Shown here piece by piece: positions 1-64,000 of a stretch of 64,000 bases of DNA (the first letter of the stretch is position 1; each line of letters begins with the position of its first letter). The notes under the pieces were generated by a model. It did not search any database. It had not been told where the DNA came from and worked only from the letters and a program-made list of their open reading frames with translations. This DNA comes from an uncultured Chloroflexia bacterium (GTDB taxonomy: Bacteria; Chloroflexota; Limnocylindria; Limnocylindrales; CSP1-4): assembly GCA_963748625.1 (NCBI GenBank), contig CAVVJT010000010.1:320001-384000 (forward strand), written 5' to 3'. The position numbers and the translations under genes were made by a program.

Positions 1-1153
1 CGCCGCAGGCGTCGGTGACGACCTCGACGCGCACTACGACGCGATCAGCGAATCGCTCGGCGTGACCACGGCCGAGAGCGCGCTCAACGGGCCCAACGGG
101 CGGCTGGCCGCCGGCATGGACGCCCTGGGGATCCCGTGGGTGCCGATGCCCCGTTCGGTCCGCGGCTGCACCGACTGCGGGCCGTGCGCGGTGGGCTGCC
201 GGAGCGGCGCCAAGCAGTCCGTCCTGCGCGTGTCGCTCGCCGCGGCGTGCGCGAACGGGACCGAGGTCCTCGACCGGACCCGGGTCAGCAGGGTGCTCCT
301 CGAAGGTGGCAGGGCGGTCGGGGTCACGGCGGACGTCCCCGGTGGCACGATCACGGTCCGCGCGCGCCAGGTGGCGCTTGCGGGGGGCAGCATCCTCTCG
401 CCCGCCGTCCTGCTCCGGTCGGGCATCGCGCCCAACACGGCCGGGCGGGGCCTGCACATCCACCCGGTCGCCGCGATCGGCGGCGTCTACGAGGAGAGCC
501 TCTCCCCGTGGTCCGGGGCGCCGCAGACGGTGATGAGCGACCACTACGGCGAGGTCGACGGCCGGTGGGGCTTCCGCATGGAGGCGGCCCCCACCCACCC
601 CGGCCTGATCGCCTCGGGGTTCCCGTGGTGGGGCCCGGAGCACCACCGGGAGTACATGCGCCGCAGCGACAACGTCGCGGCGTTCCTCGCGATCGTGCGC
701 GATGAGAGCACCGGCCGGATCACGGCGGACAAGGGCGGCGGCGTGACGGTCCACTACGCGCCGGGTGCCCGGGAGCGCGAGCACCTGCGCCGCGCGCAGC
801 TCGAGCTGGCGAGGATTCACCGGGCGGCGGGCGCGCGACGGATCGTGCCGCTGGTGACCCCGCCCCTGGACTGGGACGAGGGCCAGCCGTTCGAGCCCTT
901 CCTCGAGCGCCTGGCAGCGCGCCCGATCGCATCGAACCGGGTGCTGCTGTTCACGGCCCACCAGATGTCGTCGTGCCGGATCGGCCACAGCCCCAAGGAC
1001 AGCGTCGCCAACCCCGACGGCCAGGTGCACGGCGTGCCGGGGCTGTGGGTCACGGATGCGTCGGCCATGCCGAGCGCGACCGGCGTCAACCCGCAGCTCT
1101 CGCTGATGGCCCTCTCGCGACGGACCGCGACGAGGATGGCCTCGGCGTCCTGA
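1..1153 (+). CDS. GMC family oxidoreductase (long-chain alcohol oxidase-like), 5'-partial
   Basis: GCTDCGPCAVGC motif, SPAVLLRSG, C-terminal FTAHQMSSCRIG and MPSATGVNPQLSLM motifs; frame runs off the left edge. Confidence 0.9.
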   Translation, partial: AAGVGDDLDAHYDAISESLGVTTAESALNGPNGRLAAGMDALGIPWVPMPRSVRGCTDCGPCAVGCRSGAKQSVLRVSLAAACANGTEVLDRTRVSRVLLEGGRAVGVTADVPGGTITVRARQVALAGGSILSPAVLLRSGIAPNTAGRGLHIHPVAAIGGVYEESLSPWSGAPQTVMSDHYGEVDGRWGFRMEAAPTHPGLIASGFPWWGPEHHREYMRRSDNVAAFLAIVRDESTGRITADKGGGVTVHYAPGAREREHLRRAQLELARIHRAAGARRIVPLVTPPLDWDEGQPFEPFLERLAARPIASNRVLLFTAHQMSSCRIGHSPKDSVANPDGQVHGVPGLWVTDASAMPSATGVNPQLSLMALSRRTATRMASAS

Positions 1154-1199
1154 GATCGGGCGGCCCTCGGCAGGGCCGTGCTCCCGCCGACGTCGGCAG

Positions 1200-1290
1200 G
1201 GCGCCCGCTCGGCAGGGCACGGCACAGGCACGACACTCACGCACGGCACGGCACGGCACACGCACGACACGGCAGGGCGCCAGCTCGACA
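1200..1290. repeat. GGCAC/GCAC low-complexity microsatellite
   Basis: Repeated ggcac units in the intergenic region. Confidence 0.6.
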
Positions 1291-1408
1291 CCCGCGCACG
1301 ATTCCACTTGACGCGAGGGCCTGCCTACGTGACCCTGCGCGGAACACCCGCGCGGCGGCCGGCACCTGTCGGCCGGTCGAGGAGGCCGCGGGCACAGGAG
1401 GTCTGTCG

Positions 1409-1894
1409 ATGCGCCCTCTCCCTGCGACCCTTGCCATGGCCCTGGCCCTCTCCCTCGCCGTGTCGGCGTGCGGAGGCGGCTCCACCGGGGATGGCGGGGC
1501 CGGCACGGGAGCCGTGGCGCCTGAGAGCATCGAGGCGCCCGTCGTGGTCGGCGAGCTTCCCGGCGTGGGCAACCTGCTCTTCGGGGCCTCCTACGATCCC
1601 GCGACACTGGGGGTCGACGCACCTGTCACGAACGTCAAGCAGGGGACGTCACCACTCATCGTGGTGGGCCGGACCATGGCGCCGGTCGATCCCACGGGTG
1701 TGACCATCCAGATCGGCCAGGGCAGCGCCGCGAAGAAGGCGCGCCCGATCCTCGCCTCCGACAAGCCCGCCGATGCGCAGCTGCTCGCGGCCGACATCGC
1801 AGCCGACAACCTCAAGCCGGGGACCTGGATCGTCAACTTCATCTCGAAGCGGGGGCGGATCCTCGCGTCGGGGTACCTCGTCGTCGACAAGTGA
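1409..1894 (+). CDS. Hypothetical lipoprotein
   Basis: AGGAGG RBS before ATG 1409; signal peptide with lipobox VSAC followed by a Gly-rich linker. Confidence 0.75.
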   Translation: MRPLPATLAMALALSLAVSACGGGSTGDGGAGTGAVAPESIEAPVVVGELPGVGNLLFGASYDPATLGVDAPVTNVKQGTSPLIVVGRTMAPVDPTGVTIQIGQGSAAKKARPILASDKPADAQLLAADIAADNLKPGTWIVNFISKRGRILASGYLVVDK

Positions 1895-1904
1895 CGCGGC
1901 GGTC

Positions 1905-1962
1905 AGGCGCCGGGCGCTGACGCCGGGCGCCGGGCGCCGGGCGCCGGGCGCTGACGCTGGGC
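1905..1962. repeat. 7-bp GGGCGCC tandem repeat
   Basis: ggcgccg repeated several times after the lipoprotein stop codon. Confidence 0.7.
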
Positions 1963-1970
1963 GAGCGGCC

Positions 1971-2024
1971 ATATCCTAGTCCGCTTGTCGGAATTTGACG
2001 GATCAAGCACGCGTGGGGCAGGAT
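1971..2024 (+). promoter_or_regulatory. Putative Rrf2 (CymR/IscR-like) operator next to a sigma70 promoter of cysE-cysK
   Basis: Imperfect palindrome ATATCCTA-N9-TCGGAATT (1971-1995); TTGACG at 1995-2000; CAGGAT at 2019-2024. Confidence 0.5.
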
Positions 2025-2031
2025 GCGTGAC

Positions 2032-2076
2032 GTGAACCTGCATCGGTGCTCCTGCGCGTGTCCCTGGCGGCTGTGA
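2032..2076 (+). CDS. Cysteine-rich leader peptide MNLHRCSCACPWRL (putative attenuator uORF)
   Basis: GTG 7 nt after the -10 hexamer (an in-frame ATG is also at 2023); three Cys codons; followed by a C-rich leader and cysE-cysK. Confidence 0.7.
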   Translation: MNLHRCSCACPWRL

Positions 2077-2239
2077 CGCCGCCGTCGCTCGCCGTGTCCC
2101 GCGTCCCCCGCGCCTGACAACCGCCCGAGCCACCGCACCGCCGACCGGCATCCCGCACGGGACCGCTGGCCCGCCGTCTCGCAGCCGCACCCCTTCGACC
2201 GCCCTCCGGTGGTCCGACCCTGCCCGCTACCGGTGCCCT

Positions 2240-3127
2240 ATGTCATCCCGTCGCTCCCCCAACCCGTCCGCCCTCGACGTTCCGCATCCCTCGGACCTCC
2301 TGTCCCTCGCCGCGCACATCGCCGAGGACGAGGAGGCCTTCCACGGCCTCCTCCCAGACCGCTCGCTCGTCGCGCACTTCGTGGACGGCGTGGTCTCCCT
2401 GCTCTTCCCTGACGGCCGCCAGGCGCCACGGACCCCGACCGGCATCCGTGCCGAGCTCGAGGCACGGTGCCGTGCCCTGACCCCCGTCCTCGCCCCGCTC
2501 CGCGACCGCATTCCGGCCTCGCCCGACGACCTCGCCGAGAAGTTCCTGGACATGCTCCCGGCCATCCACGAGGCACTGAGCCTTGACGCCGAGGCCATCG
2601 AGGCCGGCGACCCCGCAGCCCACGGCACTGCAGAGGTGGTCCTCGCCTACCCGGGCTTCCAGGCGCTCGCCTACTACCGGGTCGCCCATGCCCTGCATCT
2701 CGAGGGGATCCCGCTCGTCCCGCGGATGATCTCCGAGATCGCGCATGGCCGGACCGGCGTGGACATCCACCCGGCGGCCTCGATCGGGCGCAGCTGCTGC
2801 ATCGACCACGGGACCGGTGTCGTCATCGGTGAGACGGCGATCATCGGCAACGACGTCAAGCTCTACCAGGGCGTCACGCTGGGCGCGCTGTCGGTGAGCA
2901 AGCAGGCGTCCGGGACCAAGCGCCACCCGACCATCGAGGACCGCGTCGTCATCTACGCCAACGCGACCGTCCTGGGCGGCGACACCGTCGTCGGCTCCGA
3001 CTCGGTCATCGGCGGCAACGTCTGGCTGACCCACTCGGTGCCCCCCAACTCGCTCGTCTACCACCAGAGCCAGGTCAAGGTGCGAACCGTGACCGAGATG
3101 GCCGACCCCATCGACTTCGTGATCTGA
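2240..3127 (+). CDS. cysE: Serine O-acetyltransferase (CysE/EpsC type)
   Basis: [39 protein letters not shown] hexapeptide motifs; adjacent to cysK. Confidence 0.93.
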
Positions 3128-3140
3128 GAGGGAGTCCAAC

Positions 3141-4055
3141 GTGCTCTACAACAGCGTCCTGGAGCTCATCGGCAACACGCCGCACGTCCGCATCAACAAG
3201 CTCTACGACCCCCGGGTGACCGTATACGCGAAGCTGGAGCGCCAGAACCCGGGCGGGTCGATCAAGGACCGCATCGGCCTCTCGATGATCGAGGACGCCG
3301 AGGCGGCAGGGATCCTGGGCCCGGACTCGGTGATCGTGGAGCCGACCTCGGGCAACACGGGTATCGGCCTCGCGCTCGTGGCGGCCGTGAAGGGCTACCG
3401 GCTGATCCTCGTGATGCCGGAGTCGATGTCAATCGAGCGCCGCAAGCTCATGCAGCTGTACGGCGCGGAGCTCGACCTCACGCCGCGCGAGCTGGGCATG
3501 AAGGGCGCGATCGCCCGCGCCAGGGAGATCGTCGAGGCAACGCCCGGGGCCTGGCTGCCGATGCAGTTCGAGAACCCGTCCAACCCCGCCGTCCACCGCC
3601 GGACCACCGCCGAGGAGATCGCGACCGACTTCCCCGACGGCCTGGACTACATCGTGACGGGCGTCGGCACAGGCGGCCACATCACCGGCGTCGCCGAGGT
3701 GCTCAAGGAGCGCTGGCCGAACCTGAAGGTGTACGCGGTGGAGCCGACGCTCTCGCCGGTGCTCTCCGGCGGCGCGCCGTCCCCGCACCCGATCCAGGGC
3801 ATCGGGGCCGGGTTCGTCCCCGCCGTCATGCGCACCGAGCTGCTGGACGGGATCATCCAGGTGGCCCCGCCCGACGCGTTCGCGTGGGCCCGCCGCTCGG
3901 CCGCCGAGGAAGGCATCCTGGTGGGGATCTCGTCGGGCGCGTCGCTCGCCGCGGTTGCCCAGCTGCTGCCCGAGGTCCCCGACGGCGCGCGGATCCTGGC
4001 CTTCACCTACGACACCGGCGAGCGCTACCTCTCGGTGGACGCGCTCTTCGCCTGA
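3141..4055 (+). CDS. cysK: Cysteine synthase A
   Basis: [17 protein letters not shown] lysine, [26 protein letters not shown]. Confidence 0.96.
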
Positions 4056-4217
4056 TCCGCCGACACCGCCACCGGCACCCGCACCGGTACCTTCGTTCGG
4101 GGGTCCCGGCCTTCCGGGTCGTGTCGCCAAAACGCACCATGGACCACCATCGTCCTCGCCGGGGAGAGGCACCGCGTCGTCACTCGTGCGATGCGCCAGC
4201 GTCAAGGAGTTGGAACC

Positions 4218-4697
4218 GTGGTGGGGAGCTTGCCCGTCCCCACGGGCTGGGATGATCCGCTCACCGGCCTCGAAGGGCCAGACTTCTGGCAGCGCGTGCT
4301 CGTGTCGGAGACCGCGCGCGCGTATCGCTACAAGCGGTCGCTGACCGTCGTCCTGATCGAGCTCGCCGGGCTCGAGCGCCTCGAGGAGGCATGGGGCATC
4401 GACCTCACCCGGCACGCCGTCCGCGAGGCGGCCCAGTGCCTGCGGCGGACCTCGCGCACAAGCGACTACTGCACCCGGATCGGCACGGGCCTGTTCGGCG
4501 TGATCCTGACCGAGACCGATGAGATCGCAGCGATCAACTTCGTGGAGCGCGTCCGCGAGGCCGGCCCCCAATCGATGCCGCGAGGTGGCGATCGGCTGCA
4601 GTTCCGGCTCGGCTGGGCGAGCCCCAGGTCGGGGGAGTCCGCCGATGCACTGGTCCGGCGGACACACGACCGCCTGGCCGCCGACGTGGCGGTCTGA
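4218..4697 (+). CDS. Stand-alone degenerate GGDEF-domain protein
   Basis: DPLTGL start motif; RTSD-x5-GTGLF replaces RxxD-x5-GGDEF; AGGAG RBS before GTG 4218. Confidence 0.8.
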   Translation: MVGSLPVPTGWDDPLTGLEGPDFWQRVLVSETARAYRYKRSLTVVLIELAGLERLEEAWGIDLTRHAVREAAQCLRRTSRTSDYCTRIGTGLFGVILTETDEIAAINFVERVREAGPQSMPRGGDRLQFRLGWASPRSGESADALVRRTHDRLAADVAV

Positions 4698-4748
4698 TCA
4701 TCGACGTGGCAGTCTGACCGGGCAACCCCGCCCAGCCCGGAGCCTCCC

Positions 4749-5327
4749 CTGGAAGCCTTCATCCTCTCGTTCGGCGTGATCTTCATCGCGGAGCTCGGCG
4801 ACAAGAGCCAGCTCATGGCGCTCGCGTTCGCCACGCGCTACCGGCCGCTGGTCGTGCTGGCCGCCGTGACCCTGGCGACCCTGCTCGTCCACCTGGGGTC
4901 GGTGGTGCTGGGCAAGGCCTTCGCGCTCGTGCTGCCGGTCGGGCTCATGAACGTGCTGGCCGGCATCGCGTTCCTGGTGTTCGCCGCGTGGACGATCCGC
5001 GGTGACAGCCTCGACGCCCGCGACGAGGACCGGGCGCGCCGGGGCGGACGCTGGGCGCTGCTCACGATCGGCACGGCGTTCTTCCTCGCGGAGCTCGGGG
5101 ACAAGACGATGCTCGCAACGATCACCCTCGCGACGACCAACGACGGGCTGGGCACGTGGCTCGGCTCCACGGCCGGCATGGTGGCTGCCGATGCGCTTGC
5201 CATCGGCATCGGTGCCGTGCTCGGCACGCGGCTCCCGGAGCGGACCATCAAGATCTTCGCCGCCGTGCTGTTCCTCCTGTTCGGCTTGCTGCTGATCGCG
5301 CAGGGTCTCGGATGGATACGGTTCTGA
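4749..5327 (+). CDS. TMEM165/GDT1 (UPF0016) Mn/Ca transporter
   Basis: Two ELGDK(S/T) motifs; family-like N-terminus extends to CTG 4749, first GTG is at 4776. Confidence 0.9.
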   Translation: MEAFILSFGVIFIAELGDKSQLMALAFATRYRPLVVLAAVTLATLLVHLGSVVLGKAFALVLPVGLMNVLAGIAFLVFAAWTIRGDSLDARDEDRARRGGRWALLTIGTAFFLAELGDKTMLATITLATTNDGLGTWLGSTAGMVAADALAIGIGAVLGTRLPERTIKIFAAVLFLLFGLLLIAQGLGWIRF

Positions 5328-5346
5328 GTCCCGGGCCGCAGCGGCC

Positions 5347-6147
5347 GTGATCCACCTCACCGAGGCGCGCCTCGTGCCGCCGCGTGACGCCACGGGCTTC
5401 CCGTTCGACCTGCCGGTCGTGCGCTCGATCGAGCGCCTGCGGTTCACGGCCCCGGTGACGATGCTCGTGGGCGAGAACGGCTCGGGCAAGAGCACGGTGC
5501 TCGAGGCCCTCGCAATCGCGGCGAAGGCGATCACCGCAGGCTCGGCCGAGGCGGCGGACGACGCCACGCTCGACCGGGTGCGTGCGCTCGCGGGGGCCTT
5601 CAAGCTTGCCTGGACCTCGCGCACCCACCGCGGGTTCTTCCTGCGCGCCGAGGACTTCTTCGGGTTCGCCAAGCGGACCACGGCGCTGCGGGCGGAGCTC
5701 GAGGCGGGGCTGGCGGCCGTGGACAAGGAGTACGAGGGTCGCCCGGGTCTCGCCCATGATCTCGCGCGCACGCCCTACCTGCGCGAGCTGGGCGACCTGG
5801 AGCGCCGCTACGGCGAGGGCCTCGACGCCGGCTCCCACGGCGAGGCGTTCCTGCGCTTCTTCGCCGCACGTCTCGTGCCAGGCGGCATCTACTTCCTCGA
5901 CGAGCCGGAAGCCCCGCTCTCGCCGGGCCGGCAGCTGGCGCTCCTGGTCCTGCTGCGCGAGATGGTCGACCAGGACTGCCAGCTGGTCGTGGCGACCCAC
6001 TCCCCCATCCTGCTCGCGCTGCCCGGCGCCGAGATCTGGTCGTTCGACAGCGCCCCGCCGCGGGTCGCGCGCTGGGAGGACCTGGAGCACGTGCGGCTCA
6101 CGCGGGACTTCCTGGCCAACCCGGAGGCGTTCCTGCGCCACCTGTAG
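5347..6147 (+). CDS. AAA/ABC-like ATPase (COG3910 type)
   Basis: GENGSGKST, GFFLRAE, SHGEAF, LDEPEAPLSP, ATHSPILL. Confidence 0.9.
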   Translation: MIHLTEARLVPPRDATGFPFDLPVVRSIERLRFTAPVTMLVGENGSGKSTVLEALAIAAKAITAGSAEAADDATLDRVRALAGAFKLAWTSRTHRGFFLRAEDFFGFAKRTTALRAELEAGLAAVDKEYEGRPGLAHDLARTPYLRELGDLERRYGEGLDAGSHGEAFLRFFAARLVPGGIYFLDEPEAPLSPGRQLALLVLLREMVDQDCQLVVATHSPILLALPGAEIWSFDSAPPRVARWEDLEHVRLTRDFLANPEAFLRHL

Positions 6148-6198
6148 CGAGGTACGCTGATCGCCGCCGGCGTCGCCGATTGCCGGACAGGACTGGAG

Positions 6199-7503
6199 GT
6201 GGCATCGGTGGTGCAGTCCGAGGACCCCGCGCCCGGGGCGCGCTTCGGCGTCCATTCCGAGGTGGGCCGCCTGCGGCGCGTCATGGTCCACCACCCGGAC
6301 CTCGAGCTCAAGCGTCTCACGCCCGCCAACCACGATGAGCTGCTGTTCGACGACGTGCTCTGGGTCCGCCGGGCGCGCCGCCAGCACGATGCCTTCGTGG
6401 AGATCCTGGAGGACCACGGCGTGGAGGTGCTCCACCTCGAGCAACTCCTGGCCGAGGCGCTTGCCGACGCGGAGGGCCGGGCCTGGGTGCTCGATCGCGC
6501 CGTCTCCGACTTCACGGTGGGCGCGGGCATGGCCGACGAGGTGCGCGCCTACCTCGACGAGGTGGCCCCCGCGACGCTGGCCGATCACCTGATCGGGGGT
6601 CTCACGGCGCGCGAGGCCTTCGCGCTCCTGCACGGGCGGGCGGGCGCCACCGGCGCTGAGGCGATCCGCCGCGGGTCCCTCGTCGTGTCCGCGATGGCTG
6701 ACGACGACTTCGTGCTGCGCCCGCTGCCCAACAGCTACTTCACGCGCGACCCGTCCGCCTGGATCTACGGCGGCGTGGTGGTCAACCCGATGTACTGGCC
6801 CGCGCGGCGTCTCGAGGCGCTCAACACCGAGGCGATCTACCGCTTCCACCCGGACTTCCGCGATGGCGACTTCTCGTTCTGGTACTCCCGCGAACAGGAG
6901 GGCGAGGACTTCGGCCGGGCCAGCGCCGAGGGCGGCGACATCATGCCCATCGGCAACCGCACGGTCGCCATCGGCATGAGCGAGCGGACGACGGGTCAGA
7001 TGATCGAGGAGATCGCGCTCTCGCTGTTCCGGGCCGGTGCCGCGGATCGCGTGATCGCAGCGGGCATGACCCGGAACCGGGGCCACATGCACCTCGACAC
7101 GGTGTTCACCTTCGTGGACCGCGACTGCGTCACGCTGTACCCCACGGTGGTGGACGCCATCGCCGCGTGGTCGCTGCGGCCGGCCGACCGGGAGGGCGAG
7201 CTCGACGTCCGTCGCGAGCCGTCCTTCCTGGGCGCGGTGCAGGACGCCCTCGGCCTCCCTGGGCTACGGGTCATCGGGACCGGCGGCAATTCCTGGCAGG
7301 CCGCCCGCGAGCAGTGGGATGACGGCAACAACCTGGTCGCGCTCGAGCCCGGCGTCGTGATCGCCTATGAGCGCAACGAGTACACCAACGACCTGCTCCA
7401 CCAGGCCGGCATCGAGGTGCTGGCCATCGACGGCTCGGAGCTGGGACGAGGCCGCGGGGGCGGCCACTGCATGACCTGTCCGATCCTGCGGGACCCGGCC
7501 TGA
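6199..7503 (+). CDS. arcA: Arginine deiminase
   Basis: [51 protein letters not shown]. Confidence 0.96.
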
Positions 7504-7508
7504 CGGGC

Positions 7509-7533
7509 GGGCGGTCGCTATCGAGCGACCGCC
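7509..7533. terminator. Hairpin between convergent genes
   Basis: GGCGGTCGCT-ATCG-AGCGACCGCC inverted repeat. Confidence 0.55.
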
Positions 7534-7569
7534 GGTAGGGATCCGGCGCGGGCGATGGGCGCCGGTCGT

Positions 7570-8963
7570 TCAGTGCGAGGCGATCCGCTCGGCCAGGCTC
7601 TTCCCGGTCGGCGGCTCGCCGGTGCGGGCGATCCTGTCGTCAAGGCGTCCGAGCGCCCACTGCGCGTACCGGATGCCGAGGGCACGGAACGGTTCCGGCT
7701 CCCAGCTCGTCGAGCGGTGGTTGACGACGGGCAGCGTGGTGAGCTCGCTTCGGGTGCCCGTGATCAGGTCGGTGAGCACCCGCCCGCCCAGGTTGGTGGT
7801 GGACACCCCGTGGCCGATGTAGCCGCGCGACGTCGCGATGCCGCTCACCGGGTCGTAGGCCATGGTCGGGTGCCAGTCGCGCGGCATGCCCAGCGGACCG
7901 CCCCAGGCGTGCGTGAAGCCGATGTCGCCCACCGCCGGGAACCACTCGCGCACGAAGCCGCGCAGCCGCTCGTGCGTGGCGTCATGGCGGTCGTACTCGG
8001 GCCTGATCCGGCCCCCCAGGCGGTACGGGGCACCGCGGCCGCCGAACAGGATGCGTCCATCCTCGGTCCGCGAGAGGTAGTCCACAGACAGACGCGTGGA
8101 CGCGACCAGCTCCCGGTTGCGCCAGCCGATCTCCGCCCAGGCGTCGTCCGGCACGGGCTCCGTCAGGACGATCAGCGAGTAGATCGGGCGTGAGCTGGCG
8201 GCGCATGCCGGGCAGCTCGGTGAGCCAGGCCTCGCCGGCCAGGACGACCACCGGGGCGCGCACCTCGCCGCGGTCCGTGACCAGGGCCGCACGCCCGGTG
8301 GCGTCCTTCGGGCGGACGCCGGTCACGCCGGTCCCCTCGTGCATCGTCACCCCCAGCCGCTCCACCGCCCGGGCGAGGCCGCGGGTGAGGCGCCCGGGAT
8401 GGACCACGGCCGCATCCTCGGTGACGAGGGCCTTCACGGCACCCGCGATGCGGACGCGCTCCGCGAGCTCCGACCCCTCCATGAGTCGGTAGCGGTCACC
8501 GAAGCCGAAGCGCCGGTACTCGGCAAGGCCCTCCTCGAGGGACGGCACCCCTTGCGGACCGCGCGCGACCAGCACCTCGCCACCACGGTGGAAGCCCGCG
8601 TCGATCCCAGCCTCCACACAGGCCCGGCCCACCTCGTCCACGGCGTCGTACGTGGCCTGCTGCATCCGGCGGGCGGCGTCCGTCCCGTGCAGTCGCTCGA
8701 GGCGCGACATGGAGATGTTGAGATCCGGGGCGCACCAGGCGCCGTTGCGGCCGGAGGCCCCGAATCCCGCGATCTCCCGCTCGACGACCACGATCCGCAG
8801 CGAGGGGTCGCGCTGGGCGAGGTAGTAGCGCCGTCCACAGCCCGGTCATGCCTGCACCCAGGATCGCCACGTCGGCGTCCACGGAGCCGTCGAGCGGCGG
8901 ACGCGGCGTCAGGTCGTCGCGGGAGGTCTCGAGCCAATAGGAGATGGCGGCCGCATCGGTCAT
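7570..8963 (-). CDS. FAD-dependent oxidoreductase (PuuB/DadA family), two frameshifts (~8825, ~8190)
   Basis: ISYW..DVAILGAGMTGLWTA, GASGRNG, LFGGRGAPY, GHGVSTTNLGG spread over three frames. Confidence 0.85.
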
Positions 8964-9095
8964 GTCCGGATCGTACGGTGGCGCACGGCCGCCCGCCTGC
9001 CCGTTGCAGGTGGGGCAACCACCCGCGCGGCATCCTGAGCGCGTCCCGTCCGGCCACGGTAGGGTTGTCGCAATCAATCCGACCCCGAGGTACCG

Positions 9096-9444
9096 ATGAG
9101 CACCCCCACCACCTTCAGCGAGCTGTTCCGCTCGCTCGACCTGACCCTGACCATCCGCTCGCTCGCCGACGAGGACGAGGCCTGGGCCTGCACCCTCACC
9201 CGCCCTGACGGCAAGACCTACGAGATCGACTCGGTGTCGTTCTTCGACGTGGACCCGGACACGGGGACGAGTGGATCGTCGAGCCCACCCCGAGCCGCGT
9301 CCTGTCGGTGCTCGCCGGCGGCGACGTCGAAGACGAGGAGGGCGAGGACGCGGGGAACGATACCGAGGCCGCCGCGCGGGCAGTTCCTCGGTGATGCCGC
9401 GTACGAGCTGCTGCTGCAAGCTCGACGAGGAGGGCGCCGAGTAG
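9096..9444 (+). CDS. Small acidic hypothetical protein, frameshifted
   Basis: GAGG RBS and ATG; coding-like codon usage continues across frames to TAG 9442-9444. Confidence 0.5.
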
Positions 9445-9589
9445 GCGTCGCACGCCGATCTCCACGATCGACGAGGCCGGGGCCCGCAGGGACTCCGGCC
9501 TCGTGATTCTGTGGGGATCCGGCGACGCCGGGCGACGGGCGTGCAGCCGCCGGAGACGTGCGACCGGCTCAGGAGACGGCGGCGGCGGC

Positions 9590-9869
9590 TCAGCCGACGG
9601 CGGCGATGCCAGTCGCGGCGGCCATCTCGGAGTGGCTCGGCTCCACCAGGATCGTCCCGTCCGGGAAGCACCACGATCGGGATCGCGAGGTAGCCGGCGT
9701 CGGCCAGACGGCGCTTGAGCTCGGGATCGGCGTCACGGTCGATCCAGCTGTAGGCACGCCCGTTCGCGTCGAGCCAGCGCTTGGTGCGCCGGCAGTCGCC
9801 GCACCAGTCGGCGCCGTACACGGTCAGGACATCGACGTTGAAGAGGTCATCGGGAGCAGCGGTGGTCAT
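9590..9869 (-). CDS. Glutaredoxin/mycoredoxin-like protein, one frameshift (~9665)
   Basis: VYGADWCGDCRRTK and IPIVVLP..TILVEPS; TATCCT 7 nt before ATG. Confidence 0.85.
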
Positions 9870-9902
9870 GGCATCGAGGATACCGGGAGCCCTGGATGCG
9901 CA

Positions 9903-9954
9903 TCGTGGTCGCGTCCCGGTGCACCGTGGCCGCGTCCCGGTGCACCGTGGCCGC
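9903..9954. repeat. 21-bp tandem repeat (~2.5 copies)
   Basis: gtgg(t/c)cgcgtcccggtgcacc repeated. Confidence 0.7.
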
Positions 9955-10080
9955 TGTCCCGTTGTGGCACCGCCGCCGCTTCGTTGCGCACCGCCGCCGT
10001 CGCTGTCACCGGCCCGCAACCCGCCTGGTTGTGTAGAGTCCATCTCGCGCCCCGCTATCTCCTCCTCCGAGGTCAGTCCC

Positions 10081-11290
10081 GTGTCGCTCCCGTCGCTCTC
10101 CCGCATTCCCGCCCCGCCCGACTCCATCCTCGGCCTCAACGAGGCCTTCAAGAAGGACCCCCGCCCGGGCAAGATCAGCCTCGCGGCCGGCGTGTTCGTC
10201 GATGAGACGGGCGCGACGCCCGTGCTCGACACGGTGATCGAGGCGGAGCGGCGCCTGGCCGCTGCGGCCGGCACGAAGCTCTATCGCCCCATCGACGGCG
10301 ATGCGGCGTACCGCAATCTCGTGCGCGACCTCGTCCTCGGCGCGGATCACGAGGCGGTCGTGTCCGGGCGCGCGATCGCGACCCAGACCCCCGGCGGTAC
10401 CGGCGGGCTGCGCGTGGCGGCCGACCTCCTGCGCCAGACCGGCAGCGGCGTGACCCTGTGGATGAGCGAGCCGACCTGGCCCAACCACCCGCAGATGTTC
10501 CTGGCCGCGGGCTTCCGCATCCGGACCTACCCGTACACCGACGCGACGGGCCGCACGATCGACGAGGCGGCCATGCTGGGCGCGCTCGAAGGCGCCTCCC
10601 CCGGCGATGTCGTGCTGCTCCACGGCGCCTGCCACAACCCCACGGGCGTCGATCCGTCACCCGATCTGTGGCGGCGCATCGGCGACCTGGTCGAGGCGAA
10701 GCATCTCCTGCCCATCGTGGACCTCGCCTACCAGGGCTTCGGCGACGGGCTGGTCGAGGACGCCGCCGGCCTGCGCGAGCTCGTGCGGCCGGGCATGGAG
10801 CTGCTTGTCTCCACGTCCTTCTCCAAGACCTTCTCGCTCTACTCCGAGCGGATCGGGGCGTTGCTCGTGATCGCGCGCTCCGCCGCGGATGCCGAGGCGG
10901 CACAGAGCCACGTGAAGGTCGCCATCCGCGTCAACTACTCCAACCCGCCCGCGCACGGTGCCGACGTCGTCAGGACCATCCTGTCCGATGCCGGGCTGCG
11001 CGCCCGCTGGGAGGTGGAGCTCGCCTCGATGCGCAACCGGATCAAGGACAACCGGCGCGCGCTCGTGGCAGCGCTCGATGCCCGTTCGATCCCGGGCGAC
11101 TGGGGCGGCATCGCCACCCAGCGCGGCATGTTCGCGCTGCTCGGCCTCTCGGCGCCCGCAGGTCGCGCGGCTCAAGGACGAGGACGGCGTGTACGTGGTG
11201 GGCCGCGGCCGCATCAACGTGGCCGGCCTCACGGCGGCCAACCTCGACCCGTTCGCGGACGCGCTCGCCCGGGTGATCGCCTCGTCGTAG
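10081..11290 (+). CDS. aspC: Aspartate/aromatic aminotransferase (AspC/TyrB type), frameshift ~11155
   Basis: DSILGL, QTPGGTGGL, LLHGACHNPTG, SFSKTFSLYSERIG, GRINVAGL (last motif in a shifted frame). Confidence 0.88.
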
Positions 11291-11306
11291 ATCCGCGGCG
11301 GCGCGA

Positions 11307-11398
11307 GGCGGGCGCCGCTTGCGCGCCGGGGCGGGCGCCGCTTGCGCGCCGGGGCGGGCGCCGCTTGCGCGCCGGGGCGGGCGCCGCTTGCGCGCCGG
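11307..11398. repeat. 23-bp perfect tandem repeat x4 ending inside box 1 of element E1
   Basis: ggcgggcgccgcttgcgcgccgg x4. Confidence 0.9.
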
Positions 11399-11547
11399 GC
11401 ATTAAATTCCCAGTCTGATGCTGTCGGGTTGCCCGGGGTGCAACCCGACGACCGGTTAGCGGCCCGATCCGCCCCTGAATTGGTCGTCCTGATGCACCGC
11501 GGGCAATACGGCTTCACCGCACCCCGAAGGTATTGCCGTTTCCGCAA
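11388..11547. repeat. 160-bp four-box spacing-conserved element, copy E1
   Basis: NTGC-N7-GCAN boxes start at 11388, 11429, 11492, 11533. Confidence 0.8.
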
Positions 11548-11608
11548 TCCACAGGGTGCACGAACCGACATAAGCCGTTGTGAAGTCGCGGGGCGTGTAC
11601 TTGGCGTC

Positions 11609-12352
11609 ATGGCACGCACGAGATCGGATCTCCAGATCGCCGCAGACCAGCATGCTGTGGACCTCCGAGAACACCTCGCCGACCGGCTCCGGGGCCTTCG
11701 ACGTGATGCCGGCCTCACGCAGCGCGCGGTCGCTGCAGCTGCGGGCGTGACGCCGTCTGTGCTGAGCCGGCTGGAGTCAGGCCGGTCCGAGCCCGCGCTC
11801 GAGACCTACGCTCGCATCGCGGCCGTGCTGGGCGCGGACCTCACCGCCCGCGTGTACCCGAACACCGGCCCGGCCATTCATGACCGCCACTCCGTGCCGA
11901 TGGCAGATCTGCTCCTCGGGGCGCTGCACCGCCGCTGGCGTCCCGCCCCAGAGGTCCGGGTCCGCGAGCCCGCGCAGGGCTGGGTCGATCTCGGCCTGCA
12001 CGACCCGGTGGCCCGGCTGGTCGTCGCCACGGAGCTCGAGGCGATGCTGTGGCGCATCGAGCAGCTCCTCCGGTGGAGCGCGGAGAAGGCTGCCTCGCTG
12101 CCCTCGTCCGACGCCTGGCCGACCTGGGCCGCCAGCGGCCAGCCGGACGTCAGTCGCCTGCTCGTCGTCCGCTGGACGCGCGCGAACCGGGAAGCGGCCG
12201 CAAGCGCCAGGCGCGTCCTGCTCGCCGCGTACCCGGGGGACCCGCGGGATGCCCTTGCGGCGCTGCTGGGATCGGCGGCATGGCCGGGCGCTGCAATCGT
12301 GTGGGCCCGCATCGACGGGGACCGGCCTGCACTCCTCGACGCGCGCTTGTAG
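11609..12352 (+). CDS. XRE-HTH protein with C-terminal PD-(D/E)xK-like domain
   Basis: LRGLRRDAGLTQRAVAAAAGVTPSVLSRLESG HTH; PEV..GWVDL..VVATELE pattern resembles a restriction-endonuclease fold (inference). Confidence 0.8.
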   Translation: MARTRSDLQIAADQHAVDLREHLADRLRGLRRDAGLTQRAVAAAAGVTPSVLSRLESGRSEPALETYARIAAVLGADLTARVYPNTGPAIHDRHSVPMADLLLGALHRRWRPAPEVRVREPAQGWVDLGLHDPVARLVVATELEAMLWRIEQLLRWSAEKAASLPSSDAWPTWAASGQPDVSRLLVVRWTRANREAAASARRVLLAAYPGDPRDALAALLGSAAWPGAAIVWARIDGDRPALLDARL

Positions 12353-12381
12353 GACGGGCAACGGCGGCGGCGAGGTGGCGT

Positions 12382-12541
12382 GTGCGTGCGAGGCAATACT
12401 CAGGGGCCGGGGCGGCGTGCTCATGCCCGCCGGGCATCGACACAGCGCAATGGGGCTCCTCACGAAGGCAACCAGCGTCGCTGCGGTGCCCCGCAGGCAA
12501 CGTCGCGACACGGCGCGCGGGGACTATTGCTCCGCCCGCAC
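12382..12541. repeat. 160-bp four-box spacing-conserved element, copy E2
   Basis: Boxes start at 12382, 12423, 12486, 12527. Confidence 0.8.
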
Positions 12542-13406
12542 GGTCCCCGCCCTGATCCGGGCCCATACCCGGGCGCGCTCCTCGGGGGTCGTCAGCGGGA
12601 TCACGCCCAGCAGCATCGTCAGCGATCCGTACCACAGCGCCGGCAGGCAGAGCATGGCGCCAACCGGCACTGTCCAGCGCTGGTTGCGCAGCGCCCCCCA
12701 GGCGATCAGCGCCACGCCGATGGGCCCTCGTACGACCAGCGGAATCGGGATCGCCGCCCACGTCCCGCTCTTCCCGGTGTTGGCGCAGGAGCAGGTCGAT
12801 CCAGTCGAGCCAGGCCCGGGGGGACACAAGGAACGACACGGCCACCACAGCTGCCGTCGCCCCCAGCGCGATGGCGAGCGACCGCCACTCCCGGCGGATC
12901 GCGAACCAGAGCAGTCCGACCCCGGGCAGGATCTTGGTGAGCAGCACCAGCGACCAGGTCCAGGGTCGCCGAAACCCCTCGACGATCGCCACCGTGAGCA
13001 GCAGCGACACGTTGCCGCCCGCGATCTCCAGGGCTGCCGCGATGAGCCCCAGCCAGAACAGGTGCGGCCCGGTCAGCCGGTAGGCGGCCCAGATCAGGAT
13101 CGCCGTCCACGCCGCCACGAACAGCGGCCACGGCAGGAGGTTGAGCGGCCAGACCAGCTGGGCGAACGCGGGCGAGTACGGGTACGCACCGATCGCGTTC
13201 CAGTTGGTGCGGCCCGCGTAGATGTCCGCGTAGTCGAACCCGTAGTACGAGCGCGCGTCCTGGGCGGTCACCCACGAGCCGCTGAACGGCTCGGAGACGT
13301 CGATCGTGGGGTCCGAGAGCGCGATGACCATCACCCACAGCAGGACCGCCAGGACGAGTGCCACGGCGAAGCGCGGATCTGCGAGCCTGGCCCGAACGGA
13401 CGTCAT
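12524..13406 (-). CDS. Glycosyltransferase family 87 membrane protein, frameshift ~12785
   Basis: AYPYSPAFAQL, EIAGGNV, LTKILPGVGLLWF..RREWR; multi-TM. Confidence 0.8.
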
Positions 13407-13483
13407 GCGCTCCATTGTCGGGCACACCCGACATCCAGACGGCACACGGCGACGCCGACTGTCCCCCCAAGATCGGCTGAACC

Positions 13484-14485
13484 CTACCGGAACGTCTTGA
13501 CCGCGACCCCTGACGCGCTGGCGACCTTCCCGTCGGCGGCGTTGAACACCGCCTGCGTCCCCGACGTGAACTTCGGCCCGAACATGGACTTCACGCCCGA
13601 GTAGCCGTACGAGTTCACCGACGACAGCTTCGCGTTGGCCCAGTTGGACGCGTCGCCCTGGACCCACGGGCCGCCCGATGAGCCACCGGTCATGTCGCAT
13701 CCCATCGACCAGGTCGCGCCGCCGGTGTTGGGGTCGGTGCCGAGCGGGCCCTTGCAGTACACGAGGTCCTTGCCCCGGTACTTGCCCGCGGCCGGGTAGC
13801 CGAAGGCGCCGAGCGTCTGGCCGAGGAGACCGCTCGAATACTGGATGTCGAAGCTGCCGCGAACACCAGCGTCCAGCTGCGAGCCGTCCTTGCCGCCTGC
13901 GGCGACGACCGCGAACGCCCAGTCATGCGTGACCGCCTGGTCATTGAAGGAGCCCGCCGAGGCGAACAGCGCATCCGCGTACAGCGCGTCGGCCACCCAG
14001 CATCCGTACGTCGCCTTCGCGCAGTCGTAGCTGGGGGACGTGTCGAACGACGGGATGAAGATCCAGTTGGTGGCGAAGGTGCCGTCGTTCTCCACCACAC
14101 AGTGGCCTGCCGTCAGCACGACCGACCGCCCCGTGCTCCCATCCTTCACGATCGATCCGGAGCAGATGTAGTCGACACCGGCCATCGTGAACAGGGCACG
14201 ACCGGTGGCCGTGAGCATCTTGCCGCCGCCGGTCCACGACGCCCCGGTGACCGTGCCCGTACCACCTCCGCCGCCGGGCTTGGCGAGCGGCTGGAAGCCG
14301 CGGGCCGGGTCGAACACGAAGTCGCGCGGGGTCGCGGCCTTCATCCGGGCCGGCGTCCAGTACGCGAGAACCTTGGCGTGGTGGCTGGCGACGCCCGCGG
14401 GTGAGGCGGCCGCGACTTGGCCGGGCAGCAAGCCGACCAGGAGCAGGGACGCGATCAGCAGGGCGAGACGACGGCGCACGGTCAA
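13484..14485 (-). CDS. Secreted trypsin-like (V8/glutamyl endopeptidase-like) serine protease
   Basis: Signal peptide, YWTPARM, CSGS..LTAGHC, CDMTGGSSGGPW. Confidence 0.9.
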   Translation of the reverse strand: MTVRRRLALLIASLLLVGLLPGQVAAASPAGVASHHAKVLAYWTPARMKAATPRDFVFDPARGFQPLAKPGGGGGTGTVTGASWTGGGKMLTATGRALFTMAGVDYICSGSIVKDGSTGRSVVLTAGHCVVENDGTFATNWIFIPSFDTSPSYDCAKATYGCWVADALYADALFASAGSFNDQAVTHDWAFAVVAAGGKDGSQLDAGVRGSFDIQYSSGLLGQTLGAFGYPAAGKYRGKDLVYCKGPLGTDPNTGGATWSMGCDMTGGSSGGPWVQGDASNWANAKLSSVNSYGYSGVKSMFGPKFTSGTQAVFNAADGKVASASGVAVKTFR

Positions 14486-14800
14486 CCTCCTGGACGCGAG
14501 CAGGGCGCGTGGGCGGAGTATGGCGGCACCCGGGTGCCACGTGAAGGCCGGCTCGCCGCACGGGACGGCGCGTCAGCCTTGGACCCTGCGGCAGCGTCTC
14601 CCGTTCGGGCTCCCGACGTGGCGGCCGTGCGGCGCTCGCTGACACCACGGGGAGTCGCTTGGGCATGCGCCGTGCGGCGGGCGTGCAGCCTGGCCGAGTC
14701 CGCTGCACGTCCCGTGCACAGACGCCCGCTCCATGACTCCCGGCGGGTTCAAGGAGCGGTCGAGGCTCCCTCCCGGTGGCTCACAGCACCGGAACCACGC

Positions 14801-15223
14801 CTACGCCGCCACCTCGTCGGCGCCGTCGTTCGGCATGTCGGCGGACCCGTCCCCCATCGCGCCACGCGGCACGAGCCTGAACACGGGCCCGGTCCCGACG
14901 CGCGACGCGGGTGCCCCGTACTTCGCGTGGATTGCGGTCATCGCGGCCTCGCGCTCCTCGCCGTGCAGCTCGACCGCGGTGAAGTCCGAATCCACTGACC
15001 CGGCGCGGACGTGGCATGTGGCGTTGGCGAGCAGGTTCTTCGGCCAGTGCGACTCCAGCCGGCCGGCACCCACCCAGAGCGACCCGTCGGAGTTCTGCAC
15101 GTAGCCCACCGGCGTACGGAAACGACGGCCGCTCGAACGCCCAACCGTCTCGATCATCGCCATCCGGCCGGACGCGGCCATCCGCTCGCCGATCAACTTG
15201 TTGAATTGCTGCATCACGTTCAT
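14801..15223 (-). CDS. Deazaflavin (F420)-dependent nitroreductase family protein
   Basis: ETVGRSSGRRFRTPV, SHWPKNLLAN, PVFRL; AGGAGG RBS. Confidence 0.85.
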   Translation of the reverse strand: MNVMQQFNKLIGERMAASGRMAMIETVGRSSGRRFRTPVGYVQNSDGSLWVGAGRLESHWPKNLLANATCHVRAGSVDSDFTAVELHGEEREAAMTAIHAKYGAPASRVGTGPVFRLVPRGAMGDGSADMPNDGADEVAA

Positions 15224-15370
15224 GCGCGCCTCCTGTCGAGTTCCTGTTCGGGCGACCGCCGCCGTTGGATGCGCGCGCCGGTGCGACGGGTCGCTTCCGG
15301 CCGCATACCATGGCCCCCGCACGAGCGGCTGGACCGTCCGGCCGGAGCGCCCGAGGAGCAGGATCCCGAG

Positions 15371-16399
15371 ATGAGAGGCTGGCAGCGCCTGGCAGGCCTC
15401 GCGGTCGTCGCGGGCCTCCTTGTCGCCGCTTGCTCCGGGAACGCCAGTCCCACGCCCGCCGGACCTCCCGGTCTCGAGAAGGTCGCGGTCGCCTACGACA
15501 TCGCCGGCCGTGGCGACGGCGGCTTCAACGATCTCGCCTACAACGGCGCGAAGCAGGCGGCCGACGAGCTGGGCGCGGGGCTCACCGAGGTCACTGCCAA
15601 GCCCGACGACACGGACAGCGACCGGGCCGAGCGCCTCCGCCTGCTCGCCGAGTCTGGCCACAATCCAATCGTGGCGGTCGGCTTCAGCTACGCCGGTCCG
15701 CTCGCGACCGTGGCCGCCGAGTACCCGGCCACCTGGTTCGGCATCGTGGACGACGCCACCGTGGAGGCGCCCAACGTCGTCGGGATCACGTTCAAGGAGG
15801 AGCAGGGCTCCTTCCTGGTGGGCGTGGCGGCGGCCCTGACGTCGAAGACCGGCAAGGTCGGCTTCGTCGGGGCGCTGCCGATCCCCCTGCTCCAGCGTTT
15901 CGAGGCTGGCTTCGCCGCCGGCGCCCGTGCCGTCAACGCCGATGCGGAGGTGTTCACCGCATATCTCAGCCAGCCGCCCGACTTCAGCGGCTTCGACGAC
16001 CCGGCGAAGGCCAAGGAGGCGGCCTTCGGGATGTTCGACCAGGGTGCCGACGTGGTCTTCGCGGCTGCGGGCGCATCGGGCATGGGCGTGATCGATGCGG
16101 CCCACGATCGCGGCCTCTGGGCGATCGGCGTGGACAACGACCAGTACCTGACCACCGACGAGGCGCTGCGCGACTCGATCCTCACCTCGATGCTCAAGAA
16201 CGCCGACGTGGGCACCCACGCCTTCGTGCGCAGCGTCGCGGACGGCACGGCCGAGGGCGGCAACGCGGTGTTCGACCTCGCCTCGGGCGGCGTCGGCTAC
16301 GCGACCTCCGGCGGGTTCGTGGACGGGATCAGGAGCCAGATCGACGCGTGGGCGGCGAAGATCGTCGACGGCGAGATCACCGTCCCGTCGGTGCCCTGA
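15371..16399 (+). CDS. BMP family nucleoside ABC substrate-binding lipoprotein
   Basis: Lipobox VAAC, GRGDGGFND, FKEEQGSFLVG, AIGVDNDQ, ILTSMLK. Confidence 0.93.
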   Translation: MRGWQRLAGLAVVAGLLVAACSGNASPTPAGPPGLEKVAVAYDIAGRGDGGFNDLAYNGAKQAADELGAGLTEVTAKPDDTDSDRAERLRLLAESGHNPIVAVGFSYAGPLATVAAEYPATWFGIVDDATVEAPNVVGITFKEEQGSFLVGVAAALTSKTGKVGFVGALPIPLLQRFEAGFAAGARAVNADAEVFTAYLSQPPDFSGFDDPAKAKEAAFGMFDQGADVVFAAAGASGMGVIDAAHDRGLWAIGVDNDQYLTTDEALRDSILTSMLKNADVGTHAFVRSVADGTAEGGNAVFDLASGGVGYATSGGFVDGIRSQIDAWAAKIVDGEITVPSVP

Positions 16400-18044
16400 T
16401 GCCCGCACCGGCAGGCGGCGAGTCGGGCGGTCCGGACCCGGGGGACCGCGAGGACCTCGAAGACCTCGAGGATCGCGAGGACCCTGGTTGGGGGCCGACG
16501 CCCGCGTCGTCCCCGGAACCGGTCATCGAGCTGCGGGGCATCACCAAGCGGCTTCCCGGGTGTCGTCGCGAACGCGGATGTCGATCTCGACGTGCACCCG
16601 GGCGAGGTGCACGCGGTCGTCGGCGAGAACGGCGCCGGCAAGTCCACGCTCATGCGCATCCTGTACGGCCTGCGCCCAACCCGATGCCGGCGCAGTCATC
16701 CGCGTCGACGGGCGCGCCGGTCCACCTGCGCTCCCCGGCGGACGCGATCCGGCTGGGCATCGGGATGGTCCACCAGCACGCCCGCCTGGCCGACAACCTG
16801 ACCGTCGTCGAGAACGTGGTCATCGGCGCGGAGCCGGTGCGGGCCGGCCGGCTGGACCTCGCGCGGGCCGCGCGGGACATCGCGGCCATCGCCGTCCGCG
16901 CCGGACTCGCAATCGACCCCGGCGCACGGGTCGAGCGCCTGTCGGTCGGCGAGCGCCAGCGGGTCGAGATCCTCAAGGTCCTCTACCGCGGCGCGCGGAT
17001 CCTGGTCCTCGACGAGCCCACGGCGGTGCTCGCGCCTGCGCGAGGTGCGCGAGCTGGTGGCAGGTCTGCGCGCCCTTGCCGCCGGCGGCTTCGCGGTCGT
17101 GTTCATCAGCCACAAGCTCGACGAGGTGCTCGCGCGTCGCCGACCGGATCACGGTGATGCGCGGCGGTCGGGTGGTCGCCACCACCACCCCCGGCGAGAC
17201 CGACGGTCCCACGCTCGCCCGCCTCATGACCGGCACCACGCTGCCCGGAGGTCGTGCCCCGGACCACGCCGATCCGCGAGGACGAGGTGCGCGCTGGCGC
17301 TCGAGGATGTGGAGCTCGCCTCCGACGGGCACGGTCCCGGCCTGCACGACGATCGCCCTGCGCATCCGGCGCGGCGAGGTGGTGGGCGTCGCCGGGGTCG
17401 AGGGCAACGGGCAGGCCGAGCTGTTCGACGTGGTCCTGGGCCTGCGCCGGCCGGATGTCGGACGGGTGCTGCTCGAGGGCGAGGAGGCGACCGCCTGGTC
17501 CACGGCGGACCGCCGACGGGCCGGGCTCGCCTGCATCGCGGCCGACCGCCAGCGCGAGGGCCTGCTCCTCGATGCGCCACTGTGGGAGAACGGGATCCTG
17601 GGCCACCAGCACGACGCCGGCGTGAGCCGTGGGCCGTGGCTGCGGCCGGGCTGGGCGCGCGCGGACGCACGGACGCTCGTGTACATGGCGGACGTGCGCA
17701 CACCTTCCATCGACGTGCCGGCCGCTGCGCTCTCGGGGGGCAACCAGCAGAAGCTCATCGTGGGCCGGGAGCTGCGGTCCGTGCCGCGGGTGCTGCTTGC
17801 CGCGCACCCGACACGGGGCGTGGACGTGGGCGCGCAGGCGCTCATCTGGAAGCGCCTCGGGCGCGCCCGCGACAACGGCCTGGCCGTGCTGCTGCTCTCG
17901 TCGGACCTGGGCGAGCTCATGGCGCTCTCGGACAGGATCATCGTGCTGCTGCGCGGGCGGATCGTCGCGGAGATGCCCGCCGCTGAGGCCACGGCGGACC
18001 GCATCGGCGCCGCGATGACCGGCGTCGAGCCGGCGCCGCGATGA
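16399..18044 (+). CDS. Nucleoside ABC ATP-binding protein (NupA-like), multiple frameshifts
   Basis: [51 protein letters not shown] across frames. Confidence 0.85.
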
Positions 18045-18069
18045 CCGGCGTCGAGCCGGAGCCGGCCGC

Positions 18070-19195
18070 GTGACCCGCGAGCGCCTGGCCCGCGTCGCGC
18101 TGCTCCTCGCCGCGCCCGCGCTCGCCTTCGTGCTTGCCTCGGCGGTCGGGTTCCTCGTGCTGCTCGCCGCCGGCGCCGACCCGGCCGAGGTCATCCGCGA
18201 GACGGCCGCCTACCTCGCCCGCCCGTCCAGCGTCGTCGCCGTCCTCAACCGCGCCACCACCTACTACCTCGCGGGGATCGCCGCAGCCATCGGGTTCCGG
18301 ATGCTGCTGTTCAACATCGGCATCGACGGGCAGTACCGGCTGGCCGTCTTCGCTGCGGCCGTCGTGGGCGGGGCGGTCGCGCTGCCGCCGCCGCTCCACG
18401 TGGGCCTGCAGGTGGTGGTGGCGATGGTCGTCGGCGCCGTCGTGGGCGGCGATCGCGGGGCTGCTCAAGGCACGGCGCGGCGTCTCCGAGGTCATCAGCA
18501 CGATCATGCTCAACGGCGTCGCCACCGGGATCATCGCGTGGCTGCTCGGCCCGGGGCGGTTCGGCATCCTCGCGGAGGGCTCCAACAACGTGACCACCGC
18601 CCCGATCCCGCCGTCGGGACAGCTCCCCGGGATCGACACCGGCGCCGGCGTCCTGTACGGCTTCCTCGCGATCGCCGTGCTCGTCGGCATCGGCTACTGG
18701 GTGCTCCTCAACCGGACCGTGTTCGGGTTCGAGCTCCGGGCCAGCGGCTGGTCGCTCGCGTGCGGCGGCCATCGGCGGCGTGGACGCGCGGCGGATGATC
18801 GTGGTCACGATGCTGCTGTCGGGCGCGATCGCCGGGCTGGTCGGCCTGCCGCAGCTGCTGGGCGAGAGCCACCAGTACGGCCTGGACTTCCCGGCCGGCT
18901 ACGGGATCACCGGCCTCGCGATCGCGCTGCTGGGCCGGAACCACCCGATCGGCGTCGCGTTGGGCGCCGCTGGTCTGGGCGGCGATGGAGCGATCGGGCC
19001 AGATGCTGGACCTGGTCGGCGTCAGCTCCGAGATCGTCGTGATCATGCAGGCGGTCATCGTCCTGGCCATCGTGGTCGCCTACGAGCTCGTCCGGCGGGC
19101 GACGCTGCGGCGTCAGGCGCGCCTCGTGCGCAGGTCGGGGGGCACGGCCGGGGGCACGGCCGGGCCCCGAGCCGCTGGCAGGGGTGGCGTTGTGA
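18070..19195 (+). CDS. Nucleoside ABC permease, frameshifted
   Basis: LFNIGIDGQ, SEVISTIMLN, GFELRA, IALLGRNHPIG across frames. Confidence 0.8.
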
Positions 19196-20458
19196 GCACC
19201 CTGCGGACAGCGCGTGACCGAGCCCGGGATCCGCGGCGAGTCGGTTCGCCGGCCTGCGCACGATCGTGTGGTTGGAGCTGCTGCTCGTCGTTCGCCGCGG
19301 TGTCGCTGCTCAAGGACCTGGCGGGCGCGCCGGACCTGCTCTCGCGAGGGTCGGTCGGGCGCGTCCCTGCGCTTCACGGCGCCCATCCTGCTGGCCGGCA
19401 TGGGCGCGCTCTGGGCGGAGCGGTCGGGCGTGATCAACATCGCGCTCGAGGGGGCGATGATCACCGGCACCTGGTTCGGCGCGTGGGCGGGAATCACGTT
19501 CGGCCCCGAGGCGGGCGTGGCTGCTGGGCCTCGCTGCCGGGGCGGTGTTCGGCCTGGTGCTCGGGGTGCTCACGGTCGGGTTCGGCGTGGACCAGGCGAT
19601 GGCGGGGCTCGCGCTCAACCTGCTCGCGGCGGGCGTGACCCGGTTCCTCTCGTCGCTGGCGTTCGAGGGCGTCGGGACCGGGTCGATCACCCGCTCGCCG
19701 CAGGTCCCCGGCCTGCCCGAGGTCTCCGTGCCCGGTGCGGCCGTCGCTGCTGGAGCCGGTCGCAGCGAGCGGCATCCCCGTCGTGTCGGACGCCGCGAAC
19801 GTGCTTCTCGGGCTCACCACCGACGTGTCGGTGCTCACGATCGTCGCCTTCGCCACCGTCCCGATCACCGCCTGGGTCCTGTGGCGCACGCGCCTGGGCC
19901 TGCGGATCAGGTTCGCAGGCGAGGCGCCCGACGCGGAGGACGCGCTGGGGGTGAGTCCCGAACCTCCACCGGTATGTCGCCCTGTCCGTGAGCGGGGCGC
20001 TGGGCGCACTCGGCGGGCGTGTACCTCGTGATGGTGGCCTCGAGCGCCTACACCGAGGGCCAGACCGCGGGGCGCGGCTTCATCGGGATGGCCACCGTCG
20101 TCTTCGGCAACTGGCAGGCCCTGCCGACAGCGCTCGGGCGCCTACCTCTTCGGCTTCACCGATGCCCTGCGGACGCGGCAGGAGGGCACGCTCGATGCCC
20201 TGCTGGTCGTCGGCGGGCTCGTGCTCCTGGGGCTCGCTGTGGTGCGTCTCCGCGACCGCAGGCGGCGGTCCTCGGCGGTCTACGCAGGGCTGGCCGCCGC
20301 GTGCTATCGCGTGGTTCACCCTCGTGGGGGCGGTGCCCACCGAGCTCGTGGCCTACGCCCCGCAGGTGACGACGCTCGTCGTGCTCGCGCTCGCCCGCCA
20401 GGACCTCCGGCCGCCGGCCGCCATCGGGCTCCCCTATCGTCGGGGCGAGCAGACCTGA
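19192..20458 (+). CDS. Nucleoside ABC permease, frameshifted
   Basis: ERSGVINIALEGAM, GLRIRFAGE, GRGFIG..VFGNW, PPAAIGLPY across frames. Confidence 0.8.
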
Positions 20459-20605
20459 CCCGGCCTCGCTTCGACCGCTGCCGGCTCCGCCTGTCGGGCT
20501 GGCTCCGCGCCTCCACCCCGCTCAGGCCGCGAAATGCATCTCACACGGCGCCGCCCGTTCGGCGACAATCCGGTGGCCTGCACGAGCCGAGGGAGAGAGC
20601 CACCG

Positions 20606-21325
20606 ATGTCCTACGTCACCGAGAACCTGCTGAACAACGAGAAGGTCCTGCTGGAGTCCCGGAAGCACTGGATCGCCCCGGTGCGGGATTCCTGGATCCC
20701 GGCCCTGATGATCCTGGGCGGGCTCTTCCTCTGGTACTGGAACCCGAGCGGCGATGGCATCCTCGGTTTCCTGTGGACCGCGATCGCCCTCCTGCGCTGG
20801 GCCCTGCTGATCGGCGGCATCCTGTGGATCGCCTACAACATCGTCGTCTGGCGGACGGCCGAGTTCGCGGTCACCAACCTGCGCGTCCTCCGCTCCGAGG
20901 GCTTCATCCAGAAGCGCACGTCGGAGACCCTGCTCAGCGCGGTGACGGACGTGAAGCTCAGCGTGGGTGTCATCGGCGGGCGCCTGGGCTATGGCGACGT
21001 GAAGGTCTTCACGCAGTCGGGCGATGCCGGCGCCGACAACTTCACGACCATCACGCAGCCCGCGACCTTCCGCACCACGATGATGGGCGTCAAGGTCGAG
21101 GAGCAGATGGCGATGCGGGCCCCGTACCAGGCGGCAGCGCCCGCGCCGGCGGCGGCTCCTGCGCCCGTCGCGGCGGCCGCACCCGTGGCGCCGGCGCCCA
21201 CGACCGCCGAGCAGTTGGACGACCAGGCCGATCGCCTCGTCAAGCTCGCCGAGCTGCGCGACCAGGGCGTGATCACGCCCGAGGAGTTCGAGGCGAAGAA
21301 GGCGGAGATCCTCTCCCGGATCTGA
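20606..21325 (+). CDS. Bacterial PH-domain membrane protein with C-terminal SHOCT domain
   Basis: Two TMs, EFAVTNLRV, LGYGDV, LVKLAELRDQGVITPEEFEAKKAEIL. Confidence 0.88.
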   Translation: MSYVTENLLNNEKVLLESRKHWIAPVRDSWIPALMILGGLFLWYWNPSGDGILGFLWTAIALLRWALLIGGILWIAYNIVVWRTAEFAVTNLRVLRSEGFIQKRTSETLLSAVTDVKLSVGVIGGRLGYGDVKVFTQSGDAGADNFTTITQPATFRTTMMGVKVEEQMAMRAPYQAAAPAPAAAPAPVAAAAPVAPAPTTAEQLDDQADRLVKLAELRDQGVITPEEFEAKKAEILSRI

Positions 21326-21408
21326 GCGGGGATCGAGCTGGCGGGGCGGCGCGCCGGAGCGCCATGGCGCGCGGCGTCCGGCTTCGCTCGCGGCGCAGCA
21401 GCAGCTCT

Positions 21409-21519
21409 GCCCCACGTGGGGGCCAGAACGGCATGCTCGCGTGCGTGGCCGGGTACGGAACCCGCGGTTCGTGACGCAGCCCGTGCGTGAGCCGCGCGGA
21501 TTCGCCCCCCACGTGGGCC
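21409..21519. repeat. 111-bp two-box element, copy A
   Basis: GCCCCACGTGGGGGCC ... GCCCCCCACGTGGGCC, box centres 95 bp apart. Confidence 0.8.
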
Positions 21520-21650
21520 GGCGCGACGGTGGGCGGACCGAGCGACCCTCCGGGCGACCGGGCCGGACGCGACGGTGGGCGGACCGCGCGACCCTCGGCC
21601 GGGCGACCCTCCGGGTAACCGGGCCGGGCGCGACGGTGGGCAACCCGGGG
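21520..21650. repeat. Degenerate tandem repeats abutting element A
   Basis: cgcgacggtgggc x3 and gcgaccctc x3. Confidence 0.7.
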
Positions 21651-21673
21651 CACCGGCGGCGTAGGATGCCCCG

Positions 21674-22615
21674 ATGAAGATCGGCATCGTCCTCCCCCAG
21701 GGGAGCTCCGACGGGCCGGGCGCGATCGCCTGGACCCGCATCCGCGACATCGCCCGCCACGCTGAGGCGGTGGGCCTCGACAGCGTCTGGGCGTACGACC
21801 ACCTCATCTTCCGCCTGCCCGACGAACAGGGCGTGGTGGCCGAGGACGGCATCCACGAGGCGTGGACGGTGCTCACGGCGGTCGCGGCGAGCACCGAGCG
21901 GATCGAGCTGGGGACGATCGTGCTGGGGACCGGCTTCCGGCCGCCGGCGCTCACCGCGAAGATGGCGGCCACGCTGGACGAGGTCGCCGGCGGCAGGCTC
22001 ACGCTGGGTCTGGGCACCGGCTGGCACGAACCCGAGTACCGCGCCTTCGGCTACCCCTTCGACCACCGCGCCGCCCGGTTCGACGAGGCACTCCGGATCA
22101 TCGTCCCGCTCCTGCGCGGCGAGCGTGTCACGTTCGCGGGCACCTATCACGACGTCGACGACGCCGTGCTGATCCCGGCCCCGCCGCGCCCCACCCGGAT
22201 CCCGGGGTCCGCCGCGATGCCGGGCCGCCTCCCGATCCTCATCGCCGCGAAGGGCGAGCGTGTCCTGCGCCTCACCGCCCGCTGGGCCGACGCCTGGAAC
22301 ACCGCCTGGTTCGGCCTGCCGGACGAGCGGTTCGCCGAGCGCGCCCGCGACCTCCGTGCCGCCTGCGAGGCCGAGGGCCGCGATCCGGCCACGCTCGAGG
22401 TGACGGTTGGGGTGACGGTGGCCGCCGGCGCCACGACGATCGAGCAGGGGGGCCAGGCCGCGCTGCCGGGCAGGAGCGTCGCCGAGGTCGCGCGCGGCTT
22501 CGACGCCTGGGCGGCCCTCGGCGTGGGTCACCTCCAGGTGAATCTCACGTCCGTTGACGAGCGCGCGATCGACGACCTCGCGGCGGCCCGCCGCCTCCAC
22601 CTCGGGGAGCAGTGA
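21674..22615 (+). CDS. LLM-class flavin/F420-dependent oxidoreductase
   Basis: DSVWAYDH, EAWTVL, AKMAATLDEVAGGRLTLGLGTGW. Confidence 0.92.
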   Translation: MKIGIVLPQGSSDGPGAIAWTRIRDIARHAEAVGLDSVWAYDHLIFRLPDEQGVVAEDGIHEAWTVLTAVAASTERIELGTIVLGTGFRPPALTAKMAATLDEVAGGRLTLGLGTGWHEPEYRAFGYPFDHRAARFDEALRIIVPLLRGERVTFAGTYHDVDDAVLIPAPPRPTRIPGSAAMPGRLPILIAAKGERVLRLTARWADAWNTAWFGLPDERFAERARDLRAACEAEGRDPATLEVTVGVTVAAGATTIEQGGQAALPGRSVAEVARGFDAWAALGVGHLQVNLTSVDERAIDDLAAARRLHLGEQ

Positions 22616-23436
22616 TCATGGACCTGGAACGGGCTCCGGACCACGACGGGTCGCCCGTCGACGCCGAGGTCCTACCCGAGCACGTGGCCGCCAACCGGGC
22701 CGCCTGGGACACCTACGCGCCCGACTACATCGCTGCCGGCGAGCGGGAATGGGCCCGCCTGCCCGGCGAGGAGACCTGGGGCATCTTCGGCATCCCGGAG
22801 GCGGAGATCGGCATGCTCCCCAACGACCTCGCGGGCCTCGACGCGATCGAGCTCGGCTGCGGGACGGCGTACGTGTCCGCATGGCTGGCCAGGCGCGGCG
22901 CCCGGCCCGTGGGCATCGACAACTCGCCCAGGCAGCTCGAGACGGCGGCCAGGCTCCAGCGCGAGCACGGCCTCGAGTTCCCGCTGCACCTGGGCAACGC
23001 CGAGCGGGTCCCCTACCCCGACGCCTCCTTCGACTTCGCCATCAGCGAGTACGGCGCGGTGCTCTGGGCCGACCCGTACGCATGGGTTCCCGAGGCCGCG
23101 CGGCTCCTGCGGCCCGGCGGACGCCTCCACGTGCTCACGAACGGGCTGCTGGTGCGGCTGACCGCGCCGATGGACGCCGAGGCGCCGGTGGGCGAGACCC
23201 TCCTGCGGCCGCTGTTCGGGATGCACCGGATCCAGTGGGACGGCGAGACGTCGTACGAGTTCCACCTCTCGCACGGCGAGTGGATCCGGCTGTTCCGCGA
23301 GCACGGATTCGAGATCGAGGCGCTCCTGGAGCCCCAGGTGCCGGCGGACGCCACGAGCACCTACGCGTACGTGCCCCACGCGTGGGCGCGGCAGTGGCCG
23401 TGCGAGGAGATCTGGAAGGTGCGCAAGCGCCCCTGA
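22612..23436 (+). CDS. Class I SAM-dependent methyltransferase
   Basis: IELGCGTAY, GIDNS, SFDFAISEYGA, LLRPGGRL. Confidence 0.92.
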   Translation: MIMDLERAPDHDGSPVDAEVLPEHVAANRAAWDTYAPDYIAAGEREWARLPGEETWGIFGIPEAEIGMLPNDLAGLDAIELGCGTAYVSAWLARRGARPVGIDNSPRQLETAARLQREHGLEFPLHLGNAERVPYPDASFDFAISEYGAVLWADPYAWVPEAARLLRPGGRLHVLTNGLLVRLTAPMDAEAPVGETLLRPLFGMHRIQWDGETSYEFHLSHGEWIRLFREHGFEIEALLEPQVPADATSTYAYVPHAWARQWPCEEIWKVRKRP

Positions 23437-23539
23437 TCGCGATTGCCGTCCGTCGTCGCGGTCGTGCCGTTCGGCCCTGCGGACCATGCATCGGAAAGGG
23501 CACCATGCGCACGAGCAACCCACCCCCAAGGAGGCCCGG

Positions 23540-24548
<1,009 letters not shown>

Positions 24549-24562
<14 letters not shown>

Positions 24563-25766
24563 CGGCGTGAGCTCCTCGTTGCGGGTCGCGCTCCTCGTCG
24601 CGGCGAAGGATCTCCGCCAGCGGCTGCGCGACCGCACCGCGATCCTCGTGGCGGTGGTCGCCCCGCTGGGCCTTGCGTTCATCTTCAGCCAGCTGCTGGG
24701 CGGCGCGGTGGACTTCCACGCGACCTACGTGGTGGCCGACGTGGATGGCGGCGAGCTTGGCCGCGTGCTGCGCGAGGACGTGATCGGCTCGCTCGAGGAC
24801 GCCGGCGTCGCCGACATCACCGTGGTCGCCACGGAGGAGGCGGCGCGGGCCGCCGTCGCGGATGGGGCCGCTGATGCCGCATTCATCATCCCGGCCGGGC
24901 TCACGATGGCGATCCAGGCGGGACAGGCCTCCACCGTCGAGGTGGTGGGCGCGAAGGACGCGTCCCTTGCCACCGAGGTCGCGCGGTCCGTTGCCCAGCG
25001 CTTCGCCGACGCCGTCGGGGCCGTCCAGCTCTCGATGGCGACCGTTCGCGATCTCGACGCGCCCCTGGCCCCGGCTCCGGATCGAATGGCCCAGGTGGCC
25101 GCCGCGGCCCAGGCATCCGTGGAGCCGGTGGTGCTCGTGGACCTCCAGGCGAACCTGCGCCAGCTTTCGATGCCGTCCTACTTCGCGGCCTCGATGGCGA
25201 TCCTGTTCCTCTTCTTCTCGGCGCAGGTGGGGTTCGTGAGCCTCTTCGAGGAGCGGCGCAACGGGACGCTCGCGCGGATCCTGGCCGGCCCGATCGCGCC
25301 CAACGCGGTGCTGCTGGGCAAGACGCTCGGCTCCTTCGTCCTGACGCTGGTGTCGCTGCTGATCCTGGTCATCGTCACGACCCTCACCATCAAGGCAGAC
25401 TGGGGGCCGGCGCCGGGGGTCGCGCTCATGATCGTCGCGGTCATCGTGGCCGCCATCGGGATCACGGCCCTGGTCACATCGTTCACCCGCTCCGCGGAGG
25501 CCGCTGGCGCCGCCAACTCCGCGGTCGCCATCACGCTGGGCGTCCTGGGCGGGACGTTCTCCCCCACCGCGCAGGCGCCGGAGGTCCTCGACACGGTGTC
25601 CCTGCTGACGCCCCACGGCTGGTTCCTGCGCGGCCTCGCGGACATGCACGGGGCGTCCGCCTCCTGGACCGACGCGCTGCCCGCGGTCGGCGTGCTGCTG
25701 GGCGTGGGCCTGGTCACCGGCGCCATCGGGTTCGCCCGGGCGCGCAGCCTGGTGAGCGCCCGATGA
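24549..25766 (+). CDS. ABC-2 exporter permease
   Basis: KDLRQRLRDR, EERRNGTLARI, multi-TM C-terminus. Confidence 0.9.
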
Positions 25767-25785
25767 GCGGCGCGGTGGCCACCCG

Positions 25786-26961
25786 ATGAGCGGCGCGGTG
25801 AAGGCCCTCGACCTCGCGCGCATCAACCTGCTGCGCCAGGTCCGCGATCGTGCCGACCTGTTCTTCGTCTTCGTCCTGCCCACGATCATCATCGTGGCGC
25901 TGGGCCTGCAGTTCGGCGGAACCACGCGGGCGCGCCTGGGCGTGGTCGTCCCGCCCGGTGACACCGCCGCCGCAGCGCTCGTGGAGGTCCTGGCCACGGA
26001 CGGGGCGCGATTCGCCATCCGCGAGGTCGCCGACGAGGCGGCGCTCGCCTCCCAGGTGGAGCGCGGCCAGCTGGAAGCGGGCCTCATCATCCCGGCCGGG
26101 TTCGAGGCGGCACTCGCGGGTGAGGCGCCCGTGGAGATCCGCTACGTCGGCACCAGCGGCGGTCTCACACAGGGGTTGCGGGCACCGGTCGAGGCAGCGG
26201 TCGCCCGGCTCGCGGCGGCCACGACGGCCGCGCGGGTGGCGGTGAGCCTCGACGCTGGGACCTGGGACGAGGCGCAGGCCGCGGCCGCGGCCAACCTTGG
26301 CTCCGTGCCGGGCGTGGAGGTCAAGGTCGCCCAGGTGGGCGAGGAGGGCATGTTCGCGGGCTTCAGCCAGTTCACGTTCGGTGCCTCCACGCAGCTGGTC
26401 CTGTTCATGTTCCTGACCTCGATGACCGCGGCCGGCCGACTGGTGCATACCCGCCAGATCGGCGTGTCACGGCGGATGCTGTCCACGCCCACCAGCGCCT
26501 GGACGATCGTCACCGGGGAAGCGCTCGGGCGGTTCGGCGTGGCCATGCTCCAGGCCGGCTACATCGTGGCCGTCACAGCGATCGTGTTCGGCGTGTCCTG
26601 GGGCAACCCGGTGACCGCCGGCGTGCTGATCGTGCTGTTCGGGGTCGTGGCGGCGGGCGTCGCGATGCTCGTGGGGGCCATGTCGAGGAACCCGGACCAG
26701 GCGTCGTCGGTGGGCGTGTTCATCGGTCTCGCCCTGGGCGCGCTGGGCGGCTGCATGATCCCGATCCAGATCATGCCGGACGTGATGCAGTCGATCGCGA
26801 AGGTGATCCCCCACTCCTGGGCGCTGCTGGGCCTGCAGGAGACGATCAAGACCGGTGGCGGGCTCGACACCGTGCTCCTGAACGTCGCGGTGCTCGCGGT
26901 CTACGGCGCGGTCCTGATGGGCCTCGCCGCATGGCGGTTCCGCAAGGCGATCGCCGGCTGA
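25786..26961 (+). CDS. ABC-2 exporter permease
   Basis: RDRADLFFVFVLP, LGGCMIP, multi-TM. Confidence 0.9.
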   Translation: MSGAVKALDLARINLLRQVRDRADLFFVFVLPTIIIVALGLQFGGTTRARLGVVVPPGDTAAAALVEVLATDGARFAIREVADEAALASQVERGQLEAGLIIPAGFEAALAGEAPVEIRYVGTSGGLTQGLRAPVEAAVARLAAATTAARVAVSLDAGTWDEAQAAAAANLGSVPGVEVKVAQVGEEGMFAGFSQFTFGASTQLVLFMFLTSMTAAGRLVHTRQIGVSRRMLSTPTSAWTIVTGEALGRFGVAMLQAGYIVAVTAIVFGVSWGNPVTAGVLIVLFGVVAAGVAMLVGAMSRNPDQASSVGVFIGLALGALGGCMIPIQIMPDVMQSIAKVIPHSWALLGLQETIKTGGGLDTVLLNVAVLAVYGAVLMGLAAWRFRKAIAG

Positions 26962-27007
26962 GGTCGGCTCCTCGGCTGAGGTCGGCTCCTCGGCTGAGGT
27001 CGGCTCC
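26958..27007. repeat. 18-bp tandem repeat starting at the stop codon
   Basis: ctgaggtcggctcctcgg ~2.7 copies. Confidence 0.8.
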
Positions 27008-27027
27008 CGGCCTTGACTGACGCCGTC

Positions 27028-27138
27028 GCCCCACGTGGGGGCCAGAATCAGCAGTCGCGAGCGTGGTCTGCGCGCCAAACCTCGACATTCGCCCGCGGCG
27101 CACGCTCAGCAGGGCCTGAAACGCCCCACAGGTGGGCC
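27028..27138. repeat. 111-bp two-box element, copy B
   Basis: GCCCCACGTGGGGGCC ... GCCCCACAGGTGGGCC, centres 95 bp apart. Confidence 0.8.
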
Positions 27139-27370
27139 GGACCGCACGGTGGACCGAGGCCGCACGGCTGGACCGAGGGCCACACGGCGGAAGACCGCGG
27201 CCGCACGGATGGACCGAGGGCCGCACGGCTGGACCGCGGCCGCCCCCTACGGGCCGGACCGCACGGTGGGGCCGGACTCGGCCGCCCCCTGTGGGCCGGA
27301 CTCGGCCGCACGGCTGGGCCGGACTGCACGGTGGGGCCGCGGCCTGCGCGGACGACCGCGGCTGGACGGC
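27130..27370. repeat. Degenerate minisatellite abutting element B
   Basis: Many ccgcacgg / ggacc / gggccggac units. Confidence 0.75.
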
Positions 27371-27392
27371 ACCCGGAACGTCGGACCGCCGC

Positions 27393-27430
27393 TTGCACAT
27401 CCTTCACGCCGCCTATATTCTTCACGCTGC
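27393..27430 (+). promoter_or_regulatory. Sigma70 promoter with direct repeats (possible MarR operator)
   Basis: TTGCAC-N17-TATTCT; CTTCACGC repeated on either side of the -10. Confidence 0.5.
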
Positions 27431-27431
27431 A

Positions 27432-27986
27432 TTGACCTTCTATCTGCCACGAAGTGAAGAGGATCCAGCCACGGATCGCGCGACCCTCCTGGACGAGCTC
27501 ATGGCCGAGCTCCCCTCCCCCAGCCCCGCCCAGGCCATGCGCTACTTGCGCCACTGGCCCGGCGGGCGCATCTCCCTCATCCACATCAACGTGATCAGCG
27601 TGCTCGAGGCGGACGGCCCGCAGCCGATGCGCGCCCTGGCCGAAGCGCTCGACGTGAGCCAGGCGAGCGCCACCGGGATCGTGGACCGCATGGAGCAGCG
27701 CGGCCTCGTGGAGCGGCAGCGCGACGAGGAGGACCGCCGGATCGTCCGGGTCGTCCTCACCGACGAGGGCCGCAAGCTGGTCGAGGGCGTGGCCCGGGAG
27801 CGCCAGGACCACATGCGCATCCTGCTCGACGACCTCACCGATGCCGAGTTGCAGGCCTTCCTGGTCGGCTCGCGCGCGATGCGCCGTGCCCGGGAACGCA
27901 TGCACGAACGCCTCCACGAACGGCTCCCGGAACGCCTCGCCACCTGCGCCCCCAGAGACCCCGACACCCAGGAGACCCCGCGATGA
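27432..27986 (+). CDS. MarR family transcriptional regulator (start uncertain)
   Basis: LAEALDVSQASATGIVDRMEQRGLVER..DRRIVRVVLTDEG. Confidence 0.9.
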   Translation: MTFYLPRSEEDPATDRATLLDELMAELPSPSPAQAMRYLRHWPGGRISLIHINVISVLEADGPQPMRALAEALDVSQASATGIVDRMEQRGLVERQRDEEDRRIVRVVLTDEGRKLVEGVARERQDHMRILLDDLTDAELQAFLVGSRAMRRARERMHERLHERLPERLATCAPRDPDTQETPR

Positions 27987-29710
27987 TCCCCATCCTGCGG
28001 CAGTACCTGCGGCCGTACAGCGCCCCCATCGCCCTCGTGCTGGTGCTGCTCCTGGTCCAGGCCATCGCCAACCTGTACCTGCCCGAGCTCAACGCCGAGA
28101 TCATCAACAACGGTGTGGTGCCCGGCGACATCGACTTCATCATCAGCACCGGCGCCCTCATGCTGGGCGTGACCTTCCTGCTGATGCTGGCCGCGTTCGT
28201 GGCCGTGTTCTTCTCGGCCAAGATCGCGATGGGCTTCGGGCGCGACGTGCGCTCGGCCATCTTCCGCAAGGTGGAGACGTTCAGCCAGGTGGAGCTCAAC
28301 CACTTCGGCGCGGCCAGCCTGATCACCCGCAACACCAACGACGTCCAGCAGGTGCAGCAGGTGGTGCTGCTCGCGCTCACGATGATGATCAGCGCCCCGA
28401 TCCTCGCCATCGGCGGCGTGATCATGGCCTACCGCCAGGACGGCCCGCTGACCGCGATCCTCCTCGTGATCCTGCCGATCATGGCCCTGCTCATCGGCGT
28501 CGTCATGAAGCGCGCGATCCCGCTGTTCCAGGCGATGCAGGTCAAGATCGACCGCATCAACCTGGTGATGCGCGAGACGCTCACGGGCGTGCGCGTGATC
28601 CGCGCCTTCGTGCGCACCGAGCACGAGGAGGCCCGGTTCGACGAGGCCAGCCGCGACCTGATGGACGTGGGCCTGCGTGTCAACCGCCTGTTCGCGATCA
28701 CGATGCCCGCGCTCATGCTGATCATGAACCTGTCCACCGTGGCCGTCCTCTGGCTCGGCGCCTACCGCGTGGACAGCGGCGCCATGCCCATCGGCAACCT
28801 GACCGCCTTCATCCAGTACATCACCCAGATCCTGTTCGCGATCATGATGGCGGTGGTCATGTTCGTCATGGTCCCGCGGGCGGCGGTGTCGGGGAACCGG
28901 ATCGCCGAGGTGCTCGACACGGAACCCTCCATCTGGGACCCGCCCACGCCCATCTCGCCGGCCCGCACCGGCCAGGTCGAGTTCCGTGACGTCGAGTTCC
29001 GCTATCCGGGCGCAGAGGAGGCGGTCCTGCGGGGCATCAGCTTCCGGGCCAACCCGGGCGAGGTCACCGCGATCGTCGGCTCCACGGGCTCCGGCAAGAG
29101 CACGCTCATCAACCTGCTGCCGCGCTTCTACGACGCGACCTCGGGCGACGTGCTCATCGACGGCGTGGACGTGCGCACGCTCGACCGCCAGGACCTCTGG
29201 AAGCGGATCGGCATGATCCCCCAGAAGGCCTACCTGTTCGGCGGCACGGTGGCCAGCAACCTGCGCTACGGCGACCAGGACGCGACCGACGCCGACCTGT
29301 GGCGCGCGCTGGACATCGCCCAGGGCAAGGAGTTCGTGACCGAGCTCGCCGAACAGCTCGAGGCACCCATCAGCCAGGGCGGCACCAACGTGTCGGGCGG
29401 CCAGCGCCAGCGCCTGGCGATTGCGAGGGCCCTCGCGAAGAACCCCGACATCTACGTCTTCGACGACAGCTTCAGTGCGCTCGACTTCCGCACGGACGCC
29501 AGGCTGCGCGCGGCCCTGTCGCGGGAGCTCTCCAATGCGACCGTGATCATCGTCGCCCAGCGTGTGGGCACCATCCTCCACGCCGACCGGATCGTGGTGC
29601 TCGAGGACGGGGCGATCGCCGGCATCGGCACGCACGAGGAGCTCATGGGAAGTTGCGAGACCTACCGCGAGATCGTGCTGTCCCAGGTCACCGAGGAGGA
29701 GGTCGCATGA
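27983..29710 (+). CDS. Heterodimeric ABC exporter subunit (TMD+NBD)
   Basis: SLITRNTNDV, GSTGSGKST, VSGGQRQRL, degenerate FDDSFSALD. Confidence 0.95.
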   Translation: MIPILRQYLRPYSAPIALVLVLLLVQAIANLYLPELNAEIINNGVVPGDIDFIISTGALMLGVTFLLMLAAFVAVFFSAKIAMGFGRDVRSAIFRKVETFSQVELNHFGAASLITRNTNDVQQVQQVVLLALTMMISAPILAIGGVIMAYRQDGPLTAILLVILPIMALLIGVVMKRAIPLFQAMQVKIDRINLVMRETLTGVRVIRAFVRTEHEEARFDEASRDLMDVGLRVNRLFAITMPALMLIMNLSTVAVLWLGAYRVDSGAMPIGNLTAFIQYITQILFAIMMAVVMFVMVPRAAVSGNRIAEVLDTEPSIWDPPTPISPARTGQVEFRDVEFRYPGAEEAVLRGISFRANPGEVTAIVGSTGSGKSTLINLLPRFYDATSGDVLIDGVDVRTLDRQDLWKRIGMIPQKAYLFGGTVASNLRYGDQDATDADLWRALDIAQGKEFVTELAEQLEAPISQGGTNVSGGQRQRLAIARALAKNPDIYVFDDSFSALDFRTDARLRAALSRELSNATVIIVAQRVGTILHADRIVVLEDGAIAGIGTHEELMGSCETYREIVLSQVTEEEVA

Positions 29711-31701
29711 GCGGCTCGAGGCAGCGCCCCGGCGGCCCCGGACGACCTGGTGGTCCGGGCGGCCCCGGCGGGGGTCCGGGCGGCCACATGTCGATGCTCG
29801 GCTCCACCGCCAAGGCGGCCAGCTTCGGGCCGTCCTTCCGGCGCCTCATGGGCGAGCTGCGCCCGGAGCGCGCCTGGGTGATCGGCGTCTTCGTGCTCGC
29901 GGTCGTGAGCGTCGTGCTCGCGATCCTGGGCCCCAAGATCCTGGCCAGCGCCACCAACGTCATCTTCGCGGGTGCCGTCGGCTCCCAGCTCCCGGCCGGG
30001 GTGTCCGTCGACCAGGTGGTCGCCGGCATGGAGGCCACGGGCCAGGGCGACCAGGCCGCGATGATCGCCAACATGCCCTACCTCGTCCCGGGCCAGGGCA
30101 TCGACTTCACGCTGCTCGCCCAGTTCCTCGTGGCGGCGTCGCTCGTGTACATCGCGAGCTCGCTGTTCAGCTGGGCGCAGAGCTACATCATGGCCGGCGT
30201 CACCCAGCGGACCGTCTACCGCCTGCGCGAGCGGGTCGACCAGAAGCTGGGCCGGCTGCCGCTGGCCTACTACGACCGGGAGTCCCGCGGTGACATCCTG
30301 TCGCGCGTCACCAATGACATCGACAACATCAGCCAGACGCTCCAGCAGAGCCTCACCCAGCTGATCACGTCGCTGCTCACGGTGGTCGGCGTGCTGATCA
30401 TGATGGTCACCATCAGCCCGCTGCTCGCCTTCTTCTCGGTGCTGGTCGTGCCCGCGTCGATGGTGGTCGCCATCGTGATCGCGAAGCGCAGCCAGGTGCA
30501 GTTCGCTGCCCAGTGGGAGCGGACCGGGTCGCTCAACGGCCACATCGAGGAGATGCACACCGGGCACTCGATCGTGAAGCTGTTCGGGCGCCAGGACGAG
30601 GCGATCGCCGAGTTCGACCGGCGCAACGAGGAGCTCTACCAGGCGAGCTACAAGGCGCAATTCCTGTCGGGCCTCATCCAGCCCGCGATGACGTTCATCT
30701 CCAACCTCAACTACGTCGCGATCGCGGTGATCGGCGGCATCCAGGTGGCGAACGGCCAGATGAGCCTCGGCGACGTCCAGGCGTTCATCCAGTACAGCCG
30801 CCAGTTCACGTTCCCCATCATCCAGGTGGCCTCGATCGCCAACGTGCTGCAGTCCGCGGTGGCGTCGGCCGAGCGGGTGTTCGAGCTGCTCGACGAGGCC
30901 GAGGAGATCCCGGACCCGGTGTCCCCGGCCGTGCTGGTGGAGCCGGTCGTGGGCCGCGTCACCTTCGAGGACATCTCGTTCCGCTACCTGCCGGACAAGC
31001 CGCTCATCGACAACGTGTCGCTGGCGGTCGAGCCGGGGCAGACCGTGGCGATCGTCGGCCCGACGGGCGCCGGCAAGACCACGCTCGTGAACCTGCTGAT
31101 GCGCTTCTACGATGTCCAGGGCGGCCGGATCACGGTCGACGGGATCGAGACGCGCGAGCTGACGCGGGACAACCTGCGCACGACCTTCGGGATGGTCCTC
31201 CAGGACGCGTGGCTGTTCAAGGGCACCATCCGCGAGAACATCCTCTACGGCGCCGACGCCGGGTCCGTCTCCGAGGAGGCGTTCCAGGCGGCAGCCGAGG
31301 CGGCCCACGTGAACCACTTCGTGCGCACGCTCGAGCACGGGTACGACACGGTCCTCGACGACGACGCGACCAACGTGTCGGCCGGCGAGAAGCAGCTGCT
31401 CACGATCGCCCGGGCGTTCCTCGCCGACCCGCCGATCCTCATCCTCGATGAGGCGACCTCGTCGGTGGACACCCGGACCGAGGTGCTGATCCAGCGCGCC
31501 ATGGCGAAGCTCATGGTGGGACGGACGTCGTTCGTGATCGCCCACCGGCTGTCCACGATCCGTGACGCGGACATCATCCTGGTGATGAACGAGGGCCGGA
31601 TCGTGGAGCAGGGCACGCATGCGGAGCTGCTGGCGCAGCGCGGGTTCTACCACGAGCTGTACGCGAGCCAGTTCGAGGAGGCGCTGGACGAGGTCGCCTA
31701 G
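29707..31701 (+). CDS. Heterodimeric ABC exporter subunit (TMD+NBD)
   Basis: GDILSRVTNDIDN, GPTGAGKTT, SAGEKQLL, LDEATSSVD. Confidence 0.95.
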   Translation: MSGSRQRPGGPGRPGGPGGPGGGPGGHMSMLGSTAKAASFGPSFRRLMGELRPERAWVIGVFVLAVVSVVLAILGPKILASATNVIFAGAVGSQLPAGVSVDQVVAGMEATGQGDQAAMIANMPYLVPGQGIDFTLLAQFLVAASLVYIASSLFSWAQSYIMAGVTQRTVYRLRERVDQKLGRLPLAYYDRESRGDILSRVTNDIDNISQTLQQSLTQLITSLLTVVGVLIMMVTISPLLAFFSVLVVPASMVVAIVIAKRSQVQFAAQWERTGSLNGHIEEMHTGHSIVKLFGRQDEAIAEFDRRNEELYQASYKAQFLSGLIQPAMTFISNLNYVAIAVIGGIQVANGQMSLGDVQAFIQYSRQFTFPIIQVASIANVLQSAVASAERVFELLDEAEEIPDPVSPAVLVEPVVGRVTFEDISFRYLPDKPLIDNVSLAVEPGQTVAIVGPTGAGKTTLVNLLMRFYDVQGGRITVDGIETRELTRDNLRTTFGMVLQDAWLFKGTIRENILYGADAGSVSEEAFQAAAEAAHVNHFVRTLEHGYDTVLDDDATNVSAGEKQLLTIARAFLADPPILILDEATSSVDTRTEVLIQRAMAKLMVGRTSFVIAHRLSTIRDADIILVMNEGRIVEQGTHAELLAQRGFYHELYASQFEEALDEVA

Positions 31702-31737
31702 TCCGGGTCGGCTGGCGCCGGCGGCCATGCCCGGATC

Positions 31738-31807
31738 GGCCGGTGCCGTGCGGCCGGTGCCGTGCGGCCGGTGCCGTGCGGCCGGTGCCGTGCGGCCGGT
31801 GCCGTGC
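31738..31807. repeat. 14-bp perfect tandem repeat x5 ending inside box 1 of element E3
   Basis: ggccggtgccgtgc x5. Confidence 0.9.
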
Positions 31808-31962
31808 ACGCGAGGCAATAGATCGGACTCCGCCTGCGCTCGCCTTTCGCGGTGGGCAACAGCACAGCGTCCATTGGTTCCTGGCGGGCCCGATCGCGCC
31901 GTCGGTGTTTCTTGCGGGCAACGGCAGGACACCACGTCCCCAAGGTATTGCTTCGGGTGCAC
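31804..31962. repeat. 160-bp four-box element, solitary copy E3 (159 bp)
   Basis: Boxes start at 31804, 31845, 31908, 31948; GCAATA...TATTGC as in E2. Confidence 0.75.
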
Positions 31963-32047
31963 GCCGCGCTGACGCACGGAGCGGCACCGTCGAAACGGGC
32001 GCTGCGGCTCTCGCCACCTGGCACGGGGAACGACCACGATCGCGTCC

Positions 32048-32997
32048 ATGGCACACGCAGCCATCGCGGCCACGCACCTCTCGAAGTCGTACGGCCGTCG
32101 CCTCGGCATCGAGGATGTCTCCTTCGAGGTCACCGAGGGTGAGGCGTTCGGCTTCCTGGGCCCCAACGGCGCCGGCAAGACGACCACGATCCGGCTCCTC
32201 ATGGGCCTGTTGCGGCCGACCTCCGGCAGGCGGCACATCCGCGGCCGAGACACCTTCAGAAAGCGGCCGCCATCCACCACGACGTCGCCTATCTCGGCTC
32301 CGACCCGGGCTTCCTCGGCGAGTTGACCGGTGCGCAGCAGCTCACCTATCTCGCGGACCTGCGCGGCCTGCCGAAGCGCGCCTGGCAGCCGATGGCCGAG
32401 CGTCTTGAGCTCGACCCCGCCGTCCGGATCCACCGCCTGTCCCGCGGCAACCGCCAGAAGATTGGCGTCGTGGCGGCCTTCATGGGCCACGAGCCGATCA
32501 TCGTCCTCGACGAGCCGACCTCCGGCCTCGATCCCCTCCTCCAGCGCGTGTTCCTCGCCCTCCTCGCGGAGGTCCGGGCGGAGGGCCGCACCGTCTTCCT
32601 CTCATCGCACAACCTCGTCGAGGTCGAGCGGTCCTGCGATCGGGTCGCCATGATCCGCGAGGGGCGCCTGGCCGAGGTCCGCAGCGTCGGCCAGCTCCTG
32701 GGTGCCCACTGGCGCTCGATCAACCTCGTGCTCGAGGAGCCGGCGGCACCGGACGCGTTCGACCTGCCCGATGTCGAGGTGGCTGCGATGACCGGTCGCG
32801 AGGTCCACCTCATGGTCCGCGGCGACATCAACCCGCTCCTCGCCAGGATCAGCGCCCACCGCGTCCTGGACATCGCGATCACGACTCCCGACGTCGAGGA
32901 CATCTTCCTGCGCCACTACCGCGACGACGCAGGTGGGCCGGCCGACGATGCGGCCGACCACCCGGCAAACCCCGAGGACGAGGAGGTGCCGGCATGA
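32048..32997 (+). CDS. ABC ATP-binding protein, frameshift ~32270
   Basis: GPNGAGKTT in the first frame; LSRGNRQK and LDEPTSGLDP in the second. Confidence 0.88.
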
Positions 32998-33794
32998 CCG
33001 CGGCCGACTTCCGCATGGAGCTGCGCCGCAGCCGCAGCCTGACCGCATGGCTCGCGATCCTGCTCGCGGCGTACGGCGGGATCCTGACCCTGATGTACCC
33101 GATCATGGTCGAGAACGACGCCCTGTTCCGGCAGTACATGGAGACCTTCCCGAAGGAGTTCCTGCTCGCCTTCGGCATGACCGGGAGCCTGAGCGATCCA
33201 GGCGTCTTCTTCACCACCTACGTGTCGTCGTGGCTGTGGCCGATCATGGCCGCGATCGCCGCCATCCTCGGGGGCACGCGGGTCGCGGCCGACCTCGACC
33301 GGGGCTTCCTCGACCTCCCTCTTGCAACGCCCCTCTCGCGCACGCGCCACCTCGGCATGTCCATCGCCGGCCAGGCCCTCGTGATGGCGATCCTCGCGGC
33401 GGCCACCGTCGGCTCGATCTGGGCTGGCGGCCTCCTCGTGGACGTCCGCTTCGACGCGGCACGCTTCGCCGCCGCGGGCGTCCTCGCGTGGCTGTTCGGG
33501 TGTGCGCTGGCTGGGGTGGCGACGCTGCTCGCCGTGCTCACCCTGAGTCGCGGCCGGACCGCGGGGATCGTGAGCGGCGTGCTCGTCGCGATGTACCTCG
33601 CCTGGGTCGTTGCACAGATCTCCACGGATTGGGAGTGGCTGCTCGGCTGGTCCGCCTGGGGCCACTTCGACACCACCACGCTGATCGACAAGGGCACGCT
33701 GCCGGCCGGCGACCTGGCGTTGTTCGCCGTCGTCGCACTCCTGGGTTGGGGCGCCGGCGTCGTCGCCTTCCGGCGCCGGGACCTCGCGGCATAG
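32994..33794 (+). CDS. ABC-2 type permease
   Basis: DRGFLDLPLATPLSR, six TMs, FRRRDL end. Confidence 0.9.
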   Translation: MTAADFRMELRRSRSLTAWLAILLAAYGGILTLMYPIMVENDALFRQYMETFPKEFLLAFGMTGSLSDPGVFFTTYVSSWLWPIMAAIAAILGGTRVAADLDRGFLDLPLATPLSRTRHLGMSIAGQALVMAILAAATVGSIWAGGLLVDVRFDAARFAAAGVLAWLFGCALAGVATLLAVLTLSRGRTAGIVSGVLVAMYLAWVVAQISTDWEWLLGWSAWGHFDTTTLIDKGTLPAGDLALFAVVALLGWGAGVVAFRRRDLAA

Positions 33795-33829
33795 CCGAGG
33801 CGCCGGGCTCTCCGTCGACGCTGCTCCAG

Positions 33830-35866
33830 CTAGGCCGGGGAGGAGCGGTCCAGGGCCGCGGCGACGACGGCGAGGATCGCGTCCCCGTACTTGTCGATCC
33901 GGGCCCCACCCATGCCCTTGACACGCCGCAGCGCAGCCAGGGATCGCGGGCGCTCCTCGGCGATGGCCTGCAGCGTCGCGTCGTGGGCGACCACGTACGG
34001 CGGCATGGCGGCCTCGCGGGCCACCTCGGTCCGCCAGGCACGGAGGGCGTCGAACACCGGGTCCCCGGTCGTGCCGCCCTTGGGCGGAAGGACCTGCTTG
34101 GGCGGGCCGGGCAGCTGCGTGATCGTCGTGCCCGGGCGAGGGCGGAGATCCAGCAGGAACCGGCTTGCCTGGCGCCTCATCGCCTTGCCGCGGGTCTCGC
34201 GGCGCTCGGCCCAAGAGAGCGCGAGATGGACCCGGGCCCGCGTGATCCCGACGTACAGCAGGCGGCGCTCCTCCGCGATGGCCTCGGCGTCGTCGGTCGC
34301 CTGGCGGACCGGCAGGAGGCCCTCCTCCAGGCTGGGCAGGAACACGGCATCCCACTCGAGGCCCTTCGCCCGGTGGTAGGTGAGGAGGTTGACACCGTCG
34401 CCGGCGTTCGCCCGCTCGTGGGCCGTACGAGCCTCCAGTTCCGCGATGACACTCCGGGCATCAGGGGCACCGGAGGCGGAGGGCGGGCGGGCGGAGGCGC
34501 CAAGGACGGCATCGATGATGCCGAGCAGGGTGTCGAGCGCGGCCTGGCGCTCCCTGGCCTCGGGTCCGCGATCGCCCTCAGGATCCTCCTCCCAGCCGAC
34601 CTCCTCGGCGAGCCCGCGACGGATGGCGACGGCGAGCTTGAGACCGCTCTCCGTGAGATCCGCGCGACGCAGCCAGGCGATCGCAGCCTTGATCTCCGGG
34701 CGGTCGTAGAACCGTACCCCGCGCACCTGGTACGCGATGCCGGCGCGCGTGAATGCCTCCTCGACCGGCTCGGCCTGGGCGTTCATGCGGACGAGCACCG
34801 CGATCTCCGCCGGGGCGATCCCCTCCTCGATCCGCGCCCGCACCCAGGCCACGAGCGAATCGAGCTCCTGCTCGGCCGAGGCCAGCTTGGCGATCGTGGG
34901 GGCAGGACCGTCACCCCGGGTGGCGACAAGCCGCTTCGACCGGCCGTCAGCCGCGATCAGGCGGTTGGCGAGATCGAGCACCTGCGGCGTCGAGCGGTAG
35001 TTGCGAACCAGGGCAAGCTCGCGTGCGCCCGGCCACCGCTGCGTGAATTCCGCCAGGTAGCGCGACGTGGCACCCGTGAAGGTGTAGATGGTCTGGTCCT
35101 CGTCGCCCACCACGCACAGGTCGCGAGAGTCACCCACCCACAGCTCGAGGAGGCGCTGCTGGAGGGGGCTCGTGTCCTGGTACTCGTCAACGCTGAACCA
35201 GTGCTTGCGCGTACGGACGGTGGCCGCGGCGTCGGCGTCCTGCTCGAGCAGGTCGATCGTGCCGGTGAGGAGGTCGTCGAAGTCGATCCGGTTCGCGCGG
35301 ACCTTCGCCCGCTCGTAGCCGGCGAACACACGGACGAAGAGGTCCATCGGGATCGGCGGCTCGCGATCGCCGCTCTCGGCCACGCGGCGCTCGTAGTCCT
35401 GCGGCGTGATCCTGCGTGACTTCGCCCACTCGATCTCGTCGGCAAGGTCCTTCGACGGCGTGAACCGGTAGTGGCCCGGGAGCTGGCGGACGAGCCTGGA
35501 AATCATGAGCGCCTTCGAATCCAGCAGGCCGGGCATGGGGGCGCCGTCATGGCGGCTGGGCCAGAAGTGCCGCAGCTGGCTCAACGCGTGGGCGTGGAAC
35601 GTGCGCGCCGTGACGCCGGACAGGCCCAGCAGGCGGAGACGCTCCACCATCTCGCCCGCGGCCTTGTCGGTGAAGGTCACCACCAGGACCTGGTCTGCCG
35701 GGACGAAACCGGTCGCGACCGCATACGCCGCCCGACGGCTGATCACGCGGGTCTTGCCGCTGCCGGCGCCGGCGAGGATGGCGAGGGGGCCCTCCGTGGC
35801 GAGCACCGCCTCACGCTGCTCGGGGTCCAGGTCGTGGAGGAGGGTCTCGGGGTCGAAGGTGGGCAC
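33830..35866 (-). CDS. uvrD2: ATP-dependent DNA helicase UvrD2-like, with HRDC domain
   Basis: AGAGSGKT, DEYQD, HRAKGLEW, ERRLLYVGITRA, C-terminal LRAWRTEVA..PPYVV HRDC. Confidence 0.9.
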   Translation of the reverse strand: MPTFDPETLLHDLDPEQREAVLATEGPLAILAGAGSGKTRVISRRAAYAVATGFVPADQVLVVTFTDKAAGEMVERLRLLGLSGVTARTFHAHALSQLRHFWPSRHDGAPMPGLLDSKALMISRLVRQLPGHYRFTPSKDLADEIEWAKSRRITPQDYERRVAESGDREPPIPMDLFVRVFAGYERAKVRANRIDFDDLLTGTIDLLEQDADAAATVRTRKHWFSVDEYQDTSPLQQRLLELWVGDSRDLCVVGDEDQTIYTFTGATSRYLAEFTQRWPGARELALVRNYRSTPQVLDLANRLIAADGRSKRLVATRGDGPAPTIAKLASAEQELDSLVAWVRARIEEGIAPAEIAVLVRMNAQAEPVEEAFTRAGIAYQVRGVRFYDRPEIKAAIAWLRRADLTESGLKLAVAIRRGLAEEVGWEEDPEGDRGPEARERQAALDTLLGIIDAVLGASARPPSASGAPDARSVIAELEARTAHERANAGDGVNLLTYHRAKGLEWDAVFLPSLEEGLLPVRQATDDAEAIAEERRLLYVGITRARVHLALSWAERRETRGKAMRRQASRFLLDLRPRPGTTITQLPGPPKQVLPPKGGTTGDPVFDALRAWRTEVAREAAMPPYVVAHDATLQAIAEERPRSLAALRRVKGMGGARIDKYGDAILAVVAAALDRSSPA

Positions 35867-35951
35867 GAACCGAGGCTAGCAGGGTGGATGTATGCGCGAC
35901 TCATCCACTCGTCGACATCCGCCGGGACATAAGCACGACTGCGACGCGGAT

Positions 35952-36512
35952 TCAGCGACCGAGGTTCGCCCAGTAGCTCCGGAAGCGCAGGTCGGACTCG
36001 TGCTCGGCGCGGGCGAGGTCGTCGCGCGCGGAATCGAGCCAGGTGGCCACCATCAGCGTCCACGCCACCACCGCCGGCGGCACCCCGAACACCGCCCAGG
36101 CCGACGCGATCTGCGGGTTGGCATCGCTCAGGTGCGGCCAGAGGAGGATCGTCAGTGCGAGACAGACGGCCGCGGGAACCCAGGCCACCACGATCATGCC
36201 CAGCGATGTCTCGTCGCGGTCAAGCTCCTGTGCCCGCTCCCAGGCCACGTCCCGCTCCTCGAGCGTCGGCCGGCCGCGGATGGCCCGCATCCCGCGCACC
36301 GCGATCGAGTACGCAGCGAGCAGCGTCAGGGCGAGGAACGTTGCCCCGTCGCGTCCGGCGGCATCAGGCTTGGCCGCCACGATCCACACCGCGAGCGCAC
36401 CCGTGGCGCCCACGAGCGCCAGGCCGCGGACCACCAGCCTCGTGAGGGCGTGGCGCACCGGGGCGGCGAGCAGCGAGTGGGGATCAGGGTCCATGCCTGG
36501 GCTTCGGCTCAT
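35952..36512 (-). CDS. Hypothetical 4-TM membrane protein
   Basis: Four hydrophobic segments; coding-like. Confidence 0.65.
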   Translation of the reverse strand: MSRSPGMDPDPHSLLAAPVRHALTRLVVRGLALVGATGALAVWIVAAKPDAAGRDGATFLALTLLAAYSIAVRGMRAIRGRPTLEERDVAWERAQELDRDETSLGMIVVAWVPAAVCLALTILLWPHLSDANPQIASAWAVFGVPPAVVAWTLMVATWLDSARDDLARAEHESDLRFRSYWANLGR

Positions 36513-36701
36513 CGGGTGGCGCCCGCCATCGGTCGGAGGTGGCGCCCGCCATCGGCTGGAGGTGGCGCCGTTCTTCGAGGACGACTACAGCATGGTGATC
36601 CCACGTGCCGATAGTGCTGTTCTGCCCGGATCGCCGGTGATCACCGCGCCGCGCCGTAGGCGCCCCGGTCCGGGACCACCCCCCTTGCGTCAAGATCAAC
36701 G

Positions 36702-36745
36702 AAACCCCGCAACGGACCCCAGGGGCGGTCGCGTTGCGGGGGTTT
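36702..36745. terminator. Strong hairpin with A/T tails, possibly bidirectional
   Basis: AAACCCCGCAACG-GACC...GGTC-G-CGTTGCGGGGGTTT. Confidence 0.7.
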
Positions 36746-36888
36746 GCAGTCTGTGAGGCAGCGCTGACCCGCAAACCGGCCGATTCCGGCCTCGTGGACA
36801 CCCGGTATGCGGGTTTGCGTTGACTACCACGCAGCACGTCGGGCGCCGGCCGCAGCACGCAGCACGCGGCATCGTCCACGCCAGCCGG

Positions 36889-37875
36889 TCAGTCCGTCGG
36901 GTCCACCACGTACAAACGGCGCAGCGGCGACCGGACCCGTCGGGCACGCATCCCGCGCCCCAGCCCCAGCAGCGCCGCGACCAGCAACAGCGGCCACGCC
37001 ACGTACCCCAACAGCTGGATCGCGACGGAGATCTGCTCCACCAGGGCCGCCTGGTCCGGCAGCGAGCGAAGCCAGACACCGATCGGGCTCAGGACACGCT
37101 GTGCCAGCAGGGCCACGCCACCCAGCGCCCCCAGCACCCACGCGGAAACGGGCACGAGGCGGGCGAATGGACCAGCGATCAGGCGCAGCGCCACCACGAC
37201 GTACAGCGCGATCAGCGCCAGGGACATCGTGAAGCCCGTCAGGTTCAGCCAGCCCACGACCTGTGTCAGGTCGAGGCCGGACACGAGATACGGCCAGTAG
37301 ACGGCGAGCATCCCCCCGACCACGCCCAGCGCGACAACCCCGAGCAGCACCCGTGGTGGGCGCGCGCCCGCGTCGGCAAGCCCGTCGGCGAAGGCCCATG
37401 CGCCCGCAACCGATGCCAGCCCGATACCCAGCGACATGACCGCGAACGCCAGCCCCTCGAGGGTCGAGGGATCGAGCACACCACCGGACCCGGGCGCGAG
37501 CGCCTCGAGCACCCAGGTCTGGACCACGTCGAGCACGACCCGCGCGAAGCTGGCACCGGCAAGCAGCACGGCGCCGCGCAGGAGCCATGGGTTGCGGCGC
37601 GCGATTCCCGGGAAGCCGATCAGCAACGCCGCCGGCATCAGCATCAGCGCGGCATCGGCGAGTGCCCGCGCCAGCTGGCCGGCGATGGCCGTCCACGGCG
37701 CCACCCCGAGCACGCCGCTGTCGAGGAGGGGGCGCAGGTCGACCCACACGATCGCCGCCGCGGCCATGACCGCGAGCCAGCCAACCGGCGTCATGCAGGC
37801 CAGGATCGATGCCAGGCCGCGTGGCTCGGGCCGCTGCCGGCGGACCGCGGTGCCACGGTGGACCAGGCGGGCCAT
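36889..37875 (-). CDS. Hypothetical multi-pass membrane protein (start may be ~37795)
   Basis: About eight hydrophobic segments. Confidence 0.65.
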   Translation of the reverse strand: MARLVHRGTAVRRQRPEPRGLASILACMTPVGWLAVMAAAAIVWVDLRPLLDSGVLGVAPWTAIAGQLARALADAALMLMPAALLIGFPGIARRNPWLLRGAVLLAGASFARVVLDVVQTWVLEALAPGSGGVLDPSTLEGLAFAVMSLGIGLASVAGAWAFADGLADAGARPPRVLLGVVALGVVGGMLAVYWPYLVSGLDLTQVVGWLNLTGFTMSLALIALYVVVALRLIAGPFARLVPVSAWVLGALGGVALLAQRVLSPIGVWLRSLPDQAALVEQISVAIQLLGYVAWPLLLVAALLGLGRGMRARRVRSPLRRLYVVDPTD

Positions 37876-38834
37876 CAGCCGCCCTCGGCAGGCGACGTCG
37901 GGATCGAGGAGCCGGACGCAGCGGTTGCGCGGGCCAGCGCCGACAGCCGGGTCATCTCGTCGGCGTCGAGCTCCAGGTCCGCGGCGGCCGCGTTCTCCTC
38001 CAACTGCTCGAGCGTGCGCGCGCCCGGGATTGCGATCGTGTTCGGATGCCCGATGACCCAGGCCAGCGACACCTGCGCGGGTGTCGCCCCGTGGTGCAGG
38101 GCGATCTCGGTGAGCGCCAGCCGCAACTCCGGCGCGACCCCCCGTGAGGCACCCGGGGCGAGCGAGCCGAAGCGCCGCAACCCGGGCTTCGCCATCCCCT
38201 CCGAGGCGGTCAGGAGCCCCTGCGCGAGCGGCGAGTAGGCCACGACCACGCGCCCCATCGCCGCTGCGTGCGGGACCAGGTCGTCGGCGGGACCGGGCGT
38301 GAGCAGGTTGAACCGCACCTGGTTGGCGGTCGCGGGCACGCGGAGCACGGTCTCAGCGTCACGCCACTGCTCCAGCGTGAAGTTGGACACGCCAACGCGC
38401 CTGACCAGCCCCTCGTCAACCAGCGGTCGGACGGCCTGGGCGACACGGCGCGCCGACACGAACGGGTTCTTCCAGTGCACGTAGAGCAGGTCGAGCGACG
38501 TGGCACGCAGGCGTGCGAGCGAGCCACGGACCTGGCGCGCGACGATGGGCTCGGCGGGGGCGATGGGCGTGAACTTCGTGGCCACCGTCAGGTCGTGGCG
38601 CACGTCGGGTGGGACATCGGCGAGGAACCGCCCGATGATCCGCTCGCTGGTGCCGGGGCCGTACGCCTCGGCCGTGTCGATCATCGTGATGCCCAGCTCC
38701 AGCGCCCGGGCCAGCAATGCGGGCGCGGTACCGGACGCATAGTCGGCGCCATACCCCCACTCGCGCGTGCCGAACTGCCAGGTACCGAGACCAACCTTGG
38801 ACAGGCGGAGCCCGTCAACCTCGATGTAGCGCAT
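37875..38834 (-). CDS. Aldo/keto reductase
   Basis: GLGTWQFG, DTAEAYG, VATK, GVSNF, AYSPLAQG, IPGART. Confidence 0.95.
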   Translation of the reverse strand: MRYIEVDGLRLSKVGLGTWQFGTREWGYGADYASGTAPALLARALELGITMIDTAEAYGPGTSERIIGRFLADVPPDVRHDLTVATKFTPIAPAEPIVARQVRGSLARLRATSLDLLYVHWKNPFVSARRVAQAVRPLVDEGLVRRVGVSNFTLEQWRDAETVLRVPATANQVRFNLLTPGPADDLVPHAAAMGRVVVAYSPLAQGLLTASEGMAKPGLRRFGSLAPGASRGVAPELRLALTEIALHHGATPAQVSLAWVIGHPNTIAIPGARTLEQLEENAAAADLELDADEMTRLSALARATAASGSSIPTSPAEGG

Positions 38835-38898
38835 GGTCGGAGTCTACCGACCGCGCCTGTGACAGGCTGTTGACACAGGGCCACGCCAGACTGCCGGC

Positions 38899-39168
38899 AT
38901 GCGATGGCCCTTCCGACGCCCCCAGGAACCCGACGCCCGCCTCCCCCACGCCTGGCCCATGGCGCTGTGGGGCGACCTGGCGTGACGCGCCCTCCGATGA
39001 TGATGTCGCCGCCTGCTCACGCTCGCCTTCGTCTGCAACCAGTGCGGACGGGATGACCTGCCACCGGCGGGCCAGTGGGATCCGCCAATCTGTCTCGAGT
39101 GTGACGCCGCCATCAACTTCGATGCGGAGATCGAGTCCGGGTACTTCGACGAGGAACTGGGCGGGTAG
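38899..39168 (+). pseudogene. Small CxxC..CxxC protein, interrupted reading frame
   Basis: TTGACA/CAGACT promoter then ATG; C-terminal FVCNQCGRDD..PPICLECDAAINFD; internal stops. Confidence 0.4.
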
Positions 39169-39179
39169 CGCCGGGCGTA

Positions 39180-42100
39180 CTACACGGCCGCGTGCTCGGT
39201 GATGCTCGCCACCTCGACGTTGCGACCCAGGAGGACGTCCGCGTTGGCCGGAGCGCGACCTCCGCGTGGCACGTGAGGTAGATCACCTGGCGTTCGGTCG
39301 CGACCTGCTCGATCGTCCGGGCCACGCGCTCGGCGCGCTCCGGGTCGAAGTTCACGAGCACGTCGTCCATGACCAGTGGCAGCGGCTCCTGCTGCGTGGC
39401 GAGGTGCTCGACGAGGGCGAACCGCATCGCGAGGTAGAGCTGCTCGGCCGTGCCGCGCGAGAGGCCCACGAGCGGGACGCTCTTGCCGTCGGAGGCCGAC
39501 ACGACGCCCACGAGGCCGCTCTCGGCGAGGCGGTCGAAGCCGCTGTACTCCTCGCCGGTCCATTCGACGAACAGCGTCTCGGCGCGGGACAGGACCGCCG
39601 GCCGATGCTTGGCCTCATAGGCGGCACGGGTCTGCACCAGCAGCTCGGCCGCCGTCCGGAGCACGAGCCAGCGGCGCGCGTCGGCGCCGAGCGCTCCCTC
39701 CGCGTCGGCCAGTCGCTGGCGGAGGCGCGACGTGTCCGCCTCGCCGATCAGCGCTTCGGCCTGCGTATCAAGGCTGCTCTCCTGGCGGACCAGATCGTCA
39801 CGCTCAGCCGTGATCCGCTCGATCTCACGATCGATCTCGAGCCCGGCGGCCGTGAGTGCGTCGGGATCCATGCCGCGCAGCGCCGCCTCGGTCTCAATCC
39901 GACGATCGGGCGGCACGATTCCCTCGAACGTCTGCTCGGCCTGGGCGAGGGCTGCCTGCGCCGCCACCCGCTTGGTCGTACGCTCGTACCGCGCCGCCAG
40001 CGCGATCGCATCGGCAACACCCGCGTCGGCAAGGAAAGCAGCGTGCACGGCTCGTGCCGTCTCGAGCCGCTCGATGGCCGCGCGCTCCGCGGACAGCGCA
40101 CCGTCGCGCTGGCGGACCAGGTCATTCTGGGTCCGCATGCCGGATCGTGCGACCGCAAGGGCCTGGCGCAGCCGCTCGACGATCGTGCCCTGGTCGTCGT
40201 CGGGTTGCACCGTGACGCCAACGCCTCCAGCGAGCGACCGCAGGCGGGCCTCCCACGCCCGCCGCTCGCGCTCCGTCGACGTCACGCCCGTCCGAAGGCG
40301 GGACTGGTCCACCTGGCCTGACTTGACCGCATCGAGCCGGTTCACGAGGTCGACGGCCCCGTCCCGATCCAGCCCGACCGGGAGGCCGCACGCCGCGAGG
40401 AACGCCTTCCAGCGCTGCAGCCCGGCGGCGACCTCCGTGGCCGCCATCTTCTCCCGCGCCAGCGCATCGCTGAGGGCCGCCTCGGCTGCGGACCGGTCGG
40501 ACGCGGCCCGCTCGGCGTCGCGCATGGCAGCGCGCCGCGCTTCTCCCGTCGCACGGCCGGCAGCCGCGCGCGCGTGGAGCACCTCGAGTCCCGCCTCCGA
40601 GGGGGCGCCGGCCAGGCCGACCTCCGACCAGCGCGCATCGATGGACACCTGGAGGGCGCGCAGCTCCTCCGCCTGGGGATGCCCGCCCGCACGGGCCGCC
40701 GCCGGCGCACCGCGGTCGCGGGACGAACGTCGACCCACGACCGCCATGCCCACGCCGAGCGCAAGGCCCGCGCCGAGAACCACAAGGCCCACCAGGGTGA
40801 AGCCGAGCACGACGAGCACCCCGCCGATGCCCAGGCCGGCAACACCCGCAGCGATCGCCGGGACGAGCCCGCGGCCCGCCGTCGGCGCGACAGCATCCGG
40901 GACACCGGATGGCTCGCGCACCGGCGTGCCACGTTCCTCCATGGGCGACAGGGGTGTCGCGGCGATGGCGTCCGCCAGGGTCGCCGCCCGAGCGATGTCG
41001 ACCGACAGCGCCCTCGCGCACCGCTCCAGCTCGTCGGGATCAACAACATCGACCGCCGCACGACCTGCTCCATCCGCGTCCTGGCCGGCGACGCCCGCCA
41101 CTCGTACTGCCGCCTCGCCCGCGTCCGCCGCGGCTTGTCGTGTCCGCACCTCGGCCTCGGCGCGCGTCCTGGTCGACGTCGCGAGCGCGAGCACCCGCTC
41201 CGGCTCCACGAGGTCGTCGCGGGCATGGGTCGCGATCTCCGTCCGCAGCGCCGTCGCGTCCATCCCCGCGAGCTCAGCCTCGTCCCAGCCCGCCTCGTCA
41301 AGCACCGCCTGCACCAGGGCCTTCGTGCTCGTCATCCGAGTGCGGTCATTGAGGAGCGCCCTGTCGCGCTCCTGCCAGCGCTGCCACTGCGCGTACGCCT
41401 CGTCAACCTCGGAGGCACGCTCGATCAGCTCGCCCTCGTAGCGAGCCGCCCCGAGCTCGTCGTCGAGCGCCGTCCGCCGGAGGCGCTCAGCCTGCTCCGA
41501 GGCGATCTCCATCGCAACGACCTGGGCCAGGGCAGCCTCCCGGGCGAGGTCGTCGGCCGATACCGGAGGCTCCTCCGGCAGCCCGGCGAGCCGTGCCCGC
41601 GACTCGGCGACGGCGAGCCACGCTGCTCGCGACCTGGCCTGCAGGTTCACGTCACCCCTGCGGTGGACGAGCGTTGCGAGGTCCGCGTCAAGACGAGCAC
41701 GCGCTGCCGCCACCGATGCCGCCCTAGCCGCAATTCCCGCGTACTCGGCCGGGAGATTGCGCGTGGCCAGTTGCGCCCGCAGGCCGTTGATCTCCGCAAG
41801 CCGGACATTCACAGCCGGGTTCGTCCCGCGCACCTTCCAGAGGCGGTCCAGGTCCGCAGCGATCCCCTGCTCGACCTTGAGGATGTCGCCGATCACGCCG
41901 ATCGAGGCGCCGTAGATGCGGTTGGCGACCCCTTCGTCCGTGAGGCGCCGCAAGTCGTGGAGCTCATCCTGCCCGAACGCGAAGAGGCTGGCGAACACGC
42001 CTGGCGTCACGCCACCCGTGATCGTGATCCGCTTCTGCTCGTCGGTGCCATCCGCGCCCGAGAGCACCACCTCGAGACGCTGCTCGCCGCTCGTGGACTC

Positions 42101-42352
42101 ATGGCCGTGGCGGCGGATCGTGAACACCCGCCCGTCCTCGAGCCGGCCGTGGAGGTCACCGCCCCGGCTCCCGCCCCGGACGAGCGGGAACACGTCCTTC
42201 CGGAATCCGAACAGGATCGCGTGGAGGAACTGGTGCAGCGTCGTCTTGCCCGTGCCATTGCGGCCGCGGACAAGCGTGAGCCCGGGTCCCAGCGGGATAT
42301 CGCTGTCAACGGCTCGCCCAAAGCCGTCGATGTGGACACGGTCGATGCGCAC
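39180..42352 (-). CDS. YhaN-like SMC/AAA coiled-coil ATPase, frameshift near the 3' end
   Basis: GRNGTGKTT, central TM pair, LSRGTAEQLYLAMR, PLVMDDVLVNFD, YLTCH. Confidence 0.9.
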
Positions 42353-42355
42353 CTC

Positions 42356-43642
42356 TCAGGCCCCTCCACCGGTGGACCGGAGGCGGTCGAGCACGAGCGT
42401 CCGCGCCTCGTCCAGGATATCGGCCAGGTCCGGCACCACCAGCGCATCCACCCCCACCGCACGGGCCACCTTCGGGTCGCGATACAAGTCCGCAGCGAGC
42501 GCGTCGAGATCCAGGGCCTCATGCCCGTCGACCACCTCACCGTGCGTCGTGCGGACCAGCGCGTCCAACTCGGCCACGAAGTCCCGACCCCGGGCATATG
42601 CGGCGTCGGCGGCACTCCGGGTCTCGTCGACCACGGACTCGATCCAGGCAAACTCCACCTCAGCAGGCGGGAACGGCTCGCGCACCGCCCGCACGAAGTC
42701 GGCGAACACATCGGGCCGGATGAGCTCGTCGTGGAGCGAGGTGAACCCCGTGAGGCGGAGGCGGACGACGATCGAGCGCCCGGCGGTGGTCCGGGCCTCG
42801 CGGACCGCAGCGATAGCGGCGTTGCGCAGCGCGAGCATGTCGCCAAGCGGGGCGACCGGGACCTCGAGCAGCACCCACCGGACGGTGTCCGTGTCGATCC
42901 ACTCCACGGCCGGCGTGCCCGTGGCATCGACCGTCACCAGGGCAACACCCTTCGCGGACGCCTCGCCCGGGTCGCGTCCCTGGGGATTGCCCGGGTACAC
43001 GATCATCGGCTTGGCGGCTCGCACGATCCGGCGCTGGTGGATGTGACCGAGGGCCCAGTAGTCCATCCCGGAGGCGACGAGCTCCTCCTCGGTCGTGGGC
43101 GCGTACCGCTCGTGGCGCTCGGTGAGACCGACGGTGCCGTGAACGAGGCCGACCGCAAACGGTGCGTCGGCATCGCGTCGCATGCCTGCGACGAGATCGC
43201 GCGTCTCGACCTTCTGGGCGTAGCTCACGCCGTAGACGCGGGCGATCTCCGTGCCATCCTTGACGATTGAGGCTGGTGCGACGGCCGCGCCGAACCTGTG
43301 GGTGGTCGAAGGCCACGGCACCGTCGGCTGCCAGCCGCTCAGCGGGTCATGGTTGCCGTGGACGACCGCGGCGGGGATCCCATTGGCCTCGAGCTTCGCG
43401 AGCCCATCGGCAAAGGCGAACTGGCCGCGGAGCGTTCCCGTCTCGGACTCGAAGACGTCACCCGCCACGACGACGAAGTCCACCTTGCGCTCGATGGCAA
43501 GGTCCACGATCCGATCCCAGGCCTTGAGCGTCGCCGCACGCAGCCGACCTGACACCGCATCGGGCGCGGCCCCGGTGAGGCCCGTGAAGGGCGTGTCGAG
43601 GTGGAGGTCGCCGGTGTGCAGGAAGGAGAAGGGTCGGGCCAT
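42356..43642 (-). CDS. YhaO/SbcD-like metallophosphoesterase (DNA repair exonuclease)
   Basis: DLHLD, AGDVF, GNHD, YWALGHIH, YPGNPQGR. Confidence 0.93.
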   Translation of the reverse strand: MARPFSFLHTGDLHLDTPFTGLTGAAPDAVSGRLRAATLKAWDRIVDLAIERKVDFVVVAGDVFESETGTLRGQFAFADGLAKLEANGIPAAVVHGNHDPLSGWQPTVPWPSTTHRFGAAVAPASIVKDGTEIARVYGVSYAQKVETRDLVAGMRRDADAPFAVGLVHGTVGLTERHERYAPTTEEELVASGMDYWALGHIHQRRIVRAAKPMIVYPGNPQGRDPGEASAKGVALVTVDATGTPAVEWIDTDTVRWVLLEVPVAPLGDMLALRNAAIAAVREARTTAGRSIVVRLRLTGFTSLHDELIRPDVFADFVRAVREPFPPAEVEFAWIESVVDETRSAADAAYARGRDFVAELDALVRTTHGEVVDGHEALDLDALAADLYRDPKVARAVGVDALVVPDLADILDEARTLVLDRLRSTGGGA

Positions 43643-43771
43643 CGGGCTCGATGGTGCCCTACCGGACCGGGTGCGTGCAGGGCGGTTCGGCCCGGACGTG
43701 GTTCTTCGGCCCGGACGTGGCTCCGCGCAGCGCGGCCCGCGCCTCCGCGCTCACGCCCCTTCCTGCAGCCT

Positions 43772-43882
43772 GCCCCACGTGGGGGCCGAATCCTGACCTC
43801 CCACGCACGAACCGGGGGCACAACCCGGGGTTTCGCGCGCAGCGCACGCTCGACAGGGCTCGAAACGGCCCCGTGGTGGGGC
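43772..43882. repeat. 111-bp two-box element, copy C
   Basis: GCCCCACGTGGGGGCC ... GGCCCCGTGGTGGGGC, centres 95 bp apart. Confidence 0.8.
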
Positions 43883-43955
43883 GTTCCGCAGCAGACAGGC
43901 CGCGTCGCATCGAACGGGGCACTCCCGGCGGCGGTCGAGGCGCTACGATGCCGCC

Positions 43956-44486
43956 ATGATCGACCTCGTGCTCACGTTCATCGGCACCGACCACCCCGGC
44001 ATCGTGGACTCCATCTCCGAAGTTGTCGCCGAGCACGGCGGCAACTGGACCGAGAGCCGCATGGCGCACCTCGCCGGCAAGTTCGCCGGCATCCTGTGCG
44101 TGGAGGTCGAGGAGGACCAGGCGGAAGCGCTCGAGGCCGCCCTGAGCCGGCTTGATGCGAGCGGCCTGCGGATCGTCGTGGAGCGCAGCGCGCCGCAGGA
44201 GCCGGACCGGCATCACGCGATGGAGATCGAGCTGCTCGGCCTCGACCGCCCCGGCCTCGTGCACGAGATCAGCGCGCTTCTCGCGACGCACAGGATCAAC
44301 GTGGAGGAGCTGGACACTGACCGGCCCCTGGCCGCGCACTCGGGCGACCCCATGTTCCACGCGCACGTGCGAGTGTTCATCCCCGACAACGTGGATGTCA
44401 CAGCCGTCCGCCACGGCCTCGAGCGCCTCGCCGGCGACCTGATGGTGGAGATCCGCCTGGTGGAGGCCCTGGGCACCGCCCGCTGA
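43956..44486 (+). CDS. Tandem ACT-domain protein (GcvR-like)
   Basis: GTDHPGIV..GGNWTESRMAHLAGKFAG; GLDRPGLV. Confidence 0.9.
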   Translation: MIDLVLTFIGTDHPGIVDSISEVVAEHGGNWTESRMAHLAGKFAGILCVEVEEDQAEALEAALSRLDASGLRIVVERSAPQEPDRHHAMEIELLGLDRPGLVHEISALLATHRINVEELDTDRPLAAHSGDPMFHAHVRVFIPDNVDVTAVRHGLERLAGDLMVEIRLVEALGTAR

Positions 44487-44561
44487 CGCTCGGCGGCCTG
44501 TCCACCCACGTGGTGCCCAGCGCCCCGGACCCCGACTCGGGCGTTCCGTCGGGTAGTGGCG

Positions 44562-45872
44562 TCACGGTGTCCGCGGCGCCCAAGCCGGCTGCATGACCGG
44601 CCCGGCCCACGGAAAGGTCGTGTAGGCAGACGTGTCCGATCGGACCAGACCGACCCAGGCCGCGTCGCCGGCACCGTTGGTGAAGGCCACCCACATGCCG
44701 TCGGGTGAGATCGCGAGCGGATCGCTTGCGGTTCCCCCGGGGATCTCGAGGCCGTCGGTCACCTGGGACGCGCGGCCCACCCGTTGGCCGAACACCCAGA
44801 GGTCGCCATCGCGCACGAACATCCTGTTCTCGTTGGCAGCCCAGGCCGGTGCGGCCAGGTTTGCGTCGGCTGGCGCCTCGACCAGCGTGTCGATGTCGCC
44901 ATTGTGCGGGTAGATCTCGCGGATGTAGGCACCCGCCTCGTCGACGGCCACGTAGGTGATGCGGTCGCCAACCGAGGACCAGACGGGGTCGTAGCCGGGC
45001 GCCAGTACCTGGAACCCCTGGCCGTCCACCCCGACGATCGCGATCTCGACCGTGGCCGATTCCGGCTGGCCGGCCAGCCAGGCCCCGTCGGGCGACCAGC
45101 TCTCGAACGCACCAGCGTGCAGCAGGCGCGCGTTGGAGCCGTCCGCCTCCATGACCCACGTCTCCCCGACGTCGATCATCCCGCGGTGGAACACGACCAG
45201 TCGCCCATCGGGGGCTGGAACGGGATGGTCCGCGTCGGCAACGAGGAGCTCGGGCTCGGCGGCCGGCCGCGCGTCGATCGCGCAGACGCCGGTCGGCATC
45301 TGACCCTCCACTTCGGCCACCGGGCACGTGTAGACAAGCCGGTCCGCGGACAACCACGCCGGCGCCCAGCCCTCGGCCAGGCGCGTGGTGGCCCCGTCCA
45401 TCGACCCGACCTCGATCCACCGCTTGCCGTTCTCGATGCGGGTGACCGCCAGTGTTCCAGTCGGTGCACCGGGCAGCGGGCTGGCCGCCGGCGGCGACGG
45501 CGCAACGCTCGGGACCGGCGGCAGCACCGAGAGGTCGTCATCGTCGGCGAGGAGCCGGAGCAGCCCCGCACCCACGGCGAAGGAGCCCAGGAGCAGGAGT
45601 GCCAGCAGCGCCGCCACGAAGAGGAGCCGGCCGGTGACGCGCACCATCGCCGGATGCAGCGCCCCGGCCATGATCTCCGCAGCACGACGCTCGGGGAGCA
45701 GGATGGGCGGCAGGTTCGTCAGGACCACGGCGTCCTGGCGGAGCATCGACACCGTGCGGGCACAGCTTGCGCAGTCGGCAAGATGCTGGTCGAGCAGGCG
45801 ACGCTCGGCGGCGGACAGCGGGAAGTCGATGGCGATGGCGGCGAGCTGCAGGAAGGTGTCGTGCGGCTTCAT
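44562..45872 (-). CDS. Anti-sigma factor: zinc-binding HxxxCxxC, TM, TolB-like beta-propeller
   Basis: HLADCASC, one TM, repeated WSPDG/PAW motifs. Confidence 0.85.
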   Translation of the reverse strand: MKPHDTFLQLAAIAIDFPLSAAERRLLDQHLADCASCARTVSMLRQDAVVLTNLPPILLPERRAAEIMAGALHPAMVRVTGRLLFVAALLALLLLGSFAVGAGLLRLLADDDDLSVLPPVPSVAPSPPAASPLPGAPTGTLAVTRIENGKRWIEVGSMDGATTRLAEGWAPAWLSADRLVYTCPVAEVEGQMPTGVCAIDARPAAEPELLVADADHPVPAPDGRLVVFHRGMIDVGETWVMEADGSNARLLHAGAFESWSPDGAWLAGQPESATVEIAIVGVDGQGFQVLAPGYDPVWSSVGDRITYVAVDEAGAYIREIYPHNGDIDTLVEAPADANLAAPAWAANENRMFVRDGDLWVFGQRVGRASQVTDGLEIPGGTASDPLAISPDGMWVAFTNGAGDAAWVGLVRSDTSAYTTFPWAGPVMQPAWAPRTP

Positions 45873-46441
45873 CGGGCGGCCTCCGGGGACTCGAGGCGTC
45901 CGCGGACCCGAAGGCGGGTCCGGCAGAGCAGGGTGCGGGTTGCGGCCTGGCTGCGGCCGATCGCTGCCGCGATGTCAGCGCCGCTGAAGCCCTCACTGGC
46001 CATCAGCAGCGCGGCCCGGGCGGCGGGGTCGAGGTCCGCCAAGACCCGCATCAGGTCCGCGCGGCCCTCGCGGTGGAGATAGCCCTGCTCGGGCAGGTTC
46101 TCAGACGGCAGCAGGCTGGGCGGCCTGCCGAGGCGCGCGATGCCCCGTGCGGCCGCGGTGAGGCGGCGACCCCGGCTGGTCGCGAGGTTGGCGCTCACGC
46201 GGTAGAGCCAGGCACGCACGTTGTCCGGCATGCGCTCCGCGCGCGCCTCGCGGGTGAGGCGCAGGAAGGCCTCCTGGAGCAGGTCCTCGGCCACCTCGGG
46301 GTCGCGCGTCGTGCGCACGAGGAAGGCGAAGATCTCGCCGTGGTGGTCGGCCCATGCACGCAGGACCAACGCGTCGGCCCGCGCCACCTGGTGCAGGCCG
46401 GCGGTCTCGACCGCCTCAACGGGAGACAGGTCTGGTTGCAT
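45869..46441 (-). CDS. ECF RNA polymerase sigma factor
   Basis: AEDLLQEAFLR, RAWLYRV, EGFSGADIA..RTRLR. Confidence 0.93.
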   Translation of the reverse strand: MQPDLSPVEAVETAGLHQVARADALVLRAWADHHGEIFAFLVRTTRDPEVAEDLLQEAFLRLTREARAERMPDNVRAWLYRVSANLATSRGRRLTAAARGIARLGRPPSLLPSENLPEQGYLHREGRADLMRVLADLDPAARAALLMASEGFSGADIAAAIGRSQAATRTLLCRTRLRVRGRLESPEAAR

Positions 46442-46449
46442 GCCGATGT

Positions 46450-46474
46450 GACGCTAAGCGTCCCCCGGTGTTTC
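46450..46474 (-). promoter_or_regulatory. ECF-type autoregulatory promoter
   Basis: GAAAC-N16-CGTC, 8 nt before the sigma ATG. Confidence 0.6.
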
Positions 46475-46589
46475 GGACAGAGGCGATGGACCCGATCGCG
46501 GGTCGTCAAGCGCGGGGCGTGCCGGGGCGACCCCCCCGGGTCCTCCGGCACTGGCGGCGCCCGCTGCCTGCGCCGACCATGCGTCAACC

Positions 46590-47858
46590 ATGTTCGACGC
46601 TCACGACCTTCGCGACCGACGCGACGAGCGGATCGCCCTGCTCGCCGAGGCGCTCGCAGACGGCGAGGCCCCCGGGACACCCGTCCGCGTCGAGTTCCAG
46701 GGCCTGGATCCCGCGTGCGGCGTGAACCAGGCGGACATCTTCGTGCACGACCTCCCGGCCGGATGCCTGCGTCTGGACGTCGTCGTGATCTCGGGGCCCA
46801 TCACCAGCGGCTCCCCCGACAGCATCGCCGCCACCGACAAGAGCTGGCCGGTGGCCGCAGGGGAGCAGCGCACGGCGCAGCTCCGCGCCCTGGGCTGGGT
46901 CGTGGACCCGACGGCGCTCCGCATGTGGGAAGTGGACCCGGCCGACCCGGAGTCCCTGGGCCAGGTGGTGGACGGCATTACCGAGGTCATCGACACCAGC
47001 GCCCGCATCGCCGCCGTGCCGGGTGCCGCGCACACCACGTGGACGTTCCGACGCTCGCCCGCCCAGCCACCCACCGCCGGCACCGTCCCCCGCGACGAGC
47101 CCTGGCAGGAGGACGCGTCGGAGCTGGATCTGCGCACCCGGATCATCAGCCTCGCGAGCCTCCGAGGCGGCCGGATCGTTGTTCGCTCGCCACTGATCGC
47201 CCTCGCGCAGCTGGAGCTGACGGCCTCGCGGCTCGGCGACCGGATCACCGTCCGCGCCAGCGACGACCTCTCGTCCTGGCGCGGCCGCTGGACCATCGAG
47301 GCTGGGGACGCCTACGTGGGCGGCATCCTGGAGGAGCTGCGCGGGGTCCTCGCCAGCCACGAGCCGGGTGCGCCCGGACCAACGCCCCTCAGCTTGCGGA
47401 TCGAGCGCCACGACGAGGCCGCTAACTGGGACGGAGACTCCGGCTACGTGCTCGGGTTCGGTGTGGTCGCTTCCCTCGTCATTGGGGCGGTCGCCGCTGC
47501 CGCCCTGGGACACCCGGCGGTGACCATGTGGCTCGACGAGGCAACGCGGCTCGCGTCAGACCAGGGAGGCGCGATCGTCCTGCTGGCGGCGGTAGGGATG
47601 ACGACCATGATCCCGGTCATGCTGGGGTGGTCCGTCGCGGAGGCCCTGTGCAGCAGGCTCCGCATCGGCTACGCGATCAGCGCGTGGGTGGACTTCGCGG
47701 CGGGGACGGTGACCGGAGTGGCGTACATCGCTCTCCTGGCCACCACGGGCGACCAGACCGCGCTCGTCGTGGCCGTGACGTGGGCCCTGGGCATCGCGGT
47801 GATGGCCGGCCCGGGCCTGCTCAGGCGACTCCGCGGCGGGGCGACGGGGCCTCGCTAA
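46590..47858 (+). CDS. Hypothetical protein with four C-terminal TMs
   Basis: 422-aa ORF; soluble N-terminus, hydrophobic C-terminus. Confidence 0.65.
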   Translation: MFDAHDLRDRRDERIALLAEALADGEAPGTPVRVEFQGLDPACGVNQADIFVHDLPAGCLRLDVVVISGPITSGSPDSIAATDKSWPVAAGEQRTAQLRALGWVVDPTALRMWEVDPADPESLGQVVDGITEVIDTSARIAAVPGAAHTTWTFRRSPAQPPTAGTVPRDEPWQEDASELDLRTRIISLASLRGGRIVVRSPLIALAQLELTASRLGDRITVRASDDLSSWRGRWTIEAGDAYVGGILEELRGVLASHEPGAPGPTPLSLRIERHDEAANWDGDSGYVLGFGVVASLVIGAVAAAALGHPAVTMWLDEATRLASDQGGAIVLLAAVGMTTMIPVMLGWSVAEALCSRLRIGYAISAWVDFAAGTVTGVAYIALLATTGDQTALVVAVTWALGIAVMAGPGLLRRLRGGATGPR

Positions 47859-47911
47859 GGCCTTGGAGGAGCGCACCGCCCACCGCTGAGGCAGGCGCCT
47901 CCAGGGGGCAG

Positions 47912-47935
47912 CAGCATCCCAGCAACCCAGCATCC
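47912..47935 (+). promoter_or_regulatory. Operator iterons for RHH antitoxin
   Basis: CAGCA(T/A)CC x3 directly before the -10 TACCAT. Confidence 0.6.
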
Positions 47936-47950
47936 TGTACCATCGGCCCC

Positions 47951-48205
47951 ATGAAGGTCACCTTCGACATCGACGCCGACCTGTACCGGTCGCTGAAGGT
48001 CGAGGCCGCACGCGCTGATCGAAGCGTCCGAGACGTCGTCGCCGATGCCATCGCCGCATGGCTGGACGGCCAGGAGCAGGCAGAGGACCTCGCGTCGGCC
48101 GCGGATGCCCTCGCCGAGTACCAGCGCGATGGCGGCACGTCGGCTTCGGCCTACTTCGAGCACCTCGCGGCGGAGGCGCGCGCGGAGTACGGGTCCGCCG
48201 ACTGA
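47951..48205 (+). CDS. Ribbon-helix-helix antitoxin
   Basis: MKVTFDIDADLYRSLKVEAA..SVRDVV; overlaps the toxin start. Confidence 0.8.
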   Translation: MKVTFDIDADLYRSLKVEAARADRSVRDVVADAIAAWLDGQEQAEDLASAADALAEYQRDGGTSASAYFEHLAAEARAEYGSAD

Positions 48206-48477
48206 TGCCGGCCGAGCCCTATCGGGTGGACCTGGCGCCGGCGGCGGCCCGACAGCTCCGGCGGCTCCCGCCGGGTGACGCCGCCCGCCTGCGCGGCCCG
48301 ATCCTTGCCCTCGGCCTGGAGCCGAGACCGCCGGGCTCGACACCGCTCGTCGGCAGTGACTGGTGGCGGCTGCGCATGGGCGACCTGCGCCTGATCTACG
48401 CGATCGACGACGCGGCACGGGTGGTGGTCATCCTGCGTGCCGCGCGCCGCAACGAGAGCACCTACCGCTCCCGCTGA
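48205..48477 (+). CDS. RelE/ParE family toxin
   Basis: YRVDLAPAAARQL, PRPPG, WRLRMGDLRLIYAIDD, RRNESTY. Confidence 0.9.
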   Translation: MPAEPYRVDLAPAAARQLRRLPPGDAARLRGPILALGLEPRPPGSTPLVGSDWWRLRMGDLRLIYAIDDAARVVVILRAARRNESTYRSR

Positions 48478-48513
48478 TCGCTCCGGCGGTCACTCAGGGG
48501 ATCGCTCCGGTGA

Positions 48514-50568
48514 TCACTCCCCGCGGGCCGTCGCCACCGCGAACGCGAACGGCAGGACCGCGCCCGACCCCGCCTCGCGCAGCATCGAGCCCGCCACCGT
48601 GAGCGTCCAGCGCGAGTCCACCAGGTCGTCGACGAGCAGCACCGGGCCGCCGCGCCTGACGCCCTCCTCCACCACCGACAGCTTCGCGCGGGCATTGGCC
48701 GCCTGCTGGGCGCTGTTGGCCATCGCCGCCTGGGCCGGGTGACCGCCCGACGCCACCACGCACGGGATCATCGGCAGCCCCAGCACCGAAGCCAGCCGGC
48801 GCGCGGCGTCCTCCACCATTCCAGGGCGCGAGACCGACGGCACGCACGTCACCCACTCGGGCGCGGGTTCCGGGCGCCAGCGGCCGTGGATCACCTCGAC
48901 GGCTGCGCGGATGATGTGATCGGGCAGCGGGTCGCCGGCCTCGAGTGACGACGCCACGTCCCTCCCCCACCCCGGGTCGCCCAGGATGCACAGTGCCCGG
49001 CCCTCGGCGGCCGGCTTCGGGATGCGTGCGCCTTCCGGCCACTGCTTGCGCGGCTCGATCGCCCGGACGTCGCGCCGCAGGTACGCGACCGCATCCTGGA
49101 CGAGTGCCGGCGAGACGGAGCGTGGCCAGCGCACCCCGCCGTCGTTCGCGCAGTGCCCGCAGTCGGCCGCGGTCGGGTCGTTGAGCAGCTCGCCCAGGAA
49201 CCGCATCCGGCACGTATCGGTCTCCACGTACGCCCGCATCGACGCGAGCTCCCGCCGTCGCGCCTCGATCACGCCCGCCACCCAGGCCTCGTCCTGCTCC
49301 CAGGCGATCGGCGTCCGGACATACCGCGACCCCTCGCGCGCCACCGCCCCATCGACCTCGAGCAGCTTGAGCGCCTTCTCGATCTGGCCGTACGGGAGGT
49401 TGACCGCCGCCTGGAGCGACTTGATGGTGGACGCCCCCTGGATCTCCAGCGCCGCGAGGATGTCCGCCATCCGCGCCGACGGCGGGAACGCGGTGGCCAG
49501 GAAGTACTCCGCGATCGCGTCATCCTCGCGCCCGGACAGCAGGATCCCGAACGCGTTCTCCACCGCGCGTCCCGCCCGGCCCACCTGCTGGTAGTAGGCG
49601 ATGGGCGAACCCGGCCGCTGGTAGTGGACCACGAAGCCGAGGTCGGGCTTGTCGAACCCCATCCCCAGCGCGACCGTGGCCACCAGCGCCTTGCACCGGT
49701 TGGCGAGCAGGTCCTGCTCCAGCGCCTCGCGCTCCTCGGGGGCGATGTCCGCGTTGTACGGCCGCGCGTCGATCCCCTGCCCCACCAGCCAGCCCGACAC
49801 CCGCTGTGTGTCCGCCACCGTGAGGCAGTAGACGATCCCCGCGCCCGGCATCGTGGGCAGGTGCTCGGCCAGCCAGGCCAGCCGCTCGGCCTGGTCGCGC
49901 AGGGGGATCGCATCGAGGTGCAGCGTGTCCCGTGCGAGTGGCCCGCGGATCACCGACACGTGCTCGCCCAGCTGCGCCGCCACGTCCTCGACCACGCGGT
50001 CGTTGGCGGTGGCCGTCGTCCCCAGCACCGGCACGGCCGGCCCCAGCGTGGGCAGCAGCCGCCCGATGCGCCGGTAGTCCGGCACGAACTCGTGCCCCCA
50101 GTCGCTGATGCAGTGCGCCTCGTCCACCACGAACATGCCGATCGTGCGCTCCAGGCGCGGCAGCAGGCGCGTCGTGAAGTCCTGGTTCGCGAAGCGCTGG
50201 GCCGACACGAACAGCACGTCGATCCGGTTCGCGACCAGGTCGTCCTCGATGTCGTCCCAGGCGTCCCGGTTGGCGGAGTTGATCGTCACCGCCCGCAGGC
50301 CGAGGCGGTCCGCGGCCTCGATCTGGTTGCGCATCAGGCTGAGCAGCGGACTCACGATCAGCGAGGGCCCGTGGCCCTGGTCCCGGCGCACGCGCGTCGC
50401 GATCCAGTAGACGAGGCTCTTGCCCCAACCCGTGCGCTGCACCACGAGCGTGCGCGACCCGTCCTGGACGACCGCCTCGATCGCCTCGCGCTGACCCTCG
50501 CGGAAGGCGGCGCCCGGGCCGAACATGGTCTCGAGGTGGGCCTGGAGCGCATCGGGGGCAGTCGTCAT
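48514..50568 (-). CDS. RecQ-family helicase with C-terminal PRT-like domain (RqlH-like)
   Basis: QRTGWGKS, DEAHCISDWGH, ALGMGFDKPD, QQVGRAGR, CGHC, LLVDDLVDSRWT. Confidence 0.9.
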   Translation of the reverse strand: MTTAPDALQAHLETMFGPGAAFREGQREAIEAVVQDGSRTLVVQRTGWGKSLVYWIATRVRRDQGHGPSLIVSPLLSLMRNQIEAADRLGLRAVTINSANRDAWDDIEDDLVANRIDVLFVSAQRFANQDFTTRLLPRLERTIGMFVVDEAHCISDWGHEFVPDYRRIGRLLPTLGPAVPVLGTTATANDRVVEDVAAQLGEHVSVIRGPLARDTLHLDAIPLRDQAERLAWLAEHLPTMPGAGIVYCLTVADTQRVSGWLVGQGIDARPYNADIAPEEREALEQDLLANRCKALVATVALGMGFDKPDLGFVVHYQRPGSPIAYYQQVGRAGRAVENAFGILLSGREDDAIAEYFLATAFPPSARMADILAALEIQGASTIKSLQAAVNLPYGQIEKALKLLEVDGAVAREGSRYVRTPIAWEQDEAWVAGVIEARRRELASMRAYVETDTCRMRFLGELLNDPTAADCGHCANDGGVRWPRSVSPALVQDAVAYLRRDVRAIEPRKQWPEGARIPKPAAEGRALCILGDPGWGRDVASSLEAGDPLPDHIIRAAVEVIHGRWRPEPAPEWVTCVPSVSRPGMVEDAARRLASVLGLPMIPCVVASGGHPAQAAMANSAQQAANARAKLSVVEEGVRRGGPVLLVDDLVDSRWTLTVAGSMLREAGSGAVLPFAFAVATARGE

Positions 50569-50619
50569 GCCGGGGAGTATCGCCCCTGCCGACCCCAGAC
50601 CCCTGTCGGCCCGACCGGC

Positions 50620-50730
50620 GCCCCAACATTGGGGCGCTTCGAGGATTCGCACGAGGAGCTGGACCGCCGAAACGACGGTTGGGGCAATGAGCTCTGCATG
50701 CTGACCACGGATTCGACCCATGGTTGGGGG
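50620..50730. repeat. 111-bp two-box element, copy D
   Basis: GCCCCAACATTGGGGC ... GACCCATGGTTGGGGG; closely similar to copy E. Confidence 0.85.
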
Positions 50731-50775
50731 CACCCGGTATGAACGCTGCGCTGCGACCCCCCCGTGGCTCCCGGC

Positions 50776-51174
50776 TCAGATGCCGAGTACGGGCACCGTC
50801 CCCGCCGCCCCGGCCGCCACCAGCAGCGCCCGGATGTCCTCGACGTCGCCCGTCAGGATCGCGGAGCCAGGGACCGCAAGCGCTTCGAGCACGACGCATG
50901 CATCCGCATCGCTGCCCCGGCCGGCGGCCACGCGGAGCCCGACGGCCGTGTGCCCGAGAGGCGGCAGCAGAGGAAGCTCAATCTCGATCACGCTGAGCAC
51001 ATGCATGATCCGTGCGGTCGAACGCGCGCCGAACAAGGCCTCCATGGCACACAGCACCGGCACGACCGCCACCCGACCGCGATCCGTTGCCTCATCGAGG
51101 CGGGCACGAGCACTTGCGTCCGCACGCTCGAGGGCGATGAGGACGCCGGTATCGAGCACGATCCTCGGCGTCAG
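50776..51174 (-). CDS. PIN-domain (VapC-like) toxin
   Basis: IVLDTGVLIALER, DADACV, ILTGDVEDI; start codon uncertain. Confidence 0.8.
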   Translation of the reverse strand: MTPRIVLDTGVLIALERADASARARLDEATDRGRVAVVPVLCAMEALFGARSTARIMHVLSVIEIELPLLPPLGHTAVGLRVAAGRGSDADACVVLEALAVPGSAILTGDVEDIRALLVAAGAAGTVPVLGI

Positions 51175-51404
51175 AAGACTCGGTCGATCTCGTCCCACTG
51201 CCTTCGCGCCTCGGCTTGGACGTCGTCGGGAATGGGGCCGAACTCCTCGTCCATCTCGTCGAGCAACTGCTTGATCCGGATCCGCTGAAGGCGTTGGGCG
51301 ACAACGTCATTCACGAACGCCGAGAAGTTCCCTTCGCCGGCGACCTCCATGGCCTCCCGCGCAACGCGCTCCTCGAACGCGACGGACTTCTTCACCACCG
51401 CCAT
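51171..51404 (-). CDS. CopG/RHH-like antitoxin
   Basis: KKSVAF..NFSAFVN..LLDEMDEEFGPIP. Confidence 0.8.
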   Translation of the reverse strand: MAVVKKSVAFEERVAREAMEVAGEGNFSAFVNDVVAQRLQRIRIKQLLDEMDEEFGPIPDDVQAEARRQWDEIDRVF

Positions 51405-51423
51405 GTGCTGTCGCCTCGCTCCA

Positions 51424-51442
51424 TTCCTACCGCCGGTAGGAA
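51424..51442. promoter_or_regulatory. Antitoxin operator palindrome
   Basis: TTCCTACCG-C-CGGTAGGAA. Confidence 0.65.
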
Positions 51443-51545
51443 CACTAGGCGGCGAGCCTCCAACCGTCAACCCGATCTCCCGACTGCCATCACCAACGTG
51501 CCCGATCCTGGCCGAGGCCGCTTATGCGCCGCTTACGCCCTCGGA

Positions 51546-51656
51546 GCCCCACCCTTGGGGCGCATCGAGGATTCGCACGAGGAGCTGGACCGCCGAAACC
51601 GCCGTTGGGGCGATGAGCCCTGCACGCTGATCCCGGAAACGCCCCATAGTTGGGGC
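51546..51656. repeat. 111-bp two-box element, copy E
   Basis: GCCCCACCCTTGGGGC ... GCCCCATAGTTGGGGC. Confidence 0.85.
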
Positions 51657-51725
51657 GCGGCTGCAGCTGGGCGCGGCTGCCGCGACGCACAGAACTGCGT
51701 CCCCCGCCCCACCGAGGTGCCGGCC

Positions 51726-52280
51726 ATGACCACCCTGCCTGACCGCCCCAACACTGCCCTCGTCGTGATCGACGTCCAGAACGGAGTCGTCGCCGACTGC
51801 TACCAGCGCGACGAGGTGGTCGCTCGGATCCGCACGCTCGTGGAGCGGGCTCGCGCCGAGGGCACCCCCGTGATCTGGGTTGCCGACAACGCCGAGGGCC
51901 GGGAGATCGGCAGCGAGCCCTGGAAGATCGTGCCCGAGCTGCCGCACGAGGACGCCGACCCCCTCATCGACAAGCAGTACGGCGACGCCTTCGAGGAGAC
52001 CGACCTCGAGGCGGTCCTGGCGCGTGCCGGCGTCGGGCGGCTCGTCGTCGCGGGCGCCCAGACGGACGCCTGCATCCGGTCCACCATCCACGGCGCCTTC
52101 ACGCGCGGCTATGACGTCACGCTCGTCAGCGATGCCCACACCACCGAGGACTTCACCGCCTGGGGCATGCCGGACCCCGCGGCGGTGATCGCGATGACCA
52201 ACATCTCGTGGCGCTACCACTCGGCGCCCGGGCGGACGGCGGCGGTCGTGGACACCGCCGAGGTGACGTTCGCCGGCTGA
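51726..52280 (+). CDS. Isochorismatase/cysteine hydrolase family protein
   Basis: ALVVIDVQ, KQYGDAF, GAQTDACIRST, DAHTT. Confidence 0.92.
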   Translation: MTTLPDRPNTALVVIDVQNGVVADCYQRDEVVARIRTLVERARAEGTPVIWVADNAEGREIGSEPWKIVPELPHEDADPLIDKQYGDAFEETDLEAVLARAGVGRLVVAGAQTDACIRSTIHGAFTRGYDVTLVSDAHTTEDFTAWGMPDPAAVIAMTNISWRYHSAPGRTAAVVDTAEVTFAG

Positions 52281-52357
52281 CCCGAGAGCGCGGATCTCAT
52301 CCCTGCAAGGATGGAATCGGCCAACTATCCCCGTGCGGATCGAATCCGCCGGATGGA

Positions 52358-53217
52358 GATCAGTAGCCCGACCAGATCCTGATGTCGCCCTTGTCGACGT
52401 GGAAGACATACGGGCAGTACATCCGGTCGTTGACCGCGGTGACGTCCGCGTGGCCGCCGCAGAACGTGTCGGTCAGGCCCTTGGATGCGCCGTCCGTGAC
52501 GATCACGCGGTAGTGGGAACAGTTCCCGAGTGGATCTGATGAGGCGGGACCGGCGACGAGGAGACACTCCCAGCCGGTGATCTCCGCTGCCGGGGCCCCC
52601 GACGTCGCCGTGAAGAAGCGCACCGTGTCGACGGTTCCCCGGGTCTGGTTGCCTGCCCAGGCGTCGTCGCCGGTCATCGAGCTGGACTCGTAATAGCCGT
52701 CACGAAGCGCCCCGGTGGCAGTCGCGTCCACCTGGAGGCGGAACATCGACGTGGCCGCGGGATCGACAAGCAGGCTGCCGATGAACGTCCCCGCGACGTG
52801 CTTCGGCATCACCTTCGCACTGGCCAGGGCGACCATGCGCTCCTTGGTGGTGCAGTGCTTCGTCGGGTAGTTGATGGCGCGCATCACGCCGGTCGTCCTG
52901 TTGACGCACGAGTACACGGTGCCGCCCGAGGAGGGGATGGCCGCCACCGCCACCGATCCGGCGACCGCGAATGCCGCGAGCACCGCACCCACGGCGATGA
53001 CACGGCGGACAGGAGAGAGCCGCATGATGGGCCTCCGTCGATTGCCCGCGGGTCGGTCCCGCCAGTGGCTGGGCGCGGTCCCGGCGGCCGGAGTTGCGGC
53101 CCGCGCGTCATCGCCTCCCGTGACGGTTGGATGCTGGGCGCGCGGCGACCACCGCGCCAGTGCTCGATGGCCTGTGCACAGCGCACCGATGATTACCCGC
53201 CAACCGGCGGCGGACGG
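52358..53217. repeat. ~860-bp direct repeat, copy 1 (gene plus ~190 bp upstream)
   Basis: Matches 55739-56597. Confidence 0.9.
52360..53025 (-). CDS. Secreted Cys-containing hypothetical protein, paralog 1
   Basis: GGAGG RBS, signal peptide, AIPSSGGTVYSC, six Cys. Confidence 0.8.
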   Translation of the reverse strand: MRLSPVRRVIAVGAVLAAFAVAGSVAVAAIPSSGGTVYSCVNRTTGVMRAINYPTKHCTTKERMVALASAKVMPKHVAGTFIGSLLVDPAATSMFRLQVDATATGALRDGYYESSSMTGDDAWAGNQTRGTVDTVRFFTATSGAPAAEITGWECLLVAGPASSDPLGNCSHYRVIVTDGASKGLTDTFCGGHADVTAVNDRMYCPYVFHVDKGDIRIWSGY

Positions 53218-53335
53218 CTCCAGTCTGGCCCGCGGTGCTCGTCCAGCGCGCGGGGCCACATAACAGGGGGTTGAGCCCCGATGCGTACCCTGCCGGCACC
53301 ACCCCGCCATCCACCCGCCGGTGGAGCGCACGTCC

Positions 53336-53608
53336 ATGCCCACCCTCCTGGACATCGCGGGATTCGTCTTCTACATGGTCATGTTCGACTGTCAGGAGCC
53401 GCGTCACGTCCACGTCGCACGCCGGGGCGACCGACGCGCTCCAGCCAAGTTCTGGATCGACCCGATCCGGCTCGAGACACCCGGTCGCTACAATAGCCGC
53501 GACCTCGCGAGGATCGCGAGGATCGCGAGGCTCATCGAGGAGCACCAGCCGATCCTCGTCCGGCGATGGGACGAGGAGTGCGAGCGGGCAAGGGAGAGCG
53601 GGCGATGA
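53336..53608 (+). CDS. DUF4160 family protein (putative toxin)
   Basis: MPTL..GFVFY..EPRHVHV..AKFWI..RWDE. Confidence 0.85.
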   Translation: MPTLLDIAGFVFYMVMFDCQEPRHVHVARRGDRRAPAKFWIDPIRLETPGRYNSRDLARIARIARLIEEHQPILVRRWDEECERARESGR

Positions 53609-53886
53609 TCCAGCCGGCGGTCGTGCGGGATGTCCGCGTTTCGGATCACCTCATCACCATGGTGCTCAAGGACGGTCGCGAGGTGTCGGTGCCAACCGCG
53701 TGGTCGGATCGGCTGTCACGCGCCACCCGGGAGGACCGCGAGCACTTCGTGATCGACGGTGACGGCATGATCGTCGCCTGGCCCGACATCGACGAGCACA
53801 TCGGCGTGTGGACGATGCTGGGCGTGCCCGAGGAAGAGGTGTTCGCGGCCGCCGGGCTTCGCGTGTCGGCCAGCACCCGAGGGTAG
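53605..53886 (+). CDS. DUF2442 family protein (putative antitoxin)
   Basis: LKDGREVSVPTAWSDRL..AT..WPDIDEHI. Confidence 0.88.
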   Translation: MIQPAVVRDVRVSDHLITMVLKDGREVSVPTAWSDRLSRATREDREHFVIDGDGMIVAWPDIDEHIGVWTMLGVPEEEVFAAAGLRVSASTRG

Positions 53887-54010
53887 CGGCACTGGGCCGG
53901 GGTGGCAGTCAAGGGGATCCGGCGAGCCGCGAAGAGCCTCGCGTCGGGCGGCTGGTGGTCACCGGCGCCCAGCCGGACGGCGGCGGTCGTGGACACGGCC
54001 CCGCGGGGCC

Positions 54011-55366
54011 TCAGACCACCTGGCGTGGCACCGTCGCAGCGAGTCCGTCGTCGAGCCACGCGAGCGCCCACCGGGCGAACGACGACCCGGCGCCCACGAG
54101 CCCCCAGCCCGGGCCGGGTTCGAGCGACGCCACGATTCGCCGGTAGCTCTCGACCTGGTGGAGCGCGCCGACCGGCAACGCAAGCCGCGCCGCCTCCTCG
54201 AGGTCCGCGCGAGGGGCGGCATCGGCCCAGGCGGCGAGCCATGCGTCGAGCATCGACTGCCGGGCTGCCACGTCCCTCACCCGATTGAACCAGGTCGCCA
54301 GGTCCGTGAACGGGTGGCCGATGGCTGCGTCCGACCAGTCGATGATCACGACCCGCTCGTCCGTCTGCAGGATGTTCCATGGGTGGAAGTCCCCGTGCAC
54401 GACCGTGGGTCCCGGGCCAAGCGTTGCCAGGCGCTCGCAGGCATCCCCGAGGCGCGGTGCGGCGCGGCGGAACCGCGGGCCGATGTCGTCCGCAAAGCCT
54501 GCGACGAACTCGCTGTCGAGCAGCTCGGGGAGTGACGCGGCAAGCGCCATGGGACCACGGTCCTCGAGCATGATGCCGTCCAGCCCATCGATCGTCGCCC
54601 GCTGGATCGCCGCCAGCGCGCCGAGCGATGCCGACCAGGTGTCAACCGGCTGATTGCCGACGACGACGCCGCCGGCATCACGCATGAGCAGCCACCCCTC
54701 GGCGGCATCGGTGGCGAGAACCTCGGGAACCGAGCCCGGGACCGCGTGGTGGAGCGCCGCGGTCGCGGCGGGCTCGGCATCGAACACCCGAGCGCAGGCC
54801 TTCATGAATGCGCGCCCGTCCGTCGTGTCGGCCCGCAGCACCGCCGAGATCGGCCACAGCATCTCGACGGTGGGCGCCGCGAGCGCGGGCGTCCCAGCCT
54901 CGTCGAGCCGGCTGATCATCCACCGGCGGGCTCGGTCCTCGAAACCCGGCAACTCCCAGCGCTGTCGTCGCGGATCGATGACGCCCGTCTCCAGCTCCGT
55001 GAGCCAGCGGGCGACGTGTGGACCCGTGACCGTGTCGCCCCGAAGCCCGTCGAGCCGGGAGTCGCCAAGCATGATCCACGTTGCGGCACCAGGACCCTCG
55101 TACGCCAACGGCTCGGCCTCAACCAGGATGTCCGTCGCCGAGCCCTCCGGATCCCCGCCGACCGGCGCGACCCGCATGATGGGGTGCGCGCTGCCGAGGT
55201 AGTGCACGAGGAGCGCCGCGATCGGCGGGTATGCGTCGACGTCGTCGATCAGCCCGAGCAGCGGCAGCCGGATCGCCCCGGTTGGGGTGATCTCGACCAG
55301 CACCGCCTGGCGGCGCGCGTCGCCGGCGAGAAGGTGCACGGGCCATTGGGCCGGGACGTCAGCCAT
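54011..55366 (-). CDS. Aminoglycoside phosphotransferase-like kinase
   Basis: AFMKA, VHGDFHPWNI, IIDWSDA..GHP. Confidence 0.85.
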   Translation of the reverse strand: MADVPAQWPVHLLAGDARRQAVLVEITPTGAIRLPLLGLIDDVDAYPPIAALLVHYLGSAHPIMRVAPVGGDPEGSATDILVEAEPLAYEGPGAATWIMLGDSRLDGLRGDTVTGPHVARWLTELETGVIDPRRQRWELPGFEDRARRWMISRLDEAGTPALAAPTVEMLWPISAVLRADTTDGRAFMKACARVFDAEPAATAALHHAVPGSVPEVLATDAAEGWLLMRDAGGVVVGNQPVDTWSASLGALAAIQRATIDGLDGIMLEDRGPMALAASLPELLDSEFVAGFADDIGPRFRRAAPRLGDACERLATLGPGPTVVHGDFHPWNILQTDERVVIIDWSDAAIGHPFTDLATWFNRVRDVAARQSMLDAWLAAWADAAPRADLEEAARLALPVGALHQVESYRRIVASLEPGPGWGLVGAGSSFARWALAWLDDGLAATVPRQVV

Positions 55367-55542
55367 GTCGAACCTGCTGGCCCCACCAGTGCCGTCGGCG
55401 ATGGCTGCGGCGGGCGGGGTCCCAGAACCCTACGGCTCGCCCCAGACTCGCGCAAGGGTGATGGCCTCACGCGTGCCCGGTCGCATCGTCTCCCGCGTAC
55501 CGGTCGGCCAGCGGGAACTGCGATCCCGGCGTGCCCGGTCGG

Positions 55543-55677
55543 CCAGCGGGACCTGTGTGCGGGATTCCGCACGGTCTGCCCGCCTGGCGACCGGAAACGC
55601 TCGATCCGCGCCTGAATCCGACTGCCTTGCCCGCTGTCCGGGCCGCCTGTGCAGGATTCCGTCGTAAGGCCCGCTGG
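55543..55677. repeat. 135-bp element with terminal inverted repeats
   Basis: CCAGCGGGACCT ... AGGCCCGCTGG; left flank duplicated. Confidence 0.5.
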
Positions 55678-55738
55678 GCGGCAGCGGAAGCGAGAGTCGG
55701 GCGCCAGCGCGCCAGCGGGCGCCCGACCTCCGGACGGT

Positions 55739-56597
55739 GATCAGTAGCCTGACCAGATCCTGATGTCGCCCTTGTCGACCTTCCATACGTACGGGCAGTA
55801 CAGATCGGTGGGTAGGCGACGTGACGTCAGCGCTGCCGCCGCAGAAGGTGTCGGCCAGCCCCTTCGACGCGCCGTCCGTGACGATCACTCGGTAGTGGAT
55901 GCAGGTCCCGACCGGGTCTGGGCCGGCGGGATCCCTGTCCAGGAGGCACTCCCAGCCGGTGATCTCCGCGGCGGGGGCCCCCGAGGTCGCCGTGAAGAAG
56001 CGGAGGGTGTCGACAGTTCCCCGGGTCTGGTTGTGCGACGAGTCGTCCGGTCCGCCCATCCCGTTGGACTCGTAGATCCCGTCACGCAGTGCACCGGTGG
56101 CGGTCGCGTCCACCTGGATGCGGTACATCGCGGTGAGCGCGGGATCGGCGTAGCTGCCGATGAAGGTCCCGGCCACGTGCTTGGGCATCACCTTCGCACT
56201 CGCCAGGGCGACCATGCGCTCCTTGGTGGTGCAGTGCTTCGTCGGGTAGTTGATGGCGCGCATCACCCCGGTCGTCCTGTTGACGCACGAGTACACGGTG
56301 CCGCCCGAGGAGGGGATGGCCGCCACCGCCACCGATCCGGCGACCGCGAATGCCGCGAGCACCGCACCCACGGCGATGACACGGCGGACAGGAGAGAGCC
56401 GCATGATGGGCCTCCGTCGATTGCCCACGGGTCGGTCCCGCCAGTGGCTGGGCGCGGTCCCGGCGGCCGGAGTTGCGGCCCGCGCGTCATCGCCTCCCGT
56501 GACGGTTGGATGCTGGACGCGCGGCGACCACCGCGCCAGTGCTCGATGGCCCGGTGCACAGCGCACCGATGATTACCCGCCAACCGGTGGCGGACGG
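55739..56597. repeat. ~860-bp direct repeat, copy 2
   Basis: Matches 52358-53217. Confidence 0.9.
55741..56404 (-). CDS. Secreted Cys-containing hypothetical protein, paralog 2 (frameshift ~55810)
   Basis: N-terminal ~84 aa identical to paralog 1; ends YCPYVWKVDKGDIRIWSGY in a shifted frame. Confidence 0.8.
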
Positions 56598-56662
56598 TGA
56601 GCCGTGAGCAGCCTTGCGTCGGGTGGCTGTATCGTCGACGCCCCAACCGAGGAGGACTGCTG

Positions 56663-57226
56663 ATGCGCCGCGTGACCTATGCCATGGGCGTCTCGCTCGA
56701 CGGCTACATCGTCGGGCCGGACGGCGGCTTCGACTGGACGACGCCCGACGCGGATGTCTTCCGCTTCTGGATCGAGGAGACTCGAGAGCTCGGCGTCCAC
56801 CTGATGGGACGGCGGCTGTACGAGACGATGCTGTACTGGGAGACCGCCGACCAGGATCCATCGATCGACGACGCGGAGCTCGAGTGGACCGCGCTCTGGA
56901 AGCCGCTCCCGAAGGTGGTGTTCTCCACCACGCTGTCGGCGGTGCAGGGCAATGCCCGCCTGGCGTCGGGCGGCCTGGCCGAGGAGATCGAGCGGTTGCG
57001 AGCCGAGCCCGGGGAGGGCGACATCGCGATCGGCGGCGCGACGCTCGCTGCCGAGGCCGCGGCGTTGGACCTGATCGACGAGTACCGGGCCGTGGTCCAC
57101 CCGGTGCTGGTCGGCGGTGGCATCCCGTTCTTCCCGCAGCGCGAGCGCCACGTGGATCTCGAGTTCGTCGAGACCCGCACCTTCAGCTCGAAGTTCGTCT
57201 ACCTCCGCTACCGCGTGGCGCGCTAA
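56663..57226 (+). CDS. Dihydrofolate reductase/RibD C-terminal family protein
   Basis: SLDGYI, LMGRRLYE, KVVFSTTL, GGATLA, LIDEY..PVLVGGG. Confidence 0.92.
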   Translation: MRRVTYAMGVSLDGYIVGPDGGFDWTTPDADVFRFWIEETRELGVHLMGRRLYETMLYWETADQDPSIDDAELEWTALWKPLPKVVFSTTLSAVQGNARLASGGLAEEIERLRAEPGEGDIAIGGATLAAEAAALDLIDEYRAVVHPVLVGGGIPFFPQRERHVDLEFVETRTFSSKFVYLRYRVAR

Positions 57227-57289
57227 CCCTGGCCGGGGCGTCGGCCGGGCGGCATCCACCGTCAGGACCTGTGGTCAGGCCGCACCCCC

Positions 57290-57400
57290 ACCCCAACTGT
57301 GGGGGATTCCGGCCGCTCGCCCTCGTGGCTCACCCACCGGATCGACAAACGGGAGGTCGAGCCATGCGTCGAACACGGCCAGACGCCCCATAGCTGGGGG
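57290..57400. repeat. 111-bp two-box element, copy F
   Basis: ACCCCAACTGTGGGGG ... GCCCCATAGCTGGGGG, centres 95 bp apart. Confidence 0.75.
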
Positions 57401-57454
57401 GCGGACGCGGCCGCCGATGCCGTACCTCGCGTCCGACGGGTGAAGTCGGCTGAC

Positions 57455-57498
57455 CGGGTGGCCGACGGGGTGGCCGACGGGGTGGCCGACGGGGTGGC
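57455..57498. repeat. 12-bp tandem repeat
   Basis: ggggtggccgac ~3.7 copies. Confidence 0.8.
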
Positions 57499-57670
57499 TG
57501 AGCTGCTGCGGGCCTCGATGCTCCCGGCCAATCCCATCCCTGCGGGTGTGTGAAACCTTCCGGTTATGGAGGATCGCCAGGCGTGTCCTCACCCCGACCC
57601 AAATGTCAACTATCTCAACAGGATGAAGCAGCCTGTCACATGGAGCCGACGGCCAGCAGGAGGGCGTCGA

Positions 57671-57961
57671 TCAGGCAGGCTGTCGCGGGCGGAGCACGGG
57701 CGCGGGCCGGCGCGAAGCCTCATCGGCCGGCGTGGGGCCATCCCAGATGAGCGTTTCGGGCGCGATGTCCACGCCACCGGGCCAGACCAGCGTGCCATAG
57801 GCGACGGCCACCTCGGCGAAGCGCCGGTCATCGGCGGCGATCGGGTCGAAGAGCGGGCCGCGGAGCAGGTCGGTGAGGTCGCGCTCGATCACGGCGCCGT
57901 CCGACAGCGTGAGGCGCACCGACCGGCCGGCCAGGGGCTGTGCGGCAACGATCTCGAGCAT
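57671..57961 (-). CDS. Orphan DUF2442 protein
   Basis: VRLTLSDG..DL..GPLFDPI..GTLVWPGGVDIAPETL; TAGCAT 7 nt before ATG; no DUF4160 partner. Confidence 0.85.
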   Translation of the reverse strand: MLEIVAAQPLAGRSVRLTLSDGAVIERDLTDLLRGPLFDPIAADDRRFAEVAVAYGTLVWPGGVDIAPETLIWDGPTPADEASRRPAPVLRPRQPA

Positions 57962-58050
57962 GGCGAGGATGCTAGTCGAGCGGGTCGATGCGTGCCAGCG
58001 GCAGCTGGTCCCGGGCCCCAGGGACGGTGCGGTGTCAGCGACCGCACCAA

Positions 58051-58338
58051 TCACCGCGACGCAGCCTCATCGTCATCGGCGTAAGCCTCGAGGAGCGAGC
58101 GCAGCACCTGGCTGATCGTGCGTCCTTCCGACGCCGCGCGGGCAGCCGCCCGATCGCGCAGGCGGGCCGGAACCCGAACGGAGATCCGGGGCGAGTGCTC
58201 CCCACTCGCAGCATCGAGGAACGGCCGGCCACGATGCAGTCGCAGCGTCGAGGGCTCGAACCCCCGCTCGGCTTCGGCCGCAAGTGCATCGATCTCGGCT
58301 TCGGTGAGGGTGCGTCCGCTCCTCGTGGTCACTGCCAT
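58051..58338 (-). CDS. CopG/RHH antitoxin
   Basis: LAAEAERGF..GRP..SPRISVRVP..EGRTISQVLR. Confidence 0.85.
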   Translation of the reverse strand: MAVTTRSGRTLTEAEIDALAAEAERGFEPSTLRLHRGRPFLDAASGEHSPRISVRVPARLRDRAAARAASEGRTISQVLRSLLEAYADDDEAASR

Positions 58339-58580
58339 CGCATCACCTGCCGGTACAGCGGCATGTACGACCGTCGCATGTGCATCGCGTGGATCACGAG
58401 CAACCCCCCGTCAGCAAGCTCGATGACGACGATCTCGAGTGGGATGCCGCGCTGATCCGGGCCGACGACGAGGACCGTGGCGTTGTCCTGCTCGAGCCAG
58501 GCCTGGGCATGGGCGAGGACGTAGGCGACTCGATCGCGGGCGACGCCATGCCTCGCGGCGGACGGATGAAATCGGAGCAT
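58329..58580 (-). CDS. Small RelE/BrnT-superfamily toxin
   Basis: FHPSAARHGV..VGPD..LEIVV..VIHAM. Confidence 0.8.
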   Translation of the reverse strand: MLRFHPSAARHGVARDRVAYVLAHAQAWLEQDNATVLVVGPDQRGIPLEIVVIELADGGLLVIHAMHMRRSYMPLYRQVMRWQ

Positions 58581-58751
58581 CGATCCATTTCCGTATTATG
58601 TCAGTCACAACCCGCCAGTCAACCCGGCTGTACCTGTGCTGGGAACGGCCCCAGTGATCACACTCAGGACGACGCAGCGTTGTCGTCATCGGCGGGCGAC
58701 ATCGGACGGGCTGGCCAGCCGCCGACGGCTCCCGGTCGCTCATGGGACCGA

Positions 58752-59108
58752 TCAGTGCGTCTCCCGCGGCGGGCCGAGCGAGACGCGCGTCACCCACACC
58801 GTCCGTCTCCCGGTATCGACGCAGTACCAGACTCGTCCAGCGGCGCTGATCTCGTGTTGCCACTGCGGGAGCCTCGCCTCGCCGATCCTGGCCTCGTGCA
58901 GCGGCGGCTTGAGGCGGTGCGTCCGCGCCGGGTTGTCGGAGCGGTCGAGAGGACGCGTCCGCAGGCGCTCTCGAACAGCCGCCATCAGCACCGGCTCGAT
59001 GGCGACCGCATCCTCCCACTGGCGCTGGGCGGTCCGGCTGGCCGGGCGGAGCACCCAGTGCTCGCCCGATCGCTCGGACCGGCCCGCGGGAGGCGGTCGC
59101 GGCGTCAC
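58752..59108 (-). CDS. RelE-like putative toxin
   Basis: RTHRLK..LPQWQHEISAAGRVWYCVD..VWV..PPRETH; coupled to the upstream gene. Confidence 0.75.
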   Translation of the reverse strand: MTPRPPPAGRSERSGEHWVLRPASRTAQRQWEDAVAIEPVLMAAVRERLRTRPLDRSDNPARTHRLKPPLHEARIGEARLPQWQHEISAAGRVWYCVDTGRRTVWVTRVSLGPPRETH

Positions 59109-59575
59109 AGGACGATGTCGTGCAGCGGCTCCGGCGCGCCCTCCAAGAGCTGCTCGCGGGTCTCCGGGTCAGCCCAGGATTCGGCCGTCGCCCGCCAGTC
59201 TCCGAGAAGCAACTCCACGTTGCGCAGGGAGATGCCCGATGCGGCGAGGAGGAGCGCTTCGGCCATCTCCGCGAAGAACTGCTGCTGCGCCCCGGCCGGC
59301 AGGACGCTCACCCACCCAAGGTCACCGAAGCTGGAGGCCGGCGCTCCGCCCGCGAAGATGGCCAGGGCCGCCCGAACGAGGTCCAGGGCCAGGTCCGCGA
59401 TGTCGCGCTCCCGGTCCAGCTCGTCCACGGGCGCAAGGCGGAGTGCCAGCCCATCCTTGTCCCGGATCAGCGCTCCCCCTCGCCGCGCGGCATCAAGCAC
59501 CTCCCGGTGGTTGCGCGCGAGATCAGTCGCCTGGTACGCGACGGCAGGCGAGATTGTCATCGTTCCATGCCTCAT
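59105..59575 (-). CDS. Prevent-host-death-like antitoxin
   Basis: ATDLARNHREVLDAA, WVSVLP..QFFAE, WRATAE..DP. Confidence 0.78.
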   Translation of the reverse strand: MRHGTMTISPAVAYQATDLARNHREVLDAARRGGALIRDKDGLALRLAPVDELDRERDIADLALDLVRAALAIFAGGAPASSFGDLGWVSVLPAGAQQQFFAEMAEALLLAASGISLRNVELLLGDWRATAESWADPETREQLLEGAPEPLHDIVL

Positions 59576-59711
59576 CTGCGCATGATCATACGCACGATCA
59601 TCGTCGTCAAGACCAAGCTGAGCGCCGGTGCCTTGGTCGATGCCGGCGGCGGGCGAGAGTCGACCATACGAACGGCGGCTTACGCGGGCTTATGCCGGAG
59701 CTCCCCCGGTC

Positions 59712-59985
59712 TTAGCGACCCCGGGGCCACACCGTGTCGATGTACACGCCGGCCAGGTCCACCAGCACCGGCGCCAGCTCGCGCGTCGCGAACGGCTGCC
59801 CCATCGCGATCGCCTCCTCGGCCGGCCACTCCCGCCAGATGTGAAGGTCATGCCACTGCGTGCGATCGAGCTTCGCCAGGCGGTCGAGCAGCGCGTCCCA
59901 GCCCGTCGCGATCCGCCGGCCGCCATCGACCGACCGCAGCACCAGCTCCCCGTCCTCGAGGCGTGCCCGGAAGTGATCGTGTTGG
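59712..59985 (-). pseudogene. 3' fragment of an unknown gene
   Basis: Coding-like C-terminus (WHDLHIWREWPAEEA..) with no clear start, abutting the DUF2283 stop. Confidence 0.4.
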
Positions 59986-59992
59986 CGTGCCT

Positions 59993-60226
59993 TCAGGCGA
60001 AGACGCGGAAGTGGCGCTCGTCCAGCAGACGGGCAACGTCGGCGCGATGGGGCACGTTGTCCAGATCGATCCCCAGGCTGACGTCCAGAAACTCGACGCC
60101 GATGGGGATCCCATCGGCCGCATAGTCCACGTTGACCCGGTCTGTGAGCTGATCGGTGCGGTCAACGTCGCGGCGCTCGAAGTACACGTACACCGCGTCT
60201 GCCGTTTCGTCGTAGGTCAGATACAT
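59993..60226 (-). CDS. DUF2283 (YuzE) protein
   Basis: MYLTYDETADAVYVYF..VDY..GIPIGVEFLDVS. Confidence 0.9.
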   Translation of the reverse strand: MYLTYDETADAVYVYFERRDVDRTDQLTDRVNVDYAADGIPIGVEFLDVSLGIDLDNVPHRADVARLLDERHFRVFA

Positions 60227-60396
60227 GGCGCTCCCGTCCTGATGATGGTCACGGTGATGCACCTGTCAACCGACACGGGCCGCACGACGACCTTGACGCG
60301 ACGTCCGCCACCGCAACCCCACACGATCCAGCGTCCATGATGCCCGGGCTCGAGATCCGTGGAGCCCCTGACGATCGCCTCGATGGCTTCTTCCGT
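60217..60396 (-). pseudogene. 5'-truncated DUF4258-like toxin
   Basis: TEEAIEAIVR..PGHHGRWIVWG..RRVKVVV..ITVTI overlaps the DUF2283 start; no start codon before the lipoprotein hairpin. Confidence 0.6.
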
Positions 60397-60429
60397 GCCG
60401 ACAATCTCCGCCCTTCAGACGGAGATCGG

Positions 60430-61158
60430 TCAGGGGACCCGGATCTGGTAGTAGTAGATGCGGTCGAAGGTCCGCCACTTCGTGGGAATCTGGCCCACCT
60501 GCGCCTGGACCGTCACCAGGTAATCGCCGGGTTCGGTTGGGGCCTGGGCGTCGATCTCGAGCTCCCGGAAGCCATCACCCCGGCCAATCTCGACGGGGCC
60601 TCCGCCAACAGTGCCCGCGAGAGGCGCGGCCTCGATGATCCAGAAGGGGCCGAAGGGGTCTGTCTCGAAGACGACCTGCGCGCCCAACACCCAGCCTTCC
60701 GGGGGCACGAAGACCAGGGGGTATCCGGCGCTGACCGAGACCGGCTTCGCCGATGCCAGGATGGGGAACGTGACACACGGTTCCTGCGTCCTGATCTGCC
60801 GACCGAACTCGTCGTTGGCTGGCTCGTAGATGACTTGCGGGCAGCCCGACTCGCCGATGGCGCTCGTGCGCGTCTTGCCCACGACGAGGATCGGCGAAGG
60901 GAACGTAGGGGCGGTGTCGAAGTCGACCTCGAGCGTCGGCGCGGGGCTCTCCCCGGGGATGACCTCGAACGGGGTCGCGGTCGGAGCCAGGCTTGCGCTG
61001 GCATCCGGCGTCTGGACGGGCGAGGGGGAAGCGGTGAGCGCAGGCGCGCTGGCCGGAGTGGGCGGCAGCGTTGCGGGCAGGGGCGTCGCCGACGGCGCGG
61101 GAGCGGCACAGGCGCTGGTGAGCATGGCGATGGCGACAAGCCGGGCGACGCGTCTCAT
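60430..61158 (-). CDS. Pro/Thr-rich lipoprotein
   Basis: Signal peptide with lipobox TSAC, Pro/Thr linker. Confidence 0.75.
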   Translation of the reverse strand: MRRVARLVAIAMLTSACAAPAPSATPLPATLPPTPASAPALTASPSPVQTPDASASLAPTATPFEVIPGESPAPTLEVDFDTAPTFPSPILVVGKTRTSAIGESGCPQVIYEPANDEFGRQIRTQEPCVTFPILASAKPVSVSAGYPLVFVPPEGWVLGAQVVFETDPFGPFWIIEAAPLAGTVGGGPVEIGRGDGFRELEIDAQAPTEPGDYLVTVQAQVGQIPTKWRTFDRIYYYQIRVP

Positions 61159-61267
61159 GGAGTTCCGTGGAACGGGTATTGACTGTGAGCGTCGGCCCGA
61201 GAAGCCCTTCGGTCAAGGTGCCGCAGGACACCGATTGTCACGGAATCAGGTCATCGTCCTAGCGAAG

Positions 61268-61295
61268 TCACCTGCCGCTTACGTCGCGGCGGCGC
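61268..61295. repeat. 28-bp direct repeat, copy 1
   Basis: tcacctgccgcttacgtcgcggcggcgc, identical at 63153-63180. Confidence 0.9.
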
Positions 61296-61299
61296 CTCC

Positions 61300-61375
61300 C
61301 CCCTGCCACACCCCAGCGCGCATCGCTCAGGGTCAGGTATGCCGCGTCCACGGCCTCGTCGTATTCGAGCAGCAT
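61300..61375 (-). pseudogene. 5' fragment of a second DUF2283 gene
   Basis: MLLEYDEAVDAAYLTLSD, then runs into the 28-bp repeat. Confidence 0.6.
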
Positions 61376-61381
61376 GTCCCC

Positions 61382-61540
61382 CTACGCCTTGGGCGGCGGC
61401 TGCTCCTCGTCCTTGACGGCGGCGGGCGGCCGCTTCGAGGGTGTCACGTCGATCTCGAAGCCGTCGGCGAGAATCCGGGCGAATCGTCCGCGCTCAAGCT
61501 GCTTCGCGGCTTTGGGAGTGTCAGCCTTCTTCGTCGTCAT
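61382..61540 (-). CDS. 52-aa ORF in the BrnA antitoxin position
   Basis: MTTKKADTPKAAKQLERGRFARILADGFEIDVT..; overlaps the BrnT remnant. Confidence 0.45.
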   Translation of the reverse strand: MTTKKADTPKAAKQLERGRFARILADGFEIDVTPSKRPPAAVKDEEQPPPKA

Positions 61541-61672
61541 GGCGTTCACGCGCAGTGGCGCGCCGTGCGGAGATGATCCGGATCATAGGTCCGCAGTCTC
61601 CACGAAGTCGATCCCGTGCTTCCGCCAATTCGCGTCAGCCTTGTCCTCGTCCCACTGGACCCTCCGGTGCAC
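61521..61672 (-). pseudogene. Internally deleted BrnT toxin
   Basis: N-terminal WDEDKADANWRKHGIDF joined out of frame to C-terminal IRIISARRATARER. Confidence 0.75.
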
Positions 61673-61748
61673 GCGACTGCCTCGTCGGGCTGCCGTGCGG
61701 CCGCACGCCAGGCCAAGGGCGGGTGCCCGCCATCGTAGGGACCACTGA

Positions 61749-62096
61749 TTACGTGCCGCCTAGCGTCTCAGGAGCCTCTTCCGCGACCATCGAGGTGTCG
61801 ACAGCCGTGACGGGCTCACGGACCACCAGGTCGACCTCGAGCCCGACTGCTGCCGCGTACCGCTCGATGGTCGAGAGACGGCTGTCGAGATCTCCGGACT
61901 CCAGCCGCGCCACCACCGGCTGGGACGTGCTCATCCGGGCGGCGACGGCGGTCTGGGAGAGTCCGAGCGATGCTCGTCGAGCCGCGAGCTGGCGGATGAC
62001 CGCCCTGCGCCGGGCGGCAGCATCGACGAGCCGGGCGAACTCCGGGTTGCCGGCAGACCGCTCGCGAACGATCTCGTCAAGGAAGTCTGGCATCAC
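61749..62096 (-). CDS. XRE-HTH antitoxin (HigA-like), orphan
   Basis: LAARRASLGLSQTAVAARMSTSQPVVARLESG..RLSTIERYA. Confidence 0.88.
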   Translation of the reverse strand: MMPDFLDEIVRERSAGNPEFARLVDAAARRRAVIRQLAARRASLGLSQTAVAARMSTSQPVVARLESGDLDSRLSTIERYAAAVGLEVDLVVREPVTAVDTSMVAEEAPETLGGT

Positions 62097-62263
62097 TGGC
62101 TACCTCGGGATCGGACCGTCGTGGACGAGGCGTCTATAGCATCAACCATATACCGTTGCTGCTATTGCCGACGTGAGCGCCAGTCGGCACCCCGTTGCTC
62201 CGCGACCGGCCGAACACCGGCGGCTCCACCGGGTCCTGGCACTTCTATCCCGCCACCCAACGC

Positions 62264-62548
62264 CTACGCGCGAACGACATCCAGGCGCTTCCGGTTCCCG
62301 CTGACCGCCTCTGCGTAACGGTCGAGCGTGGAGTAGCGGATGTCGGCCCTGGCCGACTCGATCTCGGCGACGACCGACTGGCTGACGTTCATGGCCTCTG
62401 CCACGGCCGCCTGCGTGAGGTGGTTGGCCTTCCGCTCGGCGACCAGCGCGCCGATCAGCCGTTGCCGGCGGATCTCGGCGGCGAGCATCGCCGGATACCT
62501 GGAGTTGGCAGCGCTTCGCTTCGCGATCGAGCGTTCGAGATCGTCCAT
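62264..62548 (-). CDS. XRE-HTH antitoxin (HigA-like)
   Basis: ERKANHLTQAAVAEAMNVSQSVVAEIES..STLDRYA. Confidence 0.88.
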   Translation of the reverse strand: MDDLERSIAKRSAANSRYPAMLAAEIRRQRLIGALVAERKANHLTQAAVAEAMNVSQSVVAEIESARADIRYSTLDRYAEAVSGNRKRLDVVRA

Positions 62549-62572
62549 CGGTCTCTCCGTGGGTGCAAGAAC

Positions 62573-62599
62573 TATCGGTGATCACCGATATCCCGTCAA
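62573..62599 (-). promoter_or_regulatory. Internal antitoxin promoter with 18-bp perfect palindrome
   Basis: TATCGGTGA|TCACCGATA (62573-62590) just downstream of TTGACG (62594-62599, minus strand). Confidence 0.65.
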
Positions 62600-62930
62600 G
62601 TGGGCGAGTCACGGTTGGCGCGCCAACGGTCCCGTCGCTGCCTGGCCAGCGCGATCACCCGCGGGGGTGTCCTCTGCGTGTGCTTCTCGTGAAGCACGAC
62701 GGCGAGGAGGACGCGGCCCTTCTTGCCCTCGGAGCTGAAGAGCAGGCGATAGCTGTTGTCGATTCCGTGCGCCTCGACCTCGAAGATGTCCTCGACGAGA
62801 TGGCGAGCCGCCTTCAGTCCGTCCTGCTGGACGATCCTCAGCTGGGCATGGAGGCTGACCGCATCCTCGTCCGAGAGATCGTCGATCTCCTTGTCGACGG
62901 TCGGGATGAAGCGCCAGCGATGAGAAACAT
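62596..62930 (-). CDS. HigB/DUF891-like RelE toxin, start missing or frameshifted
   Basis: ARHLVEDIFEV..YRLLF..EKHTQRTP..IALARQR; the nearby ATG at 62930 is out of frame. Confidence 0.75.
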
Positions 62931-63152
62931 CTCCCTGATGCGGCCGGGATGCCGCCGCCTCGACCCGACGCCTGTCGACCACGGTCCCTCTCCGGTGAGC
63001 TGGTTGGTCTCCCGCCAGCGACGAGAGGTGCAGCTGTGCCGATGCCACCGACCGAGTAGCTGGGCCGACACCTCGCCGTGGTCGCCACCATCCATCGGAT
63101 CAGCGTCGATCAGCACCTCGCAGGCGCTTGGGCAGAGGATGCGGATCCCCGC

Positions 63153-63180
63153 TCACCTGCCGCTTACGTCGCGGCGGCGC
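63153..63180. repeat. 28-bp direct repeat, copy 2
   Basis: Identical to 61268-61295. Confidence 0.9.
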
Positions 63181-63234
63181 GTCCCCTCCGCGGCGGCCCC
63201 CGGGTGGCACGGCGACGCGTGGGCGGCCTGGGCG

Positions 63235-63480
63235 TCAGCCCTGCATGGCGCGCGGCCGGGCCCCCTCGCCTTGCGCGCCGGGAGGGGCGAACCCAAGCCG
63301 CGGCCCGGTTCGCGGTGGCGGCGCGACCCACACGATGTCGTCCACCGTGAGCGTCTGCAGCTCCTCGTCCGTGAGGTTGTCGCCGGTGAGGCGCAACGCC
63401 TGGCGCCCGAGCATGTGCTGGTGCAGGTCACGGACCAGGCGTCCGTTGCCGAAGCCGTCGCCCCGATCCGCGCCGCGGCG
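63235..63480 (-). pseudogene. 3' fragment of a SpoVK/CbbX/EccA-type AAA ATPase
   Basis: GFGNGRLVRDL..QALRL..LTDEELQTLTVDDI lid motif without the ATPase core. Confidence 0.6.
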
Positions 63481-63653
63481 ACGCTGCGGTGCACCACCGT
63501 CCGGGCGCCGGTCCTGCGGGACCCGCACCGCTGCGTCCCTCTCCGAACGGGCGGGTCGGCACTGGCCCGACAGGTTGCGTGACGCCACCGTCACGCCATC
63601 ACGCAGGAAGCGCACCGGGACCACCCGGGTCGCGCCATCCTTGGGAGGGAGCG

Positions 63654-64000
63654 ATGATCCGTCGGCTGGCCGTTCTGCTGTTCGCGCTTGTGCTCGTAAC
63701 GCCGGGAGTGGCTCTCGCTGCACCGGAGGATGGCGATCAAGCAGCGGCGGCTGCGCTCCCCTCCGGCCTGGTTGGCTACTGGCCGCTGAGCGAAGGATCA
63801 GGGTCGGCGTTCGCTGACACGTCGGGGAACGCCAACCACGGCACCACCAACGCCGCGTGGACGTCCGGCATCAGTGGCTCGGCACTCGAACTCGGCGGAT
63901 CTGCCGTCGGGCGCGTGCCCGCGTCACCCGCGCTTGAGCCGCAGCAGCTCACGCTGTCCGCGTGGGTGAAGGCTTCCGGAACGCAGGGCAAGTGGGGTTC
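63654..64000 (+). CDS. Secreted LamG-like jelly-roll protein, 3'-partial
   Basis: GGAGG RBS, signal peptide MIRRLAVLLFALVLV, GLVGYWPLSEGSG..DTSGNANHGT..LTLSAWVK. Confidence 0.85.
   Translation, partial: MIRRLAVLLFALVLVTPGVALAAPEDGDQAAAAALPSGLVGYWPLSEGSGSAFADTSGNANHGTTNAAWTSGISGSALELGGSAVGRVPASPALEPQQLTLSAWVKASGTQGKWG

Follow-up and report, generated by a model that had tools for sequence, protein, structure and literature searches.

What are the six short elements, each bearing a palindromic CCC...GGG box near either end, that lie between genes in the 64,000-nucleotide stretch of bacterial DNA analysed here (the window)? An earlier note described them as 111 bp long and read them either as protein-bound looping or wrapping sites or as non-autonomous elements whose cognate protein is encoded elsewhere. 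The six elements are copies of a family of approximately 90 palindromes of 110–130 bases that are located between genes of the high-GC source genome (98.3% complete). A profile built from the six matches every one of them at the positions given in the earlier note, with E values of 1e-16 to 1e-23, and yields 92 non-overlapping matches in the genome at E<1e-3, 76 of them of full length, spread over six contigs. We consider it probable that these are non-autonomous palindromic repeats of a REPIN-like, lineage-specific family, spread via a candidate protein that recognizes the boxes.

The interiors of the elements, initially thought to be mostly unalignable, are homologous: the 76 full copies align almost without gaps (152 columns, with a handful of single-base gaps and a mean column identity of 60%), and homology is detectable with the interior alone. 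The median identity between nearest neighbours is 80% and the largest subfamily comprises 47 copies. Length is fixed, as had been proposed, with 69 of the 76 full-length copies measuring exactly 129 nt in a common frame taken from the profile coordinates. Over the family, however, the unit ranges from 111 to 129 bp, and in one subfamily (A) the conserved unit exceeds 111 bp, reaching about 129 bp, because it carries outer [TC]GC[AG] ends. These ends were seen by eye and then counted; the tetranucleotide is present within the outer 11 nt of at most 37/76 left and at most 42/76 right arms (summed counts of the four tetranucleotides, a copy holding two being counted twice).

None of the window copies is assigned a strand. 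Copy 1 (21401–21529; 111-bp core 21409–21519) belongs to subfamily A, has boxes of the CACGTG type and is flanked by two + strand genes, one for a SHOCT/bPH_2 protein and one for a luciferase-like monooxygenase; folding gives a single long hairpin on both strands. Copy 2 (27020–27148; core 27028–27138), also of subfamily A, separates an ABC-2 permease gene (+) from a MarR gene (+). Copy 3 (43762–43890; core 43772–43882), the third member of subfamily A, occupies the spacer between the divergent genes for a metallophosphoesterase (−) and an ACT-domain protein (+). Copy 4 (50612–50740; core 50620–50730), the boxes of which have 4-nt loops, is found directly downstream of a DEAD-box helicase gene (−), and its folding z scores are −3.3 and −4.1. 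Its interior is 88% identical to that of copy 5 (51538–51666; core 51546–51656), which is upstream of an isochorismatase-family gene and whose right terminal 14 nt are directly repeated 2 nt beyond the element. Copy 6 (57282–57410; core 57290–57400) represents subfamily B in the spacer between two convergent genes, RibD_C (+) and DUF2442 (−), with folding z scores of −4.8 and −4.3. The right part of the window also contains many small toxin–antitoxin-like genes. For the UvrD2-like helicase encoded in the window, the nearest protein clusters belong to Actinomycetota.

Each copy possesses two short palindromic boxes, either CCCCA-N2-4-TGGGG or CCCAC-N0-2-GTGGG. Their CCC and GGG columns are 97–100% conserved across the 76 copies, compared with the 60% identity of the whole alignment, and the boxes are near-invariant even between copies whose remaining sequence is about 55% identical. 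The box types in the source genome are CCCCACGTGGGG, CCCCA-N4-TGGGG and ATCC/GGAT, and the type in species G005 is ATTCACGTGTGGATCA. A central core is common to subfamilies, species and families with different ends, and the terminal boxes are swapped as modules. The box doublet, not the single box, is the repeated unit. Among 200 strict boxes genome-wide, 113 fall within family matches and 87 outside them; 69 of these 87 lie within called genes, leaving only 18 outside both family matches and called genes.

The spacing of the boxes had been reported as exactly 95 bp in all six copies. It is nearly fixed, but the box-centre distances in copies 1–6, read by eye, are 97, 96, 96.5, 95, 95 and 95 bp, a range of 95–97 bp. 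The spike that had been predicted at 95 bp does appear genome-wide: loose boxes form 84 pairs at 95–99 bp and 50 at 90–94 bp, compared with 11–44 pairs in nearly all other 5-bp bins (the exception being the 130–134 bp bin, with 50). At single-base resolution the maximum is at 96 bp (42 pairs) and the spike spans 92–97 bp. The symmetric A/T patches described previously are equally real. Columns 37–39, 71–72, 80–82 and 113–115, corresponding to element offsets 18–20, 51–52, 60–62 and 92–94, are 67–96% A/T compared with 29% over the element; by eye, each arm separately bears one of a few A/T-patch variants, and columns 37 and 115 hold A–A or T–T in 38 of the 76 copies.

These features invite the explanation that the element is a double-stranded protein site with a nucleoid-structuring or regulatory role, in which a dimer would bind each box, about nine turns apart, and loop or wrap the A/T-punctuated spacer. 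The near-invariance of the box columns against the alignment mean, the tightly fixed spacing, the palindromic nature of each box by itself, which is beyond what fold-back needs, and the conserved symmetric offsets of the A/T patches, which are often unpaired, all speak for such a site; the BIMEs of Escherichia coli are reported to bind IHF and gyrase. We nevertheless regard it as improbable: complementarity between the interior halves reaches far past the boxes, although looping would not require it, the copies avoid divergent spacers, where promoters lie, and no candidate binding protein was found. A host structural function would also be hard to square with a family that most species of the genus lack and that is missing from a syntenic spacer in the related species G062. 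The earlier proposal, in which selection acts on the length and bendability of a looping or wrapping site and not on its sequence, is unsupported in that form, because the interiors are homologous, the halves are inverted repeats and the A/T patches fall at a loop and an apex. A protein may nevertheless bind the boxes.

Folding brings the two ends of each unit together in a single long, imperfect hairpin whose sub-terminal ends are the boxes. The halves of the spacer (approximately 80 bp) are complementary, and the 111–129-bp unit can therefore fold as single-stranded DNA or RNA on either strand. In single-strand folds of the six window copies the left box pairs with the right box in 12 of 12 cases, and the hairpin energies are −50 to −71 kcal/mol, with z scores as low as −4.8. 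With a fold-back derived by a column-pair dynamic programme from the same 76-copy alignment on which it was evaluated, 74.0% of cells are paired, compared with 34.8–48.6% when the partner is slid. The symmetric A/T patches sit on an internal loop and on the hairpin apex of this structure. Changes on both sides of a pair occur in 304 cells compared with 195 ± 12 after shuffling, and none of 500 shuffles reaches as high a value. Within the largest subfamily of 47 copies there is no excess of pairing (76.5% compared with 77.5 ± 0.5% expected from column composition), so the covariation reflects contrasts among subfamilies and is no proof that selection is still maintaining the hairpin. On the mixed 76-copy alignment, RNAalifold returns only two local 3-bp box hairpins. 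Greedy re-orientation of the copies is unreliable because the elements are near-palindromic.

Crude GC3-based gene calls place 90 of the 92 matches between genes, in line with the claim that all six window copies are intergenic; the copy whose core starts at 51546 runs into the 5′ end of a called gene, but the Pfam domain of that gene starts only at residue 67. Convergent spacers hold 28 copies, tandem spacers 49 and divergent spacers 13, compared with expectations of about 14, 51 and 24, respectively. In the tandem spacers 40 copies are closer to the 3′ end of the upstream gene and nine to the 5′ end of the next, so that the family is biased towards the 3′ ends of genes. No partner gene recurs beside the copies: the largest cluster among 330 flanking proteins has seven members, and the genes enclosed by two copies, which the earlier note had singled out for inspection, share no gene type in 12 close pairs (16 proteins scanned).

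The stability of the hairpins, the strong 3′-end bias and the both-side pair changes between subfamilies could be taken to indicate a structured RNA under selection, either a small RNA or a cis-acting 3′-UTR element such as a terminator or stabilizer. This is very unlikely in our judgement. With the strand chosen by folding energy, 20 copies are co-oriented and 21 anti-oriented relative to the neighbouring genes, which is no bias, and 13 copies lie in divergent spacers. A run of at least four T residues follows either end in 0/76 copies; without such a U-tract a terminator role is inference only. The main subfamily lacks excess pairing, most congeneric species lack the family altogether, and Rfam 15 gives no match to an element at the gathering threshold in the window and none at E≤1 for ten of the 76 copies.

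The family is patchily distributed. Among the 69 other species of the genus only ten have model matches, and 16 genomes of the neighbouring taxonomic family have none. Copy 1 has no counterpart in the syntenic spacer of G062, the closest species, and copy 6 has an 87% identical homologue there whose flanks cannot be aligned and whose neighbouring genes are ordered differently. The empty site that the earlier note had proposed looking for thus exists for copy 1, but no exact pair of filled and empty sites was obtained; the genus is too diverged for exact site comparison, with 70–78% identity in the longer gene matches, broken synteny and spacers that are unalignable even in G062. Contigs assembled from public reads, which represent only small shares of the window, are short; none spans an element or has a junction of element size, a result that bears on neither habitat nor polymorphism. 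One family copy is split at its centre by an IS30-family insertion sequence and an IS110-family insertion sequence sits in the middle of a box in another; both have their own ends and are unrelated to the family. REP sequences have been reported as targets of insertion sequences (PMC1525189). IS110 elements number one in the source genome, seven in G005 and none in G062, G060 and G063, and the one IS110 copy examined in G005 is not inserted in an element. Presence and absence at syntenic sites, together with the insertion-sequence hits, hint at mobility. The copies are old, as judged from their 80% median nearest-neighbour identity, and therefore bear no sign of recent movement.

An exact two-box pattern was searched for in one genome per species, with the records of the source genome omitted, and matched 27 stretches. 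Most of these match on one strand only and were taken to be chance; four two-strand matches were inspected. Three, from Myxococcota, are tandem arrays that have only the CCCCACGTGGGG motif in common with the family, and the fourth, from Limnochordales, is unlike the element. Literature searches, the coverage of which did not extend to supplementary lists of REP families, returned no description of the family.

Which enzyme could have moved these units? The Y1/RAYT domain (PF01797), that of the transposase known to spread the REP/REPIN repeats of E. coli and Pseudomonas, is absent from all 70 genomes of the genus, including the source genome, while the same search was positive in six of 14 control genomes. 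TnpB occurs in one of the 70, which is not a carrier of the family, and in none of the carriers. GTAG at the foot of the hairpin is found in 0/76 left and 0/76 right arms, GTGG in one left and five right arms, and a CGTC tag near the box in 7/76 and 9/76 arms. Direct repeats of at least 10 nt flank 25 of the 76 copies compared with 18–30 in controls, which is no excess, and the source genome contains no long element bounded by family ends. In 27 of the 76 copies a copy-specific terminus is directly duplicated a few bases outside the same end, compared with 1–9/76 in controls.

A classical MITE, derived by deletion from a DDE insertion sequence whose transposase mobilizes it in trans through the terminal inverted repeats, would account for arms that act as long inverted repeats, for a whole element that is one inverted repeat, for the [TC]GC[AG] outer ends recognizable in subfamily A and found in about half of all arms, and for the dispersed and patchy occurrence of the family. 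There is little likelihood of it all the same. The target-site duplications that the earlier note would have expected of a known MITE were not found at a length of 10 nt or more, and the bases just outside the ends are, by eye, inverted (cc...gg) and not direct. No longer element shares the ends; the insertion sequences in the split copies, of the IS30 and IS110 families, are unrelated. Moreover, an interior core common to families with different ends is the opposite of what MITEs usually show.

The reading that we prefer, a REPIN-like family spread via a box-recognizing protein, comes close to the second proposal of the earlier note: a dispersed, patchy family with near-invariant boxes and no partner gene in the neighbourhood is what a non-autonomous element with a cognate protein elsewhere would leave. 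A protein that recognizes the boxes, yet to be found or since lost, would have copied the units around the genome. Copies may persist where they are least harmful, downstream of genes, where the hairpin probably has secondary effects on the 3′ ends of transcripts, through termination or mRNA stability, and they may double as landing sites for insertion sequences. The family is, however, an orphan resembling REPINs and not a member of the REPIN–RAYT system, since the genomes hold no RAYT (70 genomes), no TnpB in carriers and no integron integrase, and the elements no GTAG tag, no target-site duplication of at least 10 nt and no Rfam match in the copies compared. A less likely variant, which we hold only tentatively, is that the hairpins are RAYT-independent replicators copied by a so far unrecognized enzyme or by template switching; the shared core with swapped boxes, the duplicated own termini and the near-invariance of the boxes in diverged copies would fit it.

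REPIN-like repeats are added here for a further lineage, a high-GC genus without cultured members that comprises at least 70 species and is RAYT-free in the genomes searched; this sharpens the question of how orphan repeats of this palindromic kind originate and spread. Most of the conspicuous intergenic symmetry in the genome is explained by the family together with its sister families, which should all be masked before searches for regulatory sites or small RNAs. The presence or absence of copies could also serve as a strain marker.

Among known systems, attC sites (e.g. the repeats of Vibrio cholerae) are fixed-length imperfect palindromes of 60–140 bp with a variable centre and an inverted pair of short sites at each end. 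The layout of the present elements resembles this, the sequences GCCCAAC and GTTGGGG in some subfamily-B boxes resemble attC core motifs, and the abundance of small toxin–antitoxin-like genes in the right part of the window would suit integron cassettes. An origin as attC-like cassette sites, or as sites of another tyrosine recombinase, is nonetheless close to refuted. The best score for an integron integrase (TIGR02249) is 83 bits against a cut-off of 265, much like the scores that ordinary tyrosine recombinases obtain in each of the 14 control genomes. Unlike the sites of chromosomal integrons, the copies stand beside ordinary housekeeping genes on six contigs, not in a single co-oriented cassette array, and the AAC/GTT core is missing from most boxes.

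Enterobacterial BIMEs and ERIC/IRU elements, and Correia elements, are intergenic imperfect palindromes of 100–150 bp, often at the 3′ ends of transcription units and built as mosaics of modules. Correia elements, in addition, show a TA duplication and are known to be linked to specific ends. The family shares with BIMEs (as described in PMC6006769), ERIC/IRU and the Correia elements of Neisseria its size, intergenic location, 3′-end tendency and mosaic modules, but has no sequence relation to any of them. CGTC-tagged REP families and head-to-head REP dimers, according to PMC3733652, have spacers of 20–100 bp, may form one large stem-loop, apparently lack a dedicated transposase and include heterodimers of unit types. 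The family is likewise a palindromic dimer for which no dedicated transposase was found, with arms that combine different A/T-patch variants; its box sequence is unrelated, however, CGTC is rare and its stem is 5–7 bp as opposed to 8–9 bp.

The closest comparison is with REPINs, which, according to PMC3116915, have two conserved ends at a fixed distance, with spacer length and hairpin capacity being critical. Unlike REPINs, the family has no RAYT/Y1 in its own genome or in the 69 other genomes of the genus, and hence no REPtron; it conserves no GT[AG]G tetranucleotide at the foot of the hairpin, and its copies are more diverged than those of a currently replicating REPIN population. The 16-mers of Pseudomonas fluorescens SBW25 are 71 bp apart (PMC3116915, PMC6006769), compared with 95–97 bp between box centres here. 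Like REPINs as portrayed in those papers, the family is extragenic, has doublets as its units, exists as several sequence types per genome and combines conserved, inverted palindromic ends with a less conserved spacer that keeps its length and its capacity to form a hairpin.

The six 111 bp elements of the window are part of a real and well-defined family of fold-back repeats that extends throughout the genome. The six positions reported in the earlier note (21409, 27028, 43772, 50620, 51546 and 57290) were all confirmed, and both termini of each copy are formed by a short palindromic box of the CCCCA-N2-4-TGGGG or CCCAC-N0-2-GTGGG type. Read from the sequence, the distance between box centres is 97 bp in copy 21409, 96 bp in 27028, 96.5 bp in 43772 and 95 bp in 50620, 51546 and 57290; the spacing is fixed, as had been claimed, but it ranges from 95 to 97 bp and is not exactly 95 bp in all six. 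A profile of the six copies (A1) matches each of them with E values of 1e-16 to 1e-23 and detects many further copies elsewhere. After three profile rounds on the 4.63 Mb genome (71% G+C), 92 non-overlapping matches were obtained at E<1e-3, including 76 full-length copies, 69 of which are exactly 129 nt long in the common frame set by the profile coordinates. The spike predicted for the genome-wide spacing histogram, compiled from pairs among 4230 loosely defined boxes, was obtained: the 95-99 bp bin holds 84 pairs, the 90-94 bp bin 50 and nearly all other 5 bp bins 11-44, with a single-base peak at 96 bp (42 pairs). Strict boxes are hardly ever solitary. They number 200 genome-wide, 113 of them inside family matches; 69 of the 87 outside lie within called genes, which is the number that chance would give.

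A second bump in the histogram (50 pairs, 130-134 bp) arises from a separate palindromic family of roughly 158 bp, with CCCGC-N4-5-GCGGG boxes about 132-133 bp apart (for example G000:C4:60469-60614, C7:299471-299616 and C10:809235-809380, G000 being the source genome). At least 12 of the 45 box pairs listed at this spacing belong to it, and it is probably the `160-bp family' mentioned previously.

Within each element one half is an inverted repeat of the other. Each of the 12 single-strand folds computed for the six window copies joins the left box to the right one in one long imperfect hairpin (free energies of -50 to -71 kcal/mol, z-scores of -0.25 to -4.8); many copies outside the window fold into the same hairpin and some break into several shorter ones. 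The fold-back, taken as 42 pairs, was tested on the same alignment of 76 copies from which it had been derived: 74.0% of the alignment cells pair, compared with 34.8-48.6% when the partners are slid by 1-3 columns, and 304 cells are altered on both sides versus 195 ± 12 in shuffles, none of 500 being as high. RNAalifold on the mixed alignment recovered two 3 bp box hairpins only. In the largest subfamily (47 copies) pairing does not exceed what is expected from column composition (76.5% versus 77.5 ± 0.5%); the excess is small in a second cluster of 19 copies (70.2% versus 66.7 ± 0.7%). Most of the covariation is therefore between subfamilies; each subfamily is palindromic in its own sequence, but ongoing compensatory evolution is not demonstrable from pairing within these two clusters.

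The interiors had been regarded as mostly unalignable; the 76 full-length copies can in fact be aligned over 152 columns, needing just a few gaps of one base each, at a mean column identity of 60%. The four symmetric A/T patches are present, columns 37-39, 71-72, 80-82 and 113-115 having an A/T content of 67-96%, compared with 29% for the whole element. Within the fold-back structure, columns 37-39 face columns 113-115 in an internal loop, and columns 70-71 and 80-81 adjoin the apical loop. The proposal of a looping site selected for length and bendability was right about the fixed spacing and the A/T patches, but both mirror the geometry of the hairpin and not bendability. Protein binding to the boxes is possible.

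Subfamilies were set apart by eye and by clustering. Window copies 21409, 27028 and 43772 belong to the CACGTG-box subfamily, which scores nearly equally on both strands and whose unit reaches outer [TC]GC[AG] ends in about half of the arms. A second group, to which 57290 belongs, is marked by boxes with 4 nt loops and by an interior that is strand-asymmetric; 50620 and 51546 stand apart as a small pair. Eleven matches are shorter and fall chiefly on the centre of the profile. Of these, nine are longer elements with a homologous central core and end hairpins of the ATCC/GGAT type (such as G000:C10:797847, C10:836509 and C7:694228), and the other two retain the right-hand box of the family. Two congeneric species carry further variants: the G005 core, homologous to that of the family, lies between boxes of a different CACGTG-based type, and G004 has yet another form. 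From the ATCC/GGAT, G005 and G004 variants it follows that the core is common across a superfamily while the ends are swapped.

By crude GC3-based gene calls, on which all of the context statistics rest, 90 of the 92 copies are intergenic. Convergent, tandem and divergent spacers hold 28, 49 and 13 copies, respectively, where about 14, 51 and 24 would be expected (p about 1e-4), an excess in convergent spacers and a deficit in divergent ones. Within tandem spacers 40 copies lie closer to the 3' end of the upstream gene and nine to the start of the next gene (p about 9e-6). The better-folding strand runs with the genes about as often as against them (20 co-oriented versus 21 anti-oriented), and a T-run follows none of the 76 full-length copies. 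Hairpins at gene 3' ends may shape transcript ends. The copies are clumped (variance of 1.99 on a mean of 1.03 in 50 kb bins), the densest stretch having 11 copies in 60 kb. The window itself also contains a run of small toxin-antitoxin-like and phage-derived genes (47951-48477, 53321-53886, 57671-57961 and 59993-63000), comprising ParE, DUF4160/DUF2442 pairs, DUF2283, HTH_3 and Gp49-like proteins, and the gene order in this part differs from that in the congener G062. Two c-di-GMP-II-GAG riboswitch aptamer matches occur on the minus strand at 53042-53127 (59.3 bits) and 56421-56506 (54.5 bits; gathering score 40 for both); in each case the gene downstream, also on the minus strand, has no Pfam family (52360-52983 and 55430-56362, respectively).

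A covariance model of the family (R1) matches at least ten of the 69 other species of the genus (E<=1e-4; 44-76 candidates scored per genome). In the neighbouring family none of the 16 genomes gave a match at E<=0.001, among the same number of candidates scored. Besides the source genome, carriers include G062, G060, G005 and G063. The taxonomic placement of the source genome is ambiguous, and its assembly has an estimated contamination of 7.7%; the nearest clusters of a UvrD2-like helicase with an HRDC domain encoded in the window are in Actinomycetota. The closest carrier, G062, has conserved synteny and 70-96% nucleotide identity over matched stretches, mostly 81-91%. The spacer of copy 21409 measures 348 bp here and 187 bp in G062, where it gives no model match and no alignment beyond the gene ends. 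The G062 homologue of 57290 is 87% identical, with unalignable flanks and a different surrounding gene order, and G062 carries a copy at a place where the source genome has none. These differences fit gain, loss or movement of copies. They do not amount to clean empty sites, since spacer divergence is too rapid at such a distance. Target-site duplications of at least 10 nt are not in excess (25 of 76 copies versus 18-30 in controls). The copies are old: identity to the nearest neighbour has a median of 80%, and no more than one pair is identical.

Direct repeats of the copy-specific terminus (11-18 nt, with the outer half-box) lie a few bases outside the same end in 27 of the 76 full-length copies (for example at window 51657-51676, G000:C10:1336955-1336994 and C7:17490-17520); the count in controls was 1-9 of 76 for termini set against the flanks of other copies and one of 76 against the opposite flank. 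A tandem repeat of about 50 nt begins inside the right terminus of copy 21409, and short tandem arrays abut element ends in G005 and in some copies here. Replication slippage provoked by the hairpin would be the ordinary explanation of the terminal duplications; the footprint of a copying mechanism would be an alternative and more interesting one.

Several searches were made for a partner protein. No Y1/RAYT transposase was found in the 70 genomes of the genus (the source genome, 98.3% complete, and 69 congeners) by a search that was positive in six of 14 control genomes. TnpB is present in one of the 70, which is not a carrier, and no integron integrase matched above the cut-off. The genes between copies in 12 close pairs (16 proteins scanned) are mutually unrelated, including glycosyltransferases, an ECF sigma factor, FdhD, a TPP enzyme, peptidase S51 and toxin-antitoxin genes, and clustering of 330 flanking proteins revealed no recurrent neighbour. 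Insertion sequences use the family elements as targets. A single-copy IS30-family element with its own inverted ends and a 392-residue HTH_38 and rve transposase splits a CACGTG-type copy at its centre (G000:C7:657687-659061; L093:1188-2562 in the extracted locus). An IS110-family element (G000:C10:1336981-1338250; L155:816-2090), with a 344-residue ORF matching DEDD_Tnp_IS110 at 91 bits, interrupts the CACGTG core of a right box at its middle, the other half-box resuming after it. REPs are reported as insertion-sequence targets (PMC1525189 and several IS110 papers). Taken together, the family is most likely to be non-autonomous or formerly mobile DNA, recognized through its boxes by a putative protein and tolerated at gene 3' ends.

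Four known kinds of element were compared as well, and at least one defining test goes against each: the classical MITE, the attC site, the curated RNA family and the canonical terminator. Tandem arrays of 40-95 bp units, each with the palindrome CCCCACGTGGGG(G), are found in Polyangia, Kofleriaceae and Myxococcales MAG records (loci L106, L109 and L110); their interior sequence is unrelated to that of the 111 bp family. Two defining features of the REP-RAYT system are missing here, namely the RAYT gene and the GT[AG]G foot (GTAG occurs in none of the 76 copies), and the family is therefore REPIN-like in build rather than a REP-RAYT member. It resembles the head-to-head REP dimers of Di Nocera and colleagues (PMC3733652), in which the CGTC class is apparently without a dedicated transposase. 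Its architecture matches that of REPINs as portrayed by Bertels and Rainey (PMC3116915), with two invariant inverted ends at a fixed distance and the doublet as the replicative unit, and the family is probably REPIN-like in its behaviour also.
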